From Acidobacteriota bacterium (GTDB taxonomy: Bacteria > Acidobacteriota > Vicinamibacteria > Vicinamibacterales > UBA8438), in the NCBI GenBank assembly GCA_009861545.1, contig VXME01000029.1, positions 306 through 64,305 of the forward strand: 64,000 nt of DNA, written 5' to 3'. Below are positions 1 to 64,000 of this stretch, one piece after another. How positions within the stretch are numbered: position 1 is the stretch's first letter; the number at the start of each line of letters is the position of its first letter. Both the position numbers and the translations under genes were made by a program. The notes beneath the pieces were generated by a model. The model made no database searches. It saw only the letters and a program-made list of their open reading frames with translations, and was not told the DNA's origin.

Positions 1-62
1 GCCCGCGGCGCGACAGGTACCGTCCGGCGGCCGGAGGGCTGAGGCGGCAGGCACGCTATGAC

Positions 63-1445
63 ATGGAAAGCGAGAGGTGGCTCATGACGGTCGTACGGAA
101 CTTGGCGCTGGCGCTGGTCGCGTGCGGGTTGCTCACGGTTTCGCTGGGGGCGGACGACTGGCAGCAGTGGCGCGGCGTCGATCGGCTGGGAATCTGGCAT
201 GAGGACGGCATCATCGAGTCGTTCCCGGAGGGCGGTCTGACGGTCAAGTGGCGGACGCCGCTCCGGTCCGGCTATTCCGGGCCGGCCGTCGCCGGTGGCC
301 GCGTGTTCGTGCTCGACTGGCTGGAGGATCCCGAGTCGCGGACTCTCGACGGCACCGAGCGCGTCGTGGCGCTCGACGAAGAGACCGGCGAGGTGCTCTG
401 GACCCACGAATGGCAGACCACCTACCGGATGCTGATGGTCTCCTACGCGAAGGGCCCGCGCGCCACGCCGACGGTGGATGGCGATCGCGTCTACGTTTCC
501 GGCGCCACCGGACGCCTGTTCTGCCTCGACGTCGAGACCGGCGAGGTCATCTGGAGCAAGAACTACGTCGAGGAGTACGACACCAGCATCCCGACCTGGG
601 GCACCGCGAGCGCACCGCTCGTCGACGGCGACAAGCTGATCGCCGTCGTCGGGGGCGAGCCGGATGCGTTGGTCGTGGCCTTCGACAAGCGCACGGGCGA
701 GGAGATCTGGCGCGCGGTCGACGTCGTGGGCGAGATGGGCTACGGCCAGCCGGTCATCTACGAGGCGGGCGGCGTGCGGCAGCTCATCGTCTGGCACGCG
801 GCGGCCCTCGTCTCGCTCGATCCGGAGACCGGCGAGGTCTACTGGGAGCAGGAGTGGGAGGTCGGCGCCGGCATGTCGGTCGCCACCCCCGTGCGCAGCG
901 GCGACTACCTGCTGGTGTCGCAGTTCTACAACGGCTCGATGATGATGCGGCTCAACCAGGACCGGCCCGCCGCCTCGATGCTGTGGCAGGGGAGCAGCCG
1001 CAGCGAGATGCCGGACCAGACCGACGGCCTGCACGCCCTGATCACCACGCCGCTCATCATCGGCGACTACATCTACGGCGTGGGCAGCTACGGCGAGCTG
1101 CGCGGCCTGGACGCGCGGACGGGCGAACGCGTTTGGATGAGCGACGAGATGACCGCGCAGGCGCGCTGGGGGGCCGCGTTCTTCGTGCGGCACGGCGACC
1201 GTTACTTCGTCAACAACGACGACGGCTATCTGATGATCGCGCAGTTCACCCCGGAGGGTTACGTGGAGCTCGACCGCACGCGGCTCATCGAGGCGGACAG
1301 CCGCTCCGGCATCGGGTCCGGCCCGCGCCTGCGGTGGGATCGACCGGTCAACTGGACCCATCCGGCCTACGCCAACCGGCACATCGTGCACCGGAACCAC
1401 AGCGAGATCATCCGCGTGTCGCTCGCGGCCAGCGACTACGAGTGA
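63..1445 (+). CDS. PQQ-like beta-propeller repeat protein (secreted)
   Basis: 460-aa ORF with a hydrophobic signal-like N-terminus (LALALVACGLLTVSLGA). Repeated propeller-blade motifs (DGDRVYVSGATGRLFCLDVETGEVIW; YGELRGLDARTGERVW) are typical of PQQ/BamB-type propellers. The ATG at 84 is an alternative start. Confidence 0.85.
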   Translation: MESERWLMTVVRNLALALVACGLLTVSLGADDWQQWRGVDRLGIWHEDGIIESFPEGGLTVKWRTPLRSGYSGPAVAGGRVFVLDWLEDPESRTLDGTERVVALDEETGEVLWTHEWQTTYRMLMVSYAKGPRATPTVDGDRVYVSGATGRLFCLDVETGEVIWSKNYVEEYDTSIPTWGTASAPLVDGDKLIAVVGGEPDALVVAFDKRTGEEIWRAVDVVGEMGYGQPVIYEAGGVRQLIVWHAAALVSLDPETGEVYWEQEWEVGAGMSVATPVRSGDYLLVSQFYNGSMMMRLNQDRPAASMLWQGSSRSEMPDQTDGLHALITTPLIIGDYIYGVGSYGELRGLDARTGERVWMSDEMTAQARWGAAFFVRHGDRYFVNNDDGYLMIAQFTPEGYVELDRTRLIEADSRSGIGSGPRLRWDRPVNWTHPAYANRHIVHRNHSEIIRVSLAASDYE

Positions 1446-1541
1446 CGACGGTCCGGGGCCGTTACGGCGGCCCCGGTTCACTTGCGGGCCCGGCGGAGGA
1501 TGCGGCGCGGGTCCCCGACACGATCTGAAGGGAACACGACG

Positions 1542-2897
1542 ATGCGAACGTTGCGGCCGGTATGCATGACCGCGGTGCTGTGCGCCGCGCTGGTGGGAAC
1601 CTCGCTTTTTGCCGCGGACTGGCCCGAGTGGCGGGGCGCCGGCCGCACGGCGGTCTGGACGGAGGACGGCATCCTCGAGCGCTTTCCGTCCGAGGGCCTG
1701 AAGGTGGTCTGGCGGACGCCGGTCAAGGGAGGCTTCGCCGGTCCGGTCGTCGCCGACGGGCGCGTCTTCGTCACCGACTTCGAGTTTCTCCTCAGGACGC
1801 GCGTGATGGACGGGACCGAGCGGGTCCTGGCGCTAGACGAGCAGACGGGGGAGGTGCTCTGGACGCACGAGTGGCCGGCGGCCTACCGCAATCTGCAGTT
1901 CTCGTACGCGACCGGACCGCGCGCCACTCCGACGGTGGACGGGGATCGCGTCTACGTCGCCGGTGGAGCCGGCATGCTCCTGTGCCTCGAAGTGGAGACC
2001 GGCGCCGTGGTCTGGCAGCACGACACCGTGGCCGAGTACGACACGACGGTCCCGGTCTGGGGGACGTCGAGCTCGCCGCTGGTCGACGGCGACCTTCTCA
2101 TCGCCGTCGTGGGCGGCGAGCCGGATGCGCTGGTCGTCGCCTTCGACAAGCGCACCGGCGAGGAGGTATGGCGGGCCATCGACGTGGTGACGGAGATGGG
2201 CTACGCGCAGCCGGTGATCTACGAGGCGGGCGGCGTGCGGCAGCTCATCGTCTGGCACCCGAGCGGCGTCAGCTCGCTCAATCCCCAGACCGGCGAGATC
2301 TACTGGGAGCAGGCGTGGGAGGCGCGCTCGGCCATCACCGTCGCGACCCCCGTCCGCAGCGACAATTACCTCTTCTTCAGTCAGTTCTACGGTGGCTCGC
2401 TGATGCTCCGTCTCGACACCGACCGGCCCGACGCCGACGTGCTCTGGCAGGTGGCGGGCACCGGCGAGATGCCGGACCAGACGGCGGGGCTGCATGCGCT
2501 CATCACCACCCCGATCATCGAGGGTGACTACCTGTACGGGGTCGGCAGCTACGGCGAGCTGCGCGGCCTCGACGCCACGACCGGCGAACGCCTGTGGGTG
2601 AGCGACCGGATGACCGTGCAGCGCCGCTGGGGCGCCGCGTTCCTGGTGCGCCACGGCGACCGCTACTTCGTCAACAACGACGCCGGCGACCTGATCATCG
2701 CGCAGTTTACGCCGGCGGGCTACGTGGAGCTCGACCGCACCCGGCTGATCGAGCCGACGTCGCGCGCCGGCTACGGGCCGCGCCGCTTCGAGGACCGCGC
2801 CGTCAACTGGACGCAGCCGGCCTATGCGAACCGGCACCTCGTGACGCGCAACGACGAAGAGATCATCCGGGTCTCGCTGGCCGCCGCGGACTACTAG
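1542..2897 (+). CDS. PQQ-like beta-propeller repeat protein (tandem paralogue of the 63..1445 gene)
   Basis: Long identical peptide runs shared with the upstream gene (LIAVVGGEPDALVVAFDKRTGEE, QPVIYEAGGVRQLIVWH, MPDQT.GLHALITTP). Start moved to the ATG at 1542 (MRTLRPVCMTAVLCAALVGTSLFA signal peptide) inside ORF 1482..2897. Confidence 0.85.
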   Translation: MRTLRPVCMTAVLCAALVGTSLFAADWPEWRGAGRTAVWTEDGILERFPSEGLKVVWRTPVKGGFAGPVVADGRVFVTDFEFLLRTRVMDGTERVLALDEQTGEVLWTHEWPAAYRNLQFSYATGPRATPTVDGDRVYVAGGAGMLLCLEVETGAVVWQHDTVAEYDTTVPVWGTSSSPLVDGDLLIAVVGGEPDALVVAFDKRTGEEVWRAIDVVTEMGYAQPVIYEAGGVRQLIVWHPSGVSSLNPQTGEIYWEQAWEARSAITVATPVRSDNYLFFSQFYGGSLMLRLDTDRPDADVLWQVAGTGEMPDQTAGLHALITTPIIEGDYLYGVGSYGELRGLDATTGERLWVSDRMTVQRRWGAAFLVRHGDRYFVNNDAGDLIIAQFTPAGYVELDRTRLIEPTSRAGYGPRRFEDRAVNWTQPAYANRHLVTRNDEEIIRVSLAAADY

Positions 2898-3441
2898 GAG
2901 CCCGCGGCGAAGGCCCCGCTCCAGGGACCGTCGGCGCGTGCCGCGGATCGCCGGAGTGCGTTTCCGGTGCACGGTCGATGGCGCCGATGCAGTCGTCGAG
3001 CGGGGCGGGCAGGACGTCGGAGGGGTCCCGGAAATAGACCCGCGACAGGTAGCTGAGGGCCACCGCCGCACCCTGTCGTTGCGGCATCGTCGCCACGAGA
3101 GGGCCGGCGACGGCCAGGAAGAAACCCACGCCGTTCAGCCACGTGGTGATGCGGAAGCCGAAGAAGATGGCCGCGATGCCGAGCAGGATCGGGATGCGGT
3201 CCATCACGATCCAGAAGAACCAGATATCTCCCTGATTGCGGAGATACACCAGGCCGCAGTCGGGGCACTGCCGGTGGAGCGTAATCCAGCGGACGAAGAG
3301 CGGTCCGCGCCCGCAGTGGGGACAGCGCCGTCGCACGCCTCGCCAGACCGTTGGGAGGATGCGCGGCCGCGCAACGGACTCGGCCTTCCGATTGTCCCGT
3401 GCAGGCGGCGTCGCCGGGTCCGATCCGGGCAAGGCGGGCAT
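2863..3441 (-). CDS. DUF983-like zinc-ribbon membrane protein
   Basis: Only the C-terminal 192 codons of ORF 2863..4779(-) look real. Start is MPALPG, with cat at 3439-3441. CPHCGRGPLF...CPDCG zinc ribbon followed by two TM helices (IWFFWIVMDRIPILLGIAAIFFG; GVGFFLAVAGPLVA). The 3' end overlaps the convergent gene by about 35 nt. Confidence 0.65.
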   Translation of the reverse strand: MPALPGSDPATPPARDNRKAESVARPRILPTVWRGVRRRCPHCGRGPLFVRWITLHRQCPDCGLVYLRNQGDIWFFWIVMDRIPILLGIAAIFFGFRITTWLNGVGFFLAVAGPLVATMPQRQGAAVALSYLSRVYFRDPSDVLPAPLDDCIGAIDRAPETHSGDPRHAPTVPGAGPSPRAPSSPRRPARPG

Positions 3442-3546
3442 CCCTCTCTTCACTATACTCAACGGATCGTTGCGGGATAACGCGGGTCCGGGACCTGCAT
3501 GGTTGATCTGCGACCGGCTTGCCGGTTCAGGGGGAGAGGTAACGAC

Positions 3547-4881
3547 ATGAGAAATGCAAGCAAGAGCGGTAACGGTTGGGCGGCGGGGACGATAGCCGCG
3601 CTGTTGGCCGCGGTGCTGCTGGCGGCCCCGTCGTTGCGGGCGGCCGAGGACGTGGTCGTCGCGAAGCCCGAGTCGGTGGGCATGTCGTCGGAGCGCCTGA
3701 AGCGCATCGACAGCTTCATCCAGGAGTACATCGACGCCGACCGCATCGCCGGCGCGGTCACCCTGGTCGCCCGCAAGGGGAAGGTGGTGCACTTCGAGGC
3801 GCAGGGCTGGCGCGACAAGGAGAACGGCGTCCCGATGACCGAGGACACCATCTTCGTCCTGATGTCGATGACCAAGCCGATAGTCTCGACGGCGTTGATG
3901 ATGCTGTTCGAGGAGGGGCGGTTCCTGCTCGACGACCCGATCTCGAAGTGGATTCCGGAGTACGAGAACCACACGGTGCGCCTCAACCGCGACGGCGTGC
4001 GGCCGCTCACCGTGCCGGAGGCGCGCCCGGTCACGGTGCGCCACGTGCTGACGCACACGTCGGGCCTGACGCTGAATCCGCAGGGCAGGGGGCTGAGCCA
4101 GGCGCAGATCGACCACGTCACCAACGACGGCAAGGGCTGGCCGACGCTGGCCGAGCGGGTGGCCAACGCCGCCGTGATACCGGGCGCGTTCCACCCCGGC
4201 GACGAGTGGCAGTACGGCGATTCCACCGACTACGTGGCGGTCCTGGTGGAGAAGATCTCCGGCCAGTCGATCGACGACTTCCTGCGCGAGCGCATCTTCG
4301 AGCCGCTCGGCATGACCGACACCTACTACTACGTGCCGCAAGAGAAGGTGGAGCGGATGGCCTCGGTCTACCGGCCGGACGAGAACGGCAAGATCGAGCT
4401 GATGGTGTCGCCGACCTACGTCGAGCCGACCCGCATGTTCCGCGGCATCGCCGGCCTGGCGGGCACCGCGGCCGACTACCTCCAGTTCGCCCAGATGATC
4501 GCCAACGGGGGTGAGCTGAACGGGACGCGGCTGCTCGGGCGGATGACCGTCGACAACATGATCAGCAACCACATCGGCGCCGACCGGCCGGTCTACATCC
4601 GCGGCGGCGGCTACGGCTTCGGGCTCGGCTTCGGGGTGCTGACCAACTCCGCCCAGGCCCCCGACGCCCTTTCGATCGGCAGCTACACCTGGGGCGGCGC
4701 CTATGGGACGCTCTACTGGGCGGATCCGGTGGAGGACCTCATCGGGATCCTGATGATCCAGATCCGGCCCTACAACCACCTGAGCATCCGACCGCTCTTC
4801 TCGAACGTGGTGACGCAGGCGGTGGTCGACAGCCTCTCGGAGCAGAAGCCGACGATCATGGGGCGGCCGACGCCCCGGTAG
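3547..4881 (+). CDS. Serine hydrolase, beta-lactamase/transpeptidase-like family
   Basis: S-x-x-K motif SMTK in LMSMTKPIVSTALMML. Signal peptide AALLAAVLLAAPSLRAAED. ATG at 3547 is preceded by GGGGGAGAGG. Whole-length resemblance to class C-like esterases. Confidence 0.85.
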   Translation: MRNASKSGNGWAAGTIAALLAAVLLAAPSLRAAEDVVVAKPESVGMSSERLKRIDSFIQEYIDADRIAGAVTLVARKGKVVHFEAQGWRDKENGVPMTEDTIFVLMSMTKPIVSTALMMLFEEGRFLLDDPISKWIPEYENHTVRLNRDGVRPLTVPEARPVTVRHVLTHTSGLTLNPQGRGLSQAQIDHVTNDGKGWPTLAERVANAAVIPGAFHPGDEWQYGDSTDYVAVLVEKISGQSIDDFLRERIFEPLGMTDTYYYVPQEKVERMASVYRPDENGKIELMVSPTYVEPTRMFRGIAGLAGTAADYLQFAQMIANGGELNGTRLLGRMTVDNMISNHIGADRPVYIRGGGYGFGLGFGVLTNSAQAPDALSIGSYTWGGAYGTLYWADPVEDLIGILMIQIRPYNHLSIRPLFSNVVTQAVVDSLSEQKPTIMGRPTPR

Positions 4882-4936
4882 GCATCGCGCCGGGCCGGTC
4901 GTCCTCGGAGGCGGCCGGCCCGGCCAGCATCCCGCC

Positions 4937-6832
4937 TCAGAGCACGCCCGGCCCCAGTCCCACAGCGCGGAGCGCCTCGTCGATCGCCCGTTGCGCGTCG
5001 CTGCCGGGGGCGAGGTCGGCCGCGGACTGGCGGATGAGCGCAGCGGTGATCGGCAGCGTCGCCATCGCCGGCATCAGGTCCCGCATCGCGCGGAAGAAGA
5101 TCCGTTCGATCTCTCCCCGGTTGGCATCGCCGGCGCCCTCGACCGTCATGCCGCTGGTACGGTGCGTTCCACCCTCGATGGCCAGGTAGAAGGCGTGGCT
5201 CAGGATCAGCGAGTTCCAGTGGTCGCCGCCGTAGCCGAAATCGTCGTTGCGCAGGGTGCCGAAGTACTCGCCGCGGACGAAGATGTGCCCGGAGAAGTTC
5301 CAGAACCTGCCGTCACGCAGAGTGAGAGCGAAGTCGTAGCGGTCGGCATATGCATCCGGATAGAAGCCGTCTCGTAGCGACTTGGGGTCGATCATGGAAC
5401 GAATGGCGCCTTCCTTGAAGTCGCCGCCGACGAGATAGTCCGCCGAGACGCCTTCGTCTTCATAGTAGAACCCCAGGGACTCGCCGAAGATGTCGGAGTA
5501 GCCCTCGTGGATGGCTCCGTCGCCCGAGTGGGCCAGGACGAACCGGCCGTCGTGGCACAAGGCCGGCACCAGCCCATCATCGAGCCCCTCCGGCGTCTCG
5601 ACCAGGCCCGGGAACCGCGCGGTGTCGCACGTGTGCGTCTGTCCGAATCTGTCCGTGAAGCTCCGCGGGCCGAGTCTGGCCCCGAGGGGGCGGACGTTGA
5701 AGAGACCGAGGGGGCTGCCGGTGCGATTGCTGACCGAGAAGTGCGTCACGCCGTGCATCAGCTCGTGCCCGACGACGTCGAACAGCGTGTACGGCTCCTC
5801 GTTCGTCTCGTCGATCCGCCGCCCGTACCCGAACGCGCCGTTGCCCTCCGGGCCGAATGGCGGAGATGCGAAGAAGGCATTCGCGAAGCCGAGGTTGACC
5901 AAGCTGATGGTGCGCCCGTTCGCGCCGTCGACGCCCTCCCAGCCGTGCCGCGCGGAGAAGTAGTCGTAGAACCAGCCGGTGTAGGCGTGGGCTTCGACAA
6001 CGGTCGGGTCGTCCCACTCGTTGTCGGCGTCGATCGCGTAGTCGTCCGCCGTCCAGACCGCTTCGCCCGGCGGCAGGCCCTCGATGAGGTGGTCGGTCAT
6101 CAGGCGGTTGGCGCGCAGGAAGTTGAACCGGACATCGAGAGTGACGATCTCCGCCGGCCGCATCCGGTCGTGGGCCTGGAAGCGGCCGTCCTCCTCTGTC
6201 GTGCTCAGCTTCCGTTGGTTGCCCTGCGAGCCGGTGCCGGCGCCGACCGCAGCCTGCTGATTCTTCACCGCGTTGAGGCGGTGCAGGAGGCTGCCGTCGC
6301 CAGCGTCGGCGAAGTAGAAGTACCCGTCGCTCATGGCGACGGCGTAGGCCAGCGCGAACGAGCCGTCCGGCAGCGGCAGGATGCCGAGCGCCGGCTGCCC
6401 GCCGCCGACGACCTCTCCGCCGTGCATCTCCTCGAGCCGCGCGGCGACCTCCGCTCCCGACAGCGCCGGCGCGAAGTTCACGTCGATCCCCTGGTGCAGC
6501 GTGCCGAAGAGCGACACGGTGACGCCGGCCGGGTCGAGTTGCCGGGAGACCCCGCCGCCGAACACGGGAATGCCGGCATGGTACTGTGCCAGGTATTCGT
6601 GCGTGCGTCCCTCCAGGGAGGCGTCGCTCAGGTGCGACATGACGACGAGCTCGCCGGTCCGCGCCATGCCGTCGATCGACGCGTCCCACTGCCGCAGCTC
6701 GTCGACGCCCGCCGCGTGTCCGGCGGAGACGGAAAGTACGGCGGATTCCTGGGACGCGGCGTCCTGTTCCGCGGCCATGAGCCCGACCCCGACGAGGGCC
6801 GAGGCGATTGCGAGTCGTGTGGCGGTTCTCAT
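4937..6832 (-). CDS. M4 (thermolysin-like) zinc metalloprotease
   Basis: HExxH (VVGHELMHGVTH) plus the downstream third-ligand region IHEGYSDIFGE. Signal peptide MRTATRLAIASALVGVGLMAA. Start set at the cat at 6830-6832 within ORF 4937..7009. Confidence 0.85.
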   Translation of the reverse strand: MRTATRLAIASALVGVGLMAAEQDAASQESAVLSVSAGHAAGVDELRQWDASIDGMARTGELVVMSHLSDASLEGRTHEYLAQYHAGIPVFGGGVSRQLDPAGVTVSLFGTLHQGIDVNFAPALSGAEVAARLEEMHGGEVVGGGQPALGILPLPDGSFALAYAVAMSDGYFYFADAGDGSLLHRLNAVKNQQAAVGAGTGSQGNQRKLSTTEEDGRFQAHDRMRPAEIVTLDVRFNFLRANRLMTDHLIEGLPPGEAVWTADDYAIDADNEWDDPTVVEAHAYTGWFYDYFSARHGWEGVDGANGRTISLVNLGFANAFFASPPFGPEGNGAFGYGRRIDETNEEPYTLFDVVGHELMHGVTHFSVSNRTGSPLGLFNVRPLGARLGPRSFTDRFGQTHTCDTARFPGLVETPEGLDDGLVPALCHDGRFVLAHSGDGAIHEGYSDIFGESLGFYYEDEGVSADYLVGGDFKEGAIRSMIDPKSLRDGFYPDAYADRYDFALTLRDGRFWNFSGHIFVRGEYFGTLRNDDFGYGGDHWNSLILSHAFYLAIEGGTHRTSGMTVEGAGDANRGEIERIFFRAMRDLMPAMATLPITAALIRQSAADLAPGSDAQRAIDEALRAVGLGPGVL

Positions 6833-6894
6833 TGCGTGTCGATCTCCCCTGCAGTCAGGCTTGCCAGGCATGGGTTCACCGTGCGTCGCCGCGT

Positions 6895-7710
6895 TCAGAA
6901 CCGCAGGCGCAGGCCCACCGCGGTATGCAGTCCGCCCACCTCGATGTCGAGCGTTTCGCCGCTGACCGACGGGACCTCGACCATCGCGCGGCTGTAGCGG
7001 GTGAGCCAACCGACACCGACGTTGCCGGTGAAATAGAAGGCGACGTCGACTCCCACGTTGAAGCCGGCAGCGTCGGAAGACTCCTGGCCGGTGACCGCAC
7101 TCGAGAACTCGGCGGTGTCGTAGGGATAGGCGTGGGTGAAGTTCACGTCGGTGACCAGTTGCTGCTTCACCTCGAAGAACGTGGGTCCGCCGAACCCGGT
7201 CACCGTGAACGAGCGGGTGACCGGCAGCACGACGAGCGCCTGCAGATGGATGGCCGTTTCTTCGCGGGTGAGAGGCGGCGACGTGCCGGAGATGGAGCGA
7301 TCCCGGTCGAAGAAGATCGGATGCGGGACCTGTGCCGACACGCTGGCCGTTTCCTCGATCAGGAAGCGCGACACACCGACCCCGAGGGCGAAGTACGGCG
7401 CGACGCGCACCCCGCCGCTCACGTCGAGGAGCGTGGGGTTCTCGAAGCGATAGTCGCTCTCGAAGCGGGCCTGCTCCTGCGCCGCGGCCCCCGACACGAT
7501 TTCGCGGTACACCCCGCCGGTTTCGGGGAAGGCGATGTCCTCCGAAAAGCCGCGGGTCTGCGTCTGCAGGCCGCCGTTGACGTTGACGAACACCCGCGCG
7601 TCTCCCGCGGGCGCCTGCGCGTGGGTCGGCGCCGCGCCGGCCAGCGTTGCGCCGGCGGCCGCCAGCCAGGCAATCAGCGGCATGTACGGTCGTGTATGTG
7701 CATGCGTCAT
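6895..7710 (-). CDS. Outer-membrane beta-barrel protein (putative)
   Basis: Signal peptide (PLIAWLAAAGATLAGAAPTHAQA), alternating amphipathic beta-strand pattern, and a C-terminal aromatic residue (GLRLRF). No specific family recognised. Confidence 0.55.
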   Translation of the reverse strand: MTHAHTRPYMPLIAWLAAAGATLAGAAPTHAQAPAGDARVFVNVNGGLQTQTRGFSEDIAFPETGGVYREIVSGAAAQEQARFESDYRFENPTLLDVSGGVRVAPYFALGVGVSRFLIEETASVSAQVPHPIFFDRDRSISGTSPPLTREETAIHLQALVVLPVTRSFTVTGFGGPTFFEVKQQLVTDVNFTHAYPYDTAEFSSAVTGQESSDAAGFNVGVDVAFYFTGNVGVGWLTRYSRAMVEVPSVSGETLDIEVGGLHTAVGLRLRF

Positions 7711-8316
7711 CTACGGGTTCCTCTTGTCAAGGTGTTCACGTCGACCAACCCAATCGTGCAGCTCCGCTTGCGTCGGAGGATTGCACGGACGCCCGGCGTG
7801 CTCGCGGAGACCCGCCTTCTTCCCAAGTCGGCAGGCCTTCGAGAAGTGCAGGGTCGATACGGCCTGACCGATCGAGGCAACGCGGGCAACGGGTGTCGCT
7901 GGCTTTCGTATCCCTGTCCGGCCCCGTTCGAGGCAGGCGCTGGCGGCTGGGCGAATCCAGTCTAGTCCGGCCGCCGCGTGGGCGGCAAGCGCACCGCGAC
8001 GCGTCCCACCCGTCCTCTCGACGGTGACCCGGACGTGCGCCGCTCCCGGCCCCGCCGCGGGTAGCGCCCTCTGCATCCGATTTCATCTTCGACGCCTGTG
8101 CGAACGGGTGTCAACCGGCGCTCCGTCGTTTTCCAATGGGAGGCGAGCTCGACGGGCCGGCGGGCGGACTTCCGCGGGAGCCGGCGGGCGAGTCGCGCCG
8201 CAGGTGAGAGCAGGCCGCGGCGGTAGCCGTCCCGGGCCGTATCCGCCGGTATACTCAGGCGCCGGGCCGGGCATGCGGCTCCGTCACGATTCAGCCCGCC
8301 GGCAGGAGACGTCGCC

Positions 8317-9662
<1,346 letters not shown>

Positions 9663-9666
<4 letters not shown>

Positions 9667-11273
9667 CCGCGCTGGCAGCAGGACGGGCAAGCACGCCGGC
9701 GGTTTCGACGCGGCGGTTCGCGGCGGGTGGCGGCTTCGGGGCGGCCGCCGCGCTCGGCCTCGTGCTCGCCGTGCTCGCCGGGGCCGCCGTGGCCGGCTGC
9801 GGCGCGGCGGGATCGAGCGCCGAAGATGCCGGCATCATCGCATTGCCGACCCCGAACTCGCCGCTGGTGACCCTGCGCATCGGTTTCCGCACCGGCTCGG
9901 TCGACGATCCGGCAGGGAAGAACGGCCTGAACGCCCTGACCGCAATGATGATGGGGCGGGGCGGCACCGAGGCGCTGAGATTTCAGGAGATCACCGAGGC
10001 GCTCTATCCCTGGTCCGCGTCGATTCGCGCGCAGTCCGACAAGGAGATGACGGTGCTGGTCGGCGAGGTGCACCGCGATCACCTGGAGCCGTTCTTCGCC
10101 ATCGTGCGCGATTTGGTGGTGGCGCCGCGGTTCGACGAGTCGGACTTCGTTCGGAACCGGGACTTCCTGACCAACACCGTCGTCTCCACGCTGCGCGGCA
10201 GCGACGACGAGGAGTTGGGCAAGGAGGCCCTGAACGCGATGCTGTACGCCGGGCATCCGTACGCGGCGCCCACCGTCGGGACCGAAGAAGGTCTGGCCGC
10301 CCTGACCCTGGACGACGTGCGGGCGTTCCACCGCGACCACTACACGCGCGCGCGGGCGCTCGTCGGCGTGTCGGGCGGCTATCCCGACGGCTTCGTCGAG
10401 CGTATCGAGCAGGAGATTCTCTACCGGCTGCCGGCGGGCGGAGCGGAGCGCGCCCCGCTGCCGGCGCCGCGGGCGCTCGACGGCCGCGAGCTGCTGGTGG
10501 TCGACAAGGACGCCATCGCCACGGCCATCTCCATCGGTTTCCCGATCGATCTGACCCGCGCCGGCGACGACTTCTACGCCCTGCTGGTGGCCAACTCCTA
10601 CTTCGGCGAGCACCGCACGTTCAACGGCCTGCTGATGAACAAGATGCGGGGGCAGCGCGGCCTCAACTACGGCGATTACTCCTATATCGAGAACTTCATC
10701 CAGGACGGCGGGTCCCGCCTGCCGATCCCCAACATCCCGCGCAGCCGGCAGTTCTTCAGCATCTGGATCCGGCCCGTGCCGCACCACAACGCGCACTTCG
10801 CGCTGCGGCAGGCGGTGCGCGAGCTGCACGTCCTGGTCGACGAGGGGCTGTCGGTGGAGGACTTCGAGGCGACGCGCGAGTTCCTGCTCAACTACTCGAA
10901 GCTCTACGTGCAGACGACCAGCCGCCGGCTCGGCTACCACATGGACTCGGCCTTCTACGGCGGGGAGTACTTCATCGACGAGATCCAGCGGCGCCTGACG
11001 GCGCTGACCGTCGACGACGTCAACGCGGCGATCCGCCGCCACCTGCAGTACGACGACCTGGCCATCGCCGTCGTCACCCGCGACGCCGAGGCGTTTCGCG
11101 ACGCGCTGCTGGCCGGCGAGCCCTCTCCGGCGACCTACAACACGGCGGTGACGGAGGAGATTCGGGCGGAGGATGCGTTGATCGAGGGCTTCGATCTGGC
11201 GATCAATCCGGACCGCGTGCGGGTCGTCCCGGTGGAGGAGATGTTCCGGGCCGTCGAGGCGGGGCAAGGGTAG
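9663..11273 (+). CDS. M16 family peptidase, non-catalytic partner subunit
   Basis: ATG at 9663 overlaps the stop of the upstream gene. M16 fold motifs are present (GSVDDPAGKNGLNALTAMMMGRGG; YAGHPYAAP) without HxxEH. This is the second half of ORF 9042..11273. Confidence 0.85.
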
Positions 11274-11277
11274 GCCG

Positions 11278-12123
11278 CTACGAATAACGTCGTACGAAGT
11301 CCGCCGTAGTAGACAGGCGCGTCGGCTCGTTCAGCGCGCCCTGCCGGTACCCGGCGGGATCGACCTCGATCTCCCGGAAGCCGGCCGCGCGGAAGCGGGC
11401 GGTGACGTCGGCCAGCAGCGCCGCGTCGTGGAAGCGGGCGACCTCAGCGGGCGCCACCTCGATGCGGGCCCGTTCGTCGAAGTAGCGGACCCTGCAGATC
11501 GAGAAGCCGTGCTCGCGCAGCACCCGCTCGCAGGCGGCCACCCGTGTCAGCCGTTCGGGGGTGATGGCGGTTCCGTACGGGAAGCGGCTCGACAGGCAGG
11601 CGAGCGCGGGCTTGTTCCAGACCGGCAGTTCGAGCCGGCGCGCCGCCTCCCGGATATCGGCCTTGGTGAACCCGGCGTCGTCGAGGGGCGAGCGCACGCC
11701 ATGTTCCTTCGCGGCTTGTCGTCCCGGCCGGTGGTCGCCGCGGTCGTCCACGTTGAAGCCGTCCACGACGTGGTGGGTTCCGAGCCGCGCCGCCTCGCGA
11801 ACCGCCCGGCCGTAGACCTCCACCTTGCAGAAGTAGCAGCGGTTGGCCGGGTTGGCTGCATAGCGCGGATCGTCGACCTCGGCGGTGTCGACGAGCAGAT
11901 GGCGGGCGCCGAGTTGCTCCGCGAGCCGGCGAGCGGCGGCACCCTCCTCGGGGACGAGACTCGGGGAGACCGCGGTCAGCGCGACGGCGCGATCATCGAG
12001 GACGCTGACCGCCTCGGCCAGCAGATAGCCGGAGTCGACGCCGCCGGAGAAGCACACGACCACGCGGTCGAGGTCGGCAAGCTGCCGGCGGAGAAGGACG
12101 ATCTTGGCGTCCAGGGTCTTCAT
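11278..12123 (-). CDS. larE: PP-loop ATP pyrophosphatase, LarE-like sulfur transferase family
   Basis: PP-loop SGGVDS in VVCFSGGVDSGYLLAEA. Conserved Cys-containing region (NRCYFCK). Length and overall pattern match the LarE/TIGR00268-type family. Confidence 0.75.
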   Translation of the reverse strand: MKTLDAKIVLLRRQLADLDRVVVCFSGGVDSGYLLAEAVSVLDDRAVALTAVSPSLVPEEGAAARRLAEQLGARHLLVDTAEVDDPRYAANPANRCYFCKVEVYGRAVREAARLGTHHVVDGFNVDDRGDHRPGRQAAKEHGVRSPLDDAGFTKADIREAARRLELPVWNKPALACLSSRFPYGTAITPERLTRVAACERVLREHGFSICRVRYFDERARIEVAPAEVARFHDAALLADVTARFRAAGFREIEVDPAGYRQGALNEPTRLSTTADFVRRYS

Positions 12124-12200
12124 GGCGTCATAATCACCGGTCGCCGTTAGTGTAGCGTTACGCGCCCGGCCGCACGCGTCGCCGGCTTCCCGTCACCCCG

Positions 12201-12860
12201 ATGCCCGATCCGATCCAGACCACGACGCTGTTGCTCGGGACCGCCGCCTCGCTGGCGGTAGTCCATACCCTGCTCGGGATCGACCATTCGCTCCCGTTCG
12301 TCGCCCTCGGCCGCGCCCGGGGCTGGGCGCTCCGGCGCACGCTGCTGGTGACGGCGCTGTGCGGCGGCGGGCACGTCGCTTCCTCCGTCGTCATTGGTGC
12401 GGTCGGGGTCGGTCTCGGCATCGCGACCGACGCGCTGCTGTGGCTCGAGTCCGCGCGTGGCGAGCTGGCGGCGGCGCTGCTGATCGGTTTCGGTCTCGCC
12501 TACGCGGCATGGGCCGTGTGGAGGGGGCTTCGCGGGCCGGACGCGGCATGCCTGCATGGCGGATCGGCCGGCGCCGACCGCGTCACGCCGTGGGCGCTCT
12601 TCATCGTGTTCGTGCTAGGGCCGTGCGAGCCGCTCATCCCGCTGATGGTGGTCCCGGCCATCGCGCGCGACTGGCTCGCTGTCGCGGCCGTGGTCGGCGT
12701 GTTCGGGCTGTTGACGGTCGCGGTGATGCTGGCGGCGGTGGCCGCGGCGTGGCGCGGCGTCACGTTGCTGGGTGCCGGCCGCATCGGCCGGCACGCGGAC
12801 GTCGCGGCGGGGCTCGTCGTGGCGGCGAGCGGTGCCGCGGTGCTCTTCCTCGGGCTGTAG
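12201..12860 (+). CDS. Polytopic membrane protein, possible metal transporter (family not resolved)
   Basis: 219 aa with about 6 predicted TM helices. Contains His/Cys-bearing motifs (VHTLLGIDHS, CGGGHV, GPCEPLIP). Divergent from larE. The product assignment is a guess. Confidence 0.45.
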   Translation: MPDPIQTTTLLLGTAASLAVVHTLLGIDHSLPFVALGRARGWALRRTLLVTALCGGGHVASSVVIGAVGVGLGIATDALLWLESARGELAAALLIGFGLAYAAWAVWRGLRGPDAACLHGGSAGADRVTPWALFIVFVLGPCEPLIPLMVVPAIARDWLAVAAVVGVFGLLTVAVMLAAVAAAWRGVTLLGAGRIGRHADVAAGLVVAASGAAVLFLGL

Positions 12861-12885
12861 GAAACCCGCTGATCCGGACCCGACC

Positions 12886-13839
12886 ATGCTCTACGACATC
12901 CTCCTGATCACGATCGGATTCGCCCTGGTCGCCAAGGGGGGCGATCTGTTCGTGGACTCCAGCGTCAGCATCGGCCGTGCGCTCCGGATTCCCCGCTTCG
13001 TCATCGGCGGGACGCTGGTGAGCCTGGCCACCACCGGGCCGGAGCTGGTCGTGTCGGCCACCGCTGCGACGATGGGCGATTCCGGCATCGCGCTCGGCAA
13101 CGCGGTGGGTTCCTGCATCTGCAACATCGGGCTGATCGTGGGGACCGTGGCGCTGATCATGCCGGTGCAGGTCGACAGGCCGGACTTCATCCGGCGGGCC
13201 GGCTGGATGGTCGGCGGCGGCCTGCTCGTCGTCGGGTTTTCCTGGGACCTGTCGATGGACCGGATGTACGGCGGCCTGCTGCTGGCCCTGGCCGTCGCCT
13301 ACCTGGGCTGGGATCTGCTGGGCATTCTGCGGTCGCGGCGCGAGTCCGGGGAGGAGACGCAGGACGGGGACGCCGCCAGCGGGTTGCCGAAGGCGGTCGG
13401 TTGGTTCGCCGTCGGCGGCGCCTGCGTTCTGGCGGGCAGCTACCTGCTCGTCGAGTCGGGCCAAGGGTTAGCGCGCGCGCTGGGTGTGCCGTCGTCCATC
13501 ATCGGCTTCTCGGTCATCGCCATCGGAACGTCGCTGCCGGAGCTGGTGACCGGCGTGACCGCGGCGCGCAAGGGGGTGCCGGACCTGTCGCTGGGGAACA
13601 TCATCGGGGCGAACGTGCTGAACCTGCTCCTCATCGTCGGCCTGTCCGGGACGATCCAGCCGCTGGTCCTCGATCGCTTCAGCCAGTGGTACGGCTTCCC
13701 CTGGCTCGGCATCTTCTTCCTGACCATCGTCGGCGTGGTCCTGAAGAACGGTGTCGTGCGGCGCGCGGCGGGCATCGGCCTGCTGATGCTCTACGTGCTC
13801 TACATGATCGGCCTCGTGTCGGTGCCGGCGCTCTCGTGA
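12886..13839 (+). CDS. Ca2+/Na+ antiporter (CaCA/YrbG family)
   Basis: Two alpha-repeat motifs (GGTLVSLATTGPELVVS and AIGTSLPELVTGV). About 10 TM helices. ATG at 12886 inside ORF 12772..13839. Confidence 0.85.
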   Translation: MLYDILLITIGFALVAKGGDLFVDSSVSIGRALRIPRFVIGGTLVSLATTGPELVVSATAATMGDSGIALGNAVGSCICNIGLIVGTVALIMPVQVDRPDFIRRAGWMVGGGLLVVGFSWDLSMDRMYGGLLLALAVAYLGWDLLGILRSRRESGEETQDGDAASGLPKAVGWFAVGGACVLAGSYLLVESGQGLARALGVPSSIIGFSVIAIGTSLPELVTGVTAARKGVPDLSLGNIIGANVLNLLLIVGLSGTIQPLVLDRFSQWYGFPWLGIFFLTIVGVVLKNGVVRRAAGIGLLMLYVLYMIGLVSVPALS

Positions 13840-13905
13840 AGGTGGGACCGCGGCCGGATCGGGTTCGGTTCCCGCATGCGCTAGCATCAGCAGAGGGCGA
13901 CCGGC

Positions 13906-14949
13906 ATGCTGGAACGACTGCACGTACGTAATCTCCGCGGCTTCGGTGAGCTTCGGATCGACGAACTGGGCCGGATCAATCTCGTTGCCGGCCGAAACAA
14001 CGCGGGCAAGACCACTCTGCTGGAGGCGGTTTTTCTGCTCGGCGGAGCGGCTGACGGGCACATGGCGGTCAACCCCGACCTGCTCCGTGGCATCGATGCG
14101 GACGAAGTTCGGAGGTCGGAGACGTTCTGGAAGCCGCTGTTCTCCGATCTAGACACGGGCAGGGCACTCGTGATTTCCGGCGACCACTCGGTCGTCGGGC
14201 ACATCGAGCAGAGAATCACATGGGAGAGACCGATCTCGACGGAGGTCTTTCCCGGCAAGCACGACGGCGCATTGGCGGCGACCTCTTCCGGCGGACGTTC
14301 ACTCCGATTCAGGTACGTCGATCCGGTAGCCGGCGCGATCGAAAGTGAGGCACGGGAGGCGGGAAGAAAGGTGACCGTCGTTCGACAGGACCCGTACGTT
14401 CCATTTCCCCGAAGAATGCTCCTGCCGGGAAGCGGGCACCCGTACGCCGACGCCATGCTGCTGGGCCATTTGAGAAAGCAGAAGCGCGGAGATCTGCTCG
14501 TGGACGCCCTCCGCGTCGTCGATTCCAGGTTGCAGGGCATCGAGGACAATTCGTCCAGTGGCGAACCCATGATCTGGGTCGACATTGGGTTGCGGGAACT
14601 CGTGCCGTTGTCGATCCTGGGAGCGGGCATGACGCATGTCGCCCGTATCTTTCTGGTGATCGCGTCCACGCCGGGCGGCGTGGTGCTTGTCGATGAAATC
14701 GAGAACGGACTGCACCACTCCGTGCTGCCGGACGTATGGCGCGTGGTCGCGAAGGCTGCAGAGCAGTTCAACGTACAGGTATTCGGGACGACGCACAGTT
14801 TCGAGTGCATCGAAGCAGCACACGAGGCTCTCGGATCGGAGGGCTTTCGACTGCATCGCCTCGAAGTCATCGATGGCGAGAACCGCTGCGTGACGTTGAG
14901 TCCGTCTGCGATCAGCGGGGTGATTCGCCACAACATGGAAATCCGCTGA
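13906..14949 (+). CDS. ABC/SMC-type AAA ATPase (defence-associated, module A)
   Basis: Walker A AGRNNAGKTTLLEA, Walker B VVLVDEIENGLHH, H-loop GTTHS. N-terminal LHVRNLRGF motif typical of RecF/SMC-like heads. Confidence 0.8.
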   Translation: MLERLHVRNLRGFGELRIDELGRINLVAGRNNAGKTTLLEAVFLLGGAADGHMAVNPDLLRGIDADEVRRSETFWKPLFSDLDTGRALVISGDHSVVGHIEQRITWERPISTEVFPGKHDGALAATSSGGRSLRFRYVDPVAGAIESEAREAGRKVTVVRQDPYVPFPRRMLLPGSGHPYADAMLLGHLRKQKRGDLLVDALRVVDSRLQGIEDNSSSGEPMIWVDIGLRELVPLSILGAGMTHVARIFLVIASTPGGVVLVDEIENGLHHSVLPDVWRVVAKAAEQFNVQVFGTTHSFECIEAAHEALGSEGFRLHRLEVIDGENRCVTLSPSAISGVIRHNMEIR

Positions 14950-14951
14950 CC

Positions 14952-15605
14952 ATGGCGACCGAGCGTATCGAACGGGAGATTCAGCTCCTCGTGGAAGGCA
15001 GGGACGAGCGGAATTTCTTCGAGGCGCTCCTCGAGCACTTGCAGATCGCCGACGTTCAGCTTCAGGTCCTCGACGGCAAGGATCGACTACGGGAGTCTCT
15101 CGATACGCTTGCAGGGGCCACCGGTTTTCGAACGGTGAAGAGCATCGGCATCGTTCGTGACGCGGACGAGTCGGCTGTAGCTGCATTCCAGAGCATCCAG
15201 ACCTCGTTGAGGAATGCCAATCGGGTCGTCCGGACGTGGTCAGGCGTGGAATTCCCGGTGCCGGATCGTCCAAAGCAACGTGCCGGTGCGGGACCTTCTG
15301 TAAGCGCGTTGATATTGCCTGGCGACGGAGAGAATGGAATGCTCGAGACGCTGCTGTGCAGGACCTTCGCCGGTACCGAGATGGAGCGTTGCGTCGATGT
15401 CTTTCTGCAATGTGCCGAAGAGTCAGGCAGTCCCATTCACCGGCGCGACAAGTCGAGAGCGCACGCCTGGCTGGCGACCAGACAGGACCCGCACGTATCG
15501 GTGGGCGTGGCGGCGCAGAAGGACTACTGGGACTTCGACCACGAGGCGTTCGATGGCGTACGTCGATTTCTGAGGGCCTTGGCGCAGGAGCGGCCTGCGA
15601 CATAG
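14952..15605 (+). CDS. TOPRIM-like partner protein (DUF3226/DUF4276/DUF4435-like), module A
   Basis: ATG lies 2 nt after the ATPase stop. Motifs LLVEGRDERNFF (E-G-x-D-E) and IGIVRDADES (DxD) resemble OLD-type TOPRIM. The family name is taken from motif memory only. Confidence 0.6.
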   Translation: MATERIEREIQLLVEGRDERNFFEALLEHLQIADVQLQVLDGKDRLRESLDTLAGATGFRTVKSIGIVRDADESAVAAFQSIQTSLRNANRVVRTWSGVEFPVPDRPKQRAGAGPSVSALILPGDGENGMLETLLCRTFAGTEMERCVDVFLQCAEESGSPIHRRDKSRAHAWLATRQDPHVSVGVAAQKDYWDFDHEAFDGVRRFLRALAQERPAT

Positions 15606-15705
15606 AGACGGGCGCGCCCCGGCGACGTACATGTTGCGGAGCGTGCTGACGTTCGGCAGGGCACCGGCAGTGCTCCGTGGCGACTGTCGCGGCACTGGCG
15701 TCCTC

Positions 15706-16293
15706 TCAGGGCCACAGGTCGCCGAGGCTGAAGGTGATCGCATCGAAGGGGCGGATGCACACCGGATCGGCGTCCTTGGCCGTCGCGATCAGCACCCAGT
15801 GCCCTTCACGCATCTCGAACGCCTCTAGGGTGCGGTCCGCCGGGTCCACGAGCCATAGGTGTCCCACTCCTTCGCGGGCATAGATCGGACGCTTGCCATG
15901 CAGGTCGAGTTTGCGCGTCGAAGCGGAGAGCACTTCGCACACCCAATCCGGGGCCAAGGCGACGTAGGCCGCGTCGGGATAGTCGGGCATCCGCTTCCGG
16001 CGCCACCCTGCCAGGTCCGGCACCAGGACGTCCTCGCCAAAATGCAGCTCGGGCTCGTCGATGATCCACCACCCGCCCGGACCGCCGCGGCCCCTGTCGA
16101 AGGGTCCCGTGAGCTCGCCGCCCAGACGGGAGCTCGCAAGCGCATGCGGCATGGCGGGCCGCGGTTGGGTGTGCAGGGTCCCATCGACGATTTCGGCCAC
16201 TCGATGCGCGGGGGCGTCGAGCACGTCCTGGTAGGTGGCTCGCGCGGGCGCTTCGGACTTGTCGCGCCGGGCCGCGGTGCCGGCGCCGTTCAT
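15706..16293 (-). CDS. Uma2 (DUF820) family endonuclease
   Basis: PD-(D/E)xK-like motifs typical of Uma2: EIVDGTLH, VPDLAGW, APDWVCEVLS.STRK.D...K...YA..GV...WLVDP. Start set at MNGAG (16293). Confidence 0.8.
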   Translation of the reverse strand: MNGAGTAARRDKSEAPARATYQDVLDAPAHRVAEIVDGTLHTQPRPAMPHALASSRLGGELTGPFDRGRGGPGGWWIIDEPELHFGEDVLVPDLAGWRRKRMPDYPDAAYVALAPDWVCEVLSASTRKLDLHGKRPIYAREGVGHLWLVDPADRTLEAFEMREGHWVLIATAKDADPVCIRPFDAITFSLGDLWP

Positions 16294-16483
16294 CGCCCTC
16301 TCCTTCGCGCCAGCCGGGGATGACGGACAGTGCACATGTTGAGGACGGCGCGGAATGCCCGCTTGCGGGCGAGTCCGCTTCCCTGCATGAGAGTCAGCTT
16401 ACCCGATGGGTGACGGCAGGCGTAATCGGACCCCGGCACGGTGGCGGTGTCGTCGAACCCGCGGACGCGGCGAATCCTTGACG

Positions 16484-17290
16484 TCAGGCCTCGTGTCCGG
16501 CCAGCAGCTCGCCGCGCAGGACGGTCACCGCCTGACCGGACAGCGCGACCCGTTCGTCGTGCACGCGGACCCGGACGAGACCACCGCGCTCGGAGGCCTG
16601 CCACGCCGTGAACGTATTCCGGCCGAGCCGGCGTTGCCAGTAGGGGCCCAGGCAACAGTGGGTCGACCCGGTCACTGGATCCTCGTCGATGCCGGCGTGC
16701 GGGGCGAAGTAGCGCGACACGAAATCGAAGCGGTCCGTCTCGGCCCGCGCCGTCACGATGACGCCGCGGGCGTCGATCTCCCGGAGGCGCCTGAAGTCCG
16801 GGGCCAGACGGCGCACCGTCGCCTCTGCGTCGACCTGGACGAGGTAGTCGAAGCGGTTGCGCCCGACGTAGGTCGGCTCGGTCCCGAGAGCATCGGCCAG
16901 ACCGTCCGGAATGGCCGCCGGCTCGTCCGGTTCCGCCGGGAAGTCCATCTCGATCCAACCGCCGCGCAGGACCGCCGACAAGCGGCCGGACCGGGTGTGG
17001 AAGACGGCCGGCGTGTCCGGGGCAAGGTGGTTTTCTTCCCACAGCACGTGGGCGCTCGCCAGGGTCGCGTGGCCGCACAGGTCGACCTCGACTGCCGGCG
17101 TGAACCAGCGAAGGTCGAATCCGCCATCGTCGCGGCGCACCAGGAAAGCGGTCTCCGACAGGTTCATCTCGCGCGCAACGCGCTGCATCCAGGAAGCGTC
17201 GGTCGGGCGGGGCAGCAAGCAGACTGCCGCCGGGTTGCCCTTGAACGGCTCGCTGGTGAAGGCATCGACCTGAGTGATTGGCAGAGGCAA
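16484..17290 (-). CDS. PhzF family isomerase
   Basis: N-terminus MPLPITQVDAFTSEPFKGNPAAVCLL, internal ETAF and CGHATLA motifs, and about 268 aa in length. Confidence 0.9.
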   Translation of the reverse strand: MPLPITQVDAFTSEPFKGNPAAVCLLPRPTDASWMQRVAREMNLSETAFLVRRDDGGFDLRWFTPAVEVDLCGHATLASAHVLWEENHLAPDTPAVFHTRSGRLSAVLRGGWIEMDFPAEPDEPAAIPDGLADALGTEPTYVGRNRFDYLVQVDAEATVRRLAPDFRRLREIDARGVIVTARAETDRFDFVSRYFAPHAGIDEDPVTGSTHCCLGPYWQRRLGRNTFTAWQASERGGLVRVRVHDERVALSGQAVTVLRGELLAGHEA

Positions 17291-17673
17291 CGGTGTCGCT
17301 CCCGATCAGGATATCCCAGGGTGAGCGGAAGTCATCATCGAGCCACCGGGAACAGCGGGCCGTGGAGTATCGTCATGCCTTGGAGTCGCGCCAAAACAGG
17401 GATGCGGGAAGATGGCGGACCGATCGCGCTCCGCCGCCGGAGGCACAGCGGAGCTTCGTTGCGTGTCACCGCCGGTGGACATCCGGTGACCGGCGGAGGA
17501 CACGGCATGTTCGGTACGCGTCATCCCGTCGGTGCTCCGGTGCGGCGCGCCGCGACCATCGCCCGGTACGCGTCTTGCTTCCCCAGAACCCGGAACGAGG
17601 ATGCCGGTGTTCCCGATGGCGCAACTTGCGTGGACGTTCGGCGAATGATGAGCGAGGGTTCGGAGGCTACGTG

Positions 17674-19194
17674 ATGCAGCGGCTCCGCAGGACCACGTGG
17701 CACGCCCTGGCCATCCTTGTCGTGCTAGCGGCCGATCCGACGGCGCTTGGCGCGCAGGACGACGACAACGAGCTCGACCGCTTCATGGAGCGCGTGCTGG
17801 AGCAGCGCGAGCGGAACGCGGCAGTCCGGCTGCAGTACGTGCTCGACGAGCGGTCGCAGTTTCGGCTCTCGGGACCGGGAGGCGCGGTCCTGTGGGGTTT
17901 CCGCGGCGAGTACACCTGGTACGAGCGCGACGGTTTCTTCGTGCGGAGTCCGGTCCGCGTCGACGGCGTGACGATAGACGATTCGCGCCGGCGCGATTAC
18001 GAGGCGCGATGGCTCGAGCGGGAGCAGCGGCGCCGCGTGCGGCGCCGGGAAGAGCGCGGGTCGCCGACGCGTGTTTCGCAACGGTCGACGCGCGACAACG
18101 TGGAGCTGGCCATCGAGCGCCTGTGGGGCGCCCGCATCGACGACGAGCTGTTGCTCGACGGCATCACGGAGCAGGCTCGGACGTGGGGCGACGACCACGC
18201 CGCGATCACGGCGGCCGCCGCCCGGATTCTCGAGGCGGCGGGAGGCGTATCGGCGGTAGGGTTCGAACGCGCCGTGCAGCGGACGCGCGACGGGTTCGCG
18301 ATGCTGGAGACCGGCCGCCTGCTCCCCGACGAGGTGGCGGGTGTGTTGGGCCGTGCCGTCGCGTCGATCGCACCGGCCGCGCCATCCGCGACGGAGCAGG
18401 AGTTCGCCGGGTTTCTCGAGCTGTTCGACCTGGCCGTGCGGTTCGAGCTGCCGCTGGCGGCGGTGGACACGACGCCGGCCGAAGCGCACGCGGATCCCGA
18501 GGTGGCCAGGGTCCGCGCCGCCGCCCTCGCCGAGCGCCGCGCCGCGCTGTCGGCGTTGGCCGGTGCGGCGGCGGGAGGGGACGAGATTCGGGCGCCGGGG
18601 TCCGGGGACCCCGTGTGGAGCAATATCGAGCCCCGCTTCGTCTCCGACGCGTACTTCCTGGACTTCGATTTCGAACCCGGCAACTACTACCTGGTCGGTC
18701 GCGAAACGCTGGACGGGCACGAGGTCCTGCGCATCGAGTACTACCCGGAGCGGCTCTTCACCAGGCCCGACGAGGGCGAGCCCGACGGAGACGGGGAGCG
18801 GGCACGCGACGCCAACTCCGAAGCCCAGGGTTCGGAGAGGAGATCGGTTTCGGTTGGCGGCGGCGATCGCGAGGCGGCGGCGATGGAGAAGACCAGCCTC
18901 GTCACCCTCTGGATAGAGCCGGAGCAATACCAGATCGTGCGCTACACCTTCGACAACCTCGGCTTCGATTTTCTGCCGGGGCGCTGGCTGTTCCGCCTGG
19001 ACGATCTGACCGCGTCGATGACGATGCGCCAGCCCTTTCCGGGAGTCTGGCTGCCGGCGCGCATCGACATGCGGGCCGCGTTGTCGCTGGCGACGGGGAC
19101 GTACGAGGCGACGGCCACGCGCACGTACGCGAACTACCGCGAAGCGGAGACGGGTGGTCGCGTGCGAACGGTCGAACCGGGCGTGCCGCGATGA
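17674..19194 (+). CDS. Secreted hypothetical protein with LolA-like/outer-membrane lipoprotein-sorting-like C-terminal region
   Basis: ATG at 17674 with a signal peptide (ALAILVVLAADPTALGAQ). Arg/Glu-rich and Ala-rich low-complexity middle. The C-terminal part (YYLVGRETLDGHEVLRIEYYP...VWLPARIDM) resembles LolA-like folds. The stop overlaps the next start (ATGA). Confidence 0.55.
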   Translation: MQRLRRTTWHALAILVVLAADPTALGAQDDDNELDRFMERVLEQRERNAAVRLQYVLDERSQFRLSGPGGAVLWGFRGEYTWYERDGFFVRSPVRVDGVTIDDSRRRDYEARWLEREQRRRVRRREERGSPTRVSQRSTRDNVELAIERLWGARIDDELLLDGITEQARTWGDDHAAITAAAARILEAAGGVSAVGFERAVQRTRDGFAMLETGRLLPDEVAGVLGRAVASIAPAAPSATEQEFAGFLELFDLAVRFELPLAAVDTTPAEAHADPEVARVRAAALAERRAALSALAGAAAGGDEIRAPGSGDPVWSNIEPRFVSDAYFLDFDFEPGNYYLVGRETLDGHEVLRIEYYPERLFTRPDEGEPDGDGERARDANSEAQGSERRSVSVGGGDREAAAMEKTSLVTLWIEPEQYQIVRYTFDNLGFDFLPGRWLFRLDDLTASMTMRQPFPGVWLPARIDMRAALSLATGTYEATATRTYANYREAETGGRVRTVEPGVPR

Positions 19195-20483
19195 CTCGAC
19201 GTCGCTGTCCGAACCGCATGCCCGGCGCGTTCCTCACAGCGGCGGTCGCTCTTGCGCCCATTCTCACGCCTCTCCCACCCGGCCTTCTTGCTCAGGCGCC
19301 GCCGCCGGAGACGGTCGTCGATCTCCGGATCCATGGCAACCACACCATGCCGGACGCCGAGGTGCTGGCGCTCGCCGGTGTCGCGGTCGGGGACGTCGTC
19401 GACCAGGTCGCCGTCGATGCCATCACCGAGCGCCTCGAAGCCAGCGGGCGCTTCCAGGAGGTCGAGGTGCGCAAGCGATACCGCTCGCTCACCGCGACGG
19501 ACCGCATCGCGCTGATCATCGTGGTGCGGGAGCGGCCGCGGGCATCGATTCGGAACCCGGTGGTGCGATCGCTCGCCCGCCTTGCCGGGCAGTCGATGTG
19601 GTTGCCCGTCCTGCGCTACGACGAAGGGTACGGGGTCTCCTACGGCGCGCGTTTCAGCCTCGTGGATGTGTTGGGGGAAGGGAGCCGGGTGTCGGTGCCG
19701 GCGACCTGGGGAGGCGACAAGCGCGTGACGATGGAGGTGGAGAGACCGCTGTCCCGCGGGTCCGACCGCGTGCGGGCCGGCGGGTCGCACGGACGCCGGA
19801 CGCATCCGTACTTCGGGGTCGAGGATCGGCGGACGCGGGCCTGGGTCGGCTTCGATCGCGATCTGGGGAACGGACTGCGCGCGGGCGCGGAGGCGGCGTG
19901 GGAAGATGTCGGGTTCGTCGGTCCGGCCGACCGGCTCACGCGGCTGACCGTCGGTCTGGATTTCGACGGCGTCTCGGCCGGCGCGTTCCCGCGCGACGAC
20001 GTGAAGCTGCGCGCCGCGGTCGAGCGGATGGGAATCGCGGGACGATCGGGCGCCGTCATCCGGCCGCGCATCGACGCGCAGGCGTTCAAGGGGGTGGGAG
20101 GACAGGCGGTTCTGGCTGCGCGCTTCCTGTTCGAGGGGGCCTCCGCGGCATTGCCGCCCTACGAGAAGGCCCTGCTGGGCGGCGGCGGCAACCTGCGCGG
20201 GTGGCGGGTGGGCGCAAAGGTGGGAGATCGCCTCGCGGCGGCCTCGATCGAGCTCCGGTTGCCGCTGGGCTCGCCGATTTCCATGGGGAACGCCGGGGTG
20301 CGCTTCTTCTACGACACGGCCGCCGTGTACGACGCCGGGCGGTCCCTGAGCGACCAGCGGTTCGTGAAGGGGGCCGGCGCCGGCGTCTTCCTGACCGTAC
20401 CTTTCGGCAGCCTGCACCTCGACGCCGGGCACGATTTCCGCGGCTCGGTGCGGATCCACGCCGGCGCCGGGCTCGGCTTCTGA
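19191..20483 (+). CDS. Omp85/BamA-family outer-membrane protein with a single POTRA domain
   Basis: Signal peptide. POTRA-like segment (VVDLRIHGNHTMPDAEVLALAGVAVGDVV...RFQEVEVRKRY). Beta-barrel with the LLGGGGNLRGW motif. C-terminal aromatic residue (GAGLGF). Confidence 0.75.
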   Translation: MTRRRCPNRMPGAFLTAAVALAPILTPLPPGLLAQAPPPETVVDLRIHGNHTMPDAEVLALAGVAVGDVVDQVAVDAITERLEASGRFQEVEVRKRYRSLTATDRIALIIVVRERPRASIRNPVVRSLARLAGQSMWLPVLRYDEGYGVSYGARFSLVDVLGEGSRVSVPATWGGDKRVTMEVERPLSRGSDRVRAGGSHGRRTHPYFGVEDRRTRAWVGFDRDLGNGLRAGAEAAWEDVGFVGPADRLTRLTVGLDFDGVSAGAFPRDDVKLRAAVERMGIAGRSGAVIRPRIDAQAFKGVGGQAVLAARFLFEGASAALPPYEKALLGGGGNLRGWRVGAKVGDRLAAASIELRLPLGSPISMGNAGVRFFYDTAAVYDAGRSLSDQRFVKGAGAGVFLTVPFGSLHLDAGHDFRGSVRIHAGAGLGF

Positions 20484-20559
20484 GGTGGTCCGGGTCCGCC
20501 GGGCGGCCAATCGGATCGGGCTTCCCCGAACCGCTCCAATCGCGGCGCTATAATCCGCC

Positions 20560-21213
20560 GTGGCCGCCGCGCGACACTTTCGTACCTTCCTCTTCGACCT
20601 CGACGGGACGCTCATCGATTCGATCCCGCTCATCATGGCGTCGTTCCGCCACACGATGCGGACGCACCTGGGGGCCGTGCCGGACGACACGGCCTGGCGG
20701 GCCGGCTTCGGCACGCCGCTCCGGCCGCAGCTTCGCAAGTTCGCGCGGGACGACGAGCATGCCTCGCGAATGGTCGATACCTACCGCGCCTATACCGACG
20801 CGCATCACGATCGGCTCCTGAAGTCCTACGCGGGCATAGAGGGTGCGCTCGGCGCACTCCGCGGCGCGGGCGCGCAACTGGCCGTCGTCACCAGCAAGAC
20901 GCACGCGCTGGCCCGCCGCGGTCTGGCGCGCTGCGGGCTGGAGGAGTTCTTCGGCGTACTGATCGGCGCCGACGACGTGCGGGAGCACAAGCCGCACCCC
21001 GCGCCGGTGCTGGCGGCATTGGGCCGACTCTCGGCCGATCCGGCCGACGCGATCTTCATCGGCGATTCGCCCCACGATATCGAGGCCGGGCGTGCCGCCG
21101 GGGTGCAGACCGCGGCCGCCCTCTGGGGGCCGTTCCCGCGCGAGGCGCTGGCGCAGGCGTTGCCGCATCACTGGCTTGCCGAGCCGACCCGCATCGCCGC
21201 GCTTGCACGGTGA
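20560..21213 (+). CDS. HAD-superfamily hydrolase (phosphoglycolate phosphatase/PpaX-like)
   Basis: Motif I FLFDLDGTLIDS, motif II VVTSK, motif IV IGDSPHDIEAG. GTG start at 20560 lies 5 nt after a TATAAT box. Confidence 0.85.
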   Translation: MAAARHFRTFLFDLDGTLIDSIPLIMASFRHTMRTHLGAVPDDTAWRAGFGTPLRPQLRKFARDDEHASRMVDTYRAYTDAHHDRLLKSYAGIEGALGALRGAGAQLAVVTSKTHALARRGLARCGLEEFFGVLIGADDVREHKPHPAPVLAALGRLSADPADAIFIGDSPHDIEAGRAAGVQTAAALWGPFPREALAQALPHHWLAEPTRIAALAR

Positions 21214-21313
21214 CGGCGCTCGCCGATCTCGTCGTCATGTCGACTGTCGGAAGCCGTGCGCCTGACAGGGGCGAGGCTGCACCACGTCCGCCGACTTCGA
21301 TACCATTCCGGGC

Positions 21314-21760
21314 ATGGAGTCGCACTCGACGGTGAGTCCCGCGCTGCCCCCCGGCTACGAGCCCTACGCCTACGAGGATCCCTTCGAGGACCACGTCGGG
21401 CCCCTGGGCTACAAGATCGAGGGAAACCGGATCTCGTTCGCATTCCAGGCGGACGGCCGGCACGCCAACACCAGCGGCACGCTGCACGGCGGCATGCTGA
21501 TGACCTTCGCCGACTTCGCGCTGTGCCTGACCGCGGTCTGGGATCAGCCGGGGGAAAAATGCGTCACGGTGTCCTGCAACTGCGAATTCGTGGCCGCGAG
21601 CGAGCCGGGCCAGTTGATCGAGGCGGCCGGCGAGGTGGTGCGCCGGACGCGCTCGCTGACTTTCGTGCGCGGGCAGATCTCTACCGGCGACCGGGTTCTC
21701 ATGAACTACAGCGCCATCGTCAAGCGGATTCCGGGCGGCCGTCCGCCGGCCGCGGGCTGA
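21314..21760 (+). CDS. PaaI-family hotdog-fold thioesterase
   Basis: 148 aa. LHGGMLMTFADFAL motif, with a C-terminal beta-sheet pattern typical of PaaI/YbgC-type thioesterases. Confidence 0.75.
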   Translation: MESHSTVSPALPPGYEPYAYEDPFEDHVGPLGYKIEGNRISFAFQADGRHANTSGTLHGGMLMTFADFALCLTAVWDQPGEKCVTVSCNCEFVAASEPGQLIEAAGEVVRRTRSLTFVRGQISTGDRVLMNYSAIVKRIPGGRPPAAG

Positions 21761-21894
21761 GTCCGTGACGCAACCGGAGAACCTGGCGCGGACGACGCCG
21801 GACAGCGGTTCGCGCCGCGGGCGGGCGCTCGATGCGGACGATGCGCGCAGCGACCTATAATTCGCATCTGACCGCTCTGCAATTGGAGGAAACG

Positions 21895-23880
21895 ATGATG
21901 CGCGATCGCAATGTTTCTGTCGGCGCCGTGGCCTGTGCGTTCGTTCTCGTCCTGTCCTGCGCCGTCACGTCCGCGCTCGCCCAGCAGGGGGCGGTCGACG
22001 GGCAGTGGCGCGCCTACGCCGCCGACAACGGCGCAACGAAGTACTCGCCGCTGGACCAGATCGGTGCCGGCAACGTGGATCAGTTGCAGATCGCCTGGAC
22101 GCGCCCGACGGTCGACCAGTCGATCCTCGACGTGGTTCCGAATCTCGGCTACAACAACGCCAACCGCTCGACGCCGCTGATGGTCGACGGCGTCGCCTAC
22201 GCGCCGAACGCGGTCGGCCTGGTCGAGGCCTGGGATCCGGCGACCGGCGAGACGATCTGGGTGCAGCAGCCCTTCGAGGAGGGGCCGGCGGGCTTCCGAG
22301 GAGCGGGCCACCGCGGCATCGCCTTCTGGACCGACGGGACCCAGCGGCGCATCATCGCCCACCGTGGCGAGTGGCTGTACGCGCTCGACCCGGCGACCGG
22401 CGAGCCGTATCGCGACTTCGGCGACAACGGACGGGTCGATTTGAAGACCGGCCTGGCCGAGGGGGCGCGCTACCGCTGGGGCGGCGCGCCGACCGTCGTC
22501 CGCGACACGGTCGTGATGGGCCAGTCGATGGGCGACACGTTCTTCACGAAGGAGGACATCCGCGGCGACGTGCGCGCGTTCGATGTCCGCACCGGCGATT
22601 TGAAGTGGGTCTTCCACACCATCCCGCAGGCGGGCGAGTACGGGACCCAGACCTGGGGCGACGGCTCGTGGGAGTACAGCGGCCACGCGCCGGTCTGGTC
22701 GCTCTTCGCGGCCGACGAAGAGCTCGGATACGTCTACATGCCGACCTCCTCGGCGACCAACGACATGTACGGCGGGCACCGGCCGGGCGACAACCTGTTC
22801 TCGCAGTCGATCGTCTGTGTCGACGTCGAGACGGGCGAGCGCGTCTGGCACTACCAGCTCGTGCACCACGGCCTGTGGGACTACGACATCCCGGCCGCAC
22901 CGATCCTGGCCGACCTCACTGTCGACGGGCGCGACGTCAAGGCCGTGATCCAGATAACGAAGCAGGCGTTCGCCTTCGCGTTCGACCGCGTGACCGGCGA
23001 ACCGATCTGGCCGATCGAGGAGCGTCCCGTGCCGCAGTCGAACACGCCGGGCGAGGTCACCTCCCCGACGCAGCCGTTTCCGACGAAGCCGCCGGCGTTC
23101 GATCGCCAGGGCGCGACCGTCGAGAACCTGATCGACTTCACGCCGGAGCTGCGCGAAGAGGCGCTGGAGATCGTCGAGCGCTACACCATCGGCCCGATGT
23201 TCACGCCGCCGTCGGTGCGCGGCGCCGGGCCCAACGACAACCAGGGGACCATCCAGCTTCCCGGTTCGCAGGGCGGCGCGGACGTTCAGGGCGCCGCGTT
23301 CGATCCGGAGACGAACTACCTCTACATTCCGTCGATCACCTCGCCGTTCGTCGCCGACATCCTCGAGGGCAACCCCGACCGCACCAATCTGGCCTACATC
23401 AAGGGCACGCGGCAGTGGATCGGCGGGCCCCGCGGGCTGCCGCTGTTCAAGCCGCCCTACGGGCGCATCACCGCCTTCGACATGAACACCGGCGAAGAGG
23501 TGTGGATGGTGCCGAACGGCCACGGGCCGACCGACCACCCGGCCATCGCCCACCTGAACCTCGGCCGTCTCGGATCCCCGGGCCGCCCGGGGCCGCTGCT
23601 GACGAAGACGCTGCTCTTCATCGGCGAGGGGTCGGACGTCGGCATCCGGGCGGGCGGCCGCGTTATGGACGGGATGCCGCTCAACATCGTGACCAACTAC
23701 GGCGAGCCCTGGTTCCGCGCCTACGACAAGGCGACCGGCGACGTCGTCTGGGAGATGGAGCTCGAGGCGGGGACGACCGGCGTTCCGATGACCTACCTGC
23801 ACGAGGGCAAGCAGTACATCGTCGTGCCGATCGGGGGCCGCGAGGTGCCCGGCCAGTGGGTCGCGCTCAGCCTGCCCTAG
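21895..23880 (+). CDS. PQQ-dependent dehydrogenase (quinoprotein, 8-bladed propeller)
   Basis: ATG at 21895 preceded by GGAGGA. Signal peptide. W-repeat propeller motifs (QLQIAWT, GETIWVQ, DLKWVFH, ERVWHYQLVHHGLWDYD, GEPIWPI, EEVWMVPNG, DVVWEME) typical of glucose/alcohol quinoprotein dehydrogenases. Confidence 0.85.
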   Translation: MMRDRNVSVGAVACAFVLVLSCAVTSALAQQGAVDGQWRAYAADNGATKYSPLDQIGAGNVDQLQIAWTRPTVDQSILDVVPNLGYNNANRSTPLMVDGVAYAPNAVGLVEAWDPATGETIWVQQPFEEGPAGFRGAGHRGIAFWTDGTQRRIIAHRGEWLYALDPATGEPYRDFGDNGRVDLKTGLAEGARYRWGGAPTVVRDTVVMGQSMGDTFFTKEDIRGDVRAFDVRTGDLKWVFHTIPQAGEYGTQTWGDGSWEYSGHAPVWSLFAADEELGYVYMPTSSATNDMYGGHRPGDNLFSQSIVCVDVETGERVWHYQLVHHGLWDYDIPAAPILADLTVDGRDVKAVIQITKQAFAFAFDRVTGEPIWPIEERPVPQSNTPGEVTSPTQPFPTKPPAFDRQGATVENLIDFTPELREEALEIVERYTIGPMFTPPSVRGAGPNDNQGTIQLPGSQGGADVQGAAFDPETNYLYIPSITSPFVADILEGNPDRTNLAYIKGTRQWIGGPRGLPLFKPPYGRITAFDMNTGEEVWMVPNGHGPTDHPAIAHLNLGRLGSPGRPGPLLTKTLLFIGEGSDVGIRAGGRVMDGMPLNIVTNYGEPWFRAYDKATGDVVWEMELEAGTTGVPMTYLHEGKQYIVVPIGGREVPGQWVALSLP

Positions 23881-23924
23881 CGCGGGCAGGTCTGAATCGG
23901 ATCGTCGGGATCATGTAGAGTGAC

Positions 23925-23959
23925 GCCGGCGGCGCCAGTGGTGTCGCCGGCTTTCTTTT
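23925..23959 (+). terminator. Rho-independent terminator after the PQQ dehydrogenase
   Basis: GCCGGCGGCGCC-AGU-GGUGUCGCCGGC forms a stem of about 12 bp (two G-U pairs), followed by UUUCUUUU. Confidence 0.6.
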
Positions 23960-23972
23960 CGGGGCCGCCGCC

Positions 23973-25085
23973 ATGGTGACGAGACTCTATGTCGACAATT
24001 TCCGGTGCCTGGTCAACTTCGAGTTGAAGCTCGACGAGACGAACATTCTTCTTGGGCCCAACGGTAGCGGGAAGACCTCGGTCCTGGATGTCCTGCGCCG
24101 AATCCGGGATCTCGTTGCGCGGGGAGTCAGAACCCGCGAGGCTTTCCAGGTAGGCGACCTCTCTCTGCTACAGAAGCGTAGCGAGCAGCGTTTCGAGCTC
24201 GACTTGCAAATCGCCGGGAGCGCCTACCGCTACGCCCTGTGCATCCAGCCTGCCGGCGATCGCAGCGGGATGCAGCTTAGCGAGGAGATACTTGAGCACA
24301 ACGGCAGACCAATCCTGGTGTTTCAGGAAGGCACCCTGCGACTGTACGACGACGACGGCGCCCAGACACCTTCGTTTCCTGTCGAATTGGGAGGATCCGG
24401 CGTCGGCCTCGTGAGGACGAGCTCAAGCACCCGGAGACTGAATGACTTCAGGCAGGTGATGGCAGGTCTTGTCATTGCGGGACCGTGTCCGCCACTCTTC
24501 AGGTCCGAGACGACGAGCGAGGACGAGTATCTCGAACCATTGATGCAGAACTTCGTGGCCTGGTACAGATACGCCGCGCAGGAGAACATGGGTGCCATTG
24601 CAGGCTTATTTGGCGCGCTTGGCGAGGCACTTCCAGGATTCGAATCCATGGACTTGGCCGAATCGGGAGAGAATACCCGTGCGCTCAAGGTGGCGTTTCG
24701 TAGACCGACTGACGAACGCGGGGTGGACCGCTACGGTTTCGGTCAGCTTTCCGACGGTCAACGGATGCTCATCGCGTTGTATTGTCTCGTCTTCTTGTCG
24801 ACGAACCGCCGCGTGTCACTGTTCCTCGACGAACCGGACAACTATCTCGCCCTTCGAGAGGTTCAACCATGGCTCGCCGAGGTCGTTGGGCGTTGTGGAA
24901 GTGTGCTTGATCAGGCAGTGGTAGCCTCTCATCATCCCGTAACGATAGATTACATGGCCGGCGCGAAGGGCAGGTGGTTCTACCGGGACGGGAACGGCCC
25001 GGTGCGGGTCGGCAACGAGCCGCAAACAACGGGCGATGGCATCTCGCTGTCGGAGACAGTCGCACGAGGCTGGGACCGAGAGTGA
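23973..25085 (+). CDS. ABC/SMC-type AAA ATPase (defence-associated, module B)
   Basis: Walker A LGPNGSGKTSVLD, ABC-signature-like QLSDGQRML, Walker B SLFLDEPDNYLAL, H-loop VASHHP. N-terminal LYVDNFRCL motif. Confidence 0.8.
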   Translation: MVTRLYVDNFRCLVNFELKLDETNILLGPNGSGKTSVLDVLRRIRDLVARGVRTREAFQVGDLSLLQKRSEQRFELDLQIAGSAYRYALCIQPAGDRSGMQLSEEILEHNGRPILVFQEGTLRLYDDDGAQTPSFPVELGGSGVGLVRTSSSTRRLNDFRQVMAGLVIAGPCPPLFRSETTSEDEYLEPLMQNFVAWYRYAAQENMGAIAGLFGALGEALPGFESMDLAESGENTRALKVAFRRPTDERGVDRYGFGQLSDGQRMLIALYCLVFLSTNRRVSLFLDEPDNYLALREVQPWLAEVVGRCGSVLDQAVVASHHPVTIDYMAGAKGRWFYRDGNGPVRVGNEPQTTGDGISLSETVARGWDRE

Positions 25086-25615
25086 GCGGAGTCAGCATCA
25101 CACTCCTCTGCGAGGACTTGCAGACGGATGCGTTCGTGCGCCGGTTCCTGAGGCACCGCAACTTCCGCGGCCGGGACATCCGTACGCTCCCCCTTCCCGG
25201 CGGTCGCCAGTCGGGCGAGCAATGGGTTCGCGAACGCTATCCGACGGAACTGCGAGCAATTCGCAGAAGGCAGGGCGTCTACCTGATAGTTGTAACGGAC
25301 GCGGACACCCATTCGACAGCGGTTCGACGTGCGCAGTTGGACGCGGCGTGCGACGAGAAGGAGACTCGGAGAAGAGACGACAATGAGCCGGTTCTCGTGA
25401 TTGTGCCGCGGAGGAACATCGAGACGTGGCTGGCGTTTCTCGGCGGAATGACGGTCGATGAGGACACGAAGTACCGGAAGCTGAAGCGCGAGGGAGACTG
25501 CGTCGCTCAGGCGGACGCCCTGTTCAGGATGTGTCACGAGGTGCAGAGGCTCGACGAAGGTGCTCCGCCTTCGCTACGAGAGGCATGCGAGGAGTACCCC
25601 AAGCTCCAGCGGTAG
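25082..25615 (+). CDS. TOPRIM-like/DUF4276-like partner protein, module B
   Basis: GTG at 25082 overlaps the ATPase stop (GTGA). Motifs ITLLCEDLQTDAFV, LIVVTDADTH and NIETWLAF are shared with the other partner proteins in this window. Confidence 0.6.
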   Translation: MSGVSITLLCEDLQTDAFVRRFLRHRNFRGRDIRTLPLPGGRQSGEQWVRERYPTELRAIRRRQGVYLIVVTDADTHSTAVRRAQLDAACDEKETRRRDDNEPVLVIVPRRNIETWLAFLGGMTVDEDTKYRKLKREGDCVAQADALFRMCHEVQRLDEGAPPSLREACEEYPKLQR

Positions 25616-25648
25616 ACTCGCATCAGCGACCCTCTCATCGGCCATCTC

Positions 25649-26161
25649 TCAGTACTGCAGAAGCACAGCCTTGCCGGCTACGCGGCGTTCAAGGGAGAGG
25701 AGCGCTTGCTTGACCGACAGGCCGCCGCCGTAGCCGGTGAGCGTGCCGTCGGCGCCGACGACACGGTGGCAGGGCACGACGATGGCGAGCGGGTTCCTGC
25801 CGTTCGCCGCGCCCACCGCGCGTGACGCGGTCGGCTTGCCGATGCGGCGAGCCAGCTCGCCATAGGAGATGGTCTTGCCGTACGAGATTCGGCGGAGCTC
25901 CTCCCATACCTGGCACTGGAACGCGGTGCCGTCGGGAGCGAGCGGCAGGTCGAAATCGCGGCGGGTCCCGTCGAAGTACTCCACCAACTGGCGCTTCGCC
26001 GCGTGCAGCGCGGCGGGCAGCGCACTGCGTTTCTCGCGCCATCCCGCATCCGGTTGACGAACCGCCGTGTTCGGCAGGTCGACGCGTTCGAGGTGTCGCT
26101 CGTCGCCAACCAGCCGCAGAGTACCGATGGGCGTGTCGAAGTCATGGTACGACCTGGGCAT
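25649..26161 (-). CDS. ogt: Methylated-DNA--protein-cysteine methyltransferase
   Basis: Active-site motif PCHRVV (IVVPCHRVVGADG). Conserved YGELA and NPLAIVVP. RBS GGAGG upstream. Confidence 0.9.
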   Translation of the reverse strand: MPRSYHDFDTPIGTLRLVGDERHLERVDLPNTAVRQPDAGWREKRSALPAALHAAKRQLVEYFDGTRRDFDLPLAPDGTAFQCQVWEELRRISYGKTISYGELARRIGKPTASRAVGAANGRNPLAIVVPCHRVVGADGTLTGYGGGLSVKQALLSLERRVAGKAVLLQY

Positions 26162-26173
26162 CTCTACCTCCTT

Positions 26174-27841
26174 CTACCCCGGTTGTTGCGCAGCGCCGTC
26201 CTGCCAGAGCAGCATGGCGGCATAGGCGCGCCACGGGCGCCACGCCTCCGCCATCGTCCGGAGTTCCCGGGAGTTGACCGGGGCGCCGCTCGAGACGGCC
26301 TTGCGCAGGCCCAGATCGCCGGCGGGGAAAGCGTCGGGATCGTGTAGTGCTCGCATGGCGACGTACTCCGCGGTCCAGGGACCGACGCCCGGGATGGCGG
26401 TCAGTCGTCCGCGAGTCGTGTCCGGGTCGGCGGCCGGGCCGAGATTCAGCGTGCCGGTCGCCACGGACTCGGCCAGGGCGCGCAGGGCCGCGGCGCGGGC
26501 GGCGGGTACCCCGATGGTGCGCAGGTCGAATGCTGCGACCGCGCCCGGCGATGGAAAGGTCCGCGCGAGGCCCGATCCGCTCAGGTGGTCCGGGAGCGCT
26601 TCTCCCAGCTTGTCGACCAGCCTTCCGGCCAGCGTCGTCGCGCCCTTCACCGTTACCTGCTGGCCCAGGATCGCGCGCACCGCCAGCTCGAAGCCGTCCC
26701 AGGCGCCGGGAATGCGAATGCCGGGCAGCGCATCCATCCGGGCGGACAGGCCGTGCGCGCCGGACAGATGCGGGCCGAACGACAGGGGATCGGCGTCCAG
26801 GTCGAAAAGGCGCCGCAGCCGGCCTGCCACGTCCAGCAGCACGCGGGCGTTCGGAGGATCGATCTCCACATCCAGGTACCCGTCGCCACCCGCCTCGACG
26901 CGCACGATGCCGGCAGCGACGTTCCTTTCCGACCGCGATTGGCGCCGCCCGCCGTTTCGGGGCTTTTCTCCCGCCAGGCGAAACGTGCGCCGGTAGGTTC
27001 TCCGGGGGATATCGACGACCTCCACGCCGGGCACCGCGCGCGGCGCCAGAAACTCCAGCAGTGCCGTGGCGTCGTACGGAGCGCGGTAGTTCAAGCGCAG
27101 GCGCAGCGCTTCATCGAGTTGACCGAGGCCCGCCGGCGCCGGCCGGCGTCGACGGCGCAGCTCGCGCGGCGTGCGGCCGTATACCCGGTGCAGCACGTCG
27201 TTGAAGCGGCGGACGCTTCCGAATCCGGCGACCTGCGCGACCGCGGTGAACGGCAGGTCGGTGGCGTCGATCAGCCGCTTTGCCCGGTGGAGGCGGCACG
27301 TCGAAGCGACCTGTACCGGCGACGCGCCGACGTGGCGGTCGAAGAGTCGGCGCAGATGCCGTGCGCTGACGCCGAGTCGCTGGGACAGTTCGTCGGCGCC
27401 GGCAACGTCGAGGGCCCCGTCGTCGATCAGGCGTAGCGCCCGCCGCACCATGGCCGGGGATCCGTTCCATGCCGGCGTGCCCGGCGCCGTCTCGGGCCGG
27501 CACCGCAGGCAGGGGCGAAAGCCTGCGCGATCCGCGGCGGCCGCGGAGTCGTAGAAGCGGACGTTGGCGCCCCTCGGCGGCTGGACCGGGCAGACCGGCC
27601 GGCAGTAGATGCCGGTTGTCACGACGCCGATGAAGAAGCGGCCGTCGAAGCGCGCGTCGCGCGACAGGCGGGCGCGCTCGCAGACGTCGGCGTCCAGCAC
27701 GCTTCGGACTATAGCGCCGGGACGCAGTGCGTACTGGCCGTTTTCGGACCCGATGCCTGCCGGGCCGGCGGCAGGAGGACGCCGGCGAGTCGACCGGATG
27801 GCGCGGCTTCGCGTACGCTCTCGGGTAGCCGGCGGTCGCAT
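26174..27841 (-). CDS. alkA: Ada-AlkA fusion: Ada Zn-binding domain + AraC-type HTH + DNA-3-methyladenine glycosylase II
   Basis: Ada Cys cluster (TTGIYCRPVCP...FRPCLRCRP). AraC HTH region. AlkA/HhH-GPD region (ILGQQVTVKGA...GVGPWTAEYVAMR). The true start is probably downstream of 27841, for example the GTG at 27700 (VLDADVCERARL), because the first ~45 codons are Arg/Pro-rich and lie only 27 nt from the divergent helicase start. Confidence 0.8.
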   Translation of the reverse strand: MRPPATRERTRSRAIRSTRRRPPAAGPAGIGSENGQYALRPGAIVRSVLDADVCERARLSRDARFDGRFFIGVVTTGIYCRPVCPVQPPRGANVRFYDSAAAADRAGFRPCLRCRPETAPGTPAWNGSPAMVRRALRLIDDGALDVAGADELSQRLGVSARHLRRLFDRHVGASPVQVASTCRLHRAKRLIDATDLPFTAVAQVAGFGSVRRFNDVLHRVYGRTPRELRRRRRPAPAGLGQLDEALRLRLNYRAPYDATALLEFLAPRAVPGVEVVDIPRRTYRRTFRLAGEKPRNGGRRQSRSERNVAAGIVRVEAGGDGYLDVEIDPPNARVLLDVAGRLRRLFDLDADPLSFGPHLSGAHGLSARMDALPGIRIPGAWDGFELAVRAILGQQVTVKGATTLAGRLVDKLGEALPDHLSGSGLARTFPSPGAVAAFDLRTIGVPAARAAALRALAESVATGTLNLGPAADPDTTRGRLTAIPGVGPWTAEYVAMRALHDPDAFPAGDLGLRKAVSSGAPVNSRELRTMAEAWRPWRAYAAMLLWQDGAAQQPG

Positions 27842-27868
27842 GCCGACCGCGGTGCACCATCGTCACCG

Positions 27869-30800
27869 ATGAACACCCCGACGACGCCGACGGAAGGACA
27901 GATCCTGACCGGCCCGCTCTTCAACGAGCCGATGCGCGTGGAGACCGTCGCCGAGACGGGGCCGGGGAGTTGGACGCTCGGCCTGGTCGGCACGCGGTCG
28001 GAACGATTCCGGAAGGTCTCCCTCGGGACGGCCGAGCTGGTGGGACTGACAGTTCTTGACAGCGGTTTCCGGTACGACGGAGACGGCGCGCTGCTGCGGT
28101 TGGGCCTGCAGGCGCACGCGCTCGGGATTGCTTGGGAGTTCGATCCCTACTTCGGGTTGTCGGTCTCCCGCGTGGATCCGCTGCCGCACCAGTTGGAAGC
28201 GGTCTACGACCACCTGCTGAAGCTGGCGCGCGTGCGGTTCCTGCTGGCCGACGATGCCGGCGCCGGGAAGACGATCATGGCCGGGCTGCTGATCCGCGAA
28301 CTCCAGTTGCGCGGTCTCGCGGAGCGGATCCTGGTCGTCGCGCCGTCGAACCTCGCCTTCCAGTGGCAGCGCGAGTTGCAGGAGAAGTTCGACGAGACGT
28401 TCGTGGTGCTGAAGGGAAGCGAGTTGCGCGCGCAGTTCGGCGTGAACCAGTGGATGCAGCAGCCGAAGGTGGTGACGTCGCTGGATCTTGCCAAGCGCGA
28501 GGAGATCCTGCCGGGCTTGCGGCAGGTGCACTGGGATCTGGTCGTCGTGGACGAGGCGCACCGGATGTCGGCGCGCGACGAGTCGCACAAGAGCCAGCGC
28601 TACAAGTTGGGCGAGCTGCTGCGGGATTCGTCCGACCACATCCTGCTGCTGACCGCGACGCCGCACAAGGGGGATCCCGAGAACTTCTCGCTCTTTCTGC
28701 AACTCCTCGACCGCGACGCCTACGCCGACGTGCGTTCAATCCGGCAGGCGATGGACGCTGGGCGCGCGCCGTTCTACTTGCGGCGCACGAAGGAGGCGAT
28801 GGTCTACTTTCCGCAGCGGGACGAGAACGGGGAGTGGGCGGCGCGCAAGATCTTCACGAAGCGTATTCCGAGCACCGTCGACTTCAAGATCGACGGCTCG
28901 GAGTTCGAGCTGTACCGGGAGGTGACGGAGTTCGTGAAGCGGCAGAGTATCCGGGCAGCGGCAGAGGGCAACGATCCGCGCGCCCGCGCCGTGGGCTTCC
29001 TGATGGCGCTCTACCAGCGGCGCCTGGCGTCGAGCACGCGGGCCATGCGGCGCAGCCTCGGAAACCGTGCCGACCGTCTGGAGCGCGGGCTCGCGCAGGC
29101 CGAGGATCTCGTGCGCACCGCGCCGCCGGACCTGCCGAGCATGGACGAGCTCGACGAGATGGAGGAGCGCGACCGTGAACGATTGGAGCGGTTGCTCGAC
29201 GCGATCACGCTGGCCGGAAATGCCCAGATGGTGCGCCAGGAGATCGCGGAGCTGAGAGCGCTGGCCGTCAAGGCAGAGAACGTCGAGCAGGCGGGCGTCG
29301 AGGCGAAGCTGGCCAAGTTCGAAGACCTTCTGCGCGGCCAGGGGTTCTTCGACCGCCCGGATCAGCGGTTGGTCCTCTTCACGGAGTTCAAGGACACCCT
29401 CGACTACCTCGTCGAGAAGCTCGAAGCCTGGGGCTTCAAGGTGGCGACGATCCACGGCGGCATGAAGCCGGGCGCGCGGGACGAGGCAGGGACCAGGCTC
29501 CACGCCGAGCAGCAGTTCCGCGAGGGTGCGGTCCAGGTGCTGGTGGCGACCGAGGCCGCGGGCGAGGGGATCAACCTGCAGGTCTGCAACATCCTCTTCA
29601 ACTACGACATCCCGTGGAATCCGAACCGCCTGGAACAGCGCATGGGGCGCATCCACCGCTACGGCCAGGAGAAGGACTGTCTGATCTTCAACTTCGTCGC
29701 CACGAACACCATCGAGGGGCATGTTCTCCAGCGCCTGCTCGACAAGCTGCAGGAGATCCGCGACGCGCTCGACGACGACGCAGTGTTCAACGTCGTCGGC
29801 GAGGTGTTACCCGCAGCCTATGTGGAGCGCGTCCTGCGCGACTACTACGCCGGCCGGCTCGGTGGCGAGGATCTGGAAGAGCGGCTGTTGCGGGACGTCG
29901 ACGAGGGCCGCTTCCGCAACATCTGCCAGAACGCCCTGGAGGGACTGGCGACGAAGAACCTGAACCTGGAGATGCTGGTCGAGCGGCGCGCCCGCGCCCG
30001 CGAGCGCCGGGTCGTGCCGGAGACCATCGCACGCTTTCTGCGGGACGCCGCGCCGCTGGCGCCGCTGAAGCTCGATTTCATCGGTGGGTTGGCGCACACG
30101 TTCGTGCCGGGGCGCACGCCGGCATCGCTGCGCCGCTACGAGCGCGAACCCGACTGGAGGCTGCCGGAGCTGGCGATGCGTTATCCGCGTTGCAGCACGG
30201 ATCGCGACACCGCCCAGAAGAACGCGCTCGAATGGGTCACGCCGGGCCACCCACTTTTCGAGGCCGTGCGCCGCCATGCGCGCGAGCAGGCGCTCGAGCC
30301 GCTGGCGTGCGGCGCCACCTTCTATTCGCTCGCACACAACGCGCCGACGCGGATCGACTTCTACCGGGCACGGGTGGTCGACGGACTCGGCCACGTCGTG
30401 CATGAACGGGTCTTCGCGGTGGAACTGGCCGGTGACAACGAGCCGTGCCGGTGCGAGCCGGGTGTGCTCGGCGACCTGAGCCCGGCTCCCGTCCCGGACA
30501 CGTTGCCGGCGATCGCGCACCGGCCGGAGCCGGTGTCCTGGCTCCAGGAGCACGTCCTCGTACCGTTCCTCGATGCCACGCGCGCCGAGCGTCTGGCCGA
30601 GGTCGAGCGCGTTGCGGATCACGTCGAGCTCTCGCTCACGGAGCTTCTGCAGCGGACCGACGAGGAGATCGGGCGGGCTGCCGACGACGTGGACGAGGGT
30701 CGCCAGGGCGCAGAAGGGCGACTCGCCATGGCCGAGGTGCGGCACGCGGAGCTGCTGGCGCGCCGCGAACGGCGGCGTCAGGAACTCCAACAGCAGCAAG

Positions 30801-31303
30801 CGCTCTCGCTGCAGGGAGTCGAGCGGATGACCAGCTTGCTGGTTCTGCCGCATCCGGACCGCGGCGCCGCCGAGGTGACGCGTCACCAGCCCGGACCGGA
30901 GACCGAGGCGACGGCGATGCGGGTTGTCATGGACCACGAGCGGGGCCGGGGGCGGCACGTCGAGGACGTGAGCGCGAAGAACCTCGGCTACGACGTCACG
31001 AGCCTCGACCCGGCGTCCGGCGACCTCCGGCTGATCGAGGTCAAAGGTCTCGCGGCCGCGACCGGCACGATACTGCTGACTCCCAACGAACGCCGCGTCG
31101 CCGAGGACCGGCCGGACTGCTACTGGCTGTACGTCGTCACCAACTGCAGCGAGACACCGGTGCTCCAGGAACCGATCGAGAACCCGGCCCGGTTCCCGTG
31201 GCACGAGGTGACGAAGGTGCAGCATTACTATCTGAAGGTCGACGCCATGACGCGGCCGATGCGGGTGCGCGACGACCGGCCGGAGTACGGAGCGGAGACA
31301 TAG
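27869..31303 (+). CDS. SNF2-like superfamily-2 helicase with C-terminal DUF3883 (PD-(D/E)xK nuclease-like) domain
   Basis: Motif I LADDAGAGKT, motif II VVVDEAHRM, motif III LLLTATPHKG, helicase-C with motif VI QRMGRIHRYGQ. C-terminal LGYDVTS...LRLIEVKG...YWLYVV matches the DUF3883 restriction-endonuclease-like pattern. Confidence 0.85.
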   Translation: MNTPTTPTEGQILTGPLFNEPMRVETVAETGPGSWTLGLVGTRSERFRKVSLGTAELVGLTVLDSGFRYDGDGALLRLGLQAHALGIAWEFDPYFGLSVSRVDPLPHQLEAVYDHLLKLARVRFLLADDAGAGKTIMAGLLIRELQLRGLAERILVVAPSNLAFQWQRELQEKFDETFVVLKGSELRAQFGVNQWMQQPKVVTSLDLAKREEILPGLRQVHWDLVVVDEAHRMSARDESHKSQRYKLGELLRDSSDHILLLTATPHKGDPENFSLFLQLLDRDAYADVRSIRQAMDAGRAPFYLRRTKEAMVYFPQRDENGEWAARKIFTKRIPSTVDFKIDGSEFELYREVTEFVKRQSIRAAAEGNDPRARAVGFLMALYQRRLASSTRAMRRSLGNRADRLERGLAQAEDLVRTAPPDLPSMDELDEMEERDRERLERLLDAITLAGNAQMVRQEIAELRALAVKAENVEQAGVEAKLAKFEDLLRGQGFFDRPDQRLVLFTEFKDTLDYLVEKLEAWGFKVATIHGGMKPGARDEAGTRLHAEQQFREGAVQVLVATEAAGEGINLQVCNILFNYDIPWNPNRLEQRMGRIHRYGQEKDCLIFNFVATNTIEGHVLQRLLDKLQEIRDALDDDAVFNVVGEVLPAAYVERVLRDYYAGRLGGEDLEERLLRDVDEGRFRNICQNALEGLATKNLNLEMLVERRARARERRVVPETIARFLRDAAPLAPLKLDFIGGLAHTFVPGRTPASLRRYEREPDWRLPELAMRYPRCSTDRDTAQKNALEWVTPGHPLFEAVRRHAREQALEPLACGATFYSLAHNAPTRIDFYRARVVDGLGHVVHERVFAVELAGDNEPCRCEPGVLGDLSPAPVPDTLPAIAHRPEPVSWLQEHVLVPFLDATRAERLAEVERVADHVELSLTELLQRTDEEIGRAADDVDEGRQGAEGRLAMAEVRHAELLARRERRRQELQQQQALSLQGVERMTSLLVLPHPDRGAAEVTRHQPGPETEATAMRVVMDHERGRGRHVEDVSAKNLGYDVTSLDPASGDLRLIEVKGLAAATGTILLTPNERRVAEDRPDCYWLYVVTNCSETPVLQEPIENPARFPWHEVTKVQHYYLKVDAMTRPMRVRDDRPEYGAET

Positions 31304-31320
31304 GGCGTCCAGGAGAGTTG

Positions 31321-32478
31321 ATGAGCAGGGATCTGCGGTTCCGGCGTCTGCGGCTGCGCAACTGGAAGAACTTCCTGCGCGTGGACGTTGCCCTTCAGGA
31401 CCGCCTGTTTCTCGTGGGAGCGAACGCGTCGGGGAAGTCCAACTTCCTGGATGCCTTCCGGTTTCTCCGGGATATCGCCCTCTCCGGCAGCGGGTTCCGT
31501 GAAGCTGTTCTCCACCCTCGGCGCGGCGGAGTCAGCGGCATTCGTTGCCTGGCGGCTCGTCAGTACCCAGACGTGGAGATGACGGTTCACCTCGAAGAAG
31601 AGGGCGGCGGTGTCGCCTGGGAGTACGAGATTGCGTTTCACCAGGACAAGCAGCGGCGCCCGCGCATCCGAACGGAGCGCGTGAGTCGTGACGGAAAGGC
31701 GCTGGTCAAGAGACCGAACAAGCAGGATTCCGCAGATCCGGAGCGGCTCACCCAGACCTACCTGGAGCAGGTCAACGTCAATCAACGGTTTCGGGAACTG
31801 GTTGCGTTCTTCAGCTCCATCCGCTACCTGCACCTGGTGCCGCAGTTGGTCCGCGAGCCCGATCGGTCAGTCGGTCGCCCCAACGATCCTTTCGGCGGTG
31901 ATTTTCTGGAGCAGGTCGCCAAGACGCAGGAACGCACGCGGACTGCCCGGCTCGGTCGCATACAGCGTGCCCTGCGGGTGGCGGTGCCGCAACTCGAGCA
32001 GATCGATCTGTGGCGCGACGCGCGCGGCACGCCGCATCTGCGGGGCAAGTACCAGCACTGGCGAGCGCGGGGGGCGTGGCAGAGCGAGGAGCAGTTCTCC
32101 GACGGGACCCTCCGTCTGATGGGTTTGCTCTGGGCGGCGATGGACAAGGGAGGTCCGTTGCTGCTCGAAGAGCCGGAGCTGTCGCTCCATCCCGAAATCG
32201 TACGCGTGCTGCCGCAGATGCTGGCCCGCGTGCAGCGCCGAAGCGGCCGGCAGGTGTTCGTGAGCACGCACTCTCCAGACCTGCTGCGTGATGAGGGCAT
32301 CGGCCTCGACGAGGCGATGCTGCTGGTGACGAGTGCCGAAGGTACCGAAGTGGTACCGGCCAGCTCGAACCAGGAAGTGCGCAAGCTGCTGGAAGGGGGC
32401 CTGTCTCTTGCCGAAATCGCCATACCGAAGACGCGACCGAAGAACGCCGCCCAGCTCGCGCTGTTCGGAGACGCGTGA
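31321..32478 (+). CDS. ABC/SMC-type AAA ATPase (defence-associated, module C)
   Basis: Walker A VGANASGKSNFLDA, signature-like QFSDGTLRLMG, Walker B PLLLEEPELSLHP, H-loop VSTHSP. ATG lies 17 nt after the helicase stop. Confidence 0.8.
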   Translation: MSRDLRFRRLRLRNWKNFLRVDVALQDRLFLVGANASGKSNFLDAFRFLRDIALSGSGFREAVLHPRRGGVSGIRCLAARQYPDVEMTVHLEEEGGGVAWEYEIAFHQDKQRRPRIRTERVSRDGKALVKRPNKQDSADPERLTQTYLEQVNVNQRFRELVAFFSSIRYLHLVPQLVREPDRSVGRPNDPFGGDFLEQVAKTQERTRTARLGRIQRALRVAVPQLEQIDLWRDARGTPHLRGKYQHWRARGAWQSEEQFSDGTLRLMGLLWAAMDKGGPLLLEEPELSLHPEIVRVLPQMLARVQRRSGRQVFVSTHSPDLLRDEGIGLDEAMLLVTSAEGTEVVPASSNQEVRKLLEGGLSLAEIAIPKTRPKNAAQLALFGDA

Positions 32479-33086
32479 CGGTGTCGGCCGCGGTGACCGT
32501 CTCTGCGGCGGTTGAGGGAAGCCTCGACGAAGCGGTCGTTGACCGGCTCATCCGTCACGTCGGAGGGCATCCCGGCACGGTCTACGGCAAGAACGGCAAG
32601 CCGTTTCTCAGAGACCGGATCCGCGGCTACAACAACGCCGCGCATCACGCTCCGTGGGTCGTGCTCGTCGACCTCGACACGGAAGGAGAATGCGCACCGT
32701 CAGTACGTGACGCGTGGTTGCGGCAGCCCGCTCCGCGGATGTGCTTTCGAGTCGTCGTACGAGCGATCGAGGCGTGGCTCATGGCGGACGCGGAGCGGCT
32801 GGCGGCCTTCATCGGGGTCGCGCGGAGCAGGGTGACCGCGGACCCCGAGGGGTTGGACCATCCCAAACAGACCATGGTCAACCTGGCGCGTCTGTCGCGT
32901 CGCCGCGATGTTCGCCGGGACATGGTCCCGCGCCAGGGGAGCGGCCGGACCGAGGGATCGGCCTACGCGTCGCGGCTGATCGAGTACGCTACCGACCGCT
33001 GGCGGCCGGACGTGGCCGTCCTACGTGCGGACAGCCTGCGGCGCGCTGTCGCGTGTCTGCAACGGCTGAGTAGCGAGGACGCCTGA
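32475..33086 (+). CDS. DUF4276-like TOPRIM-like partner protein, module C
   Basis: GTG at 32475 overlaps the ATPase stop (GTGA). Motifs AAVEGSLDEAVV, VVLVDLDTE and AIEAWLMAD. Confidence 0.6.
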   Translation: MTVSAAVTVSAAVEGSLDEAVVDRLIRHVGGHPGTVYGKNGKPFLRDRIRGYNNAAHHAPWVVLVDLDTEGECAPSVRDAWLRQPAPRMCFRVVVRAIEAWLMADAERLAAFIGVARSRVTADPEGLDHPKQTMVNLARLSRRRDVRRDMVPRQGSGRTEGSAYASRLIEYATDRWRPDVAVLRADSLRRAVACLQRLSSEDA

Positions 33087-33100
33087 CACGAGAGGGTGCG

Positions 33101-35206
33101 ATGCACGAGGTGAAGTCGATCCAGGACCTGCTGAATCAGATCAGCCGCGACGAGATCCTGCTGCCCGAGTTCCAGCGCGGCTACGTCTGGAACCGCGATC
33201 AGGTGCGCGGGCTGATGCAGTCGCTCTACCGCAAGCATCCGACTGGCCATCTGCTGATCTGGCGCACGTACAAGCCGTCGCTGGTTCGCGGCGGCGAGGC
33301 GGCGCGCGACGGGCATTCGTTGTTGTTGCTCGACGGACAACAGCGCCTGACGACGCTCTACGTGCTGTTCAAGGGCGAGGCGCCGCGGTTCTACGAGGGT
33401 GAGTCGCTGTTCTTCGATCTGCACTTCAACATGCAGACCGAGGAGTTCCGCTTCTGGCAGAAGTCGCGCATGGAGAACAACCCGGCGTGGATCGGCGTCC
33501 ACGAGTTCCTGCAGGAGGGACTGACCGCTCTGCTCGAACGGTTGGAACAGATCGACGAGGAGCGGCGCAGAGTCATCCAGCAGAACTTAGCTCGGCTGGG
33601 TCGCTTGAATAGCGTCCGCGACTATACCTACACCGTCGATCAGGTGTCGGGCGACCACTACAGCGTCGAGCAGGTTGTCGACATCTTCAACCGGGTCAAC
33701 AGCAGAGGGACGCCTCTCACGAGGGCCGACCTCGCCCTGGCGTACGTTTGCAGCCTTTGGCCGGAGGCCCGGGCAGAGTTGCGCACTTTCAGCGGCAAGA
33801 TGGCGGAGCGCGGCTTCGCTGTCGACCTGAATTTCCTCGTGCGCTGTCTGGCGGCCGCCGCGACCGGCTCGGTGCTGTTGGAAGGGTCCTTTCTGAAGAC
33901 TCCTGCGCCGACGTTGCAGGACGCCTGGGAGAAGATGCAACCGGCGTTCGAGCATTTGGTGAGTGTCCTGCGCCAGGAGGCGTTCATCGGTGGTCTCGAC
34001 GACCTGCCGACCAATTTCGTGCTGATTCCAGCCACCATCTACCTGGCGCGCCAGGGCGGCCAGTTTCCGAGCGACGCGATCCGGCGGCGCTTCCTCCGCT
34101 GGATCTTCCTCGCCGGGCTATGGGCCCGTTATTCGGGTTCGACCGATACCAAGCTCCAGCAGGACGTGGCGCTGGTGTCTGGGCGCGACCTGGACCCGAC
34201 GCACGAGTTGGAAGCGGCGATTCTCCGTGAGCGCGGGCGAGTCACCCTGCAGGAAGGGGACCTGGAGCGCGCCCGCATCGACTCATCGGTCGCGCGCCTG
34301 AGCCGGATCGTGGCGCGGCATCGAGACGCTCGGGACTGGTTCACGGGCTTGCGCATCTACGACTCGGTGACCGGCAAGAACCTGGGCGAAGAGCGACACC
34401 ACATCTTCCCCAGACGGGTGCTCGAAAAGGCCGGATTCGACGATACGACACGGATCAACGCCGTGGCCAACCGGGCCATTCTCGGGCAGCGGGCCCCGAA
34501 GGAGTACCAGGGGATGTCGCCCGCAGAGTATCTCCCGGAGGTCGACGAGCATCAGCCAAGCGCCTTGCGAGCGCAGTCGGTGCCGATGGACCGCGCACTC
34601 TGGCAGCCCGAGCGCTTCCTCGATTTCCTGGCGGCCCGCCGGCGTCTGCTGGCCGAGGCGATGAACGAGTTCATCGCCGGGTGGCTCCCGGAGAAGGAGG
34701 CGGACCCCGAGCAACACGTGCGCGCGCTGATCGCCGTCGGCGAAAGTGAGACGCTGGAGTTCAAGTCGAGCCTGCGCTGGGACCATCGTGAGGAGCGGGT
34801 CAACAAGGCGCTCGAAGGGGTGGTGGTCAAGACGCTCGCCGGATTCCTGAACGCGGCGGGCGGCACGCTCCTCATCGGCGTCGACGACGGCGGTGCACTC
34901 GTCGGACTCGCGGCGGACTATGCAACGCTCAATAAGCAGGATCGCGACGGGTTCGAACTCCACCTGCAGAACGTCCTCGCCCGCGATCTCGGCGAGGCTG
35001 CATCATCGTCGTTCTTGACCGTGAACTTCCACGAGATCGACGGGCAGGATATCTGCCAGGTTACGGTGGAGCCGAGCGACCATGCGATCTACGTGGAGTA
35101 CAAGAACGAAGCAATCCTCTATCTGCGCGTCGGCAATCTGACCCGGCCGCTTCCCGTCAAAGAGGCCGTCCAGTACGTCGGGCGCCACTGGGGGAAGACG
35201 GCGTGA
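33101..35206 (+). CDS. DUF262 (ParB-like nuclease/NTPase) - DUF1524-like His-Me finger - AlbA_2 (Schlafen-like) fusion; GmrSD-like type IV restriction candidate
   Basis: N-terminal LPEFQRGYVW...LLLDGQQRLTTL (DUF262). Mid-region FNRVNSRGTPLTRADL. ERHHIFPRRVL...NAVANRAIL (HNH/His-Me, DUF1524-type). C-terminal ESETLEFKSSLRWD...GFLNAAGGTLLIGVDDGG (AlbA_2-type). Confidence 0.8.
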   Translation: MHEVKSIQDLLNQISRDEILLPEFQRGYVWNRDQVRGLMQSLYRKHPTGHLLIWRTYKPSLVRGGEAARDGHSLLLLDGQQRLTTLYVLFKGEAPRFYEGESLFFDLHFNMQTEEFRFWQKSRMENNPAWIGVHEFLQEGLTALLERLEQIDEERRRVIQQNLARLGRLNSVRDYTYTVDQVSGDHYSVEQVVDIFNRVNSRGTPLTRADLALAYVCSLWPEARAELRTFSGKMAERGFAVDLNFLVRCLAAAATGSVLLEGSFLKTPAPTLQDAWEKMQPAFEHLVSVLRQEAFIGGLDDLPTNFVLIPATIYLARQGGQFPSDAIRRRFLRWIFLAGLWARYSGSTDTKLQQDVALVSGRDLDPTHELEAAILRERGRVTLQEGDLERARIDSSVARLSRIVARHRDARDWFTGLRIYDSVTGKNLGEERHHIFPRRVLEKAGFDDTTRINAVANRAILGQRAPKEYQGMSPAEYLPEVDEHQPSALRAQSVPMDRALWQPERFLDFLAARRRLLAEAMNEFIAGWLPEKEADPEQHVRALIAVGESETLEFKSSLRWDHREERVNKALEGVVVKTLAGFLNAAGGTLLIGVDDGGALVGLAADYATLNKQDRDGFELHLQNVLARDLGEAASSSFLTVNFHEIDGQDICQVTVEPSDHAIYVEYKNEAILYLRVGNLTRPLPVKEAVQYVGRHWGKTA

Positions 35207-38200
35207 TCCCGCGCGAGTGCAAGCGCCTCGCGGAGGTGGACTTCCCGATCTCCGTGGTGTCGAAGCACGCGGCGCGGGAGAAGTCCATCCGGCACGGGCA
35301 TCCCTCGACGCTGCACTTGTGGTGGGCGCGCCGACCACTCGCGTCGAGCCGGGCCGTGCTATTGGCCCTGTTGTTGCCGGACCCGTGTGATTCCCGTTGC
35401 CCGGAGGAGTTCAAGTGGAAGGCGAGGGAGATTCTGAGCGCTGTGCGGCAGCCGCCCGCGAACGACGTGGAGCTGCGGAGGGCGCTTCTGTGGTTCATCG
35501 GAACGTTCGCCAACTGGGACATGGCGGCGCATCCGACCTACCTGCAAGTGGGGCGCAACCTTGTGCGGACGGCGCACGGGGAGGAGGCCCCGTTGGTGGT
35601 GGATCCGTTCGCGGGCGGCGGGTCGATTCCGCTGGAGGCGCTCCGGCTCGGCTGCGAGGCGTTCGCGAGCGACCTGAACCCCGTGGCGTGTCTGATCCTC
35701 AAGGTCATGCTGGAGGACATCCCGCGCCACGGGCCGAAGCTGGCCGATGAGTTGCGTCGTGTCGGTGGCGAGATCAAGGCCGCGGCGGAAAAGGAACTGG
35801 CCGACCTTTATCCGGCGGACCCGGACGGTGCGACACCGATAGCCTATCTTTGGGCGCGGACGGTGCGGTGCGAGGCGCCGAATTGCGGAGCCGAGATCCC
35901 CTTGATGCGGTCGTTCTGGTTGTGCAAGAAGGGCCGGCGCAAGCGGGCGTTGCGACCCCACGTCGTGCGCGCTGAGGACGAGTTGCCGCGGGTCGAGTTC
36001 GAGATCTTCGAGCCGCGTGCGGACAAGGATGTGGGCGCGGGCACCGTGGCGCGTGCGAAGGCCACCTGTGTGTGTTGCGGCGCGGTGAAGCCGCCGGAGC
36101 GCGTTCGGGCGCAACTCGCGGCACGACGGGGCGGAGCGGACGTCATCTTAGACGAGCAGGGTCGCCGCACGGGCGGCGCGTTTCTGGTTGCCGTGGTCAC
36201 GCTGAAACAGGACGAAACGGGACGCCAGTACCGACTGCCGACCGAGCGGGACTACGAGGCAGTAGGCAAGGCGCAGTCACGAGTGGCCGGGGTCCTCGAC
36301 GAGTGGGAACGCAACAGGCGCGGTCTTTGCCCGGTTCCTGATGAACCGCTTCCCTCCATAGGCACGCTCGGCTTTCGCGTTCAGCGCTACGGCATGCTCC
36401 GATGGGGGGATCTGTTCACGGCGCGACAGAAGATGGCACTGTTCCTTCATGCCCGTTTGTGCGACTCCATTCCCGATGACGAGCGCCTAAAGCGGTGTAT
36501 CGGACTGTCGCTAAGCGGCGTTGCAGACAGAAACGTTTCGCTGGCCACGTGGCGACCCCAAGCGGATCAAGAGAAAGTCGAACACTTGTTCACAAGACAT
36601 GCCCTTCCTATGGCATGGGACTTCGGCGAGGCCGTTCCGCTGAGTGATTCCACCGGTAGCTTCGGTGACAGACTGGGCGTCCTCGTCAGGACAGTTTCAG
36701 CGATGGCGGAGAACGGTCAAGCAGAGTATGCCGCAACCTCGACTCAGGCCGCCGACGCCACCAACCACCCTCTCCCCGACGAAACCGCCGGGGTCTGGTT
36801 TACCGATCCGCCCTACTACGACGCTATTCCTTACTCCGATCTCTCGGACTTCTTCCTCGTCTGGCTCCGGCGCGCCCTGCCCGACCAGCCGTTGCTGCGC
36901 GATCCGTTTGATGCCGGCAACCCGCTGTCGCCGAAGACAGCCGAGGCAGTGCAGGACGAAACTAAGGAAGTCCACGGAAGACCGAAGGACCGCATGTGGT
37001 TCGAGGAGACGATGGCCCGCGTGTTCGCGGAGGGCCGCCGCTTGCTTCGCGAAGACGGCGTAGGCTCCATCGTCTTCGCGCACAAGACCACCGAGGGCTG
37101 GGAGGCGCTTCTCTCCGGCATGATTCGAGGTGGCTGGACCATCACCGGATCGTGGCCCATAGCCACGGAGATGGGCTCAAGGCTGCGCGCGCGCGACTCC
37201 GCTGCCCTCGCCACAAGCATCCACTTGATCTGTCGACCGCGTCCAGAAGACGCGAGGACTGGTGACTGGGCGGAAGTTCTGCGCGAGCTGCCCCGGCGAG
37301 TCGGGGAATGGATGGAGCGTTTGCAGGACGAGGGTGTTCGAGGTGCGGACCTCGTATTCGCCTGTATCGGACCGGCACTGGAGATTTTCAGCCGCTATTC
37401 ACGAGTCGAGACCGCGGATGGAAGTGAGGTGACGCTGCCGGAGTACCTGGAAAAGGTCTGGGAGGTCGTCGGCCGCACGGCGCTAGAGAACGTCCTCGGC
37501 GCAGCGGAAGCGAAGGCCCGCAACGGCCTTGCCGGCGCGCTTGAAGAGGACGCGAGACTGACGGCCCTCTTCCTCTGGACGCTCCAGGCGACCACCGACG
37601 AAGGGACCCAAGACTCCGCTGATGACGACGGTGCGCCGGGCGACGCCGAGGACGAATCAGAACACGGCGGGTCCGCCGACAAGGCGAAGGGTTTCTCTCT
37701 GGTCTTCGACGTCGTGCGACGCTTCGCCCAGCCGCTGGGCATCGATCTCCCGAAGTGGGAGAAACGCACCATCGAGACGAAGAAGGGTGTGGTTCGCCTG
37801 CTGCCTGTGGCTGAGCGGGCGAAGCAGCTTTTCGGCGAGCGCGGGGCGCAGGACGTCGCGGCGTGGCTGGAACAGGAGGAGGCAACCGGAACCGACGCGC
37901 TACAGGGCGTGCTGTTTCCGGACCGACAGGAGAGAATCGGGTCCGCCGTCAGAGAGCGGCGACCGCGGTACGGCGATGCCGACAACGTGTCGGACGAACG
38001 TACCGGCACGACGACGCTCGACCGGGTCCACACGGGGATGTTGCTCCAAGCCGGCGGGCGCACCAACGCGTTGCGGGCGCTTGTACAGGCGGAGCAGGAG
38101 CGCGGCCCCGACTTCCTGCGCTTGTCGAACGCCCTTTCCGCGCTGTATCCGCGTGGCAGCGAGGAGAAGCGCCTGCTCGACGCGATGCTCCTGGCGGTTC

Positions 38201-38208
38201 CGAAATAG
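35203..38208 (+). CDS. DUF1156 domain DNA methyltransferase with Zn ribbon (DPPY motif IV)
   Basis: N-terminal hallmark EVDFPISVVSKHAAREKSIRHGHPSTLHLWWARRPLASSRA. SAM-binding VVDPFAGGGSIPLEA. Cys pairs CEAPNCG...CVCCG. Catalytic FTDPPYYD. GTG at 35203 overlaps the upstream stop (GTGA). Confidence 0.85.
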   Translation: MIPRECKRLAEVDFPISVVSKHAAREKSIRHGHPSTLHLWWARRPLASSRAVLLALLLPDPCDSRCPEEFKWKAREILSAVRQPPANDVELRRALLWFIGTFANWDMAAHPTYLQVGRNLVRTAHGEEAPLVVDPFAGGGSIPLEALRLGCEAFASDLNPVACLILKVMLEDIPRHGPKLADELRRVGGEIKAAAEKELADLYPADPDGATPIAYLWARTVRCEAPNCGAEIPLMRSFWLCKKGRRKRALRPHVVRAEDELPRVEFEIFEPRADKDVGAGTVARAKATCVCCGAVKPPERVRAQLAARRGGADVILDEQGRRTGGAFLVAVVTLKQDETGRQYRLPTERDYEAVGKAQSRVAGVLDEWERNRRGLCPVPDEPLPSIGTLGFRVQRYGMLRWGDLFTARQKMALFLHARLCDSIPDDERLKRCIGLSLSGVADRNVSLATWRPQADQEKVEHLFTRHALPMAWDFGEAVPLSDSTGSFGDRLGVLVRTVSAMAENGQAEYAATSTQAADATNHPLPDETAGVWFTDPPYYDAIPYSDLSDFFLVWLRRALPDQPLLRDPFDAGNPLSPKTAEAVQDETKEVHGRPKDRMWFEETMARVFAEGRRLLREDGVGSIVFAHKTTEGWEALLSGMIRGGWTITGSWPIATEMGSRLRARDSAALATSIHLICRPRPEDARTGDWAEVLRELPRRVGEWMERLQDEGVRGADLVFACIGPALEIFSRYSRVETADGSEVTLPEYLEKVWEVVGRTALENVLGAAEAKARNGLAGALEEDARLTALFLWTLQATTDEGTQDSADDDGAPGDAEDESEHGGSADKAKGFSLVFDVVRRFAQPLGIDLPKWEKRTIETKKGVVRLLPVAERAKQLFGERGAQDVAAWLEQEEATGTDALQGVLFPDRQERIGSAVRERRPRYGDADNVSDERTGTTTLDRVHTGMLLQAGGRTNALRALVQAEQERGPDFLRLSNALSALYPRGSEEKRLLDAMLLAVPK

Positions 38209-38234
38209 ACGCCACTGTGACTCGAGGTAATGCC

Positions 38235-39599
38235 ATGGAACAGATTCGGTTGAAGAACTTCCGTTGCTTTCGGGAGGCCCAGGCCGCACGGCTCGCCCCA
38301 CTTACCCTACTCGTAGGTGAGAACAGCACGGGCAAGACGTCGTTCATGGCTCTTATCCGGGCGCTATGGGACGTTGCGCATCGGCGTGCCGTTCCTGGCT
38401 TCAAGGAACCTCCTTACGACCTTGGCAGCTTCGACGAGATGGCCCATTATCGCAAGGGGAAAACCGGCCGGGCCGTGAGTTTCGAGGCGGGGTTTGATGT
38501 GACTCCCCTTGCGAGTTCCGGACAGGATCGAGAAAAAGACGCCGCCGGCCGGCTACATCACTTCGATGTGACGTTTTCGAGAAGAGGGACCATTCCGATT
38601 CCGTCCAAGTGGCGGCTTGCTTGCGAGGATGTATGGATCGAGGAGCGTCTCAACAAGGACTCGTCCCGGTGGATTCACTTCGGAACAGCGAACGGCGAAT
38701 GGCGCCGGAAGGTGCCGGCTGACGTCGAGGCGGGCATTCCTGCCGATTTTCAGATCGTGACATCGTTGTCATGGTACCTGACAACAGCGCCTCATGGAAA
38801 TACCGACATCCAGCCGTTGGCTGACTCTCCATCGATCTCCGAACAGGACCGAGGACGAATCAATCGGCTCGTTCTTGGCTCTGGCCTCCACGGTTTTTTT
38901 CTTACGGAGCAACGGCCCTTCGCTAGCGCGCCTGTTCGCTCCAAGCCGCGCCGGACGTATGATCCCTCGCGGCCTTCGAGGGAGCCTGAAGGAGAAAACG
39001 TTCCAATGTATCTTTCCACGGCGTTCTTCGAGGACAAGAAGTCGTGGGCGGCACTAAAGAACGCGCTTGAGGAGTTTGGACACGATGCGGGGCTGTTCGA
39101 CGAGATCTCGGTCAGGCCCTTGGGAAAGAGAGGGAGCGAACCATTTCAGATGCACGTACGGAAATTCGGAAGACGAGCCAAGGGGCCGATGCGCAACCTG
39201 ATCGACGTCGGCTACGGCGTCAGTCAGGTACTGCCAGTTGTTACCGAGCTGTTCCGGGACAACGAAACACCCATATTCCTCCTGCAGCAGCCAGAGGTGC
39301 ATCTTCATCCTAGCGCCCAGGCCGCCCTCGGAAGCCTCTTCTGCAGGATCGCCGAAGAGCACCGGCAGGTGGTGGTCGAGACGCATAGCGATCACCTGCT
39401 CGACCGGGTGCGCATGGACGTGCGTGATGGTAGGCCAAGGTTGAAGCCCGAGGATGTGTCGATCCTCTTCTTCGAGCGTAGCGATCTGGATGTCAGGATC
39501 CACTCGCTCCGTCTAGATCGGCAAGGTAACATTCTGGACGCGCCGCCGAGTTATCGGCGTTTCTTCATGAACGAGACGCGACGGTCACTGGGGCTCTGA
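38235..39599 (+). CDS. ABC-type AAA ATPase (DUF3696-like C-terminus), module D
   Basis: Walker A VGENSTGKTSFMAL, Walker B IFLLQQPEVHLHP, H-loop VVVETHSDHLLDRV. N-terminal IRLKNFRCF. Visibly less GC-rich than its flanks. Confidence 0.8.
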   Translation: MEQIRLKNFRCFREAQAARLAPLTLLVGENSTGKTSFMALIRALWDVAHRRAVPGFKEPPYDLGSFDEMAHYRKGKTGRAVSFEAGFDVTPLASSGQDREKDAAGRLHHFDVTFSRRGTIPIPSKWRLACEDVWIEERLNKDSSRWIHFGTANGEWRRKVPADVEAGIPADFQIVTSLSWYLTTAPHGNTDIQPLADSPSISEQDRGRINRLVLGSGLHGFFLTEQRPFASAPVRSKPRRTYDPSRPSREPEGENVPMYLSTAFFEDKKSWAALKNALEEFGHDAGLFDEISVRPLGKRGSEPFQMHVRKFGRRAKGPMRNLIDVGYGVSQVLPVVTELFRDNETPIFLLQQPEVHLHPSAQAALGSLFCRIAEEHRQVVVETHSDHLLDRVRMDVRDGRPRLKPEDVSILFFERSDLDVRIHSLRLDRQGNILDAPPSYRRFFMNETRRSLGL

Positions 39600-39601
39600 C
39601 G

Positions 39602-40069
39602 ATGTGCGCCATTCTGGACAACAGCGTCGTGCACGAGGTGTTTGGAGACAGGCGGTCGCCAGCGGGCGAGGCGTTCTTCAGGTGGATCAGTGTCGGGGGT
39701 GGGCGTCTGATCGGCGGCGGCAGATTGCTCAGAGAGCTTGCACGGAACGAGAACTTCTGGTTCTGGTGGCGAGAGGCAGTGCTCGCAGGACTGGCGACAC
39801 GCTTGGGCGACGGCACGGTGGAGGAGGAGACGACTCGATTGGTCGAGCGGGAGGCATGCCAATCGAACGATGAACATGTCGTCGCTCTGGCCGTGGTCGG
39901 CGGAGCTCGGTTACTGTACTCGAACGACAAGAAGCTGCAGCGTGACTTCAAGAACAGGCATCTGGTCAATCATCCGCCTGGAAGGGTGTATTCCACGCGT
40001 CGTAGCGGCGCCTTCACGCGAAAGAAGAGGGAGCTCCTTGCAGGGAGTTCTTGCAGGATAGCCCCATGA
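39602..40069 (+). CDS. PIN-like nuclease domain protein (putative), module D partner
   Basis: ATG lies 2 nt after the ATPase stop. Acidic positions are arranged as in PIN folds (AILDNSVV...; SNDEHVVALA; LLYSNDKKLQRDF). Assignment is tentative. Confidence 0.45.
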   Translation: MCAILDNSVVHEVFGDRRSPAGEAFFRWISVGGGRLIGGGRLLRELARNENFWFWWREAVLAGLATRLGDGTVEEETTRLVEREACQSNDEHVVALAVVGGARLLYSNDKKLQRDFKNRHLVNHPPGRVYSTRRSGAFTRKKRELLAGSSCRIAP

Positions 40070-40085
40070 AGTCGCTGTCGAGTTA

Positions 40086-40766
40086 GATGCCCGTGCGGGG
40101 CCACGCGTTCGAGGCGTTCTCGTTTCCGGCCGGCGGTCTGCCGACGCTTCTGAATCAACCGGACGCGCGGTTCTTTCTGGAAGTCGACCTCTCCGTTGGG
40201 TAGGAGCGGTGCCGTGTCGCGTGGAACCGAGGATCGAGCTCGGGTCGGGACGGCTCAGCGGGGCTGACGAGTACCTCGCACTCGTAGGGCGTACGGGCAA
40301 TCCGAAGGGGATCCCGGCCATCGAACGCGTCGATTCCAAACTCCACGTGCGACGCAAGGGGAGGCCGGCGCATCCGCGACAGGAGCCGGTCGGCATGAAT
40401 CACGCAATCCTGTCGGATCGCAGTCTCGCCGGCGACGAATAACGCTGGCTGGAAGCCGTGCGCGACGAACTCGGCGACTGTTGCACGCATTTTCTCGGTT
40501 CAGGCCTGGAGATGCGCGCGTCACGGCCCCCGGCCGACGTTTTTTCGATGCGGTCTGCATGGAGAGAGCATCGGACCCTTCCTGTACAAGCTGCGGGCCG
40601 AGCGGGCCGACGAGCCGAAACGCTTCGCGGCCGCCTCCCGCACGCTCCGGACTATCGTCCCGAGCGTGGAATCGCTGGCCGTTCAACTCGACGAGCGCCG
40701 CGGCACGCTCGGACGGAGGACGACCTGTTCGAGAACCTGCTGCTGCGGGGTCTGATCGACGAGTGA
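40086..40766 (+). pseudogene. Truncated, frameshifted copy of the module-E ABC ATPase gene
   Basis: Nucleotide and peptide similarity to 42300..42925 plus 43320..43370 (VRGHAFEAFSFPAGGLP; IELGSGRLSGADEYLAL...PAHPRQEPVGMNHAILSDRSLAGDE; LFENLLLRGLIDE*). It lacks Walker A. It is interrupted by TAG/TAA stops and frame changes, and has an internal deletion of the Walker B/H-loop region. Confidence 0.85.
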
Positions 40767-40835
40767 TCCGACAGAGGTCGACCAGAAGACGGGCTGCCGC
40801 AGAACAGTGGCGACCAGAATACGACGTTATAGATA

Positions 40836-42055
40836 ATGGTCGGCATGCAGGCACAGGATCGCGTATACGATGCGCTGCTGGCCGACCACTTCGCGATCAA
40901 CCGGCAGATGGTCTTCGTCAGCGGGCCGCGGCAGGTCGGCAAGACCACCACGTGCCGGCGTCACGCGGACGCGTACTGCAACTGGGACAACCTCGACGAC
41001 CGGGGGGAGCTCGTTCTCGCGGGGCCGGCCCGGCTCGCGGCCCGCTTGGGCGCGACCCGGTTGTCCGCAACGAGGCCGTTGTTCCTCTTCGACGAGCTGC
41101 ACAAGTTTCCGCGCTGGAAGCCGTTCCTGAAGGGGCTGTACGATACGTACGTGGATCGGCTGCGCATCATCGTCACCGGGAGCAGCCGTCTGGACGTCTA
41201 CCGCCGCGGCGGCGACAGCCTGATGGGGCGGTACTTCGCGTATCGGATGCCATCTGTTCTCGGTTGCGGAGACGTTGTGCCGTGATCTTCCGGATCCGGA
41301 ACGGATCGTTCGTTCTCCTCGGTCGATCGATTCGACCGAGCTCGATGCGCTCTGGACGCACGGCGGCTACCCGGAACCGTTCCGCAAGCGGGCCGCCCGC
41401 TTCAGGCGGCGCGGCGGTCGTTGCGCCTCCGGCAACTGGTCCGGGTGGACGTCCGCGACCTGACGCGGGTGCAGCAGATCGACCAACAGGAGGTACTGGT
41501 TCGCTTGTTGTCGCACCGGTCGGGCCGCCAACTCGTGTACAGCACGCTCGCGCGGGAGACGCGGGTCGCGGTCGACACCGTCCGTCGCTGGGTCGCCGCT
41601 GTGCGACTTCCATCTCGGCTTCCTGGTCCGGCCCTGGTACCGCAACGTCTCGCGATCGCTGCGCAAGGAGCCGAAGCGGTTACCTGCGGGACTGGGCCGA
41701 CATCGAGGACGCCGGCGCTCGATCGGAGACGTTCGTCGCGTGTCATCTGCTCAAGGCGGTGGACGGCTGGAACGACATGGGGCTCGGCCGGTTCGAGCTG
41801 GGGTACCTGCGCGACAAGGACAGGCGGGAGGTGGCTTTCGTGGTCGCGCGCGACGGTGAGCCGTGGTTTCTCGCCAAGGTCAAGCACCGCGAAACTAGCC
41901 CGGGTCCGGCGCTCGCACACTTTCAGCGCTAGGTCGGGGCGCCGTTCGCGTTCCACGTCGTGGTAGATGCCGACTACTTGGACGCGGACTGCTTCGCCGC
42001 GCCCGGTCCGCCGCTCGTGGTCCCGGCTCGGACCCTGTTGTCGCAGCTCGTATGA
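40836..42055 (+). pseudogene. AAA_14/DUF4143-type ATPase gene, multiply frameshifted
   Basis: The N-terminus is intact (VFVSGPRQVGKTT, LFLFDELHKFPRWK, IIVTGSSRLDVYRRGGDSLMGRYF). The recognisable continuation jumps between frames (LWTHGGYPEPF; VDVRDLTRVQQI; FLVRPWYRNVSRSLRKEPK; YLRDWADIED...EVAFVV). An in-frame TAG at 41930 is followed by the conserved tail (AFHVV...VVPARTLLSQLV). Confidence 0.8.
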
Positions 42056-42128
42056 GAAGATCCGTGCGACGCTGAGCGAGTCCACGCAGCCGACGAGGAG
42101 TTGCATGGCATGCCAGAGGTAGCAGGCG

Positions 42129-43370
42129 ATGCTGAAGAAGCTGACGGTCCGCAACTTCAAGTCGCTCATGGACGTGAGCGTGGAGTTTCCGTCCCTGGCG
42201 GTGCTCTTCGGACCGAACGCCGCTGGAAAAAGCAACCTGCTGGATGCCATCGCAGCACTGTCCTGGATCGGCAACGTGCGCACGCTCTCCGACGTGTTGG
42301 ATCGGCCGCTGCCGGTACGGGGCCACGCCTTCGAGGCGTTCTCGTTCCCGGCAGGAGGTCTGCCGGCCCTGCTGAAGCAACAGACCGCCCGGTTCTCGCT
42401 GGAAGCCGATCTCGCGGTGGAGGCCGAGCTGTACAGGTATCGCGTCGAGCCGAGCATCGAGTTGCGGTCAGGTCGTCTCAGCGTGGCCGACGAATACCTC
42501 GCCCTCCTAGGGAAGAACCGCAATCCGAAGGGAACGCCGGCGATCGAGCGGGTCGAATCGAGTCTCCGCGTGCGGCGCAAGGGGAAGCCGGCGCACCCGC
42601 GCCAGGAGCCGCTCGGCATGAATCACGCGATCCTCTCCGACCGGAGTCTTGCGGGCGACGAGTACCGCTGGCTGGAAGCTGTTCGCCTGGAACTGGGCGA
42701 GTGGTGCACGCACTATCTCGATCCGGGCCTAGCGATGCGCGCCCCGCGGGCCCCGGCCGATGTCTTCGATGTCGGTGTTCACGGGGAATACATCGGACCC
42801 TTCCTGTACAAGTTGCGAGCCGAGGAGCCGAAGCGCTTCGAGGCAGTCTCCCGCACGCTGCGCTCCATCGTTCCCAGCGTCGAGTCGCTGGCCGTGTATC
42901 TGGACGAGCGCCGCGGCACGCTGGACATTCTGATTCGTCAGGGGGGCGTGGAGTACTCGACTCGCATCGTTTCCGAGGGCACCCTTCGCGTGCTCGCCTT
43001 GTGCGCCATCGCCGTGAATCCGTGGGGAGGCTCTCTGGTCGCGTTCGAAGAGCCGGAGAACGGCGTCCACCCGCGGCGGCTCGATCTCATTGCCCGCCTC
43101 CTGATCTCGTTGGCATCGGACGGGGGGCGTCAGGTCATCGTGACGACCCACTCGCCGCTGTTCTGCGACGCCGTGCTGAAGCACGCGTCCTCCCTGCAGG
43201 GAGACGTCGGTCTCTTCAACGTTCGTCGTGTCGGGCAGGCCACGAGCATCGACCCTTTCGACCCAACCGGGCCGTTGTTCAAGGACAGCGAAATCGCGGC
43301 AGCACTCACGAGCAATGCCGAGGACGGTCTGTTCGAGAACCTGCTGCTGCGAGGCCTGATCGATGAGTGA
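42129..43370 (+). CDS. ABC/SMC-type AAA ATPase (defence-associated, module E)
   Basis: Walker A FGPNAAGKSNLLDA, signature-like VSEGTLRVLAL, Walker B LVAFEEPENGVHP, H-loop VTTHSP. N-terminal LTVRNFKSL. Confidence 0.8.
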   Translation: MLKKLTVRNFKSLMDVSVEFPSLAVLFGPNAAGKSNLLDAIAALSWIGNVRTLSDVLDRPLPVRGHAFEAFSFPAGGLPALLKQQTARFSLEADLAVEAELYRYRVEPSIELRSGRLSVADEYLALLGKNRNPKGTPAIERVESSLRVRRKGKPAHPRQEPLGMNHAILSDRSLAGDEYRWLEAVRLELGEWCTHYLDPGLAMRAPRAPADVFDVGVHGEYIGPFLYKLRAEEPKRFEAVSRTLRSIVPSVESLAVYLDERRGTLDILIRQGGVEYSTRIVSEGTLRVLALCAIAVNPWGGSLVAFEEPENGVHPRRLDLIARLLISLASDGGRQVIVTTHSPLFCDAVLKHASSLQGDVGLFNVRRVGQATSIDPFDPTGPLFKDSEIAAALTSNAEDGLFENLLLRGLIDE

Positions 43371-43992
43371 TTCCCTCGCTGTGGATCTCTTCGTCGAGGA
43401 CCTCGCTCATGAGGTGTTCGTCGGGGCGCTGGTCGACCGGATCGCCCGAGAAGAAGATGTCGCGTTGAGCCTCCAGGCTCGGTCGGCGCGTGGCGGTCAC
43501 CCGCGCGCGTTGGAGGAGTTCGGGACGTATCAGGTGTTGGTCGAGAAGGGGGCGCTCACGAAGCGCACACCGGATCTGGTGGTCGTCGTCATCGACGGCA
43601 ACTGCGCCACGCCTCGTAAGAAGAGGGAGGAGATCCGGAGGGTGACGAGGCCGGCGCTTCTGGACCGGGTTGTCACGGGTTGCCCGAACCCGCACGTCGA
43701 GCGCTGGTTTCTGGCGGATCCTGATTCGTTCCACAACGTGGTCGGCTATCAGCCGGTGGTCGGTCCCGAGAAGTGCGAGCGGGAACACTACAAGCGGATT
43801 CTGGCGGACGCGGTTCGCCGCGGGCAGCAGCCGGCGACGCTCAGCGGGATCGAGTTCGCGGCTGAGCTGGTGGAGGCGATGAATCTCTACCGGGCCGGCA
43901 GAAGGGACTCGTCATTGAGAGCTTTCGTGGGCGATCTTCGTGGACGTTTCCGCGAGATTCGGCGTCGAGAAGGAGTGGGGGGCGCCCAATGA
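43363..43992 (+). CDS. DUF4276-like partner protein, module E (DxD replaced by IDGN)
   Basis: ATG at 43363 overlaps the ATPase 3' end by 8 nt. Motifs DLFVEDLAHEVFV, VVVVIDGNC and HVERWFLAD align with the partners of modules B and C. Confidence 0.6.
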   Translation: MSDSLAVDLFVEDLAHEVFVGALVDRIAREEDVALSLQARSARGGHPRALEEFGTYQVLVEKGALTKRTPDLVVVVIDGNCATPRKKREEIRRVTRPALLDRVVTGCPNPHVERWFLADPDSFHNVVGYQPVVGPEKCEREHYKRILADAVRRGQQPATLSGIEFAAELVEAMNLYRAGRRDSSLRAFVGDLRGRFREIRRREGVGGAQ

Positions 43993-44170
43993 GCCGGTTT
44001 GACGCCGCTCCGTTACCAGTCTGCGGATGGTCTTCGTCAGCCCGCCGCGTCAGCTCAGCAAGACCCATACGCGTCCACCGCGCGTTTGGGGAAGGGTCCG
44101 CGAGGTCCGCTCGTCCTTTCAATGGACGGAGGCTGAAATCGGGCTCACCAATCGTAGTACTTTGTAGCAC

Positions 44171-44386
44171 ATGGCGACCTTGACGATCCGCATCGACCAA
44201 AAGCTGGCCGCGGAACTGCGGGATATGGCGGCGCGAACCGGTACCGGCAAGAGCGCATTCGTGCGCGAAGCCGTGCGCCGGCAACTCGCGATCGCACGAC
44301 TCGAAGAGCTGCGGCGCCGCGTGGCGCCGTTCGCCGAGGCGCAGGGCTGGTTGACCGACGAGGATGTCTTCGACGAAGTTTCGTGA
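44171..44386 (+). CDS. Ribbon-helix-helix (CopG/Arc-type) antitoxin
   Basis: 71 aa. N-terminal beta-strand plus two helices (TLTIRIDQKLAAELRDMAARTGTGKSAFVREAVRRQL). Overlaps the PIN gene start (GTGA). Confidence 0.75.
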   Translation: MATLTIRIDQKLAAELRDMAARTGTGKSAFVREAVRRQLAIARLEELRRRVAPFAEAQGWLTDEDVFDEVS

Positions 44387-44838
44387 GGATCCTGCTCGAC
44401 ACCGACGTCCTGGTCGCCGCCTTCGCGACCCGCGGATTCTGCCTGGACATTCTGCAACTCGTGCTCGCCGAGCACCGGCTGGTCGTCGGCGAGACGATTG
44501 TCGAAGAACTCGAACGGATTCTCCGGGAGAAGCTCCGCCTGCCGGCCACGCGTGTCCGCGAGGTCGTCGGATTCGTTCGTGATCAGGCGGACATCGTGAC
44601 GCCGGTCGCGCCAGCGACATGGCCCGATACCGATCCGGCCGATCGATGGATAGCCGCGGCTGCGATCGTCGGGGCGGTGGACGTTCTTGTGACTGGCGAC
44701 AGGGATCTGCTCGATGCGCGGCCGGCGGCGGGTTTACGGATCGTGACGCCCAGAGGGTTGTGGGAACTGCTCCGTGCGGCGCGGCTTGGCGAGCCGGTCG
44801 AGGAGCGCGTGAGGAGACAGGCACGTAATGGCGCTTGA
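44383..44838 (+). CDS. PIN-domain toxin (type II TA)
   Basis: RILLDTDVLVAAF (first acidic residue), DRWIAAAAIVGAVDVLVTGDRDLL (C-terminal acidic pair). 151 aa. Confidence 0.8.
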   Translation: MRILLDTDVLVAAFATRGFCLDILQLVLAEHRLVVGETIVEELERILREKLRLPATRVREVVGFVRDQADIVTPVAPATWPDTDPADRWIAAAAIVGAVDVLVTGDRDLLDARPAAGLRIVTPRGLWELLRAARLGEPVEERVRRQARNGA

Positions 44839-47635
44839 TCCCTGGTACAAGGTCGCGCTTCCGCGCGAAGAGGTCCGCGAAGGCCGTTCGTTCAATCCGG
44901 ACGAGTTCGCCATCGCCCTCGAGCAGGTCGTCGGCGGCACGGCCCCGGCCGACTACCGCGATCCCGAGGCGTTCTTCGCCCGCACCTGCTTCACGCGCGC
45001 ATTGCGCGAGCACGCAGGAATGGTGCTGCGGCGTCTGGCGGGGAAGACGGCGAATACGTCGCCGGTGATGACGCTGGTGACGCAGTTCGGCGGGGGCAAG
45101 ACCCACACACTGACCGCGCTGTATCACCTCGTGACGGCAGGCCAGTCCATGGACGGCCTGGAAGGGGTCACGGATCTCCTGCACGACGCGGGGCTGTCCG
45201 CCGCTCCCGAGGCCCGGGTGGCGGTCTTCGTCGGCAACGCGTGGGATCCGCGGGAGGGACGAGAGGCGCCATGGATCGACGTCGCCCGTCAACTCGCCGG
45301 TGAGCGCGGTGTCGAGTTGCTCGGCGCGAGCGCAGCGACGACCCCACCGGGCACCGAGGCGCTCGGACGTGTGTTCGCCGCGGCGGGCGCGCCCGCGCTG
45401 GTGCTGTTCGACGAGGTGCTCAACTTCGTCAATCGCTACCGGCAGATGGCCGATCCGTTCCATGCCTTCATCCAGAACCTGACAGTCGCGATGACAGGGA
45501 CCACGCACGGGGCCGCGGTCATCAGCCTGCCGCGCAGCCAGGTCGAGATGTCCGATTTCGATATGGCGTGGCAAGACAAGATCACGAAGGTCGTCCGGCG
45601 CGTCGCCAAGGACCTGTTGGCGAACGACGAGACGGAGGTGAGCGAGGTCGTCCGGCGGCGGCTGTTCGACGCTATCGGCGAGGAGCGGTTCCGCAAGAAG
45701 GTGTCCAGGGTCTATGCCGACTGGTGCTTCGAGCGGCGCGAGCGTCTGCCGCCGCAGTGGACCCTGGTGGACAGCGCCGCCACCGAGGCGAAGGCGCGCG
45801 AGCATCTGCGGGTGCGCTTCGAGGCCTGTTATCCGTTCCATCCGGCCACGTTGTCGGTGTTCCAGCGCAAGTGGAGCGCGCTGCCGCAGTTCCAGCAGAC
45901 GCGCGGCACGCTGGCGATGCTGGCGCAGTGGATCTCCTGGGCGCACCGGGACGGCTTCACCAAAGCCCGCACGGAGCCATTGATCACCCTGGGATCTGCG
46001 CCTCTCGACATTTCCGACTTCGCCAGCGTCGTGCTCGGACAGCTCGGCGAATCGCGTTTGTCGACCGCCATCGACGCCGACATCGCTGGCGTACAGGCGC
46101 ACGCGCGGGCGCTGGATGCCGACAGCAAAGGCCCCGTCCGTGACATCCACCGCCGCGTGGGAACGACGATGCTGTTCGAGTCGTCGGGCGGCCAGGTCGA
46201 GCGGGTCGCGCATCTGCCGGAACTGCGCTTCGCGCTCGGGGAGCCGTCGATCGACACGACCTCGGTCGACACCGCGGCGATGGCGCTCGAGGAACGCTCC
46301 TACTTCCTGCGGCGGGTCGGAACGGACGGCTATCGGATCAGCTACCGGCCGACCATCAAGAAGGTGGTGAACGACCGGCGCGCGTCGCTGGACGAGGAAG
46401 GCGAGATTCAGCCGGCCATCCGCAAGCTGGTCAAGGACGATTTCGACCGGGGGGCGACCCTTCCGCGGGTCTGCTTCCCGGCCGACGCCGCGTCGATTCC
46501 GGACACGCCGAAGCTGACGCTCGTGGTGGCGGATCCCGATGTGGAGTGGACCGGCGCGGCGGGCGAAGACGTGCGCAAGCGGATCGCCCAGTGGACCCGA
46601 GCCCGCGGTGCCTCGCCCAGGCTGTATCCGGGCGCGCTGGTTTGGGCCGTCAAGAAGCCGGGCCGAGAACTGCGGGACAAGGTGGAGCAGTGGCTTGCCT
46701 GGAAGCGTGTCGCCAGCGAGATCTCGGCGGGCACCCTGGGAAGCGAGCTCGACAGCACCGAGCTCGCGGATATCCGCACCAAGGTGCGGGAAGCCGGTGA
46801 CGCGGCTCGTGAGGAGGTGTGGGGTGACTACCGCTTCGTGGTGCTCGCCGACGCCTCGGCGCCGGACGGACTGGCGAGTATCGACCTCGGCGCCGGGCAT
46901 TCCAGCAGCAGCGAGAGCTTATGCGGGCGGGTGATCTCCGCGCTCAAGTCGAGCGCGCTGCTCAACGAATCGGTCGGCGCCGCGTACCTGGAACGCAACT
47001 GGCCGCCGGCCTTGAAGGAGAGCGGGGCCTGGCCGCTGGTCAGCCTGCGCCAGAGTTTCCTCGACGGTTCGCTGACGCGCCTCGTCGATCCCGACGCCGT
47101 GCTGTGCCGGAAGATCGTGGAGTTCGTCGGCAAGGGCGACTTCGGGCTCGGCTCCGGAAGGGGAGCGGACGGCCGATTCGAGCGCGTGTCGTTTGGGGAG
47201 ACCGTCGCGCCCGAGGACGTCATGTTCGAGTCGGACGTGTACCTGCTGACCCGAGCCTTGGCCGAGCAGTTGAAGGCACCGACAGCACCCGACACCCAGA
47301 CGCCCGCGGACGGCGAGGACGTCTCGGATGATTCGGTCGGCGGTTCAACCGGTCCTGGGCCGGGGCCGGATGTTGTGGTCGATCCGCAGCCTCCGGAGCC
47401 GCCCGCGCCATCGGCGCAGAAGTCCTTTCGTATTCATGGAGACATCCCGCCGGAGATCTGGAACCGGCTGGGAACGAGGCTTCTGCCGAAGCTCCGCTCG
47501 GGCCAGGATCTGAAGGTGGGCGTCACGTTCGAGTTGACCGCGGACGGCGCTGGTGCCGATCCACTTCTGGCGGACCTGCGGCAGATTCTGGACGACCTGC
47601 AGCTCGGCGACAGCGTCCGGATCGATGTCGAGTGA
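44828..47635 (+). CDS. DUF499 domain ATPase (defence-associated)
   Basis: N-terminal hallmark LDPWYKVALPREEVREGRSFNPDEFAIALEQV...YRDPEAFFARTCFT and P-loop QFGGGKTHTLTALYHL. 935 aa. The ATG overlaps the PIN gene by 11 nt. Confidence 0.85.
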   Translation: MALDPWYKVALPREEVREGRSFNPDEFAIALEQVVGGTAPADYRDPEAFFARTCFTRALREHAGMVLRRLAGKTANTSPVMTLVTQFGGGKTHTLTALYHLVTAGQSMDGLEGVTDLLHDAGLSAAPEARVAVFVGNAWDPREGREAPWIDVARQLAGERGVELLGASAATTPPGTEALGRVFAAAGAPALVLFDEVLNFVNRYRQMADPFHAFIQNLTVAMTGTTHGAAVISLPRSQVEMSDFDMAWQDKITKVVRRVAKDLLANDETEVSEVVRRRLFDAIGEERFRKKVSRVYADWCFERRERLPPQWTLVDSAATEAKAREHLRVRFEACYPFHPATLSVFQRKWSALPQFQQTRGTLAMLAQWISWAHRDGFTKARTEPLITLGSAPLDISDFASVVLGQLGESRLSTAIDADIAGVQAHARALDADSKGPVRDIHRRVGTTMLFESSGGQVERVAHLPELRFALGEPSIDTTSVDTAAMALEERSYFLRRVGTDGYRISYRPTIKKVVNDRRASLDEEGEIQPAIRKLVKDDFDRGATLPRVCFPADAASIPDTPKLTLVVADPDVEWTGAAGEDVRKRIAQWTRARGASPRLYPGALVWAVKKPGRELRDKVEQWLAWKRVASEISAGTLGSELDSTELADIRTKVREAGDAAREEVWGDYRFVVLADASAPDGLASIDLGAGHSSSSESLCGRVISALKSSALLNESVGAAYLERNWPPALKESGAWPLVSLRQSFLDGSLTRLVDPDAVLCRKIVEFVGKGDFGLGSGRGADGRFERVSFGETVAPEDVMFESDVYLLTRALAEQLKAPTAPDTQTPADGEDVSDDSVGGSTGPGPGPDVVVDPQPPEPPAPSAQKSFRIHGDIPPEIWNRLGTRLLPKLRSGQDLKVGVTFELTADGAGADPLLADLRQILDDLQLGDSVRIDVE

Positions 47636-47711
47636 ATACGCTATTCGAGGGTCAGGTCGGGCCGGTCCGGGGCCGGAGAGGGCCGTAGGACCGGAGGCGG
47701 CGCCCGGTTGG

Positions 47712-49013
47712 TCAGGCCTTCCCGCGCGGACGCGGCCTGCTCCGCAGCAGAACGCGTATCCGGTCGGCGTTCGCCGCCGCGTCGCTCTCGCCCAGTTCCA
47801 TCAGGCGGGTCAGGTAGGCGGGCTCGAAGGCCAGCAGGCTCAGCAAGTCGGGCGACTTGACCTCCCGTGATCCGAGTCCTCGGACCAGGTGGCGAAAAGC
47901 GCGGGGCAGTTGCGCCTCGTACTCGGCCGCAAGGCGAGAGATGTCCACCGACGGGCGGATGACGAGGAGCTCGATCGGTCGCATCCCGCGCCGCTTTTCG
48001 GGCGCCACTTCGCGGAGGAGCCGGTTGATTCGCTCCAGCTCCAGCGCATCGCGGTCGAGGTCGTCGAGGAAGACGGCATCGAGAAGCTGCCCGGCGATCT
48101 GCATCGGGGGAGGGTGGCGCCGCGTGTTCGCATCGTCGATGGTCCCGCTCGCCCCGAAACGCGTCGACACGGCGAGGATCCGATTCGCGCCGAGGTGCAG
48201 GGCCGGCGAGAAGGGCGCCGTCAGGCGGATGCCGCCGTCGCCGTGCCAGCCGTCCGTCAGGTGCACGGCGGGGAAGAAAAGAGGGAGTGCCGACGAGGCG
48301 AGCACGTGGTCGAGCGTCAGCGCGGTGTTCCGGCTGCGTCTGTCGGGCCGCGCCCATTCGCGCAGATCTCGACCCTGCGTCCATACGACCGATTGTCCGG
48401 TCCCGTAGTGGCTGGTCAGCAGGGCGAGCGCCCACAGGCGCCCCTCCGCGATGTTCTCGGCGATGCCGGCGATGTTTCCGTCGCGCGACTCGAAGACGTC
48501 CGCCAGCGTCCGGCGCAAGGGCGACGTATCGACCAGGCCCTGAACGGCCGGCGCCAGCCGGGCGCCGCCCGCGATCAGGCGCAGGCCCCACCGGACGACC
48601 AGACCGCCGAGCGAGGGGCCGTCGGTGCGGAAGACGCGTTCGGCGGTCAGGTTGCTCCAGAGGTCGAACAGCCGGTCCACCGCCTCCGTCTGGGCGCCGC
48701 GGTACGACGCGAGGAACGCGGCGTTGATGGCGCCGGCCGACACGCCGGTCACGATGGGAAAGTGGGCGTCGGGGATGTTTCTCGATACCCAGCGCAGGAA
48801 GCCGACCTGGTAGGCGCCGCGGGCGCCGCCGCCGGGCAAGAGAATGGCCAGGTCGTCGGCGCCGCGGGGCCGTTGCGTCCGCGGCCTGGCGGTGTTCGCG
48901 GGATCGGTCTCGGGCAAGTCGTGGCGTCCATCCTTCCGCTCGGGTGCGAGCAGGCACGTATAGTGTCTCACGGTGCCCGCTGCGAACGAGTCGAACGCGC
49001 TCGATCTGCGCAC
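47712..49013 (-). CDS. Patatin-like phospholipase
   Basis: Oxyanion motif LPGGGARGAYQVG, nucleophile elbow GVSAGAINA (GxSxG), and a distal DGG(I) motif (WHGDGGIR). The start is uncertain; a GTG at 48971 is an alternative. Confidence 0.85.
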   Translation of the reverse strand: MRRSSAFDSFAAGTVRHYTCLLAPERKDGRHDLPETDPANTARPRTQRPRGADDLAILLPGGGARGAYQVGFLRWVSRNIPDAHFPIVTGVSAGAINAAFLASYRGAQTEAVDRLFDLWSNLTAERVFRTDGPSLGGLVVRWGLRLIAGGARLAPAVQGLVDTSPLRRTLADVFESRDGNIAGIAENIAEGRLWALALLTSHYGTGQSVVWTQGRDLREWARPDRRSRNTALTLDHVLASSALPLFFPAVHLTDGWHGDGGIRLTAPFSPALHLGANRILAVSTRFGASGTIDDANTRRHPPPMQIAGQLLDAVFLDDLDRDALELERINRLLREVAPEKRRGMRPIELLVIRPSVDISRLAAEYEAQLPRAFRHLVRGLGSREVKSPDLLSLLAFEPAYLTRLMELGESDAAANADRIRVLLRSRPRPRGKA

Positions 49014-50016
49014 GGCGATCGATGGACTGCTGGACGGCGTGTCGTTCGCCGAGTTGCGCCGCGCGTCGGATCAGCTCTCCGCCGCCTATCGCGCGGGCCC
49101 GTCGCGCGGCTCCGGGTCGATCCGGACGGCGCACGACCGGCTGGCGTACCTGGCGGCGAGACTGCCGTCGACGTTCGAGGCGACCCGCGCGGTTCTGGGC
49201 GAGTTGCGCGGCCGGGCTCCACACGTGCGGGCAGAGAGCCTGTTGGAGCTCGGTGCAGGGCCGGCGCCCGGGCTCTGGGCGGCTGAGCGGTTCTTCCCGG
49301 AGCTGTCCCGTGCCACGCATGTCGAGGTCGACGCGGACATGGCGCAGTTGGGTCGACGGCTGCTGAAGGCGGGGCACTTCGATGCACGGGTCGAGTCGAC
49401 GTGGTTGCTGCGTGACGTCGCACGGGCGCGTGAGCTCGGTGCGCACGATCTCGTGCTCGTCGGCTACGTGCTCGGTGAGTTGCCGGTGTCGGCCGGGGAC
49501 GAGCTCGTCGACGCGGCGTGGAACGTCACCGCCGCGGCGCTCGTCATCGTCGAGCCGGGTACGCCGGCGGGCGCCGCCCGTGTGATTCGGGCGCGGGCGC
49601 GCTTGATCGACCAGAGCGGCAACGTTGCGGCGCCCTGCCCTCACGCCGGCGCGTGCCCGCTGGCGTCGGACGACTGGTGCCACTTCGCCGCGCGTGTCGA
49701 CAGATCGAGCGTTCAGCGCCGCCTCAAGGGCGGATCGCTGGGCTACGAAGACGAGAAGTACGCCTACGTGGTGGTGACCCGAGGAGCCGCCGACCGGTGC
49801 GCGGCGCGGGTGCTGCGCCGTCCGGTCGCCCAAGCCCGCCGGGTATCGCTGCGCCTCTGCACATCCGAAGGGTTGCGGCAGGAACTGGTGACCCGCCGCG
49901 AGGGTGAACGGTACCGGGCCGCGCGCAAGGCACGGTGGGGTGATGGTTGGCAGCCGGCGGCGGGGGAGGCCGGTGATGGGACGGGATTGCCTGCCGCTCG
50001 TGCAGGTACTGCATGA
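48973..50016 (+). CDS. Rsm22-like SAM-dependent methyltransferase
   Basis: LLELGAGPAPGLWA SAM motif. AYLAARLPSTFEA and the C-terminal Cys cluster CPHAGACPL...WCHF are typical of the Rsm22/COG5459 family. GTG start. Confidence 0.7.
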   Translation: MPAANESNALDLRTAIDGLLDGVSFAELRRASDQLSAAYRAGPSRGSGSIRTAHDRLAYLAARLPSTFEATRAVLGELRGRAPHVRAESLLELGAGPAPGLWAAERFFPELSRATHVEVDADMAQLGRRLLKAGHFDARVESTWLLRDVARARELGAHDLVLVGYVLGELPVSAGDELVDAAWNVTAAALVIVEPGTPAGAARVIRARARLIDQSGNVAAPCPHAGACPLASDDWCHFAARVDRSSVQRRLKGGSLGYEDEKYAYVVVTRGAADRCAARVLRRPVAQARRVSLRLCTSEGLRQELVTRREGERYRAARKARWGDGWQPAAGEAGDGTGLPAARAGTA

Positions 50017-50022
50017 TATCAT
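50013..50022. promoter_or_regulatory. Perfect 10-bp palindrome ATGATATCAT in an AT-rich patch upstream of vapB (candidate operator/-10 region)
   Basis: The palindrome was read directly from the sequence. It lies 28 nt upstream of the GTG at 50050, in the only AT-rich stretch of the neighbourhood (CATGATATCATTATGGAAATA). Confidence 0.4.
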
Positions 50023-50049
50023 TATGGAAATACGGGGAACCAGTTTTCC

Positions 50050-50316
50050 GTGAAGACAACCGTCGACATCCCCGACGCGCTCTATCGTCAAGCGAAGATC
50101 CGGGCCGCCGAGGAGGGCACGACTTTGCGCGCGCTCCTGGTGAATTCTCTCGCCGAGTCGCTCGTTCGTCAGGCCTCGAACGCCGAGACACTCCCACGCC
50201 GGCAGCGGTTCGAGGTCGATGAGCGGGGCTGGCCGGTGCTCAAGCGAGCCCCCGGGGACACCACGGTCGTCACGGACGAGCTGGTGAACCGGCTGCGTGA
50301 GCTCGAGGGCGTTTGA
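50050..50316 (+). CDS. vapB: Type II antitoxin (VapB-like, DUF2191-type)
   Basis: 88 aa. N-terminal MKTTVDIPDALYRQAKIRAAEEGTTLRALL pattern. The stop overlaps the toxin start. Confidence 0.75.
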   Translation: MKTTVDIPDALYRQAKIRAAEEGTTLRALLVNSLAESLVRQASNAETLPRRQRFEVDERGWPVLKRAPGDTTVVTDELVNRLRELEGV

Positions 50317-50762
50317 GCGTGGACTTCCTGCTGGACGTCAACGTGCTGATCGCACGGGCGGACTCTCGCCACGAACATCATGCGCGTTGCCGTCGTTGGG
50401 AAAACGCACATGCCGCCGCCGCTCTGTGTACCTGTCCGTTGACCGAGAACGGTTTCCTTCGCATCTATGGTCATCCCAGATATCCCGGCGGTCCCGGTTC
50501 GCCGGGCGAGGCACTGGTCGAGCTCCGCTACCTCCTTGCTTTTCCCTCTCATCGGTTCTTGCCTGCCGACCTCACCGTGGCGCACGCGCCGACATTCGGA
50601 GACCTCCGCGGCGTCACTCCGAAGCAACTGGCGGATCTCTACCTGCTCGCCGTTGCCTTGCGGCATGGCGTCCGGTTCGCCACGCTGGACGAAGCCGTGC
50701 CGGCAACGCTGATTTCCGGCGGACCCGCGGCGCTCCATGTGATTCCGCCGGAAGGGGCGTGA
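50313..50762 (+). CDS. vapC: PIN-domain ribonuclease toxin VapC
   Basis: FLLDVNVLIA (Asp 1), TENGFLRI, and LATLD near the C-terminus. TTG start overlaps the vapB stop. Confidence 0.8.
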   Translation: MSVDFLLDVNVLIARADSRHEHHARCRRWENAHAAAALCTCPLTENGFLRIYGHPRYPGGPGSPGEALVELRYLLAFPSHRFLPADLTVAHAPTFGDLRGVTPKQLADLYLLAVALRHGVRFATLDEAVPATLISGGPAALHVIPPEGA

Positions 50763-51166
50763 TGCAGACGAGGCGGCTCGCGGCCTCCGGAGCGGTTGTT
50801 GCGCCCGACGGCTCGCGGATTCGCGAGCTGGTCACCGTCGCGCGCGGCAGCATGGTGCATTGCACGCTGCCGAAGGGCGCGGCTTCCAGCGCGGTCGTTC
50901 ACGCCACGGTCGACGAGGCGTGGTACTTCCTGGCCGGGGCGGGTCAGGTCTGGCGCAATCAGGACGGAGCCGAGTCGGTGGTCGACGTCGAGGCCGGCGT
51001 GGCGCTGACCATCGAGTGCGGGACGCATTTCCAGTTCCGCAATACGGGCGACGAGGACCTCCACTTCGTCATCGCGACGATGCCGCCGTGGCCCGGCGCG
51101 CAGGAGGCGCGACGAGTGAGGAATCACTGGCCGGTGCCGCGGGCGGGCGCAGCTTCCGACGTGTGA
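50762..51166 (+). CDS. Cupin domain protein
   Basis: 134 aa. H..VDEAWYFLAG.G.V plus GTHFQFRN beta-barrel motifs. The ATG at 50762 abuts the vapC stop. Confidence 0.7.
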   Translation: MQTRRLAASGAVVAPDGSRIRELVTVARGSMVHCTLPKGAASSAVVHATVDEAWYFLAGAGQVWRNQDGAESVVDVEAGVALTIECGTHFQFRNTGDEDLHFVIATMPPWPGAQEARRVRNHWPVPRAGAASDV

Positions 51167-51180
51167 CCGCGGATTTCCGG

Positions 51181-51214
51181 CGGGTCCCGGATCCGCCGGG
51201 TCCCGGATCCGGCG
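51181..51214. repeat. Two tandem 17-nt units, each with a GGATCC-centred palindrome
   Basis: GGGTCCCGGATCCGCC / GGGTCCCGGATCCGGC, located in the convergent intergenic region between the cupin and NHL genes. Confidence 0.7.
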
Positions 51215-51270
51215 AGTCCGCAGACGCCGGTTCCGTTGCGGCCTGGTCGGCCTTCGACGCGGCCCGAACC

Positions 51271-52815
51271 CTACCTGAGAACGCGGATACGGTGCGCCTC
51301 GCTGTCTCCTACGTAGAGTGCGCCGGCCTCGTCCACCCAGATCCCGTGCGGCCGGTTCATCCTGCAGCGCCGCGGCTCGGGCTCCGGCCCGTCGCCCCGC
51401 TCGCCGGTCCCGAGGGCCGTCGTGATGATGCCGGTCGCGACGTTGATGCGCCGGATCACGTGGTTCTCCGTGTCGGCGACGTAGAGCGTGCCGTCGGCAG
51501 CGTAGGCGAGCCCCTTAGGACCGGCCAGGGTCGCCTCGCGGGCCGGGCCGCCGTCGCCGGTGTAGCCCTGCTCGCCGGTGCCCGCCACGTGGTGGATGGT
51601 CTCGTTCGCGAGGTCGATGCGGTAGATGGCGTTTCCCTCCCGCAACGCGAGATAGAGGTTGCCGTCCGGATCCAGCGCCATCGCGCGCGGTCCATTCAGC
51701 GGCGTTCCCGCCAGCGGCGCGCCGTCGGGCGTCGGCTCGCGCTCGCCGGTGCCGGCGAAGGTCTCGATGAGTCCGGTCTCGAGGTCTACGCGCCGCATCC
51801 GGTGATTGCCGATGTCGCAGATCAGCAGGCGCCCGTCCGGCGCGAAGACGATGCTGTGCGGGGCGCGGAGCTGCGCCTCGGCCGCCGGCCCGCCGTCGCC
51901 GGAGAACCCGGCCTCGCCGGTGCCGGCCACCGTGGAGATGATTCCCGTCTGCATGTCGACCTTGCGGACCGCGTGGTTGTCGCGCTCGACGATGTAGAGG
52001 TCTCCCCGCGCATCGAACTGGATCTCGTGCGGCATGTTCAGCATGGCGTCCGTCGCCTGCCCGCCGTCGCCGCCGTAACCCCGCTCGCCGTTGCCGGCAA
52101 TCGTCGTCGTCCTCCCCGTCGCCAGGTTCAGGCGCCGGATCATCTGGTTGTCGAGGTCGCAGAAGTAGAGCGCGCCGTCGGGTCCGATCACCACCCCGTA
52201 GGGGTTGTTGACCTGCATGTCCGACAGGCCCGGCTCGCCGTCGCCGATGATCGTGGACACCTCGCCGAAGACCTGGAAGGTCTGCTCCAGCGTGATCGCC
52301 GTGCCGGCGTTCGCGTCGCGCACCTCGGCGCGCACCAAGTAGCGGCCGAGCGCATCGGCGTCGGTGAGATCGATTCCCGCGTAGCCGACGGACAGGCCGA
52401 TGGTGCCGGCCACCGGCGCGGGCTTGGCCCGCCACAGCTCCAGGCCGGGGGCCTGGAAGAGCGAGGTGCCGTCCGGGCGGATCACCTCCAGGTCGAACGC
52501 CGTGTCGCACAGGCCGACGCGGTTCTCGGCGCAGCCGATGAAGAAGATGAACGGCGCGAGCGGCTGTCCGCGCCGGCCGATGCGGGTCGTGCTGATGGAG
52601 ACCCCGGGGGTGCGCTGCACCCAGGCCTCGAGGAACTCGTCCGGGCGGTTCGACAGCACCAGCATGGCGCCGAAGCCGTTCTGCAGCTTGCGCCAGGACT
52701 CGTCGGGGAGCGGCCTTCCGCCGCTGTGCCACTGGCCCGTGGCCGGGGCCGCCAGCGCGATGCCCAGAAGTGCGGCGAGGATGAGCGTCGGAAGCGTTCG
52801 CGCCTGTCTTTTCAT
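51271..52815 (-). CDS. NHL-repeat (six-bladed beta-propeller) secreted protein
   Basis: Start MKRQARTLPTLILAALLGIALAAPATG (cat at 52813-15). Six repeats of the type P.G...D..G.LY..D..NH.IRR. This is the C-terminal two-thirds of ORF 51271..53553. Confidence 0.8.
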   Translation of the reverse strand: MKRQARTLPTLILAALLGIALAAPATGQWHSGGRPLPDESWRKLQNGFGAMLVLSNRPDEFLEAWVQRTPGVSISTTRIGRRGQPLAPFIFFIGCAENRVGLCDTAFDLEVIRPDGTSLFQAPGLELWRAKPAPVAGTIGLSVGYAGIDLTDADALGRYLVRAEVRDANAGTAITLEQTFQVFGEVSTIIGDGEPGLSDMQVNNPYGVVIGPDGALYFCDLDNQMIRRLNLATGRTTTIAGNGERGYGGDGGQATDAMLNMPHEIQFDARGDLYIVERDNHAVRKVDMQTGIISTVAGTGEAGFSGDGGPAAEAQLRAPHSIVFAPDGRLLICDIGNHRMRRVDLETGLIETFAGTGEREPTPDGAPLAGTPLNGPRAMALDPDGNLYLALREGNAIYRIDLANETIHHVAGTGEQGYTGDGGPAREATLAGPKGLAYAADGTLYVADTENHVIRRINVATGIITTALGTGERGDGPEPEPRRCRMNRPHGIWVDEAGALYVGDSEAHRIRVLR

Positions 52816-52823
52816 CGTCTTGC

Positions 52824-53846
52824 CTAGAAGGTGGCGATAGGGTTGAGCGGCGATCCCATGCCCTTCTCGATGCGGAGCGGTGCGGCCACGAAGAGGAACT
52901 CGTAGCGGCCCAGCTCGCGCGCCGTCGCCGCGAGGTCGTCGAAGTCGAGGTTGTCGAAGATGCCGACGCCGAGCGCGACGAGGGCCAGCCGGTGGATCGG
53001 CAATCGGACGTCGTCGGAGAACTCGTGCGGAAACGCGTCGTTCCACATGTCGTGGCCGATGAAGGAGACGCCCCGTTCCTTCAGGTAGTACGCCACGTCG
53101 GCATGGTAGCCGGCCACGCCCTCCTCGGACGGGTTCCAGGGCCCGAGCGTCGCCCGCCGCTTCCACCGGCCGGTGTGCAGCAGGATGACGTCCCCCGGCT
53201 CGACCCGCACGCCCTGGATGCGCTCGAGCTCTTCGAGATCCGCCGCGCGAATCGCCGTGCCCGGTTCCACCCATCCCTCTCCGGAGTCCTTCCCAGGCAG
53301 CAGCGTCGCATCGAACAGGATGCCGCGCGTGAAGATGCCTTCCCGCAGCGCGTGGATGCTTCCCTGCGGGCAACCCTCCGCCGCCCTGACCTGCTCGACC
53401 GTCACCCCGTTGTAGCCCTTGCCGTCGAACATCACGTGGCAGGCGACCGAATCGAGGTGGCTGTGGATGACGCCGTGGTAGGTGCCGGTGTACTGGTAGC
53501 GGTCGGAGGCGCCGGTCTCGCTGACGTTGACCACCTGCCGGTCGAGATACCACTGGCCCTCGAGCGTCGGCGCCTGGATGATGTCGTGGGCCAGCGATAC
53601 GCTGCGGCCCTCGGTCACCAGCGCGGCGGCGGCCTTCCGCTTGTCCGGCGTGATGAGGTTGGCGGCGCCCAGCCCGTCGTCGGGACCCCAGCGGCCCCAG
53701 TTCGAGAGCTCTTCCATCGCGTGCAGGAACTCTGCCTCGGTGGTCATTGCGGGGCGCGTCTGGGAGTCGACGGTGACGGCGGCCGCACCGATCAGCAGCG
53801 CCACGAGAACCGGGACGACGCCGGGTCGCAGAGCGTGAGTGAACAT
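52824..53846 (-). CDS. Cyclase-family protein (kynurenine formamidase-like fold), secreted
   Basis: Start MFTHALRPG, preceded by GGAGG. Motifs WGRWGPDD.LGA.N, GTYHGVIHSHLD, ILLHTGW. Signal peptide present. Confidence 0.75.
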   Translation of the reverse strand: MFTHALRPGVVPVLVALLIGAAAVTVDSQTRPAMTTEAEFLHAMEELSNWGRWGPDDGLGAANLITPDKRKAAAALVTEGRSVSLAHDIIQAPTLEGQWYLDRQVVNVSETGASDRYQYTGTYHGVIHSHLDSVACHVMFDGKGYNGVTVEQVRAAEGCPQGSIHALREGIFTRGILFDATLLPGKDSGEGWVEPGTAIRAADLEELERIQGVRVEPGDVILLHTGRWKRRATLGPWNPSEEGVAGYHADVAYYLKERGVSFIGHDMWNDAFPHEFSDDVRLPIHRLALVALGVGIFDNLDFDDLAATARELGRYEFLFVAAPLRIEKGMGSPLNPIATF

Positions 53847-53968
53847 GGTGCCTCCTTCGGCCAGTCGTGCCGAGTGGGGCAGTTTACCCCGTCTCACCCC
53901 GTCCGGCGACTACCGCCCGGCGAAGCACAGGGCGGCAGGGGCGCTCGCACGCGTCGAGGGCGAAATTC

Positions 53969-53997
53969 TTGGCAGATGCAAAGTTTTGCGCTATAAT
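53969..53997 (+). promoter_or_regulatory. Near-consensus sigma70 promoter (TTGGCA-17 nt-TATAAT) for the Y-RNA/rsr unit
   Basis: TTGGCA at 53969-74 and TATAAT at 53992-97 with exactly 17-nt spacing. The predicted TSS at about G54004 coincides with the first base of the terminal stem of the downstream RNA. Confidence 0.7.
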
Positions 53998-54003
53998 GAT
54001 TCT

Positions 54004-54142
54004 GCTTCGAGCCGGAGCATCGAGGGTTATCAGGGACCACGGAGGTTGTGGGTTCGAGTCCCACTCCGTCGCTCAGGCGGCGGACAGCTCAATCCAGGAC
54101 GAGAGCGCCGGGTTTTCCCTCTTGCGATCCCTTGCTCGAGGC
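54004..54142 (+). ncRNA. Y-RNA-like ncRNA with tRNA-like domain (YrlA-type)
   Basis: A 9-bp terminal stem, GCUUCGAGC (54004-12) with GCUCGAGGC (54134-42). Conserved 5' GAGCCGGAGC..GAGGGUUAUC and 3' CCCU..CCCUUGCUC module. Internal tRNA-like T-arm GUGGG-UUCGAGU-CCCAC (54048-64), stacked on ACGGA/UCCGU (54039-43/54065-69). Located immediately upstream of rsr. Confidence 0.7.
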
Positions 54143-54146
54143 GTTT

Positions 54147-54221
54147 CGCGCTGAGCCGAAGCGGCAGGGTTATCTGCTTCCAACGCAACCCCCCCTTCCG
54201 CAGCCCCTTGTTCAGTGCGCC
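54147..54221 (+). ncRNA. Short Y-RNA-like ncRNA (second copy)
   Basis: GCGCUGAGCCGAAGCGGCAGGGUUAUCU...CCCUUCCGCAGCCCCUUGUUCAGUGCGC. Terminal stem GCGC+UGAGC with GUUCA+GCGC. Inner stem GCGGCAGGG/CCCUUCCGC. Same conserved module as the other two elements. Confidence 0.6.
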
Positions 54222-54244
54222 ATGACGCGAATGGACACACTGAC

Positions 54245-55897
54245 ATGCGGGTTCTCAAGAACATCCACGGCGCCCCCGCGCCCCAGTCGGAGCCGATCGC
54301 GGGCCGCGAGACCGGGATGGTCCGCAACGCGGCGGGCGGTTACGTCTTCCCCGTCACGGACTGGATCCGCCTCGAACGGTTCCTGATCCTCGGAACCGAA
54401 GGCGGCACCTACTACACCGACGCGCGCACGCTTACCCTGGGGAACGCCGCTGTCGTACGCCGTTGCCTGGAAGCGGACGGGTCACGCACGGTGGAGACCA
54501 TCGTGGAGATCAGCGTCCGGGGTCGGGCCCCGTCGAACGACCCGGCGCTGTTCGCGCTGGCGATGGCGGCGAGCTTCGGCGATCCGAAGGACCGTCGGGC
54601 TGCCGGCGAGGCGCTGCCCCGGGTCGCTCGCATCGGGACGCACCTGCTGCACTTCGTCTCCTTCGTGAACGACATGCGCGGTTGGGGACGGTCGATCAAG
54701 CGCGCCGTCGGGCGCTGGTATACGGATCAGGAACTGGACCGGCTGACCCGCCAGGTGCTCAAGTATCGTCAGCGCGACGGTTGGAGCCATCGTGACGTGT
54801 TGCGACTGACCCACCCGAAGTGCGCCTCCGGGCAGCGGCTGAACGATCTCATGAGGTGGGTCACACATCCGGACACGACGCAGGTCGATCCGAAGCAGTT
54901 GCCGCTGGTGGACGCATTTCAGCGGCTACAGCGGGCGGAGACCGTCTCGGAAACCGCCGGGCTGTTGAAGGAACACGCGTGGCTGTCGCGCGAGATGGTG
55001 CCGACCGAACATCTGGCGCAGAAGGCCGTCTGGGAGGCGCTGCTCCCCAATCTGCCGATGACCGCGCTCGTGCGGAACCTGCCGGTGATGACGCGGCTCG
55101 ACGCCCTGCGGCCGCTGGCGGACGCAACGCGTGCGGTGACGGCGCGATTGACCGATCCGGAGGCGCTGCGCGCGGCCCGCGTGCATCCCCTGGCTTTGCT
55201 GGTCGCCTCGCGTACCTATGGCCAGGGCCGTTCGGAGCGCGGGTCGAGTACGTGGACGCCGACGCCCGCAGTCGCGGAGGCGCTGGAGCAGGCCTGCGTA
55301 CTGGCGTTCGATCACCTGGAGCCGATGGCCGGGCGCGTCTATCTCGCGGTCGACGTGTCCGGATCGATGGGCTGGTCGCACGTTGCCGGGCTGTCGAACC
55401 TGACGGCGCGGGAGGCCGCCGCGGCCATGGCGATGGTCATCGCCCGACACGCCGATCGGCACGTCATCAAGGGTTTTTCGGCGGCCGGCGGTGGAGGTCC
55501 TTCCAGCGGTGGATGGGCGCACCGGACCGCCATGCAGGCGTTGCCGATTACGGGTTCCAGCACGCTCCGCGAGGCGGTCGAGGCGACCACCGACTTGCCG
55601 TTCGGCGGTACGGACTGCGCACTGCCGATGCTGGATGCCCTGGAACGGGGAATCGAGGCCGACGTCTTCATCGTGCTTACCGACAACGAGACGTGGGCGG
55701 GGCGGATGCACCCGAGCGAGGCCCTGCGCCAGTACCGGCGCAGGACCGGCATTCCGGCCAGGCTGGTGGTGGTGGGGATGACGGCCACCGAATGCAGCAT
55801 CGCCGATCCCGAGGATGCCGGCATGCTGGACGTGGTCGGGTTCGACACCGCCGCACCGAACGTGATTCGAGAGTTCGTCGGAGGCGTTGCCGCGTGA
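54245..55897 (+). CDS. rsr: Ro60-related protein (TROVE domain + vWA/MIDAS)
   Basis: N-terminal PQSEPIAGRE..VRNAAGGYVFPVTDWIRLERFLILGTEGGTYY (TROVE hallmark). C-terminal vWA with MIDAS VDVSGSMG and GGTDC. ATG at 54245 is preferred over the GTG at 54215, which lies inside the upstream RNA stem. Confidence 0.9.
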   Translation: MRVLKNIHGAPAPQSEPIAGRETGMVRNAAGGYVFPVTDWIRLERFLILGTEGGTYYTDARTLTLGNAAVVRRCLEADGSRTVETIVEISVRGRAPSNDPALFALAMAASFGDPKDRRAAGEALPRVARIGTHLLHFVSFVNDMRGWGRSIKRAVGRWYTDQELDRLTRQVLKYRQRDGWSHRDVLRLTHPKCASGQRLNDLMRWVTHPDTTQVDPKQLPLVDAFQRLQRAETVSETAGLLKEHAWLSREMVPTEHLAQKAVWEALLPNLPMTALVRNLPVMTRLDALRPLADATRAVTARLTDPEALRAARVHPLALLVASRTYGQGRSERGSSTWTPTPAVAEALEQACVLAFDHLEPMAGRVYLAVDVSGSMGWSHVAGLSNLTAREAAAAMAMVIARHADRHVIKGFSAAGGGGPSSGGWAHRTAMQALPITGSSTLREAVEATTDLPFGGTDCALPMLDALERGIEADVFIVLTDNETWAGRMHPSEALRQYRRRTGIPARLVVVGMTATECSIADPEDAGMLDVVGFDTAAPNVIREFVGGVAA

Positions 55898-55952
55898 GAG
55901 GGCGGGTTCTCGGTCCCCGTACCGAGTGAGACCTGCCAGGGTCGTCGTTGCC

Positions 55953-56045
55953 GCGAGCCGAAGGGCGCGCTGAGCCGAAGCGCGAGGGTTATCTGCTTGA
56001 AACGGAGACCTACCCTCCCGCACTCCTTGTTCAGCGCATTCTCGC
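55953..56045 (+). ncRNA. Y-RNA-like ncRNA (third copy, downstream of rsr)
   Basis: GCGCUGAGCCGAAGCGCGAGGGUUAUCUGCUU...CCCUCCCGCACUCCUUGUUCAGCGC. Perfect 7-bp stem GCGCUGA/UCAGCGC (55967-73/56031-37), extended by G-U and C-G pairs. Inner stem GCGCGAGGG/CCCUCCCGC. Possible outer extension GCGAG/CUCGC. The ends are approximate. Confidence 0.6.
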
Positions 56046-56159
56046 CGCGCGTCGGCGTACCGAGGGGGGCCGGAAGGCCCCCTGGAAAGTCTCCCTGCAC
56101 GCGCGTCCAGCGCAGCAGGTTTCCGCTCCGTAGTTGCCGTCGTGGCGAGCCTGCCGTTT

Positions 56160-58559
56160 CTAGTATCCCTCCAGGACCGGGAACCGTTCGTCGTCCGGAA
56201 GCGGTTGCACGTCAAGTGCGTTGAGCGCCATCGACACCATCCGGTAGCGCGCCGCGCTCAGGGTGATGCTCATCATCTGGTGCGTGTCGTAGCGCGACGA
56301 CAGGTCCGCCCAGGTCTCGTCGGCGATCATCGAGTCGCGGAACATCTCGTTGGCGGCGTCGATGAGGGCGAGCTCGTTGGCGCCCCAGCCCGACTGATCG
56401 CGGCCCTGCGCGATCCAGACCGGATTCAGGCCGTGGTCGCGGGCCCGGCCGACGCTGCCGACGTGCTTGGCCCACTCGTAGACCGCGCCGGAGTTCCAGC
56501 CCATGCGCAGGATGAGCAGCTCGCGGTCGTGCGGCGTCAGTCGCGACCGCTCCGGATCGAGCACGTAGCGCGGGTTCAGGTTGCGCGCCTCCACCATCGT
56601 CGGGTGCTGCAGGAACGTTCGCGAGACCCGCAGGCCGTCGCCTTCGACCGGCTCGACGCGCGGCGTCGTCAGCGGCGGCTCCTGGTCCGGGACCACCACG
56701 CGATAGCCGACGTCGTCCACCGGCATCAGGGCCTCGGCCGGGACGCCGTCGTCCGGCTGGATGCCGAGCGAGTTGAAGAGGATCGCGTTGGTGGTGGTCC
56801 AGCCCACGGTCATTACCGCGTCGATCAGGTTGTGGGTGTCGAACTGCTCCGCCAGCGCCTCCCACGTCCGGTCGGTGACCGCCGCGTGGCGGAACAACTG
56901 GTCCGCGAAGCCGATGAGGATCGCCTCGAACGGGTCCCAGTCGTCGCCCGGACCCTGGGCCACGAGCATGACCTCAGCCGCGGTCAGGCCCGCCTCGGCC
57001 GCGCGGCTCGCCTCTGCCGCCCAGATGTTGGCGCTCTGGGTGAGCCACGCGGTGCGCAGGATGAGGATGGCGCGGTGGCGCGGCGACAGCGTCGATTCGT
57101 TGGCGATGTAGTTGGTGAACGGCAGCACGCGGTCGGCCAGGGCGGGCACCCGGGCCAGCGTGCGCACGACGTTGGCGGAGTGTCCGTCGGCCGAGTGTTT
57201 CTCGACGCTCGCGCGCTGCTCGGCGGTCCGGTCCGCTTCCGCCAGCGGCGGCACGCGCGCATCGGTCAACCGCACCGCCGGCACGACGGTGCCGGGCGCC
57301 TCGGTGATGGCGCGGGCGGGCTCGATGCGCAGCAGGGCGCCGTTGTCCTCCTCCGTCAGCACGTACAGGTAGCCGTCGGGTCCCTGCTGGACGTCGCGCA
57401 CCCGCTGCTTCAGCTCCATCAGCAGCCACTCGCGGCGGATCTCCTGTCCCTGCCGGTTGAAGACGACCCGCTCGAGGTGGCCGGTGTGCTGCATCCGGCC
57501 CACCATCATCGAGCCGACGAAGAGGTTGCCGCGCCAGGCGGGGAAGTGCTCGCCGTCGTAGAAGGTGAGGCCCGACGGGGCGATCGACGGCCACCACATC
57601 ACGTGCGGTCCGGTGAACTCGGGCAGCCACGGCGTCTCGGTGATCGGCCGGCCGCCGTAGGTGCGGCTGTAGGAGGCGATGGGCCAGCCGTAGTTCGAGC
57701 CGGGCTGGATGATGTTGGCCTCGTCGCCGCCCTGCACCCCGTGCTCGGTGGCCCACAGCTCGCCGGTGTCCGGATGGAAGGCGAGGCCGATCTGGTTGCG
57801 ATGGCCCATCGTCCAGATCTCGGGGTGGTAGTCGGGGTCGCCGACGAACGGATTGTCGTCGGGCGCCGTGCCGTCGTCGTTCAGGCGCAGCAGCTTGCCG
57901 AAGTGGGTTTGCCCGTCCTGGGCGTACTCACCGGTGCCGGCGAACTCGAACGCGCCGCCGACGGTCATGAACAGCTTGTTGTCCGGTCCCCAGATCAGCC
58001 GCGACGCCGCGATGCCGCCGCCCCAGCCGTCGGCGACGAAGATGTCGCGCGTCTCGGTCAGCGCGCCGGCCCCTTCGTCGAGGCGCCCGCGCGCCAGCGC
58101 CACGGTGGCGCCCTGCCGACCGTCGCGCTCCTCCCCCTGCGAGTAGGTGAGATAGACGAGGGTGTCGTCCTCGGGATGGACCACCACGTCCATCAGCCCC
58201 GCCAGCCGCACGCCGGTGAAGACCTCCGGCACGCCGGGAACGTCCCCGTCGAGGAGCTGCCCGTTGCGGATGACCCGCAGCGTGCCCCGGTCGCGCTCGG
58301 TGACCAGGATGTCGCCGTTGCGGCGGAACGCCATCCCCCACGGGTGATCGAGCCCGGTCACGATCGGCACCACGCGGATGCGCGGCTGCTCGGCCGTGTA
58401 CAGCACGACCGGCCGGTCCGGCGGCGGCAGGCCGGGCACGCCCCGCAGCGCGGAGGCGCCGGTGCGGTTCTGGGCCCCGGCCGTGGTCTGGAGCAGCGCG
58501 GCGCAGGCGATGACGACGGCGGCGGCGAGCGCGGTGCGGAACGGCGTCGTGCGGGTCAT
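56160..58559 (-). CDS. Fusion protein: soluble PQQ-dependent sugar (glucose/sorbosone) dehydrogenase-like propeller + two carboxymuconolactone decarboxylase (AhpD-like) domains
   Basis: Start MTRTTPFRTALAAAVVIACAALL (cat at 58557-59, GGGAGGA upstream). sGDH-like motifs are HPWGMAF..NGDILVTER, GLMDVVVHP, HFGKLLRLNDDG, WTMGHRN..GLAFHP.TGELW..EHG. The C-terminal half carries two CMD-like repeats (ILILRTAWLT...IWAAE; LLILRMGWNSGAVYEWAKH). Confidence 0.75.
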   Translation of the reverse strand: MTRTTPFRTALAAAVVIACAALLQTTAGAQNRTGASALRGVPGLPPPDRPVVLYTAEQPRIRVVPIVTGLDHPWGMAFRRNGDILVTERDRGTLRVIRNGQLLDGDVPGVPEVFTGVRLAGLMDVVVHPEDDTLVYLTYSQGEERDGRQGATVALARGRLDEGAGALTETRDIFVADGWGGGIAASRLIWGPDNKLFMTVGGAFEFAGTGEYAQDGQTHFGKLLRLNDDGTAPDDNPFVGDPDYHPEIWTMGHRNQIGLAFHPDTGELWATEHGVQGGDEANIIQPGSNYGWPIASYSRTYGGRPITETPWLPEFTGPHVMWWPSIAPSGLTFYDGEHFPAWRGNLFVGSMMVGRMQHTGHLERVVFNRQGQEIRREWLLMELKQRVRDVQQGPDGYLYVLTEEDNGALLRIEPARAITEAPGTVVPAVRLTDARVPPLAEADRTAEQRASVEKHSADGHSANVVRTLARVPALADRVLPFTNYIANESTLSPRHRAILILRTAWLTQSANIWAAEASRAAEAGLTAAEVMLVAQGPGDDWDPFEAILIGFADQLFRHAAVTDRTWEALAEQFDTHNLIDAVMTVGWTTTNAILFNSLGIQPDDGVPAEALMPVDDVGYRVVVPDQEPPLTTPRVEPVEGDGLRVSRTFLQHPTMVEARNLNPRYVLDPERSRLTPHDRELLILRMGWNSGAVYEWAKHVGSVGRARDHGLNPVWIAQGRDQSGWGANELALIDAANEMFRDSMIADETWADLSSRYDTHQMMSITLSAARYRMVSMALNALDVQPLPDDERFPVLEGY

Positions 58560-58678
58560 GGATTCCTCCCCGTGGCGTGGGGACAACTCTACCGGAAACG
58601 GGCGGGGAGAGTTCTGCGAGAGTCGCGCTGCGTCGGTGGGCGCGTGCGATCGCCCGCACCTCGCGCACCGCGCAGGCC

Positions 58679-60661
58679 TCAATGCCGTCGGCTTCTCATT
58701 CTGAACCTGAACCCCTTGTCCGGAACGAAGGAGGGAAAGAGAACCCAACGGTCCGTCTTCAATTCATAGGTCGGCGGAACCAGCTCCATGTCGGCCTCGT
58801 GCAGCAGGGTCGCGACAAGTAGCGGCAGTTGCGTTTCGGCGAACCCGCGGCCGGCGCAATGATGCACGCCGACGCCGAAAGGCGCGAACACGCCCGGCTG
58901 CTTGTGTTCCTCACGCCCCGGCAGGTAGCGGTCTATGTCGAACCGCTGCGGATCGGGAAAGTGCTCCGGCAGGTCGTGCGTGACGAAAAAGGCGAGGAAC
59001 AGATCCGCACCCGCGGGAATCCGGTGTCCGTCGAAGTCGAACGACGTGGTCACCTTGCGTTGAATCCCCGGGACCGGCGTATACATGCGCAGCGCTTCGA
59101 GCATGATCCGGTACAGGACGTCCAACTCGTGCACCTTCGCCGCATCCGGTGTACCGCCGGCGAACAGGGCGTCCGCCTCGGCCTGCGCCCGCTCCCGCAA
59201 CGCGGGGTTCTTCAGCACGACGTAGAGCATGCAGGCGCCGATGCTCCCCACGGTCTCGACGCCGGCGAACAGCGGCAACAGGGCGGTGAGCGGGAGGTCG
59301 CACTCGGGGAGGAACATCGGGTCGGCGCGGTGCAGCGTCAGGATGTCGTCGATCGCGTTGGCCTTGCGGGCGTGCTGCTGCAATTGGTGTTGCGTCAACC
59401 ACCTGTCCGACAATTCCGCCGCGCGGCGGAGCGCACGCCGCTGCCGGGGCGTCCTGGGCAATCGGGGCGTATGCAGGAAGCCGCGGGTCACGGCCTCTCT
59501 GAGGACCAGGCGCACGTCGTCGATGTACTCCGCTGTCGACGATTGCGCGACGATTGCGCTCGTCGTCTCGCCGACCAGGCGGAGGATGGCAGGGAGAGCG
59601 CGCAACGGCGCGTTCAGCGGCATCGCGGCCACGGACCGCCGGATGACATCCACCGCTGCGGGGATCTCGGATTCGATGAGCTGCCGGGAAAGGCCGTCCC
59701 TGGTCTCGCGGCGCATCCGAACGTGGTCCTTGCCGTTCATGTTCAGCACGAAGCGCGTGGCGCCGAACTCCGCACAGAGCGGATCCCACATGTCGGACGT
59801 ATGCAAATGCATGCGCTCCGAGCGGGACACGAACAGGTTGGCTTCCTGTCCTGCCAGGGCGACGAAGTTGCGCGTCAACGTCTTGACCCTGAAAACAGGC
59901 CCGACGCGCTGGTACTCCTGCACGAAGAACGTCCTTGGGTCGCGCGCCACGGCGAACGTGCTGCCCACCAGCGGCCAGCCGCGGGCCAGCGGCAGACCGG
60001 CGCCGCCGTCGCGCGCGGCGCGAGCCGCCGGTCGTACCATGCGCACCAGGGTCGCCACGGCCCGCCCGATCAGGTCGAGGCGGCTGACGATCGCGATCCG
60101 TTTTCGCGCCTTGACGAGTTCCTCTGCCGTGAGGAGCTTTCGCCAAACGTCGCAGGCATCGACCAGGCTGATGATCACGATGTCCGCCGGGTCCGGGATG
60201 TCGTCGCTGAACAGAACCCGCATGATGCGCAGCCTGACGTGCTCCTGCGTCGCTCCGTTCGTCGATGGATAGCGCCGCGCGTGCGCCACCTCCGGCGTCA
60301 GGGACAGGAATGCGTCCTCGCCGGGCTCGCGGAGTATGCCCCGGGAGACCAGCCGGGCAATCGTCCGCTCGCGGATCTCGTGCGCCCGCCGGGCCGTGCG
60401 TTCCACCCAGTACAACGCGTCATGCGTCTCTTGCGCGCCGACGATGTCGGCCAGCGTGGGGTCGAGCACGTCGTCACCGAGCGGCATTGGATCGCTGGGC
60501 GTGAGGTTGTCCAAATCGGTATCGATGCGATTCGCCAATTGCAGGTCCATCAACACCGCGCCGGCGAGAACCAGATGTTCCGTACGTTCGGTCATCGGGA
60601 GGAGCGTGCCGTGTTGCTCGTCCAGGAGAAACAGCAGGAACTCTTCGGCGGCAAGCAGCAT
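58679..60661 (-). CDS. GPP34/GOLPH3-like domain fused to cytochrome P450
   Basis: N-terminal LLAAEEFLLFLLDEQHGTL...LVLAGAVLMDLQLANRI (GPP34-type). P450 I-helix LFAGVETVG, ExxR LEALRMY, heme loop FGVGVHHCAGRGFAE. The ATG at 60661 is one codon inside the GTG at 60664. Confidence 0.8.
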   Translation of the reverse strand: MLLAAEEFLLFLLDEQHGTLLPMTERTEHLVLAGAVLMDLQLANRIDTDLDNLTPSDPMPLGDDVLDPTLADIVGAQETHDALYWVERTARRAHEIRERTIARLVSRGILREPGEDAFLSLTPEVAHARRYPSTNGATQEHVRLRIMRVLFSDDIPDPADIVIISLVDACDVWRKLLTAEELVKARKRIAIVSRLDLIGRAVATLVRMVRPAARAARDGGAGLPLARGWPLVGSTFAVARDPRTFFVQEYQRVGPVFRVKTLTRNFVALAGQEANLFVSRSERMHLHTSDMWDPLCAEFGATRFVLNMNGKDHVRMRRETRDGLSRQLIESEIPAAVDVIRRSVAAMPLNAPLRALPAILRLVGETTSAIVAQSSTAEYIDDVRLVLREAVTRGFLHTPRLPRTPRQRRALRRAAELSDRWLTQHQLQQHARKANAIDDILTLHRADPMFLPECDLPLTALLPLFAGVETVGSIGACMLYVVLKNPALRERAQAEADALFAGGTPDAAKVHELDVLYRIMLEALRMYTPVPGIQRKVTTSFDFDGHRIPAGADLFLAFFVTHDLPEHFPDPQRFDIDRYLPGREEHKQPGVFAPFGVGVHHCAGRGFAETQLPLLVATLLHEADMELVPPTYELKTDRWVLFPSFVPDKGFRFRMRSRRH

Positions 60662-60664
60662 CAC

Positions 60665-61216
60665 TCACGCTCCCGGTCGGATACTCGATGCGCCGCCCTG
60701 TTCGGGTGCAGGGTCCCGGTCGCCACCGAACGTCTCGAGCGCCCGGTTCTCGACCCGCAGCCGTGCCCGGAGCACCAGCAGGTTCAGCACGGAGGCGGCT
60801 GCCGCCAGGATCCAGGCGCCGAACATCAGCGGCACCACGGCCATTTCGCCGCACACGATGAAGTAGTTGGGGTGCCGCACGTAGCGGTACGGGCCGCTGC
60901 GGATCGGCGCGACGCCCGGCAGCACCACGATACGCGTCGTCCAGCGCGACCCCAACGTGGCGATCACCCATACGCGCCCGCACTCCAGCAGCACGAAGAC
61001 GGCGAGCAACGGCAGCGACACCGCCGTCCGGGGATCGATCGTTGCGGGCAGCGCGAGCAACCAGCCGGCGTGCAGGGCGACCATCGCCGGGTAGTGCCCG
61101 CGGCCGACTTCGACGGCGCCCCGAGCCAGGAGCGCCCGGTGGTTGCGGAGGGCGAAGCCCAGCTCGGCCAGACGCTGAAGCACGAGGAAGCCGACGATGA
61201 CGTACAGGGCAGGCAT
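60665..61216 (-). CDS. Isoprenylcysteine carboxyl methyltransferase (ICMT)-family membrane methyltransferase
   Basis: 183 aa starting MPALYVIVGF (cat at 61214-16). 4-5 TM helices. Conserved SGPYRYVRHPNY...GE motif. The start overlaps the PKS stop (ATGA). Confidence 0.8.
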   Translation of the reverse strand: MPALYVIVGFLVLQRLAELGFALRNHRALLARGAVEVGRGHYPAMVALHAGWLLALPATIDPRTAVSLPLLAVFVLLECGRVWVIATLGSRWTTRIVVLPGVAPIRSGPYRYVRHPNYFIVCGEMAVVPLMFGAWILAAAASVLNLLVLRARLRVENRALETFGGDRDPAPEQGGASSIRPGA

Positions 61217-62301
61217 CAGTCCGACTCCAACACCAGGTACCCGATCGAGAAGCCGGGCCCCAGCCCGGTCATCAGATACCGCCGCACCCCTCCGTGCCGC
61301 CCGTTGTCGGCGGCCGAGGTCATGAGGACGCGCTTCAGGATGAAGAGCACGGTGGCCGCCGACATGTTGCCGTAGTCGCGCAGAATCTCCCGGGACGCGG
61401 CGAGGCCGCCGGACGGGAGACCGAAGGCGTCTTCGAGCGCCTCCAGCACCTTGGACCCGCCGGGGTGGCAGATGAAGTCGTCGACGTCGGCGAGCTCCAG
61501 GCCCACGGAAGCGAGAAAGTCGTCGGTGACGCGCCGCACCCGGTGTCTGGCGAAATCGGGAACGCCGCGCGCCAGCCGCAACTCCAGCCCCTGTTGCGTG
61601 ACGCGCCAGCCCATGACGTCGAGGCTGCGGGGCCAGGTATGCTCGCCCCAGGCCCTGATCGCGGGTCCGGGTCCGTCCGTGGTCAGCACCGCGCCCGCCG
61701 CGCCGTCGCCGAACAGAGCGGTGGCGACGATGTTCGCGGTCGTCCGATCGCTGCGGCAGAAGGTGAGGGTGCAGAGCTCGACGACCAGGCACAGGATGCG
61801 GCTGCCGGGCTGGGCGCACGCGCAGGCGGCGGCGCGCGCCAGCCCCAGCGCCCCGCCTGCGCATCCGAGGCCGAACACCGGCAGGCGCTGCACGTTGCGC
61901 CGAAAGGGCAGCTCCTCCATCAGCCGGACATCGAGCGCGGGCACGGCGACGCCCGTCGACGAGACGGTGACGAGCGCGTCGACGTCGCTGCACGCCAGGC
62001 CGGCGACGGTCAGGCTGTCGATGGCCACCTGCTTGAGCAGGTCGATCGCCCTGTCGATGTACAGATCGTTCTTCAACTCGAAGCTGTGTGCCTGTTCGTA
62101 CCAATGGACGGGGGCAGCGGCGTACCGCGTCTCGATCTCGGCGTTCAGGAAGAGCTGCTTCAGACGGTCTCGCCTGGACGGCGGAATGTCGAACGAGCGC
62201 TGGAAGAAATCCAGCGCCTCGTCCTGAGGGACCCGGTGGGGCGGCACTGCGGTGGCGAGCGACGCGATTCGCGGCCGGGTCTGGTTGGACCCTGTCGTCA
62301 T
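61216..62301 (-). CDS. Type III polyketide synthase (chalcone synthase-like)
   Basis: Catalytic Cys in PVFGLGCAGGALGL, His in FICHPGGSKVL, Asn in DYGNMSAATVLF, C-terminal GLGPGFS. Start MTTGSNQ (cat at 62299-301) overlaps the upstream gene stop. Confidence 0.9.
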   Translation of the reverse strand: MTTGSNQTRPRIASLATAVPPHRVPQDEALDFFQRSFDIPPSRRDRLKQLFLNAEIETRYAAAPVHWYEQAHSFELKNDLYIDRAIDLLKQVAIDSLTVAGLACSDVDALVTVSSTGVAVPALDVRLMEELPFRRNVQRLPVFGLGCAGGALGLARAAACACAQPGSRILCLVVELCTLTFCRSDRTTANIVATALFGDGAAGAVLTTDGPGPAIRAWGEHTWPRSLDVMGWRVTQQGLELRLARGVPDFARHRVRRVTDDFLASVGLELADVDDFICHPGGSKVLEALEDAFGLPSGGLAASREILRDYGNMSAATVLFILKRVLMTSAADNGRHGGVRRYLMTGLGPGFSIGYLVLESD

Positions 62302-63989
62302 CGGGTGAGCTCCGCCCGCGTGGGGTCGCGGGAAGCGAACCGCGGAGGGGCGTCGCCGCGGCCGGACGCGAACAGCCACCGCGTCAGTTTGCTGCGCTTG
62401 AGACTGCGCCTTCCGAGCGCGCCGACCGCCAGGCCCCACAGGAAGGACCGCAGCAACCCGCGCAACTGAACCGGGTCGAGCCACGACCGCACTCCCGCCA
62501 TCCACATGAGCGCCAGGCGCAGGGCGACCATGTGTCGGAACATCCGAAACAACGAGCGGGGGATCTCGTCGTCGCGGCAGTGCTCGAACCAGGAGTGGTT
62601 CAGTGCGAAGGCCGACTGCACCCTCACGCCGGCGCGGACCGATCGCGAGGGCTGTCGCGCGGCCGCCCGGGCAATGAGCGGCTCGAAGTCGGTCAACTGC
62701 CGGTCCAGTCCGTGTGCCGGCCGCCCCAGACTGGCCATCATCGCCGCCCCGACGGCATCGGCGTGATAGCCGTTGAGTAGCAGCGGCAGCGCGACATGAA
62801 AGAAGCCGACCACGTGGAGGTGCATGCTCAGGCGGCACTGATACCCGGCCTGCATGACGTCGTACAGCCTCGCGACCTGACCTTCCCCCAGTCCCAGGAA
62901 ACCGGCGTAGGCTCGGTCGAGGGTGCTGACGTATCGTGCGGTCGAGCCGCCGTCCAGGTCGCGGCGGATCATGGCTCCCACCTGCTGAATTGCCATGGTC
63001 ACCAGTGCAAGACCGGTGCTGTACAGAGGATCCACGGTATCGGCGGCATCTCCGATGAGGAACCACCCCTGGGAGGAGTACCGCTGCCGGGCGCGGTACA
63101 TGTAGTTCCGGTACAGGTTGGTGTCGACCACGATCCCGCTCCGGACCAGGTCTCCCAGGATCGGGTGCTCGCGCGTCACCCGGTCGAGGAACTCCGGTAT
63201 GGACGTCACGGGCTCGGGAAACAGGTCCGGCCGGCAGGTAAGCCCGACGCTCATCATCTGCCTGGACGGTTCGGCCCGGACCGGAAGCAGCCAGACCCAG
63301 TTGCCCCGTCCGAAGAAGTGATGCGCGGCATAGTACGCGTCGGGGCGGCGAGCATCGCTCGTGACGGCGTCGATGCGATCGAGAATGGACGCGTCGAAGT
63401 CCGCCAGACGGAACCAGAACGAGCTGCGCTGGTACGGGGCGGTGTCGCCGAGGTGCAGTTGACGCGCCAGCAGTCGGCGCCGTCCGGTGGCGTCGATCAC
63501 CCAGCGGGCCGTGTGCGTTCGTACCGTCCCGTTGCTGCGCCGCACCACGACCCCGTGCTGCGCGCCCGAGCCTAACTCGACCCGCACCACCTTGCCGTCG
63601 ACGTGCTCGACGCCGTTGTCGTGATTCAGTTGCCGCAACGCGTCGTCCAGAGTGAACCGGTTGACGAGAAACGACGGCAGCGGCGGATTGGTGGGGACGG
63701 CGTCCACGACATAGCGCGGGTCCGCAGGGATCGAGGGATCCAGCTTGTAGTAGAACGTGAGCCCGTACTTGGGGAGCTGTTTCTCGACCAGATGCCGTCC
63801 AAGACCAACTTCCTGGAGGAGTTGCGTGCTGAACTCGACCAGCGATTCGCCCACTATCGGCAGCGTCCGGACCGCCGGTCCCACGACGTCGACGCGCAGA
63901 GCGGGCATGTGTCGCGTGAACCAGGCAGCCGCGAGGTTGCCTGCGATCCCGTTGCCCATGATCAGCACGTCGCAATCCACTCTGGCCAC
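62298..63989 (-). CDS. FAD-dependent monooxygenase/halogenase-like flavoprotein
   Basis: Dinucleotide-binding DVLIMGNGIAGNLAA (GxGxxG) and a distal GDAA..VDPLYSTG motif. GTG start preceded by AGGAG. First gene of the PKS operon. Confidence 0.8.
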   Translation of the reverse strand: MARVDCDVLIMGNGIAGNLAAAWFTRHMPALRVDVVGPAVRTLPIVGESLVEFSTQLLQEVGLGRHLVEKQLPKYGLTFYYKLDPSIPADPRYVVDAVPTNPPLPSFLVNRFTLDDALRQLNHDNGVEHVDGKVVRVELGSGAQHGVVVRRSNGTVRTHTARWVIDATGRRRLLARQLHLGDTAPYQRSSFWFRLADFDASILDRIDAVTSDARRPDAYYAAHHFFGRGNWVWLLPVRAEPSRQMMSVGLTCRPDLFPEPVTSIPEFLDRVTREHPILGDLVRSGIVVDTNLYRNYMYRARQRYSSQGWFLIGDAADTVDPLYSTGLALVTMAIQQVGAMIRRDLDGGSTARYVSTLDRAYAGFLGLGEGQVARLYDVMQAGYQCRLSMHLHVVGFFHVALPLLLNGYHADAVGAAMMASLGRPAHGLDRQLTDFEPLIARAAARQPSRSVRAGVRVQSAFALNHSWFEHCRDDEIPRSLFRMFRHMVALRLALMWMAGVRSWLDPVQLRGLLRSFLWGLAVGALGRRSLKRSKLTRWLFASGRGDAPPRFASRDPTRAELTR

Positions 63990-64000
63990 ACGACTCTCCT

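Follow-up and report, generated by a model that had tools for sequence, protein, structure and literature searches.

[quoted passage not shown] HEC-03 cloned in E. coli conferred phage protection that required both genes. In the original screen in E. coli, HEC-01 was not protective; a HEC-01 representative did confer protection on E. coli B. Dyads of an OLD-ABC ATPase with a TOPRIM or PIN protein, found in at least 1242 taxa, have been published as backup effectors, and Rakesh & Krishnan raised a possible compensatory role for nucleases encoded within Type-1 BR loci. The MADS system has Mad3 and Mad4 among its eight genes, and DUF4276 (Mad4) is classed as Toprim.

In the window, the whole 64,000-nucleotide stretch of Acidobacteria DNA that was analysed, ATPase and partner genes form five two-gene modules, A to E.

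13906..14949, + strand: module A ATPase, 347 aa, AbiLi/PDC-M38A type (Pfam AAA_21 9.7e-16, AAA_15 6.8e-14; PADLOC AbiLi 9.7e-45, PDC-M38A 1e-44)
14952..15605, + strand: module A partner, 217 aa, DUF3226, predicted TOPRIM-like fold (Pfam DUF3226 7.5e-29, 101.5 bits, cutoff 27; PDC-M38B 2.2e-13)
23973..25085, + strand: module B ATPase, 370 aa, remote HEC-01A/Mad3-like (Pfam AAA_21 3.3e-13; PADLOC HEC-01A 2.3e-18, mad3 6.3e-18)
25082..25615, + strand: module B partner, 177 aa, TOPRIM-motif protein, no Pfam family (conserved motifs in homologues; AF2 model)
31321..32478, + strand: module C ATPase, 385 aa, HEC-01A (PADLOC HEC-01A 2e-154, full length; Pfam AAA_21 4.1e-36)
32475..33086, + strand: module C partner, 203 aa, HEC-01B/DUF4276-like TOPRIM (PADLOC HEC-01B 6.1e-65; Pfam DUF4276 9.4e-5, sub-threshold)
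38235..39599, + strand: module D ATPase, 454 aa, NsnB-like, Walker B DE replaced by QQ (PADLOC NsnB 2e-44, PDC-M55A 3e-31, HEC-03B-named model 3.4e-30; Pfam AAA_15 1.6e-21, DUF3696 0.0015)
39602..40069, + strand: module D partner, 155 aa, PIN, acidic quartet intact (Pfam PIN 0.009)
42129..43370, + strand: module E ATPase, 413 aa, HEC-01A/Mad3-like (PADLOC HEC-01A 4.3e-48; Pfam AAA_21 4.5e-29; NCBIfam MAD3 5.9e-34, below cutoff)
43363..43992, + strand: module E partner, 209 aa, DUF4276 subfamily, D-G-N in place of DxD (Pfam DUF4276 1e-5, sub-threshold)

From A to E, the ATPases carry the Walker A motifs AGRNNAGKT, GPNGSGKT, GANASGKS, GENSTGKT and GPNAAGKS, the Walker B motifs DEIENGLHH, DEPDNYLAL, EEPELSLHP, QQPEVHLHP and EEPENGVHP, and the H-loops TTHS, SHHP, STHSP, ETHSD and TTHSP. 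The partner motifs are LLVEGRDE and IVRDAD in A; LLCEDLQTD, VVTDAD and IETWL in B; AAVEGSLDE, LVDLD and IEAWL in C; and LFVEDLAHE, IDGN and VERWF in E. The two genes are separated by 2 nt in A and D, share a GTGA overlap in B (partner start 25082) and C, and overlap by 8 nt, ATGAGTGA, in E. The motifs, and junctions of up to 2 nt or with overlapping starts, had been described in a sequence-only reading of the DNA, and translation of the ORFs reproduced all five pairs as described there. All five ATPases match Pfam AAA_21/AAA_15 with E-values of 3e-13 to 4e-36; these ORFs are therefore not chance, and their proposed ABC/OLD type is supported. When the five were compared by tblastn, ATPases B, C and E shared 21-29% identity among themselves, ATPase D matched ATPase C alone through two short stretches, and ATPase A matched none of the others. 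BLAST-level similarity was not found between any of the partners. As had been thought, the copies are diverged and are not recent duplicates.

We regard it as probable that each of the five two-gene modules acts autonomously against phage and is of a kind already known, in which the stop of an OLD-family ABC ATPase is coupled to the start of a small nuclease-type effector, with C, D and E nested in Hma and A and B as stand-alone insertions of lower GC3. In module D the effector would be a PIN RNase-type protein; those of the other four modules would be TOPRIM-like and belong to the DUF3226/DUF4276/Mad4 group. The conservation of catalytic residues within the partner families speaks for this: E15, D70 and E132 in A, E11, D73, D75 and E114 in B, D6, E45, D90 and D109 in D, and E12, D78, N80 and E113 in E. 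The view that the pairs are a distinct family without demonstrated function did not hold. Judged by profile matches, they belong to anti-phage module types already catalogued (PADLOC HEC-01, PDC-M38 and HEC-03-like) and are relatives of MADS Mad3/Mad4, and members of HEC-03 and HEC-01 protected E. coli. Their occurrence elsewhere argues that each pair is a unit of its own: the D pair is also found closing a type I R-M operon in L001, where no DUF262 gene lies close by, the B pair is found in unrelated contexts (L005 and L006), and on 4.2-kb ColE1-type Klebsiella plasmids an ATPase+DUF3226 pair is the sole evident cargo apart from Rop and an HTH gene.

When the partners were searched against Pfam, DUF3226 was recovered for A, DUF4276 below threshold for C and E, PIN for D, and no Pfam family for B. 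The DUF3226/TOPRIM assignment of partner A was further strengthened by its AF2 model (pLDDT 95.1), for which the top five Foldseek matches in the PDB were C-terminal TOPRIM regions of OLD (6njx, 9.4e-4; TM 0.49/0.52 to 6nk8_B). By its PADLOC matches, pair A is PDC-M38. Invariant residues of the DUF3226 partner family are E15, D70 and E132 in partner A numbering, and only the first Asp of DxD is kept. Partner E, with 392 homologues mostly precomputed as PF14103, has E12-D13, D78, N80 and E113-R-W115 as invariants. The DxD had been described as lost from module E, perhaps marking a non-catalytic variant; since D78-G-N80 is invariant in all 37 aligned members of the subfamily, this is not decay. 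This DxN and the single conserved Asp of DUF3226 suggest that the metal chemistry may differ from that of OLD. The profile matches make pair C firmly an HEC-01 pair and pair E a divergent HEC-01/DUF4276 pair, which supports the DUF4276/HEC-01B type proposed for partners C and E; DUF4276 is found in E and its homologues.

Pair B is a remote branch without a Pfam family. None of the 557 homologues of its partner has a Pfam domain, and the invariants are E11-D12, D73-x-D75 and E114-T-W116. Weak matches of family members to DUF3226 (10/39), DUF4276 (6/39), HEC-01B (33/39) and mad4 (20/39) support the view that partner B is a remote relative of both Pfam families. The AF2 model (pLDDT 86.9) has a b-a-b-a-b-a-b-a core; Foldseek returned no match at E<=1e-3, with OLD 6nk8_A fifth (E 0.065) amid generic a/b folds. 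Partner C aligns to the E family with motifs in register (hhalign E 0.0016). The direct hhalign link of the DUF3226 partner to the DUF4276-like partners was not significant (E 0.045-0.29).

Pair D is an NsnB-like ATPase with an active-looking PIN protein, in the HEC-03 architecture. Many of the 378 homologues of the partner carry PF01850; E45, D90 and D109 do not vary in the family and D6 is kept in 90% or more, and this conserved D-E-D-D quartet bears out the PIN assignment. The LLQQPE motif is kept in all eight module D ATPase homologues, and because QQ stands where Walker B would have DE, the ATPase may not hydrolyse ATP.

Pairs C, D and E sit within one Hma operon (Type-1 DUF499-centred, BREX-related), between the hmaA, hmaB and hmaC genes. 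This nesting was missed in the sequence-only reading. Further members of the operon are a GmrSD-like gene, a VapBC pair and two pseudogenes.

27869..31303, + strand: HmaA, SNF2 helicase with NOV_C (DUF3883) nuclease-like C-terminus (PADLOC HmaA 3e-168; Pfam Helicase_C, SNF2-rel_dom, NOV_C)
33101..35206, + strand: GmrSD_N (DUF262) + Schlafen AlbA_2 protein, 701 aa, HEC-05/BrxU-like (Pfam GmrSD_N 1.4e-31, SLFN_AlbA_2 1.2e-16; PADLOC HEC-05 1.1e-43, PDC-M55C 2.4e-26, NsnA 1.1e-9)
35203..38208, + strand: HmaB, DUF1156 N6-adenine methyltransferase (PADLOC HmaB 6.7e-112; Pfam DUF1156 1.6e-22)
40088..40767, + strand: decayed E-type ATPase paralogue, the sixth ATPase (blastn to E ATPase)
40836..41932, + strand: frameshifted AAA_14/DUF4143 ATPase pseudogene, not ABC type (Pfam AAA_14 4.7e-21 on 40836-41285; DUF4143 0.0033 at the C-terminus of the 40481-41932 frame)
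44168..44838, + strand: VapBC-like toxin-antitoxin pair (RHH 44168-44386, Pfam RHH_1 2.1e-9; PIN-like 44383-44838 by translation)
44828..47635, + strand: HmaC, DUF499 ATPase (PADLOC HmaC 6.3e-100; Pfam DUF499 2.7e-11)

The decayed sixth ATPase that had been proposed is confirmed as a frameshifted, truncated copy of the E ATPase. It matches the latter by blastn at 78.7% over 629 nt (42310-42926) and at 90% over its last 52 nt (43320-43371), and has its reading split over several frames. An internal deletion is present, and the Walker A region and E residues ~266-394 are missing. An intact AAA_14/DUF4143 counterpart of the other pseudogene is embedded in the type I R-M operon of L001. The VapBC-like pair is conserved at 89% directly before HmaC in the closest relative, L007, where slot contents differ. 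Pairs C, D and E lie beside known defence genes; the neighbours of modules A and B on either side are housekeeping genes, not defence genes. The nested, backup-effector arrangement of C, D and E is already published.

Pairs C, D and E might instead be integral accessory subunits of Hma, for example its nuclease arm, functioning only with the helicase, the methylase and the DUF499 ATPase (compare Mad3/Mad4 in MADS). Their common strand with the hma genes, with junctions of 14-26 nt or overlapping, and the recurrence of the same D and E pairs at matching places in the Vicinamibacterales relatives L002/L014, L007, L009 and L081 speak for this, as does the compensatory role raised by Rakesh & Krishnan. 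ATPases C and E also match NCBIfam MAD3 (2.7e-21 and 5.9e-34), but these scores, like that of ATPase B (1.2e-14), are far under the curated cutoff of 420 bits. We consider such a role unlikely, as 40 out of 60 related Hma loci lack any ABC ATPase between their hma genes, HmaA here retains its own NOV_C domain, the D pair occurs in an R-M operon and homologous pair types stand alone elsewhere, and HEC-03 cloned by itself still protected. Even less probable is that the pairs are toxin-antitoxin-like addiction modules, in which the ATPase neutralises a nuclease toxin and an island or plasmid is stabilised without dedicated immune sensing. AAA_21 is labelled in Pfam as 'putative AbiEii toxin, Type IV TA system', the PIN partner is similar to VapC toxins, the operon contains a true VapBC pair, and the tiny plasmids whose main cargo is the ATPase+DUF3226 pair are non-mobilizable. 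Against this stand the phage-specific protection by HEC-03 and HEC-01 and the systematic nesting in DNA-modification defence operons; addiction does not preclude abortive infection, however, and this reading partly overlaps with autonomous anti-phage modules.

For module B, a housekeeping DNA-repair pair of a RecF-like ABC ATPase and a RecR-like TOPRIM protein, tied to ogt and ada/alkA, seems very improbable. The module directly adjoins ogt and ada-alkA, as it does in syntenic L003/L004, and in L006 an ogt-like gene is found at a distance of 6 kb. The partner family is unusually conserved (63-95% identical and nearly all 174-199 aa among the 120 matches listed), and dN/dS of 0.21-0.26 indicates purifying selection. 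The ATPase N-terminus matches RecF (9.8e-9), but over the ~40-residue P-loop region alone and at 34.8 bits versus a cutoff of 172, whereas the best full-length matches are the defence ATPases HEC-01A, mad3 and PDC-M25A. The L005 copy lies amid unrelated genes and adjoins a HicB antitoxin, and GC3 is below that of the neighbours. Synonymous divergence from the syntenic relative is 4-5 times that of the flanks (dS 1.04 versus 0.08-0.26), which fits allele replacement and not a vertically inherited repair gene. Pair B is an allele of ancient divergence that occupies a conserved slot in the chromosome. This allele, the differing slot contents in L007 and the lower GC3 (0.67-0.82 in module genes versus 0.83-0.93 in neighbours) are signs of acquisition and turnover.

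If the pairs are autonomous anti-phage modules, we infer by analogy with PARIS AriA/AriB and HEC-03 that an ATPase oligomer would keep the nuclease inactive. The ATPase would sense a phage cue, plausibly a phage protein attacking the surrounding methylation-based system, and would then free or activate the nuclease, as in PARIS. The nuclease may cut tRNA or other RNA (PIN, possibly TOPRIM) or DNA, so that infection is aborted. The phage-satellite lifestyle of PARIS is not indicated for these pairs, because homologues of partners A and C were not found in the phage collection, nor members of the partner E family in IMG/VR. What this locus adds to the published systems is the identity of the sixth ATPase, the subfamily-wide DxN of partner E, the QQ Walker B of D-type ATPases and the allele history of pair B.

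The five ATPase frames and the five frames downstream of them, together with the Walker A, Walker B, H-loop and partner motifs quoted for them in the sequence-only reading, were all reproduced on translation. Because the window is about 68% G+C, long spurious ORFs are common, and third-position GC (GC3) was used for picking real genes. The five modules, each an ABC ATPase gene followed by the gene of a small partner protein, are arranged as below.

Module A: ATPase at 13906-14949, partner (217 aa) at 14952-15605, 2-nt gap at the junction
Module B: ATPase at 23973-25085, partner (177 aa) at 25082-25615, GTGA overlap
Module C: ATPase at 31321-32478, partner (203 aa) at 32475-33086, GTGA overlap
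Module D: ATPase at 38235-39599, partner (155 aa) at 39602-40069, 2-nt gap
Module E: ATPase at 42129-43370, partner (209 aa) at 43363-43992, 8-nt overlap (ATGAGTGA)

All five ATPases matched Pfam AAA_21/AAA_15 (3e-13 to 4e-36) and have SMC_N-type N-termini. The ATPase-partner pattern is not due to chance. The strong divergence between copies, already noted from the sequence, was borne out. Among the B, C and E ATPases tblastn gave identities of 21-29%; ATPase A matched no other ATPase, and ATPase D matched C only, through two short stretches. In a similarity search of partner against partner, none of the five found another. The module copies are old. GC3 is 0.67-0.82 for the module genes as compared with 0.83-0.93 for their neighbours.

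The context that the sequence-only reading had missed is that modules C, D and E are nested within one Hma system. A helicase with a nuclease-like C-terminus, a methylase and a DUF499 ATPase, the set that defines an Hma or Type-1 DUF499-centred BREX-related system, lie here on one strand. The genes of the operon are mostly spaced by 14-26 nt or overlap. Besides the modules, the operon contains the following.

27869-31303: HmaA, SNF2 helicase with NOV_C (PADLOC 3e-168)
33101-35206, + strand: GmrSD_N + AlbA_2 protein inside the operon (HEC-05, 1e-43)
35203-38208: HmaB, DUF1156 methylase (PADLOC 6.7e-112)
40088-40767: decayed E-type ATPase copy
40836-41932, + strand: frameshifted AAA_14/DUF4143 ATPase pseudogene between modules D and E, with a weak PDC-S01 match
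44168-44838, + strand: VapBC-like toxin-antitoxin pair (RHH_1 antitoxin, 2.1e-9, and a PIN-like toxin)
44828-47635: HmaC, DUF499 ATPase (PADLOC 6.3e-100)

The protein at 33101-35206 has an N-terminal DUF262 and ends in a Schlafen AlbA_2 domain instead of the DUF1524 nuclease domain of BrxU/GmrSD; the same architecture was found again in the related locus L002. The VapBC-like pair sits just upstream of hmaC, overlaps its start by 11 nt and is 89% conserved in L007, the closest Hma relative. A patatin-like phospholipase gene (47712-49013, - strand; Pfam 1.8e-25) lies 76 nt downstream of hmaC and has a weak PADLOC phospholipase 'Effector' match (6.7e-11).

Two degenerate ATPases lie between modules D and E. 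The AAA_14/DUF4143 pseudogene was considered as the decayed 'sixth ATPase' of the sequence-only reading and dropped, as the ABC-type remnant at 40088-40767 fits that description better. In another genome, a type I R-M operon includes an intact gene of the AAA_14/DUF4143 type (L001, 4025-5377). A 43-nt piece from the 5' part of AAA_14 (40904-40946) is repeated, 86% identical, just past the module E partner at 44023-44065. This repeat and the E-type remnant point to an old duplication or recombination of a unit made of the E pair and AAA_14.

Modules A and B stand apart, as small insertions amid housekeeping genes, which also fill the remainder of the window. Module A is placed between a Na/Ca exchanger gene and Uma2/PhzF, and module B between a PQQ dehydrogenase gene and ogt/ada-alkA. 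The gene directly adjoining module A encodes a Uma2-family putative restriction endonuclease (15706-16335, - strand; Pfam 5.1e-21; PADLOC candidate PDC-S03, 3.3e-16). Further along, at 54155-55897 (+ strand), there is a bacterial Ro60 orthologue (TROVE 6.7e-39, Ro60 vWA 5.5e-59). Scans of the whole window found no tRNA and, at gathering thresholds, no Y-RNA-like or other Rfam family.

ATPases inside Hma operons have been surveyed before. Payne et al. found embedded genes in 62.7% of 1,485 Hma systems, with ABC ATPases as the commonest family, and described these ATPases as paired with TOPRIM (HEC-01), NERD (HEC-02) or PIN (HEC-03) proteins; HEC-03 was protective in E. coli and needed both genes, HEC-01 was not protective in the screen, and the PDC systems, PDC-M38 among them, are candidates (bioRxiv 10.1101/2024.01.29.577857). 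One HEC-01 representative was protective in E. coli B in a later study (PMC12881386). Rakesh & Krishnan renamed Hma the 'Type-1 DUF499-centred BREX-related' system and gave the name 'backup effectors' to dyads of an OLD-ABC ATPase with a TOPRIM, PIN, HNH or REase protein, which they described from at least 1242 taxa (PMC12839542). The pairs of the window had been put forward as a related but distinct family, not known to have a demonstrated function. Judged by their profile matches, they are instead further members of catalogued kinds (HEC-01, PDC-M38 and HEC-03-like), and their arrangement inside Hma is published.

In HEC-01 (Hma-embedded candidate 01), which usually lies between hma genes, an ABC ATPase gene precedes that of a small TOPRIM-like protein whose metal site resembles that of OLD (Glu after strand 1, DxD after strand 3). 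The HEC-01A profile is matched by the ATPases of C and E and remotely by that of B, and the HEC-01B profile by partner C and marginally by partners E and B. Pair C, with full-length matches to HEC-01A (2e-154) and HEC-01B (6.1e-65) in PADLOC, is a textbook HEC-01, and its partner carries VEGS and DLD as the motifs to be compared with that metal site. Pair E, with HEC-01A at 4.3e-48 and HEC-01B at 2.7e-5 (PADLOC), has the profile of a divergent HEC-01; most of the 392 database homologs of its partner carry Pfam DUF4276. DUF4276 (Mad4 of MADS) and RloB are described as Toprim-superfamily nucleases in the Menshen analysis (PMC12065111). From their DUF4276/HEC-01B membership and the published analyses of these families, partners C and E are predicted to be TOPRIM proteins. 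The pairs depart from HEC-01 in the weak HEC-01B matches of partners E and B, in the unembedded position of pair B and in the DxN that replaces DxD in the E subfamily. The loss of DxD in partner E had been taken as a possible mark of a non-catalytic variant, and it is not decay. In 37 subfamily members, 54-86% identical to partner E, Asn stands in place of the second Asp (D78-G-N80); D78 and N80 do not vary and G79 hardly does, and E12-D13 and E113-R-W115 are invariant beside them.

Pair B is the least classifiable of the five on its profile matches. Its ATPase matched HEC-01A remotely (2.3e-18) and mad3 (6.3e-18) in PADLOC. Its partner has no Pfam match and reached HEC-01B at 1.7e-4 only. The partner family has 557 homologs, with 63-95% identity among the 120 matches listed, and E11-D12, D73-x-D75 and E114-T-W116 are invariant in it. 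When 39 members were scanned singly, HEC-01B was matched by 33, mad4 by 20, DUF3226 by 10 and DUF4276 by 6, all weakly; PDC-M38B and AbiLii were also weakly matched, and little else. On these weak but consistent matches, pair B is a remote branch bridging the two Pfam families. In the structural model of partner B (pLDDT 86.9) strands and helices alternate in the expected order (b-a-b-a-b-a-b-a); E11 follows b1, and D73xD75 follows b3. Foldseek against the PDB gave nothing at E<=1e-3 for this model; OLD (6nk8_A) came fifth among lumazine synthases, with E 0.065 and a TM of 0.39.

Profile-profile comparison links some of the partners weakly. In hhalign the three motifs are in register between the C and E partners (E 0.0016) and between the B and E partners (E 0.012), both at low probability. 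C against B was not significant (E 0.17), nor were A against B and A against E, also with a 62-sequence DUF3226 profile. Sequence searches of the PDB with partner A and with the E-partner and D-partner family profiles gave nothing meaningful, and for none of the partner families was a solved-structure relative detectable by sequence.

Module B also differs from its surroundings in its divergence. Pair B is kept as a unit in the unrelated contexts of L005 and L006 and is syntenic in L003 and L004. Between L003 (6892-8531) and the window (23973-25615) the flanking genes are 92-99% identical with a dS of 0.08-0.26. In contrast, identity falls to 68% (dS 1.04) for the B ATPase and to 78% (dS 0.56) for its partner, at a dN/dS of 0.21-0.26. 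The high dS of pair B against the low dS of its flanks, together with a dN/dS near 0.2, indicates that the same slot is occupied by an allele of ancient divergence and that purifying selection, not positive selection in situ, acts on it.

Pair A is PDC-M38/AbiLi-like by profile. Its ATPase matched AbiLi (9.7e-45) and PDC-M38A (1e-44) in PADLOC, and its partner matched PDC-M38B (2.2e-13) and Pfam DUF3226 (7.5e-29; 101.5 bits against a curated cutoff of 27). A PDC-M38A ATPase adjoining a PDC-M38B/DUF3226 protein is the composition of PDC-M38, itself a candidate system. No AbiLii match was found for partner A at E<=0.01 in PADLOC, as AbiL would require, so the partner is of the DUF3226 type and not AbiLii. 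We built the model of partner A on a 62-sequence alignment drawn from a full-library search that gave 2708 relatives. In this alignment the first Asp of the DUF3226 'DAD' is the only one of the two that is invariant, and E15 and E132 are likewise invariant. The AlphaFold model (pLDDT 95.1) supports the TOPRIM-like fold that had been proposed for this partner: OLD nucleases supply its five best Foldseek matches in the PDB, in each case through the C-terminal TOPRIM region (E 9.4e-4 to 4.6e-3; prob 0.97-1.0), with 6njx at E 9.4e-4 and 6nk8_B at a TM of 0.49/0.52. Retron Eco2 came next after OLD, and the PARIS complex was 20th. We found no mention of DUF3226 in the literature searched. On 4.2-kb ColRNAI Klebsiella plasmids, an AAA ATPase + DUF3226 pair is the sole evident cargo apart from Rop and an HTH gene; 129 plasmid records with an ATPase and DUF3226, from Klebsiella, Escherichia and Salmonella, were matched, including L087 (NZ_CP053780.1, 4167 bp). 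In the representative library the best match to partner A was a 443-aa protein (P0361) of about twice its length, which has two matching stretches, as a tandem or fused DUF3226 protein would.

Pair D has the architecture of HEC-03, with a VapC-like PIN carrying catalytic acids 2 nt after an ABC ATPase and within an Hma or R-M operon. Pfam PIN (PF01850) is frequent in the partner D family (378 homologs), E45, D90 and D109 are invariant, and D6 is kept in at least 90%. The conservation of these four acids makes partner D look like an active VapC-type PIN. The HEC-03 profiles did not cover both D proteins, however. The ATPase matched the HEC-03 model over residues 260-440 only (3.4e-30), with NsnB as the better match (2e-44, PADLOC), and the PIN partner has no PADLOC match. 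The Walker B motif also differs from that of HEC-03. In all eight homologs (57-65% identical), D-type ATPases read LLQQPE at the place of the Walker B Asp and catalytic Glu of the family consensus. Walker A is kept in the same eight (the window, L001, L002, L007, L008, L009, L022 and L081), as GENSAGKT in L022 and GENSTGKT in the other seven. The QQ in place of DE suggests nucleotide binding without normal hydrolysis.

The NsnB-like ATPase raises the comparison with Menshen, which consists of NsnA (ParB/DUF262), NsnB (ATPase with EN as Walker B) and NsnC (an inactive PIN with an effector) (PMC12065111). The D ATPase has a weak DUF3696 tail, its partner is PIN-folded, the operon also contains a DUF262 protein that matched NsnA weakly (1e-9), and the Walker B DE is replaced in both systems, by EN in NsnB and by QQ here. 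However, the DUF262 gene (33101-35206) is split from the D ATPase by the 3-kb hmaB, unlike a contiguous NsnA-NsnB-NsnC. NsnC is an inactive PIN with a C-terminal effector, whereas partner D is PIN only (155 aa) and keeps D-E-D-D. Pair D recurs after hmaB in Vicinamibacterales relatives (L002/L014, L007, L008, L009, L022 and L081) and also stands at the end of the type I R-M operon of L001, with no DUF262 gene nearby. It lacks the DUF262 gene in L001 and L007, and the DUF262 gene is found without pair D in L012, L038, L050 and L060. This independent occurrence shows module D to be a two-gene unit. A Menshen triad of module D and the DUF262 gene was ruled out on these relatives, the active-type PIN and the lack of an effector domain.

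The general logic suggested for the pairs, an ABC ATPase combined with a nuclease, proved essentially right, and PARIS, OLD and Gabija share it in pairing an OLD-family ABC ATPase with a TOPRIM nuclease. PARIS combines the ABC ATPase AriA with AriB, a DUF4435 TOPRIM (PMC11464382). AriA models matched all five ATPases, with best E values from 6.1e-14 (B) to 5.2e-34 (C), but these matches are secondary (5e-34 at best, against 2e-154 for HEC-01A), as HEC-01A, PDC-M38A and NsnB are much stronger. No partner matched AriB/DUF4435 in Pfam or PADLOC. In OLD and GajA the ATPase and TOPRIM are fused, whereas here they are separate, translationally coupled genes, unlike class 1 OLD and Gabija, and no GajB/UvrD-type helicase was found beside any pair. 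MADS (methylation-associated defence system) has an AAA_21-type ATPase (Mad3) and a DUF4276 protein (Mad4), and the B, C and E ATPases matched mad3/MAD3; however, on the NCBIfam MAD3 model, whose cutoff is 420 bits, they score 54-118 bits, and the methylase here is of the HmaB DUF1156 type, matching mad2 at 5e-5 only. MANTIS (Gao_RL) was set aside as a match, being a different, Type-2 BREX-related system.

We compared 60 related Hma loci that had all three core genes within range, with flanks limited to 10 kb. Between the hma genes, 40 loci have no ABC-ATPase ORF, 13 have one, four have two and three have at least three, counts that fragmented ORFs may inflate. All three of the most heavily loaded loci come from close relatives of the genome studied here. 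With three intact copies and one remnant, the window ranks at the upper end yet is typical of its clade. In L007 (WTFV01000265.1, 10001-23018) HmaA and HmaC are 95-96% identical to those of the window, HmaB 81% and the D pair 56-60%. By these lower identities, the variable core of the operon consists of the methylase and the D pair. The hmaB-hmaC interval of L007 holds a D ATPase, two PINs, an E pair, a third pair of AAA_21 and canonical DUF4276 (4e-48), and then VapBC. This different third pair, along with the decayed E-type copy in the window, indicates that the contents of the slots turn over. A search of a phage collection gave no match for partners A or C, and no relative of the E partner turned up when IMG/VR was scanned with its profile.

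What we observed are the identities of the domains, the conservation of catalytic-type residues, the tight coupling within each pair, the nesting in a methylation-based defence operon and the occurrence of the pairs as independent units elsewhere. Overall, we think it probable that the pairs are autonomous ATPase-nuclease defence modules. By analogy with PARIS and HEC-03, an oligomer of the ATPase would restrain the nuclease and sense a phage cue; after sensing, it would free or activate the TOPRIM or PIN nuclease, and the infection would be stopped. The nested copies may, by the same analogy, serve as back-ups for the Hma system.

Three other readings were weighed. That the pairs are integral subunits of Hma seems unlikely; C, D and E do lie inside the operon, and pair D also occurs in an R-M operon. 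We hold it quite improbable that they are pure addiction modules. Module B as a RecF/RecR-like repair pair has in its favour the ogt/ada neighbours and the high conservation, but the excess of synonymous divergence over the flanks and the best profile matches contradict it, and we give this reading very little credence. Going beyond the reading as autonomous defence modules, a more detailed picture is possible but doubtful: ancient alleles and cassettes would be exchanged at fixed slots by recombination, the nested dyads would together make up a guard array of several sensors, each dyad directed against a different phage counter-measure to Hma, and the QQ D-type ATPases would switch an active PIN RNase according to nucleotide state, without hydrolysis.

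These findings leave the picture of such systems as it was, since both the types of module and the way they sit in Hma/BREX-like operons had been published before. Of remaining interest are the B family, which is conserved and outside the known classes, the DxN variant of the DUF4276 subfamily, the QQ Walker B ATPases with an active-looking PIN, and the evidence for turnover of alleles and cassettes at fixed slots. The locus is a compact natural case of layered immunity, in which one BREX-related operon carries three different ABC ATPase-nuclease modules, a GmrSD-like enzyme and a toxin-antitoxin pair, and remnants show the replacement of cassettes over time.

Follow-up and report, generated by a model that had tools for sequence, protein, structure and literature searches.

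A heavily loaded Hma defence locus in an Acidobacteriota bacterium

We analysed a 64,000-nucleotide stretch of DNA from an uncultured Acidobacteriota bacterium (hereafter, the window) and conclude with good confidence that the 20-kb gene array at positions 27869-47635 is one Hma system whose two slots, hmaA-hmaB and hmaB-hmaC, have gathered self-sufficient defence cassettes. Hma was named by Payne 2021 (PMC8565338) and has been reclassified as a Type-1 DUF499-centred BREX-related system (NAR 2026, PMC12839542). The system, the embedding phenomenon and all of the cargo families are already described, and the window is a heavily loaded new example. The array comprises 13 intact genes, all on the + strand, and its backbone consists of three large genes:

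27869..31303, + strand: hmaA, Swi2/Snf2 helicase with a C-terminal PD-(D/E)xK nuclease (NOV_C/DUF3883), 1144 aa (PADLOC, Pfam)
35203..38208, + strand: hmaB, DUF1156 N6-adenine-type DNA methyltransferase, 1001 aa (PADLOC, Pfam)
44828..47635, + strand: hmaC, DUF499 ORC/Cdc6-type AAA+ ATPase lacking an N-terminal HEPN domain, 935 aa (PADLOC, Pfam)

The best PADLOC matches of the three large proteins were HmaA (3e-168; residues 58-1091 on profile positions 59-1131 of 1176), HmaB (6.7e-112) and HmaC (6.3e-100; 1-832 on 1-832 of 941), in line with an earlier note on this DNA that had taken the trio for the Hma of PADLOC. That note had also described an SNF2 helicase with a PD-(D/E)xK tail, a DUF1156 DPPY methyltransferase and a DUF499 P-loop ATPase, and Pfam recovered these domains: Helicase_C (2.3e-24), NOV_C (1.3e-21) and SNF2-rel_dom (1.3e-16) in the hmaA product, DUF1156 (1.6e-22) in the hmaB product and DUF499 (2.7e-11) in the hmaC product. 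HmaA, the presumed restriction effector, carries GAGKT at 131, DEAH at 228 and D...IEVK in its tail, and the HmaC translation contains GGGKTH and LVLFDEV. HmaB, presumed to be the self-marking enzyme, has motif I (PFAGGGS) at ~134-140 and DPPY at residue 535, with motif I separated from motif IV by a large insert; residues ~401-520 are hypervariable in an identity profile against 15 relatives and likely constitute the target recognition domain. The Zn-ribbon previously ascribed to this methyltransferase was not confirmed: the only Cys motif in its N-terminal 180 residues is CxxxC at 62-66, and DUF1156 has been described as a helical domain (NAR 2026, PMC12839542). All three hma genes in the window are full length against the profiles, with their motifs intact. 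Elsewhere, a single-base change in a sister-sample assembly (35204 T>G) abolishes the hmaB start codon, so that some copies in the population may not be functional, and IS elements break hmaB in three relatives (L050, L063 and L069).

We found no difference between this backbone and published Hma/Type-1 systems: the same three proteins stand in the same order, and a DUF3780 gene is absent from both. In Type-1 systems the helicase is reported to begin with a TUDOR domain and the ATPase to end in an RRM-fold domain (NAR 2026, PMC12839542). The HmaC of the window is the canonical variant lacking the N-terminal HEPN domain, which was found in 1,370 of 2,446 Type-1 taxa (PMC12839542). The Type-2 system MANTIS / Gao_RL has a homologous DUF499 ATPase, methyltransferase and helicase-nuclease and supplies the sole biochemical model, in which ATPase-loaded hemimethylation at an asymmetric 6-bp site is followed by motor-nuclease restriction (bioRxiv 10.64898/2026.09.23.753747). 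Unlike the window, MANTIS has a different gene order, a PLD or HKD effector nuclease instead of the C-terminal PD-(D/E)xK of HmaA, and a fourth small DUF3780-type gene, MtsB, which is required there. No open reading frame or called gene in 27869-47635 matched an MtsB/DUF3780-type gene, which makes the locus Type-1, not Type-2.

Intergenic gaps in the array are 2-26 nt, or stops overlap starts, as read from the sequence at the following junctions:

stop 31303 to ATG 31321, + strand: hmaA / cargo 1a, 17-nt gap
32475, + strand: cargo 1a / 1b, GTGA overlap
33086 to 33101, + strand: cargo 1b / 2, 14-nt gap
35203, + strand: cargo 2 / hmaB, GTGA overlap, with the cargo 2 stop over the hmaB start
38208 to 38235, + strand: hmaB / cargo 3a, 26-nt gap
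39599 to 39602, + strand: cargo 3a / 3b, 2-nt gap
43363, + strand: cargo 4a / 4b, ATGAGTGA overlap
44383, + strand: cargo 5a / 5b, GTGA overlap
44828-44838, + strand: cargo 5b / hmaC, 11-nt overlap

Re-reading these junctions, together with independent gene calls, upheld the description of the array as wholly + strand and tightly spaced. The only two exceptions to this packing that had been named are both real, namely the zone 40070-42128, in which the codon-position GC signal shifts frame and stops occur in all frames, and a 178-nt gap at 43993-44170. The backbone, said to be split twice by 3.9 and 6.6 kb, is interrupted by 3,899 nt in the hmaA-hmaB slot and 6,619 nt in the hmaB-hmaC slot; the cargo thus amounts to 10.5 kb against 9.2 kb of backbone, a load that would rank 4th of 60 if the window were added to the 59 relatives for which both gap sizes could be determined. 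Since the genes are co-directional and tightly packed or overlapping, the arrangement fits co-transcription and guarantees co-transfer. Promoter and terminator scans gave counts not above those in shuffled sequence and are uninformative for this organism.

The insertions in the window sit exactly between the hma genes, and none lies inside a gene. Pfam profiles, gene calls and a tRNA search detected no integrase, transposase, DUF3780 or tRNA in the array region, as the earlier note had stated for a DUF3780-like gene, integrase and transposase. No integrase or transposase adjoins the array within the window either, and we therefore rejected a mobile-element carrier. Scans for Rfam families and tRNAs returned no match, and the one tandem repeat found was trivial. 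No att-like or repeated junction motif was detected; the sole repeat families are gene duplications, and the spacers share no common motif.

The hmaA-hmaB slot holds two modules:

31321..32478, + strand: cargo 1a, HEC-01A, OLD-type ABC ATPase (PADLOC HEC-01A 1.2e-153; Pfam AAA_21 1.9e-35)
32475..33086, + strand: cargo 1b, HEC-01B, DUF4276 (PADLOC HEC-01B 6.1e-65; Pfam DUF4276 9.4e-5, short of the curated threshold)
33101..35206, + strand: cargo 2, GmrSD/BrxU-like type IV restriction enzyme with a C-terminal Schlafen AlbA_2 domain, 701 aa (Pfam, PADLOC)

Cargo 1a and 1b form the adjacent pair of OLD-type ABC ATPase and DUF4276 protein, both models matched, that characterizes HEC-01; HEC-01B is TOPRIM-like (Payne 2024), and the cargo 1a ATG at 31321 stands 3 nt past a GGAGAG motif. 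Cargo 2 matched GmrSD_N (Pfam, 1.4e-31), HEC-05 (PADLOC, 1.1e-43) and the BrxU structure 7p9k (E 2.9e-14). Its motifs include DGQQR (DUF262) and HH..N, together with an HNH-like ERHHIFP...N...N; the HNH part lies within the HEC-05 profile match, which extends up to residue 525, and Pfam DUF1524 itself was unmatched. Cargo 2 thus has the DUF262 domain with DGQQR and the C-terminal His-Me/HNH of the GmrSD/BrxU (HEC-05) family, the HNH being assigned by motif. Compared with HEC-05/BrxU, the window enzyme has an extra C-terminal domain, AlbA_2 (Pfam SLFN_AlbA_2, 1.2e-16), which falls outside the family definition. GmrSD-AlbA_2 proteins form a large family that is found in Hma loci and standalone.

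The published Hma screen allowed no more than three embedded genes in each slot (Payne 2024), whereas the hmaB-hmaC slot of the window is heavier, with seven intact genes plus pseudogenes. Its features are as follows:

38235..39599, + strand: cargo 3a, OLD-type ABC ATPase with a DUF3696-like C-terminus (PADLOC; Pfam AAA_15 3e-21)
39602..40069, + strand: cargo 3b, VapC-like PIN nuclease, 155 aa, partner of 3a (Pfam PIN E 0.009, sub-threshold; structure model)
40088..40767, + strand: pseudogene, truncated and frameshifted paralogue of the 42129-43370 ATPase (nucleotide and protein matches)
40836..42055, + strand: pseudogene, frameshift-broken AAA_14/DUF4143 ATPase, PADLOC candidate PDC-S01 (Pfam, PADLOC)
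42129..43370, + strand: cargo 4a, second HEC-01A-like OLD-type ABC ATPase, 413 aa (PADLOC HEC-01A 4.3e-48; Pfam AAA_21 4.5e-29)
43363..43992, + strand: cargo 4b, DUF4276-like partner, 209 aa (Pfam DUF4276 1e-5; PADLOC HEC-01B 2.7e-5)
44005..44065, + strand, inside the 178-nt gap: remnant resembling the AAA_14 pseudogene in its 5' (P-loop) part (nucleotide match)
44171..44386, + strand: cargo 5a, ribbon-helix-helix antitoxin-like, 71 aa (Pfam RHH_1 2e-9)
44383..44838, + strand: cargo 5b, PIN (VapC-type) toxin-like, 151 aa, overlapping hmaC (Pfam PIN_3 1.5e-11)

Cargo 3a and 3b have the HEC-03 architecture of an ABC ATPase followed by a PIN-domain protein; only 3a matched a HEC-03 model (HEC-03B, 6.6e-30, partial), and it scored better against NsnB (3.2e-44) and PDC-M55A (2.7e-31), and in a departure from HEC-03 the PIN partner matched no PADLOC model. 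Many homologues of 3b carry a precomputed PF01850 match, D6, E45, D90 and D109 are invariant across 37 sequences, and the top Foldseek matches of its AlphaFold2 model (pLDDT 88) are VapC toxins (TM 0.59/0.65). Pairs of this ATPase+PIN type are also present outside Hma. Two partner assignments in this slot, PIN at 39602 and DUF4276 at 43363, are sub-threshold in Pfam, the former being backed by the structure model as well. The DUF4276 match of 4b spans 1-191 of 192 profile positions, yet remains below the cut-off; given its weak HEC-01B score, we refer to cargo 4a/4b as HEC-01-like. This pair is kept in relatives L003, L005, L067 and L075. Cargo 5a and 5b show the VapBC-type arrangement, in which a small DNA-binding antitoxin gene overlaps a downstream PIN toxin gene, and constitute a predicted RHH-PIN toxin-antitoxin module.

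The first pseudogene spans paralogue residues ~61-265 and 395-413, with a 393-nt internal deletion and no Walker A region; it is 79-90% identical at the nucleotide level to 42310-42926 and 43320-43371, with protein matches in two frames. In the second, AAA_14 (4.7e-21) was matched on 40836-41285 and DUF4143 (2e-4) on 41600-41932 in another frame, PDC-S01 matched at 5.9e-14, and the codon-position GC signal switches frame. The remnant at 44005..44065 matched 40886-40946 (77% over 61 nt, 86% over 43 nt).

The earlier note had counted five or six modules, some of them uncharacterised. Five intact modules plus remnants are indeed present, but none proved uncharacterised: by profile and motif matches, every module is assigned to a known or catalogued candidate family (HEC-01 twice, HEC-05/BrxU-like, HEC-03-like, PDC-S01 and VapBC). 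We also considered a split Menshen-like system, in view of matches of cargo 2 to NsnA and PDC-M55C and of cargo 3a to NsnB and PDC-M55A on either side of hmaB; this was rejected because the two types each occur alone and many relatives have just one.

Embedding of this kind has ample precedent. Hma-embedded cargo and HEC candidates are published (Payne 2024; PMC11232893), and the statement that Hma loci host embedded systems accords with reports of such systems in 62.7% of 1,485 Hma systems (Payne 2024) and in 66.5% of Hma (PMC11232893). The window shows the same phenomenon with cargo of the same kinds (HEC-01, HEC-05 and a HEC-03-like pair), pointing the same way as the backbone, which is also true of 96.7% of published Hma embeddings. 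HEC-03 and HEC-05/BrxU conferred anti-phage protection when cloned without Hma, and HEC-01 gave no protection in its sole published test (Payne 2024); HEC-01 is represented twice among the five cargo modules of the window. The idea of a landing pad or co-regulated scaffold is likewise an already published hypothesis, not a new inference.

Comparison with 80 related loci, in 59 of which the contigs were long enough to size both gaps, revealed the conserved backbone with variable cargo that a proposed check had sought. The order A>B>C on one strand was kept in all 59, at backbone identities of 57-95%, with an A-B gap of 8 to 7,571 nt and a B-C gap ranging from overlap to 9,275 nt. Two relatives (L052 and L023) are cargo-free, and the cargo is therefore not a fixed core component. 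Cargo in the relatives belongs mostly to defence families, and DNA homology between relatives ends at cassette boundaries, at start/stop codons; between the window and L002, for instance, it ends at 31293 and restarts at 33101, the GmrSD ATG. L003 has the HEC-01A cassette of the window's A-B slot between hmaB and hmaC instead (81% nucleotide identity). The closest relative, L001, retains HEC-01A remnants only and a GmrSD gene with an internal deletion, and has a Schlafen/HATPase gene instead; at the DNA level, its three hma genes match those of the window at 93-94% identity over their whole length. Homology with seven close relatives begins at the earliest at 27865-27867, ~2-4 nt before the hmaA start codon, and ends by 47644, at most 9 nt past the hmaC stop codon, and no genomic context common to the window and these relatives was found. 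A few relatives adjoin tRNA or tmRNA genes. Recombination anchors were tested and rejected, since synonymous-site identity was not raised at the slot-bordering ends of hmaA/hmaB/hmaC in 10-13 relatives.

A broader view of these arrays, which we regard as improbable, is that the loaded Hma loci of this Acidobacteria lineage are integrated co-transcribed immune 'super-operons' with integrase-free, boundary-precise cassette exchange, and are missed by detection rules. The type IV enzyme would then be translationally coupled to the methylase and the toxin-antitoxin pair to the ATPase, the ABC ATPase sensors may guard Hma from phage anti-restriction proteins, and cassettes would swap between the two slots, cut precisely at gene boundaries without an integrase. 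Heavily loaded loci may escape detection rules because the published screen capped embedded genes at three per slot.

Slightly less probable still is that the intervening genes are backup effectors wired to the state of Hma, making the array one integrated multilayer machine; such effectors might be released once a phage inhibitor disables Hma, in the manner of PrrC by EcoprrI. Backup roles for embedded cargo have been proposed (NAR 2026, PMC12839542; Payne 2024), and GmrSD-AlbA_2 and hmaB share a start-stop overlap, as do the PIN toxin and hmaC. Moreover, cargo families prefer one slot across relatives: GmrSD-AlbA_2 (10/10) and Schlafen/HATPase (9/9) lie in the A-B slot, and DUF433 (13/13) and DUF5615 (9/9) in the B-C slot, all lower bounds because the greedy longest-ORF rule of the census drops some true + strand genes for spurious antisense ORFs in GC-rich DNA. 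Nevertheless, slot preference may reflect shared descent of related loci, and one cassette occupies different slots in different relatives. The same modules stand alone beside housekeeping genes or in other islands, the protection by HEC-03 and HEC-05 was obtained without Hma, and cargo-free relatives exist. Published precedents for complementary or backup layers, BREX with BrxU (plasmid pEFER) and the EcoprrI type I RM system with PrrC (Payne 2024), resemble the window in nesting a type IV enzyme or an ABC ATPase nuclease in a methylation-based system, but they involve other host systems with one embedded module each, as against five here. A reading of the Hma genes as non-functional, decaying leftovers split by insertions in a defence-gene junkyard ('genomic sink') without operon-level function is very improbable: the two pseudogenes and one gene remnant of the B-C slot, the IS-disrupted hmaB genes of relatives and the lost start codon in the sister sample would suit it, but the intact, full-length hma genes of the window, their end-to-end identity to L001, insertions confined to gene boundaries and 13/13 genes in one orientation with minimal spacers argue against it.

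For the preferred reading, a single Hma system carrying self-sufficient cassettes, the family literature suggests a division of labour. HmaB would recognize a short motif through its variable insert and mark host DNA there by methylating adenine at N6, the HmaC AAA+ ATPase probably loads and regulates HmaB, and HmaA, with its Snf2 motor and PD-(D/E)xK nuclease, would attack unmarked incoming DNA. HmaA is an anti-T4 nickase that protects against T4 on its own, and no RM-like effect of HmaB was seen with this phage (PMC11232893), which leaves the restriction-modification logic of Type-1 systems at the level of a model. Modified phage DNA that gets past a methylation-sensitive system would be cleaved by the GmrSD/BrxU-like enzyme, and the three OLD-type ABC ATPase modules, with DUF4276/TOPRIM-like partners in two and a PIN partner in one, would sense infection or anti-restriction and lead to abortive infection. 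Cargo turns over by duplication, replacement and decay, and the three backbone genes persist.

The locus is a clean, extreme case of defence-system embedding, and it opens no new question. Turnover is visible in a cassette that occupies differing slots, a partial tandem duplication, frameshifted remnants and breaks at start/stop codons. Because this turnover has been caught in progress, the locus could serve as study material for the origin of embedding; it could also provide a test case for a backup role of embedded modules alongside Hma.

The three large genes of the array at 27869-47635 have HmaA, HmaB and HmaC as their top PADLOC profiles, which bore out the earlier note's identification of the trio as an Hma system; the only detail for which no support was found was the 'Zn-ribbon' label on DUF1156. 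HmaA contains SNF2-related, Helicase_C and NOV_C/DUF3883 domains with GAGKT, DEAH and D...IEVK nuclease motifs, HmaB contains DUF1156, motif I (PFAGGGS) and DPPY at residue 535, and HmaC contains DUF499 with GGGKTH. The array comprises the following features:

27869-31303, +: hmaA (helicase), 1144 aa; best PADLOC match HmaA (3e-168)
31321-33086, +: HEC-01A/HEC-01B; PADLOC 1.2e-153 and 6.1e-65
33101-35206, +: GmrSD/BrxU-like enzyme, 701 aa; GmrSD_N, DGQQR, HNH-like ERHHIFP
35203-38208, +: hmaB (methylase), 1001 aa; best PADLOC match HmaB (6.7e-112)
38235-39599, +: ABC ATPase; NsnB 3.2e-44, PDC-M55A, HEC-03 model 6.6e-30
40088-40767, +: pseudogene copy of the ATPase gene downstream of it, truncated and frameshifted (79-90% DNA identity)
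40836 to ~42055, +: frameshifted AAA_14/DUF4143 gene, PADLOC candidate PDC-S01
42129-43992, +: second HEC-01-like pair
within the 178-nt spacer (43993-44170), +: 61-nt remnant of the 5′ end of the AAA_14 gene
44171-44838, +: RHH-PIN toxin-antitoxin pair
44828-47635, +: hmaC (ATPase), 935 aa; best PADLOC match HmaC (6.3e-100)

The earlier description of the array is exact to base level. All genes were placed on the + strand by the GC content at each codon position, by the ORF structure and by gene calls made independently on the source contig (ENA scaffold ENGE20-1_SAMN12347671_METAG-scaffold_307, 77.8 kb); the window differed from this scaffold at 8 positions over the 22.8 kb compared, none inside the array. 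Inspection of each junction in the sequence confirmed gaps of 17, 14, 26 and 2 nt, GTGA overlaps at 32475, 35203 and 44383, ATGAGTGA at 43363 and an 11-nt overlap at 44828-44838, as well as the two exceptions to tight packing, the zone at 40070-42128 and the 178-nt spacer. GC is ~0.60-0.69 across the region. As claimed, the array contained no DUF3780-type gene, integrase or transposase, and tRNA genes were likewise absent.

The slot between hmaA and hmaB (A-B slot) spans 3,899 nt. Its GmrSD-like enzyme matches HEC-05 (1.1e-43) and the BrxU structure 7p9k (2.9e-14) but differs from both in carrying an additional C-terminal Schlafen AlbA_2 domain. Searches with this fusion returned more than 5,000 matches; among the top 120, almost all were ~700 aa long and had both domains; on these sequence matches, the fusion is a large, conserved family, with members found within other Hma loci and standalone.

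The slot between hmaB and hmaC (B-C slot) spans 6,619 nt and holds seven intact genes plus pseudogenes, exceeding the limit of three embedded genes per slot in the published embedding screen (Payne 2024). Beginning 2 nt after the ABC ATPase gene, a gene encodes a 155-aa protein with a Pfam PIN match of only E 0.009 and no PADLOC match. Many of its 378 homologues carry a precomputed PF01850 match, four acidic residues (D6, E45, D90 and D109) are invariant in 37 sequences, and the best structural matches of its AlphaFold2 model (mean pLDDT 88) are VapC toxins; from this combined evidence the protein is predicted to be a VapC-like PIN nuclease. The ATPase and PIN gene pair has the HEC-03 architecture and was also found away from Hma, adjoining housekeeping genes. 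Further downstream, the pseudogene lacks its first 60 codons and has an internal deletion of 393 nt, and the order 'ATPase then AAA_14' occurs twice, pointing to partial tandem duplication followed by decay.

We scanned for HmaB with one genome per species, yielding 80 loci at 53-81% identity, mostly from uncultured Acidobacteriota (many Vicinamibacterales), with others from Chloroflexota, Nitrospirota, Planctomycetota, Bacillota and an archaeon. The order hmaA, hmaB, hmaC on a single strand was kept wherever the contig permitted the check. The A-B gap ranged from 8 to 7,571 nt (median 1,975; 64 loci) and the B-C gap from an overlap to 9,275 nt (median 978; 67 loci), and two loci (L052 and L023) were essentially cargo-free. 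Its 10,518 nt of cargo would place the window fourth of 60 loci including itself, behind two Vicinamibacterales and one unclassified Acidobacteria (L003, L075 and L001). A greedy longest-ORF census, which gives a lower bound, grouped the gap ORFs of relatives into at least 178 clusters. The recurrent families were all of defence type: OLD-type ABC ATPases, GmrSD-like enzymes, Schlafen/HATPase proteins, MNT-HEPN and DUF433-DUF5615 pairs, Fic, DUF3644-HEPN and PHP-ABC ATPase.

DNA homology among relatives was interrupted at cassette boundaries. Between the window and L002, homology ends 10 nt before the hmaA stop and restarts precisely with the start codon of the GmrSD gene. In L003, the HEC-01A cassette of the window's A-B slot occupies the B-C slot instead (81% identity). 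L001 is the relative closest to the window (hmaA 93.7%, hmaC 92.6% DNA identity); of this cargo it keeps only the final 290 nt of HEC-01A and a GmrSD gene with an internal deletion, and it has a Schlafen/HATPase gene in their place. In all seven close relatives, homology starts at the earliest ~2-4 nt before the hmaA start (27865-27867) and ends at most 9 nt past the hmaC stop (47644); the flanks are unrelated, so the genomic context of the whole array differs from genome to genome. The aligned loci thus upheld the expectation of a conserved backbone with variable cargo that forms no fixed core.

Several observations accompany this comparison. A 195-351-aa protein, absent from the window, recurs in at least 10 relatives solely between hmaB and hmaC (e.g. 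L022:12283-13260); it has no Pfam match, and its C-terminal part looks PD-(D/E)xK nuclease-like by eye (D...EAK). L086 and L087, near-identical contigs from two samples with the same protein P0036, differ inside the Hma locus: after the ATPase and PIN pair, a HEC-01A-like gene and the gene for a 935-aa HmaC are retained in L087, where L086 has unrelated genes. Both contigs have a truncated or split hmaB. The difference is another case of within-population array turnover.

The methylase gene itself is variable. HmaB is a mosaic: residues 81-120, 401-520, 801-840 and 881-920 show 12-50% identity in most relatives, against 70-97% elsewhere. Compared with L001, hmaB has ~85% DNA identity over most of its length plus unalignable stretches (hmaA and hmaC, 93-94%), with synonymous-site identity down to 26-30% in two stretches. 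These segmental drops suggest recombination inside the gene and exchange of the target recognition domain. IS elements interrupt hmaB in three relatives (DDE_Tnp_1_4, DDE_Tnp_1, ISAZ013 and IS66 transposases), making it a repeated target of insertional inactivation:

L050:8325-10001: IS in hmaB
L063:8725-10001 and 10543-11879: IS in hmaB
L069:8118-10001: IS in hmaB

Insertions of 0.5-1 kb were found in hmaB of six others (L041, L066, L071, L074, L076 and L057). A contig from the sister sample SAMN12347672 (L082) is otherwise identical to the window over the part of the array compared (34828-47635), with a T>G change at its position 377 (window 35204) that converts the GTGA overlap to GGGA, so that GmrSD-AlbA_2 loses its stop codon and hmaB its GTG start; gene calls there give GmrSD and HmaB proteins of 778 and 921 aa, respectively, the latter without DUF1156. 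Either a natural knockout of the methylase start or an error in the assembly could account for this change.

Other readings of the array were dropped. A mobile-element carrier was discounted for want of an integrase or transposase in or next to the array, and a Menshen-like system split around hmaB was set aside because the ATPase and PIN pair and GmrSD-AlbA_2 each occur alone. Comparing synonymous-site identity of the hma genes with relatives revealed no recombination anchors at gene ends, and no repeated junction motifs were found across the array. Promoter and terminator signals in the array were no better than in shuffled sequence, and a non-coding RNA search of it gave no match.

A third HEC-01-like pair (23973-25615, +) lies outside the array, in a segment of lower GC (0.625-0.64) than its surroundings. 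Its first gene encodes an AAA_21 ABC ATPase (PADLOC HEC-01A 2.3e-18), and the ORF downstream of that gene matches HEC-01B weakly (2.5e-4); ogt (25649-26161, -) and ada/alkA (26174-27841, -) separate the pair from the array. Directly 3′ of hmaC, in convergent orientation, is a gene (47712-49013, -) for a patatin-like phospholipase that matches PADLOC phospholipase 'Effector' models (6.7e-11). Another PIN-containing pair (50050-50762, +) lies ~2.4 kb downstream of hmaC; its first gene encodes 88 aa and the gene downstream of that a PIN protein (147 aa in the gene call, which matches Pfam PIN; 149 aa as an ORF).

Hma was named in 2021 (PMC8565338) and reclassified as a Type-1 DUF499-centred BREX-related system (PMC12839542). 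HmaA alone protects against T4 by the nickase activity of its nuclease domain, and HmaB had no RM-like effect on T4 in one experiment (PMC11232893). The Type-2 sister system MANTIS has been reconstituted: once loaded by the DUF499 ATPase, its methyltransferase hemimethylates a 6-bp asymmetric site, and DNA lacking the modification is restricted by a motor-nuclease (bioRxiv 10.64898/2026.09.23.753747). By analogy, the most likely, literature-derived model for this locus is that HmaB, loaded by HmaC, would mark self DNA and that restriction would fall to HmaA, although Hma lacks the MtsB of MANTIS. The methyltransferase target-recognition insert follows core strand 2 (PMC12839542), a position that fits hypervariable residues 401-520 of HmaB, just before DPPY. 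The cargo may complement this backbone with further layers: the type IV enzyme would target modified DNA, the ABC ATPases would act as sensors whose effectors are TOPRIM-like or PIN proteins, and the toxin-antitoxin pair would add another layer. Anti-phage activity has been seen for HEC-03 and HEC-05/BrxU, but not for HEC-01 (Payne 2024).

Collectively, our findings support the interpretation of an Hma backbone with embedded defence cargo. Earlier publications already describe the Hma system, the embedding phenomenon and how often it occurs, the reasoning known as 'guilt-by-embedding', the hypothesis of backup effectors and all of the cargo families in the array. Particular to this locus are the size of its load, especially in the B-C slot, the visible traces of cassette turnover and the GmrSD variant fused to AlbA_2, making the array a good specimen rather than a new kind.

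Follow-up and report, generated by a model that had tools for sequence, protein, structure and literature searches.

The locus described here raises a simple question: does a gene that resembles a modification-dependent restriction enzyme, and that overlaps a DNA methyltransferase gene at its end, serve as that methylase's partner, or does it encode a defence enzyme in its own right? The window, meaning the whole 64,000-nucleotide stretch of DNA analysed, contains the gene and its recognisable parts at the following positions.

33101-35206, + strand: BrxU-like/Schlafen fusion gene (P0001), ATG start, 701 aa, from the open reading frame list and translation
33119-33748, + strand, residues 7-216: DUF262/GmrSD_N domain, a ParB/Srx-like NTPase (Pfam PF03235, E 1.4e-31)
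Residues 22-30, within the DUF262 domain, + strand: PEFQRGYVW motif
33332-33346, + strand, residues 78-82: DGQQR motif, aligned by hhalign to DGQQR of BrxU
33749-34300, + strand, residues ~217-400: all-helical linker, as in BrxU
34301-34690, + strand, residues ~401-530: His-Me (DUF1524-like HNH) nuclease domain
34397-34411, + strand: His-Me motif H433-H434-I-F-P
34457-34474, + strand: N453...N457-R458 of the His-Me domain
34739-35203, + strand, residues 547-701: Schlafen/AlbA_2 domain (Pfam PF04326 SLFN_AlbA_2, residues 548-684, E 1.2e-16)
34742-34765, + strand: Ex4ExK motif, E548...E553-F-K555, within ESETLEFK 548-555
34877-34888, + strand, residues 593-596: GVDD of the Schlafen domain
35203-35206, + strand: GTGA stop/start overlap of the fusion gene and hmaB, read in the sequence

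The three modules that the initial annotation had named (DUF262, DUF1524-like HNH and AlbA_2) are real, and the 701-aa protein is confirmed to comprise a DUF262/GmrSD_N NTPase, a helical linker with a His-Me nuclease, and a C-terminal Schlafen/AlbA_2 domain. Pfam finds the two ends, PF03235 and PF04326, within one open reading frame. The excised middle region gives no match to PF07510 (DUF1524) even at E ≤ 10, so domain searches uphold the outer modules directly and the middle one is demonstrated by profile and structure comparison with BrxU. The PADLOC HEC-05 model spans residues 73-525 (E 1.1e-43), and hhalign places the family alignment on BrxU of pEFER with a probability of 99.8% (E 1.2e-28; query 5-529 on BrxU 6-575 of 587). 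An AlphaFold2 model with a mean pLDDT of 89.2 gives a Foldseek match to BrxU (7p9k) that covers 617 columns (E 1.2e-16). Motifs and full-length BrxU homology alike bear out the annotation's reading of a GmrSD-family protein with an added AlbA_2/Schlafen module. NCBIfam has no family for the fusion protein.

Conservation was read across 117 close relatives. DGQQR is kept in all of them, and S41, which falls on BrxU S42 by our reading of the hhalign alignment, is almost invariant in the family; the N-terminal DUF262 domain is thus found with DGQQR and the serine of an RLFDS-type motif, as in GmrSD/BrxU proteins. The AlphaFold2 secondary structure is helical over residues 208-407, and the hhalign and Foldseek alignments to BrxU both cross the linker. 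Beyond it, hhalign sets ERH433-H434-IFP on HVD474-H475-IYP of BrxU, and the domain has the (D/H)-H-I-x-P motif and downstream Asn of a GmrSD/BrxU His-Me nuclease, PF07510 itself being silent. The window copy retains H433-H434, N453 and N457. Across the relatives, residue 434 is H in 57, Y in 44, R in nine, F in three, L in three and S in one, so that the general-base His is replaced in 60 of the 117, with at least 23 switches by parsimony; H433, N453, N457 and R458 are almost invariant, also where H434 is lost. A His-Me site without H434 may still bind DNA or metal, or may rely on a different base.

The C-terminal domain is more uniform. E548, E553 and K555 are each present in 117/117 relatives, and the motif aligns with the active-site segments of Slfn8/13 and SLFN11. 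Foldseek matches this part of the model to DIP2311, to the SAMD9 tRNase domain and to SLFN13/11/14/5, one match being the DNA-bound SAMD9 domain 7ksp. The polypeptide therefore presents what defines a DUF262-Slfn protein, a Schlafen domain with Ex4(E/D)xK fused to DUF262. Prokaryotic Slfn tRNases carry an Ex4(E/D)xK site (PMC13056530), and a role as tRNase effectors has been demonstrated for prokaryotic Schlafen domains (PMC13056530, PMC13462974). Because the Ex4ExK motif is complete and invariant, and because its prokaryotic counterparts are effectors, sequence and analogy make the AlbA_2 domain more likely a tRNase effector than the nucleic-acid sensor that the initial annotation thought it might be.

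The genes surrounding the fusion were assigned as follows.

27869-31303, + strand: HmaA, SNF2 helicase with a NOV_C/DUF3883 tail, Hma core (PADLOC E 3e-168; Pfam SNF2-rel_dom, Helicase_C, NOV_C)
31336-33086, + strand: HEC-01-type cargo pair, ABC-type ATPase and DUF4276 partner
~31336-32478, start approximate, + strand: HEC-01-type ABC-type ATPase (PADLOC HEC-01A, E 1.2e-153)
32475-33086, + strand: DUF4276 partner of this first pair (PADLOC HEC-01B, E 6e-65)
35203-38208, + strand: HmaB, DUF1156 DNA methyltransferase, Hma core (PADLOC E 6.7e-112; Pfam DUF1156 E 1.6e-22)
38235-40069, + strand: ATPase and PIN-like cargo
~38235-39599, start approximate, + strand: cargo ABC-type ATPase (PADLOC NsnB, E 3e-44)
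39602-40069, + strand: small PIN-like protein (PADLOC HEC-03B, E 6.6e-30; weak Pfam PIN match)
42129-43992, + strand: second HEC-01-type pair, ATPase and DUF4276 (Pfam AAA_21, DUF4276)
42129-43370, + strand: second HEC-01-type ATPase (PADLOC HEC-01A, E 4e-48)
43363-43992, + strand: second HEC-01-type DUF4276 protein (PADLOC HEC-01B, E 2.7e-5)
44828-47635, + strand: HmaC, DUF499 ATPase, Hma core (PADLOC E 6.3e-100; Pfam DUF499)

The adjacent methylase, HmaB, belongs to an Hma (helicase-methylase-ATPase) system. The fusion gene is flanked by Hma core genes, all on the + strand like itself, and is nested there together with other cargo modules, a pattern already published, in which GmrSD-like genes are frequent embedded cargo (Payne et al. 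2024, bioRxiv 10.1101/2024.01.29.577857). The locus is an illustration of Hma operons serving as docking sites where defence cargo can be exchanged. Promoter and terminator scans over 27000-40500 gave counts no higher than shuffle level, so transcription units can be inferred from gene spacing only. Membership of the fusion in Menshen (NsnABC) was considered and rejected: the NsnA match is weak (E 1.1e-9) and confined to the DUF262 part (residues 5-211), and the NsnB-like ATPase sits beyond hmaB and is missing from most related loci.

The fusion itself is far from rare. It matches over 5,000 proteins in the databases, which puts the three-domain observation far beyond chance; the best 120 clusters share its length and its two Pfam domains, and every full-length cluster among them has the DUF262 and Schlafen pair. 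Full-length homologues fall at 66-95% identity, with more than 120 clusters at 69-95% in at least seven bacterial lineages. Identities of 66-92% across Vicinamibacterales, Dehalococcoidia, Latescibacterota, Planctomycetota, Spirochaetia and Gammaproteobacteria, together with a full-length copy in only 4 of 15 same-genus genomes, point to horizontal transfer of the gene. More distant relatives, about 33% identical, are present in rhizobia (S. meliloti pSymA) and haloarchaea (Haloquadratum PL100), where they stand alone; among the distant-relative clusters looked up E. coli was absent, and only Terrybacteria and Elusimicrobia MAGs appeared. The architecture, taken by the initial annotation to be undescribed, is widespread and already published as the DUF262-Slfn class, as is nesting in Hma. 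Such fusions account for 1.8% of the 5,930 prokaryotic Schlafens that have been catalogued, and one of them, EcoSlfn7, guards E. coli against a broad phage panel, T7 most strongly (PMC13056530). EcoSlfn7 was tested by plaque assay only, and its mechanism was not dissected (Perez Taboada et al. 2026, PMC13056530). The window gene founds no new category; it is a well-preserved case in which none of the three motif sets has been lost.

We consider it probable, from sequence and gene context, that the fusion is a single-polypeptide anti-phage enzyme of the DUF262-Schlafen (pSlfn7) type, carried as autonomous mobile Hma cargo and independent of the Hma methylase. On this account the gene would have landed as a horizontally mobile module in the variable slot that separates hmaA from hmaB, and would probably be co-transcribed with the operon while, to judge from gene neighbourhoods, owing nothing to its methylase. 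Once phage nucleic acid is sensed, NTP binding and hydrolysis by DUF262 may gate a conformational or oligomeric switch, as in BrxU, and in the window copy that switch could license two heads: the His-Me DNase, with its motif intact, would act on phage DNA, and the Schlafen domain would cut tRNA or other RNA and so halt translation. In the family as a whole, the conserved effector would be the Schlafen head, and the general base of the DNase is often lost.

One rival takes the overlap at its word and makes the protein an obligate partner of the DUF1156 methylase, a restriction-modification-like pair whose coupling sets stoichiometry and whose methylase protects the host or creates the substrate. 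The overlap itself is as first noted (TGA of the fusion gene at 35204-35206, GTG of the DUF1156 gene at 35203-35205), and the GTG start is supported by tblastn of HmaB against related loci, where the alignment begins at residue 1. The same abutment recurs at L002 and L015, and in pEFER 16 nt separate the BrxU gene from pglX, the BREX methylase gene downstream of it. L002 and L015 are, however, the only two abutting cases among the 17 other informative loci. In seven further loci, 0.7-4 kb separates the fusion relative from hmaB, filled, where open reading frames were listed, by unrelated cargo such as ATPase genes and a pair that by eye resembles MNT/HEPN, and in L011 and L013 the relative is placed after hmaB. 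Of 18 related loci surveyed, 12 have it inside Hma (nine in intact HmaA|HmaB slots, two in HmaB|HmaC slots, one in a degraded system); in the other six the fetched flanks contain no Hma genes, the neighbours there being CoaBC, a Na+/H+ exchanger, an amidohydrolase and IS genes. Neither conserved adjacency nor conserved co-occurrence of nuclease and DUF1156 was found in these 18 loci, gene order being variable. The solitary relatives on pSymA and PL100 also count against a partnership, as do the independence of BrxU from BREX (PMC8565348) and the state of residue 434, which shows no association with Hma context (five H and six non-H inside Hma, three and three outside). Given such varying positions, the few abutments and the six loci lacking Hma, the coupling to hmaB is, as gene neighbourhoods have it, incidental, and an obligate partnership is very improbable. 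The expectation that the specificities of the two enzymes must be compatible is consequently not supported, and the proposed check of architecture and DUF1156 co-occurrence returns a widespread architecture with a place inside Hma in only 12 of 18 loci.

The two remaining alternatives divide the heads differently. [quoted passage not shown] We think it unlikely: a pure binding module is hard to square with an Ex4ExK motif invariant in 117/117 relatives, and 60 of those relatives, still intact 700-aa open reading frames, lack the residue whose counterpart BrxU cannot spare, H475A having abolished both DNA cleavage and defence (PMC8565348). Conversely, the BrxU-like body might cut no DNA, even here, and act purely as an NTP-gated sensor for a tRNase in an abortive-infection-like, translation-arrest defence. 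Frequent loss of the general-base His beside invariant Schlafen and DGQQR motifs would suit this, as does the model of Perez Taboada et al., in which fused domains are sensors and Slfn the effector (PMC13056530). Yet H433-H434, N453 and N457 are intact in the window copy, whose sequence gives no reason for a dead DNase, and His loss is equally common in relatives that have no Schlafen domain (10/37 with Schlafen against 11/60 without, Fisher p = 0.32, over 50%-identity representatives). As the loss is not Schlafen-specific, a takeover by Schlafen from the DNase is suggestive only, and we do not claim replacement; a purely sensory body seems to us a slender prospect. T7 DNA is not known to carry hypermodified bases, and T7 being the phage that EcoSlfn7 restrains most strongly (see above) speaks further against the type IV reading.

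A more tentative possibility, which we rate as doubtful, is that this cross-phylum clade captures a BrxU chassis turning from DNA cutter into a sensor of infection, gated by NTP, that serves a Schlafen tRNase, the window copy being still 'two-headed' and cutting both DNA and RNA. Residue 434 flips between H and Y, R, L, F or S while the metal and DNA ligands (H433, N453, N457, R458) and the NTPase and Schlafen motifs stay fixed, and the toggling could be adaptive, the DNase being turned off where it would attack the host's own DNA marks. Invariant Schlafen and NTPase motifs beside repeated loss of the DNase base offer a testable hypothesis as to which head does the work.

Among the closest known systems is the DUF262-Slfn class, with EcoSlfn7 from E. 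coli UC4224 as its exemplar (Perez Taboada et al., Nat Microbiol 2026, PMC13056530), with which the window protein shares an N-terminal DUF262, a C-terminal Ex4(E/D)xK Schlafen domain and life as a single-gene unit in defence islands; the likeness is one of domain architecture as described. That paper names only 'DUF262-Slfn' and neither mentions nor analyses a His-Me/DUF1524-like middle domain. Unlike EcoSlfn7, the window protein belongs to a high-GC soil-type bacterium and sits inside Hma. BrxU (E. fergusonii pEFER; PDB 7p9k/7p9m; PADLOC HEC-05), a type IV enzyme of the GmrSD family, is homologous over its whole length, with DGQQR present and DHIYP corresponding to HHIFP, and it too sits within a bigger defence operon that includes a methylase, its gene lying immediately ahead of the methylase gene. 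It differs in sequence (about 20-23% identity), in the first residue of the nuclease motif (D, against H in the window protein), in its host operon (BREX rather than Hma) and in lacking the extra C-terminal Schlafen domain of about 155 aa. Like HEC-01 to HEC-09 of Payne et al. (2024), the window gene sits among Hma core genes and is read in their direction, and its neighbours are themselves HEC-01-type and ATPase plus PIN cargo; that study describes no AlbA_2/Schlafen extension on HEC-05 or HEC-06, and neither word occurs in it (bioRxiv 10.1101/2024.01.29.577857). The tRNase domains of mammalian SLFN11/13/14 and SAMD9, finally, have the same C-terminal fold by Foldseek and the same Ex4ExK and GVDD segments, whereas the window domain is a single lobe only, fused to a prokaryotic restriction-enzyme body in place of the helicase or SAMD9-type architecture of the mammalian proteins.

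The GmrSD-Schlafen fusion gene lies inside a PADLOC-defined Hma (helicase-methylase-ATPase) defence operon, whose HmaB is the protein initially annotated as a DUF1156 methylase. Several independent cargo modules, the fusion gene among them, sit between the Hma core genes of the window; HEC denotes Hma-embedded candidate systems.

Features of the Hma operon and of the fusion protein
27869-31303: HmaA (SNF2 + NOV_C), PADLOC E 3e-168
about 31336-33086: HEC-01 ATPase/DUF4276 pair, Hma cargo
33101-35206, + strand: GmrSD-Schlafen fusion gene, ATG start, 701 aa
residues 7-216 of the fusion protein: GmrSD_N/DUF262 domain, Pfam E 1.4e-31
residues 548-684 of the fusion protein: SLFN_AlbA_2 domain, Pfam E 1.2e-16
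35203-35206, + strand: GTGA, overlap of the fusion gene's stop with the next gene's GTG start (sequence reading)
35203-38208: HmaB (DUF1156), PADLOC E 6.7e-112
about 38235-40069: ATPase + PIN-like pair, Hma cargo
42129-43992: second HEC-01-type pair, Hma cargo
44828-47635: HmaC (DUF499), PADLOC E 6.3e-100

A Shine-Dalgarno-like GAGAGGG was read a few bases 5' of the fusion gene's ATG. Outside the operon, upstream of an Ada/AlkA gene, a candidate third HEC-01-like pair (AAA_21 ATPase and a small partner that matches HEC-01B weakly) occupies 23973-25615 of the window.

All the motifs quoted in the initial annotation were recovered (DGQQR at residues 78-82, HHIFP at 433-437, ETLEFKSSL from 550 and GGTLLIGVDD at 587-596), as was the overlap of the stop codon with the methylase's GTG. 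Pfam detected two domains in the protein, GmrSD_N/DUF262 and SLFN_AlbA_2. As the excised middle region did not match the Pfam DUF1524 model even at E<=10, it was examined by other routes. The PADLOC model for HEC-05, which is BrxU, covers residues 73-525 (E 1.1e-43), and BrxU (7p9k), a GmrSD-family enzyme, was the top phmmer match among PDB sequences. Aligned by hhalign with BrxU from plasmid pEFER of E. fergusonii (L022:18711-20474), a 40-sequence family alignment matched over 501 columns (probability 99.8%, E 1.2e-28; query 5-529 on BrxU 6-575 of 587), placing ERH433-H434-IFP on HVD474-H475-IYP. An AlphaFold2 model built on the 40-sequence alignment (mean pLDDT 89.2) retrieved BrxU from the PDB with Foldseek (E 1.2e-16, 617 columns); its C-terminal domain matched DIP2311, the SAMD9 DNA-binding/tRNase domain, SLFN13, SLFN11, SLFN14 and SLFN5. 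The body of the protein is BrxU-like across the entire length of BrxU, and the proposed three-domain composition is borne out, each domain being genuine.

The C-terminal domain looks catalytic on sequence grounds. It carries an exact Ex4ExK (E548-SETL-E553-F-K555), the active-site motif conserved in Schlafen RNases of both prokaryotes and humans (Perez Taboada et al., PMC13056530), and this segment and GVDD align in phmmer with active-site segments of Slfn8/13 and SLFN11. Among 117 full-length close relatives (at least 69% identity), DGQQR, E548, E553, K555, R458 and F436 are each conserved in 117/117, N453 and N457 in 116 each and H433 in 115, whereas residue 434 is H in 57, Y in 44, R in 9, F in 3, L in 3 and S in 1. 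The BrxU counterpart of H434 is H475, and H475A abolishes DNA cleavage and defence (PMC8565348). The H/non-H state at 434 changed at least 23 times on a FastTree phylogeny, against a shuffled mean of 39. H434 is retained in the window's copy, which may therefore have two genuine nuclease activities.

No tracking of the residue-434 state with Hma context was found among the related loci, and histidine loss was no more frequent in Schlafen-fused (10/37) than in unfused (11/60) 50%-identity representatives (p = 0.32). Our claim is therefore confined to relative constraint: judged by these alignments, the Schlafen and NTPase motifs are more strictly constrained within the family than the DNase general base, a pattern more in keeping with a selected effector role for the Schlafen domain than with a passive sensor. 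The suggestion that AlbA_2 serves as a nucleic-acid sensor is disfavoured by invariant Ex4ExK residues (117/117) beside a variable H434.

The architecture, which had seemed undescribed, is both published and widespread. A word-indexed search returned 5,213 proteins at E<=1e-3; its best 120 clusters share 69-95% identity, their full-length members (about 700 aa) carry both PF04326 and PF03235, and named members are called 'DUF262 domain-containing protein'. Exhaustive searching of 50%-identity representatives gave 13,399 matches, 819 below 1e-30, including dozens of full-length three-domain relatives (26-53% identity) and tail-less two-domain relatives of about 530 aa. DUF262 fusions make up 1.8% of 5,930 prokaryotic Schlafens and are published as DUF262-Slfn, with their His-Me middle domain undiscussed; E. 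coli EcoSlfn7 reduces plating of a broad phage range, T7 by about 540-fold (PMC13056530). Machnicka et al. 2015 list other extra domains of GmrSD proteins, AlbA_2 not among them.

Other relatives bear different C-terminal extensions of 100-450 aa without Pfam annotation; representatives P0177, P0178, P0180, P0182 and P0171 join a BrxU-like core (1-530) to 250-450 aa without a Pfam match. On this chassis, the C-terminal end seems to serve generally as a site where variable modules are attached. Proteins of ~779 aa in two scanned genomes (G007:C4:4857269-4858504, G010:C2:6979064-6980296) match at ~30% identity from residue about 301 to 699 only, spanning the linker end, His-Me and Schlafen domains, and may have another N-terminal module instead of DUF262. 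On another contig of the window's own genome, an open reading frame of about 1,199 aa includes another Schlafen-type domain (G000:C67:38411-38881; 36% identity to residues 540-695), representing a different prokaryotic Schlafen architecture; similar frames in related genomes measure about 1,200-1,360 aa.

Coupling to the methylase is not conserved. Scanning species-representative genomes gave 18 related loci (66-92% identity) in Vicinamibacterales, Dehalococcoidia, Latescibacterota, Planctomycetota, Spirochaetia, Ectothiorhodospiraceae and Immundisolibacterales, whose context was assigned by tblastn searches using the Hma and cargo proteins of the window as queries. Twelve lie inside Hma systems; hmaB directly adjoins the fusion gene, as in the window, at L002 and L015 only. 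Seven other Hma loci have 0.7-4 kb between the two, filled, where ORFs were listed, by unrelated cargo (a nucleotidyltransferase and HEPN look-alike pair, TIR-like ORFs, large ATPases; labels read by eye from N-terminal sequences), and at L011 and L013 the fusion gene follows hmaB. Within fetched flanks of up to 10 kb per side, no Hma genes were found at 6/18 loci, where neighbours include CoaBC, a Na+/H+ exchanger, an amidohydrolase, a CBS protein, an IS30-type transposase and an AAA_14/DUF4143 ATPase. At ~33% identity, full-length relatives on S. meliloti pSymA and Haloquadratum walsbyi PL100 are solitary genes within defence-rich regions, and the relative in halophilic archaeon DL31 lies beside, not within, a DUF1156 system. 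In the window's genus, only 4/15 genomes contain the gene at full length; fragments occur in another two. Given this variable position, the Hma-free loci, the distant standalone relatives and the patchy distribution, gene neighbourhoods indicate that the module is autonomous and moves horizontally; genes are tightly packed in the window's operon, and the GTGA overlap is a reflection of this.

Cargo in the slot between fusion gene and hmaB differs by genome (L001:12091-12847, L003:12091-12810, L014:12225-16207, L017:13400-15644). At L002:12109-15803, only a 26-codon 5' remnant of hmaB immediately follows the fusion gene, then a second complete hmaA, another hmaB remnant and a full hmaB, which looks like a scar left when recombination between the conserved ends of Hma core genes exchanged or duplicated a cassette. 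L018 (8273-12604; also G002:C1:698668-699129) is a decayed Hma system with hmaA, hmaB and hmaC in fragments, and its fusion gene has an internal deletion joining residues about 65-141 to about 617-699. The Ectothiorhodospiraceae copy (L004:2096-4195) has an in-frame stop within DGQQR (DGQ*R), which marks either a pseudogene or a fault in the assembly.

Domain identities, intact motifs and Hma nesting are thus established for the window gene; the initial observation is confirmed and its interpretation partly supported. BrxU undergoes an NTP-driven dimer-to-monomer switch and is an H475-dependent DNase, and tRNA cleavage by prokaryotic Schlafens depends on a trigger. By analogy with both, the DUF262 NTPase would gate a conformational change upon sensing of phage nucleic acid, and this change would license one or both of the nucleases (His-Me DNase, Schlafen RNase). 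T7 DNA is not known to carry hypermodified bases. Since the strongest activity of EcoSlfn7 is against this phage (PMC13056530), modification dependence should not be assumed.

GmrSD-like proteins are frequent Hma cargo and HEC-05 is 99.2% identical to BrxU according to Payne et al. (bioRxiv 10.1101/2024.01.29.577857), who nowhere mention AlbA_2 or Schlafen; the window's layout of cargo between core genes matches the situation they describe. In pEFER (L022:18711-24143), 16 nt separate BrxU from the downstream BREX methylase gene pglX, an arrangement that parallels the fusion gene's place upstream of hmaB; BrxU functions independently of BREX (PMC8565348). The window's feature belongs to two known kinds, the DUF262-Slfn defence proteins and the BrxU/HEC-05-like Hma cargo.
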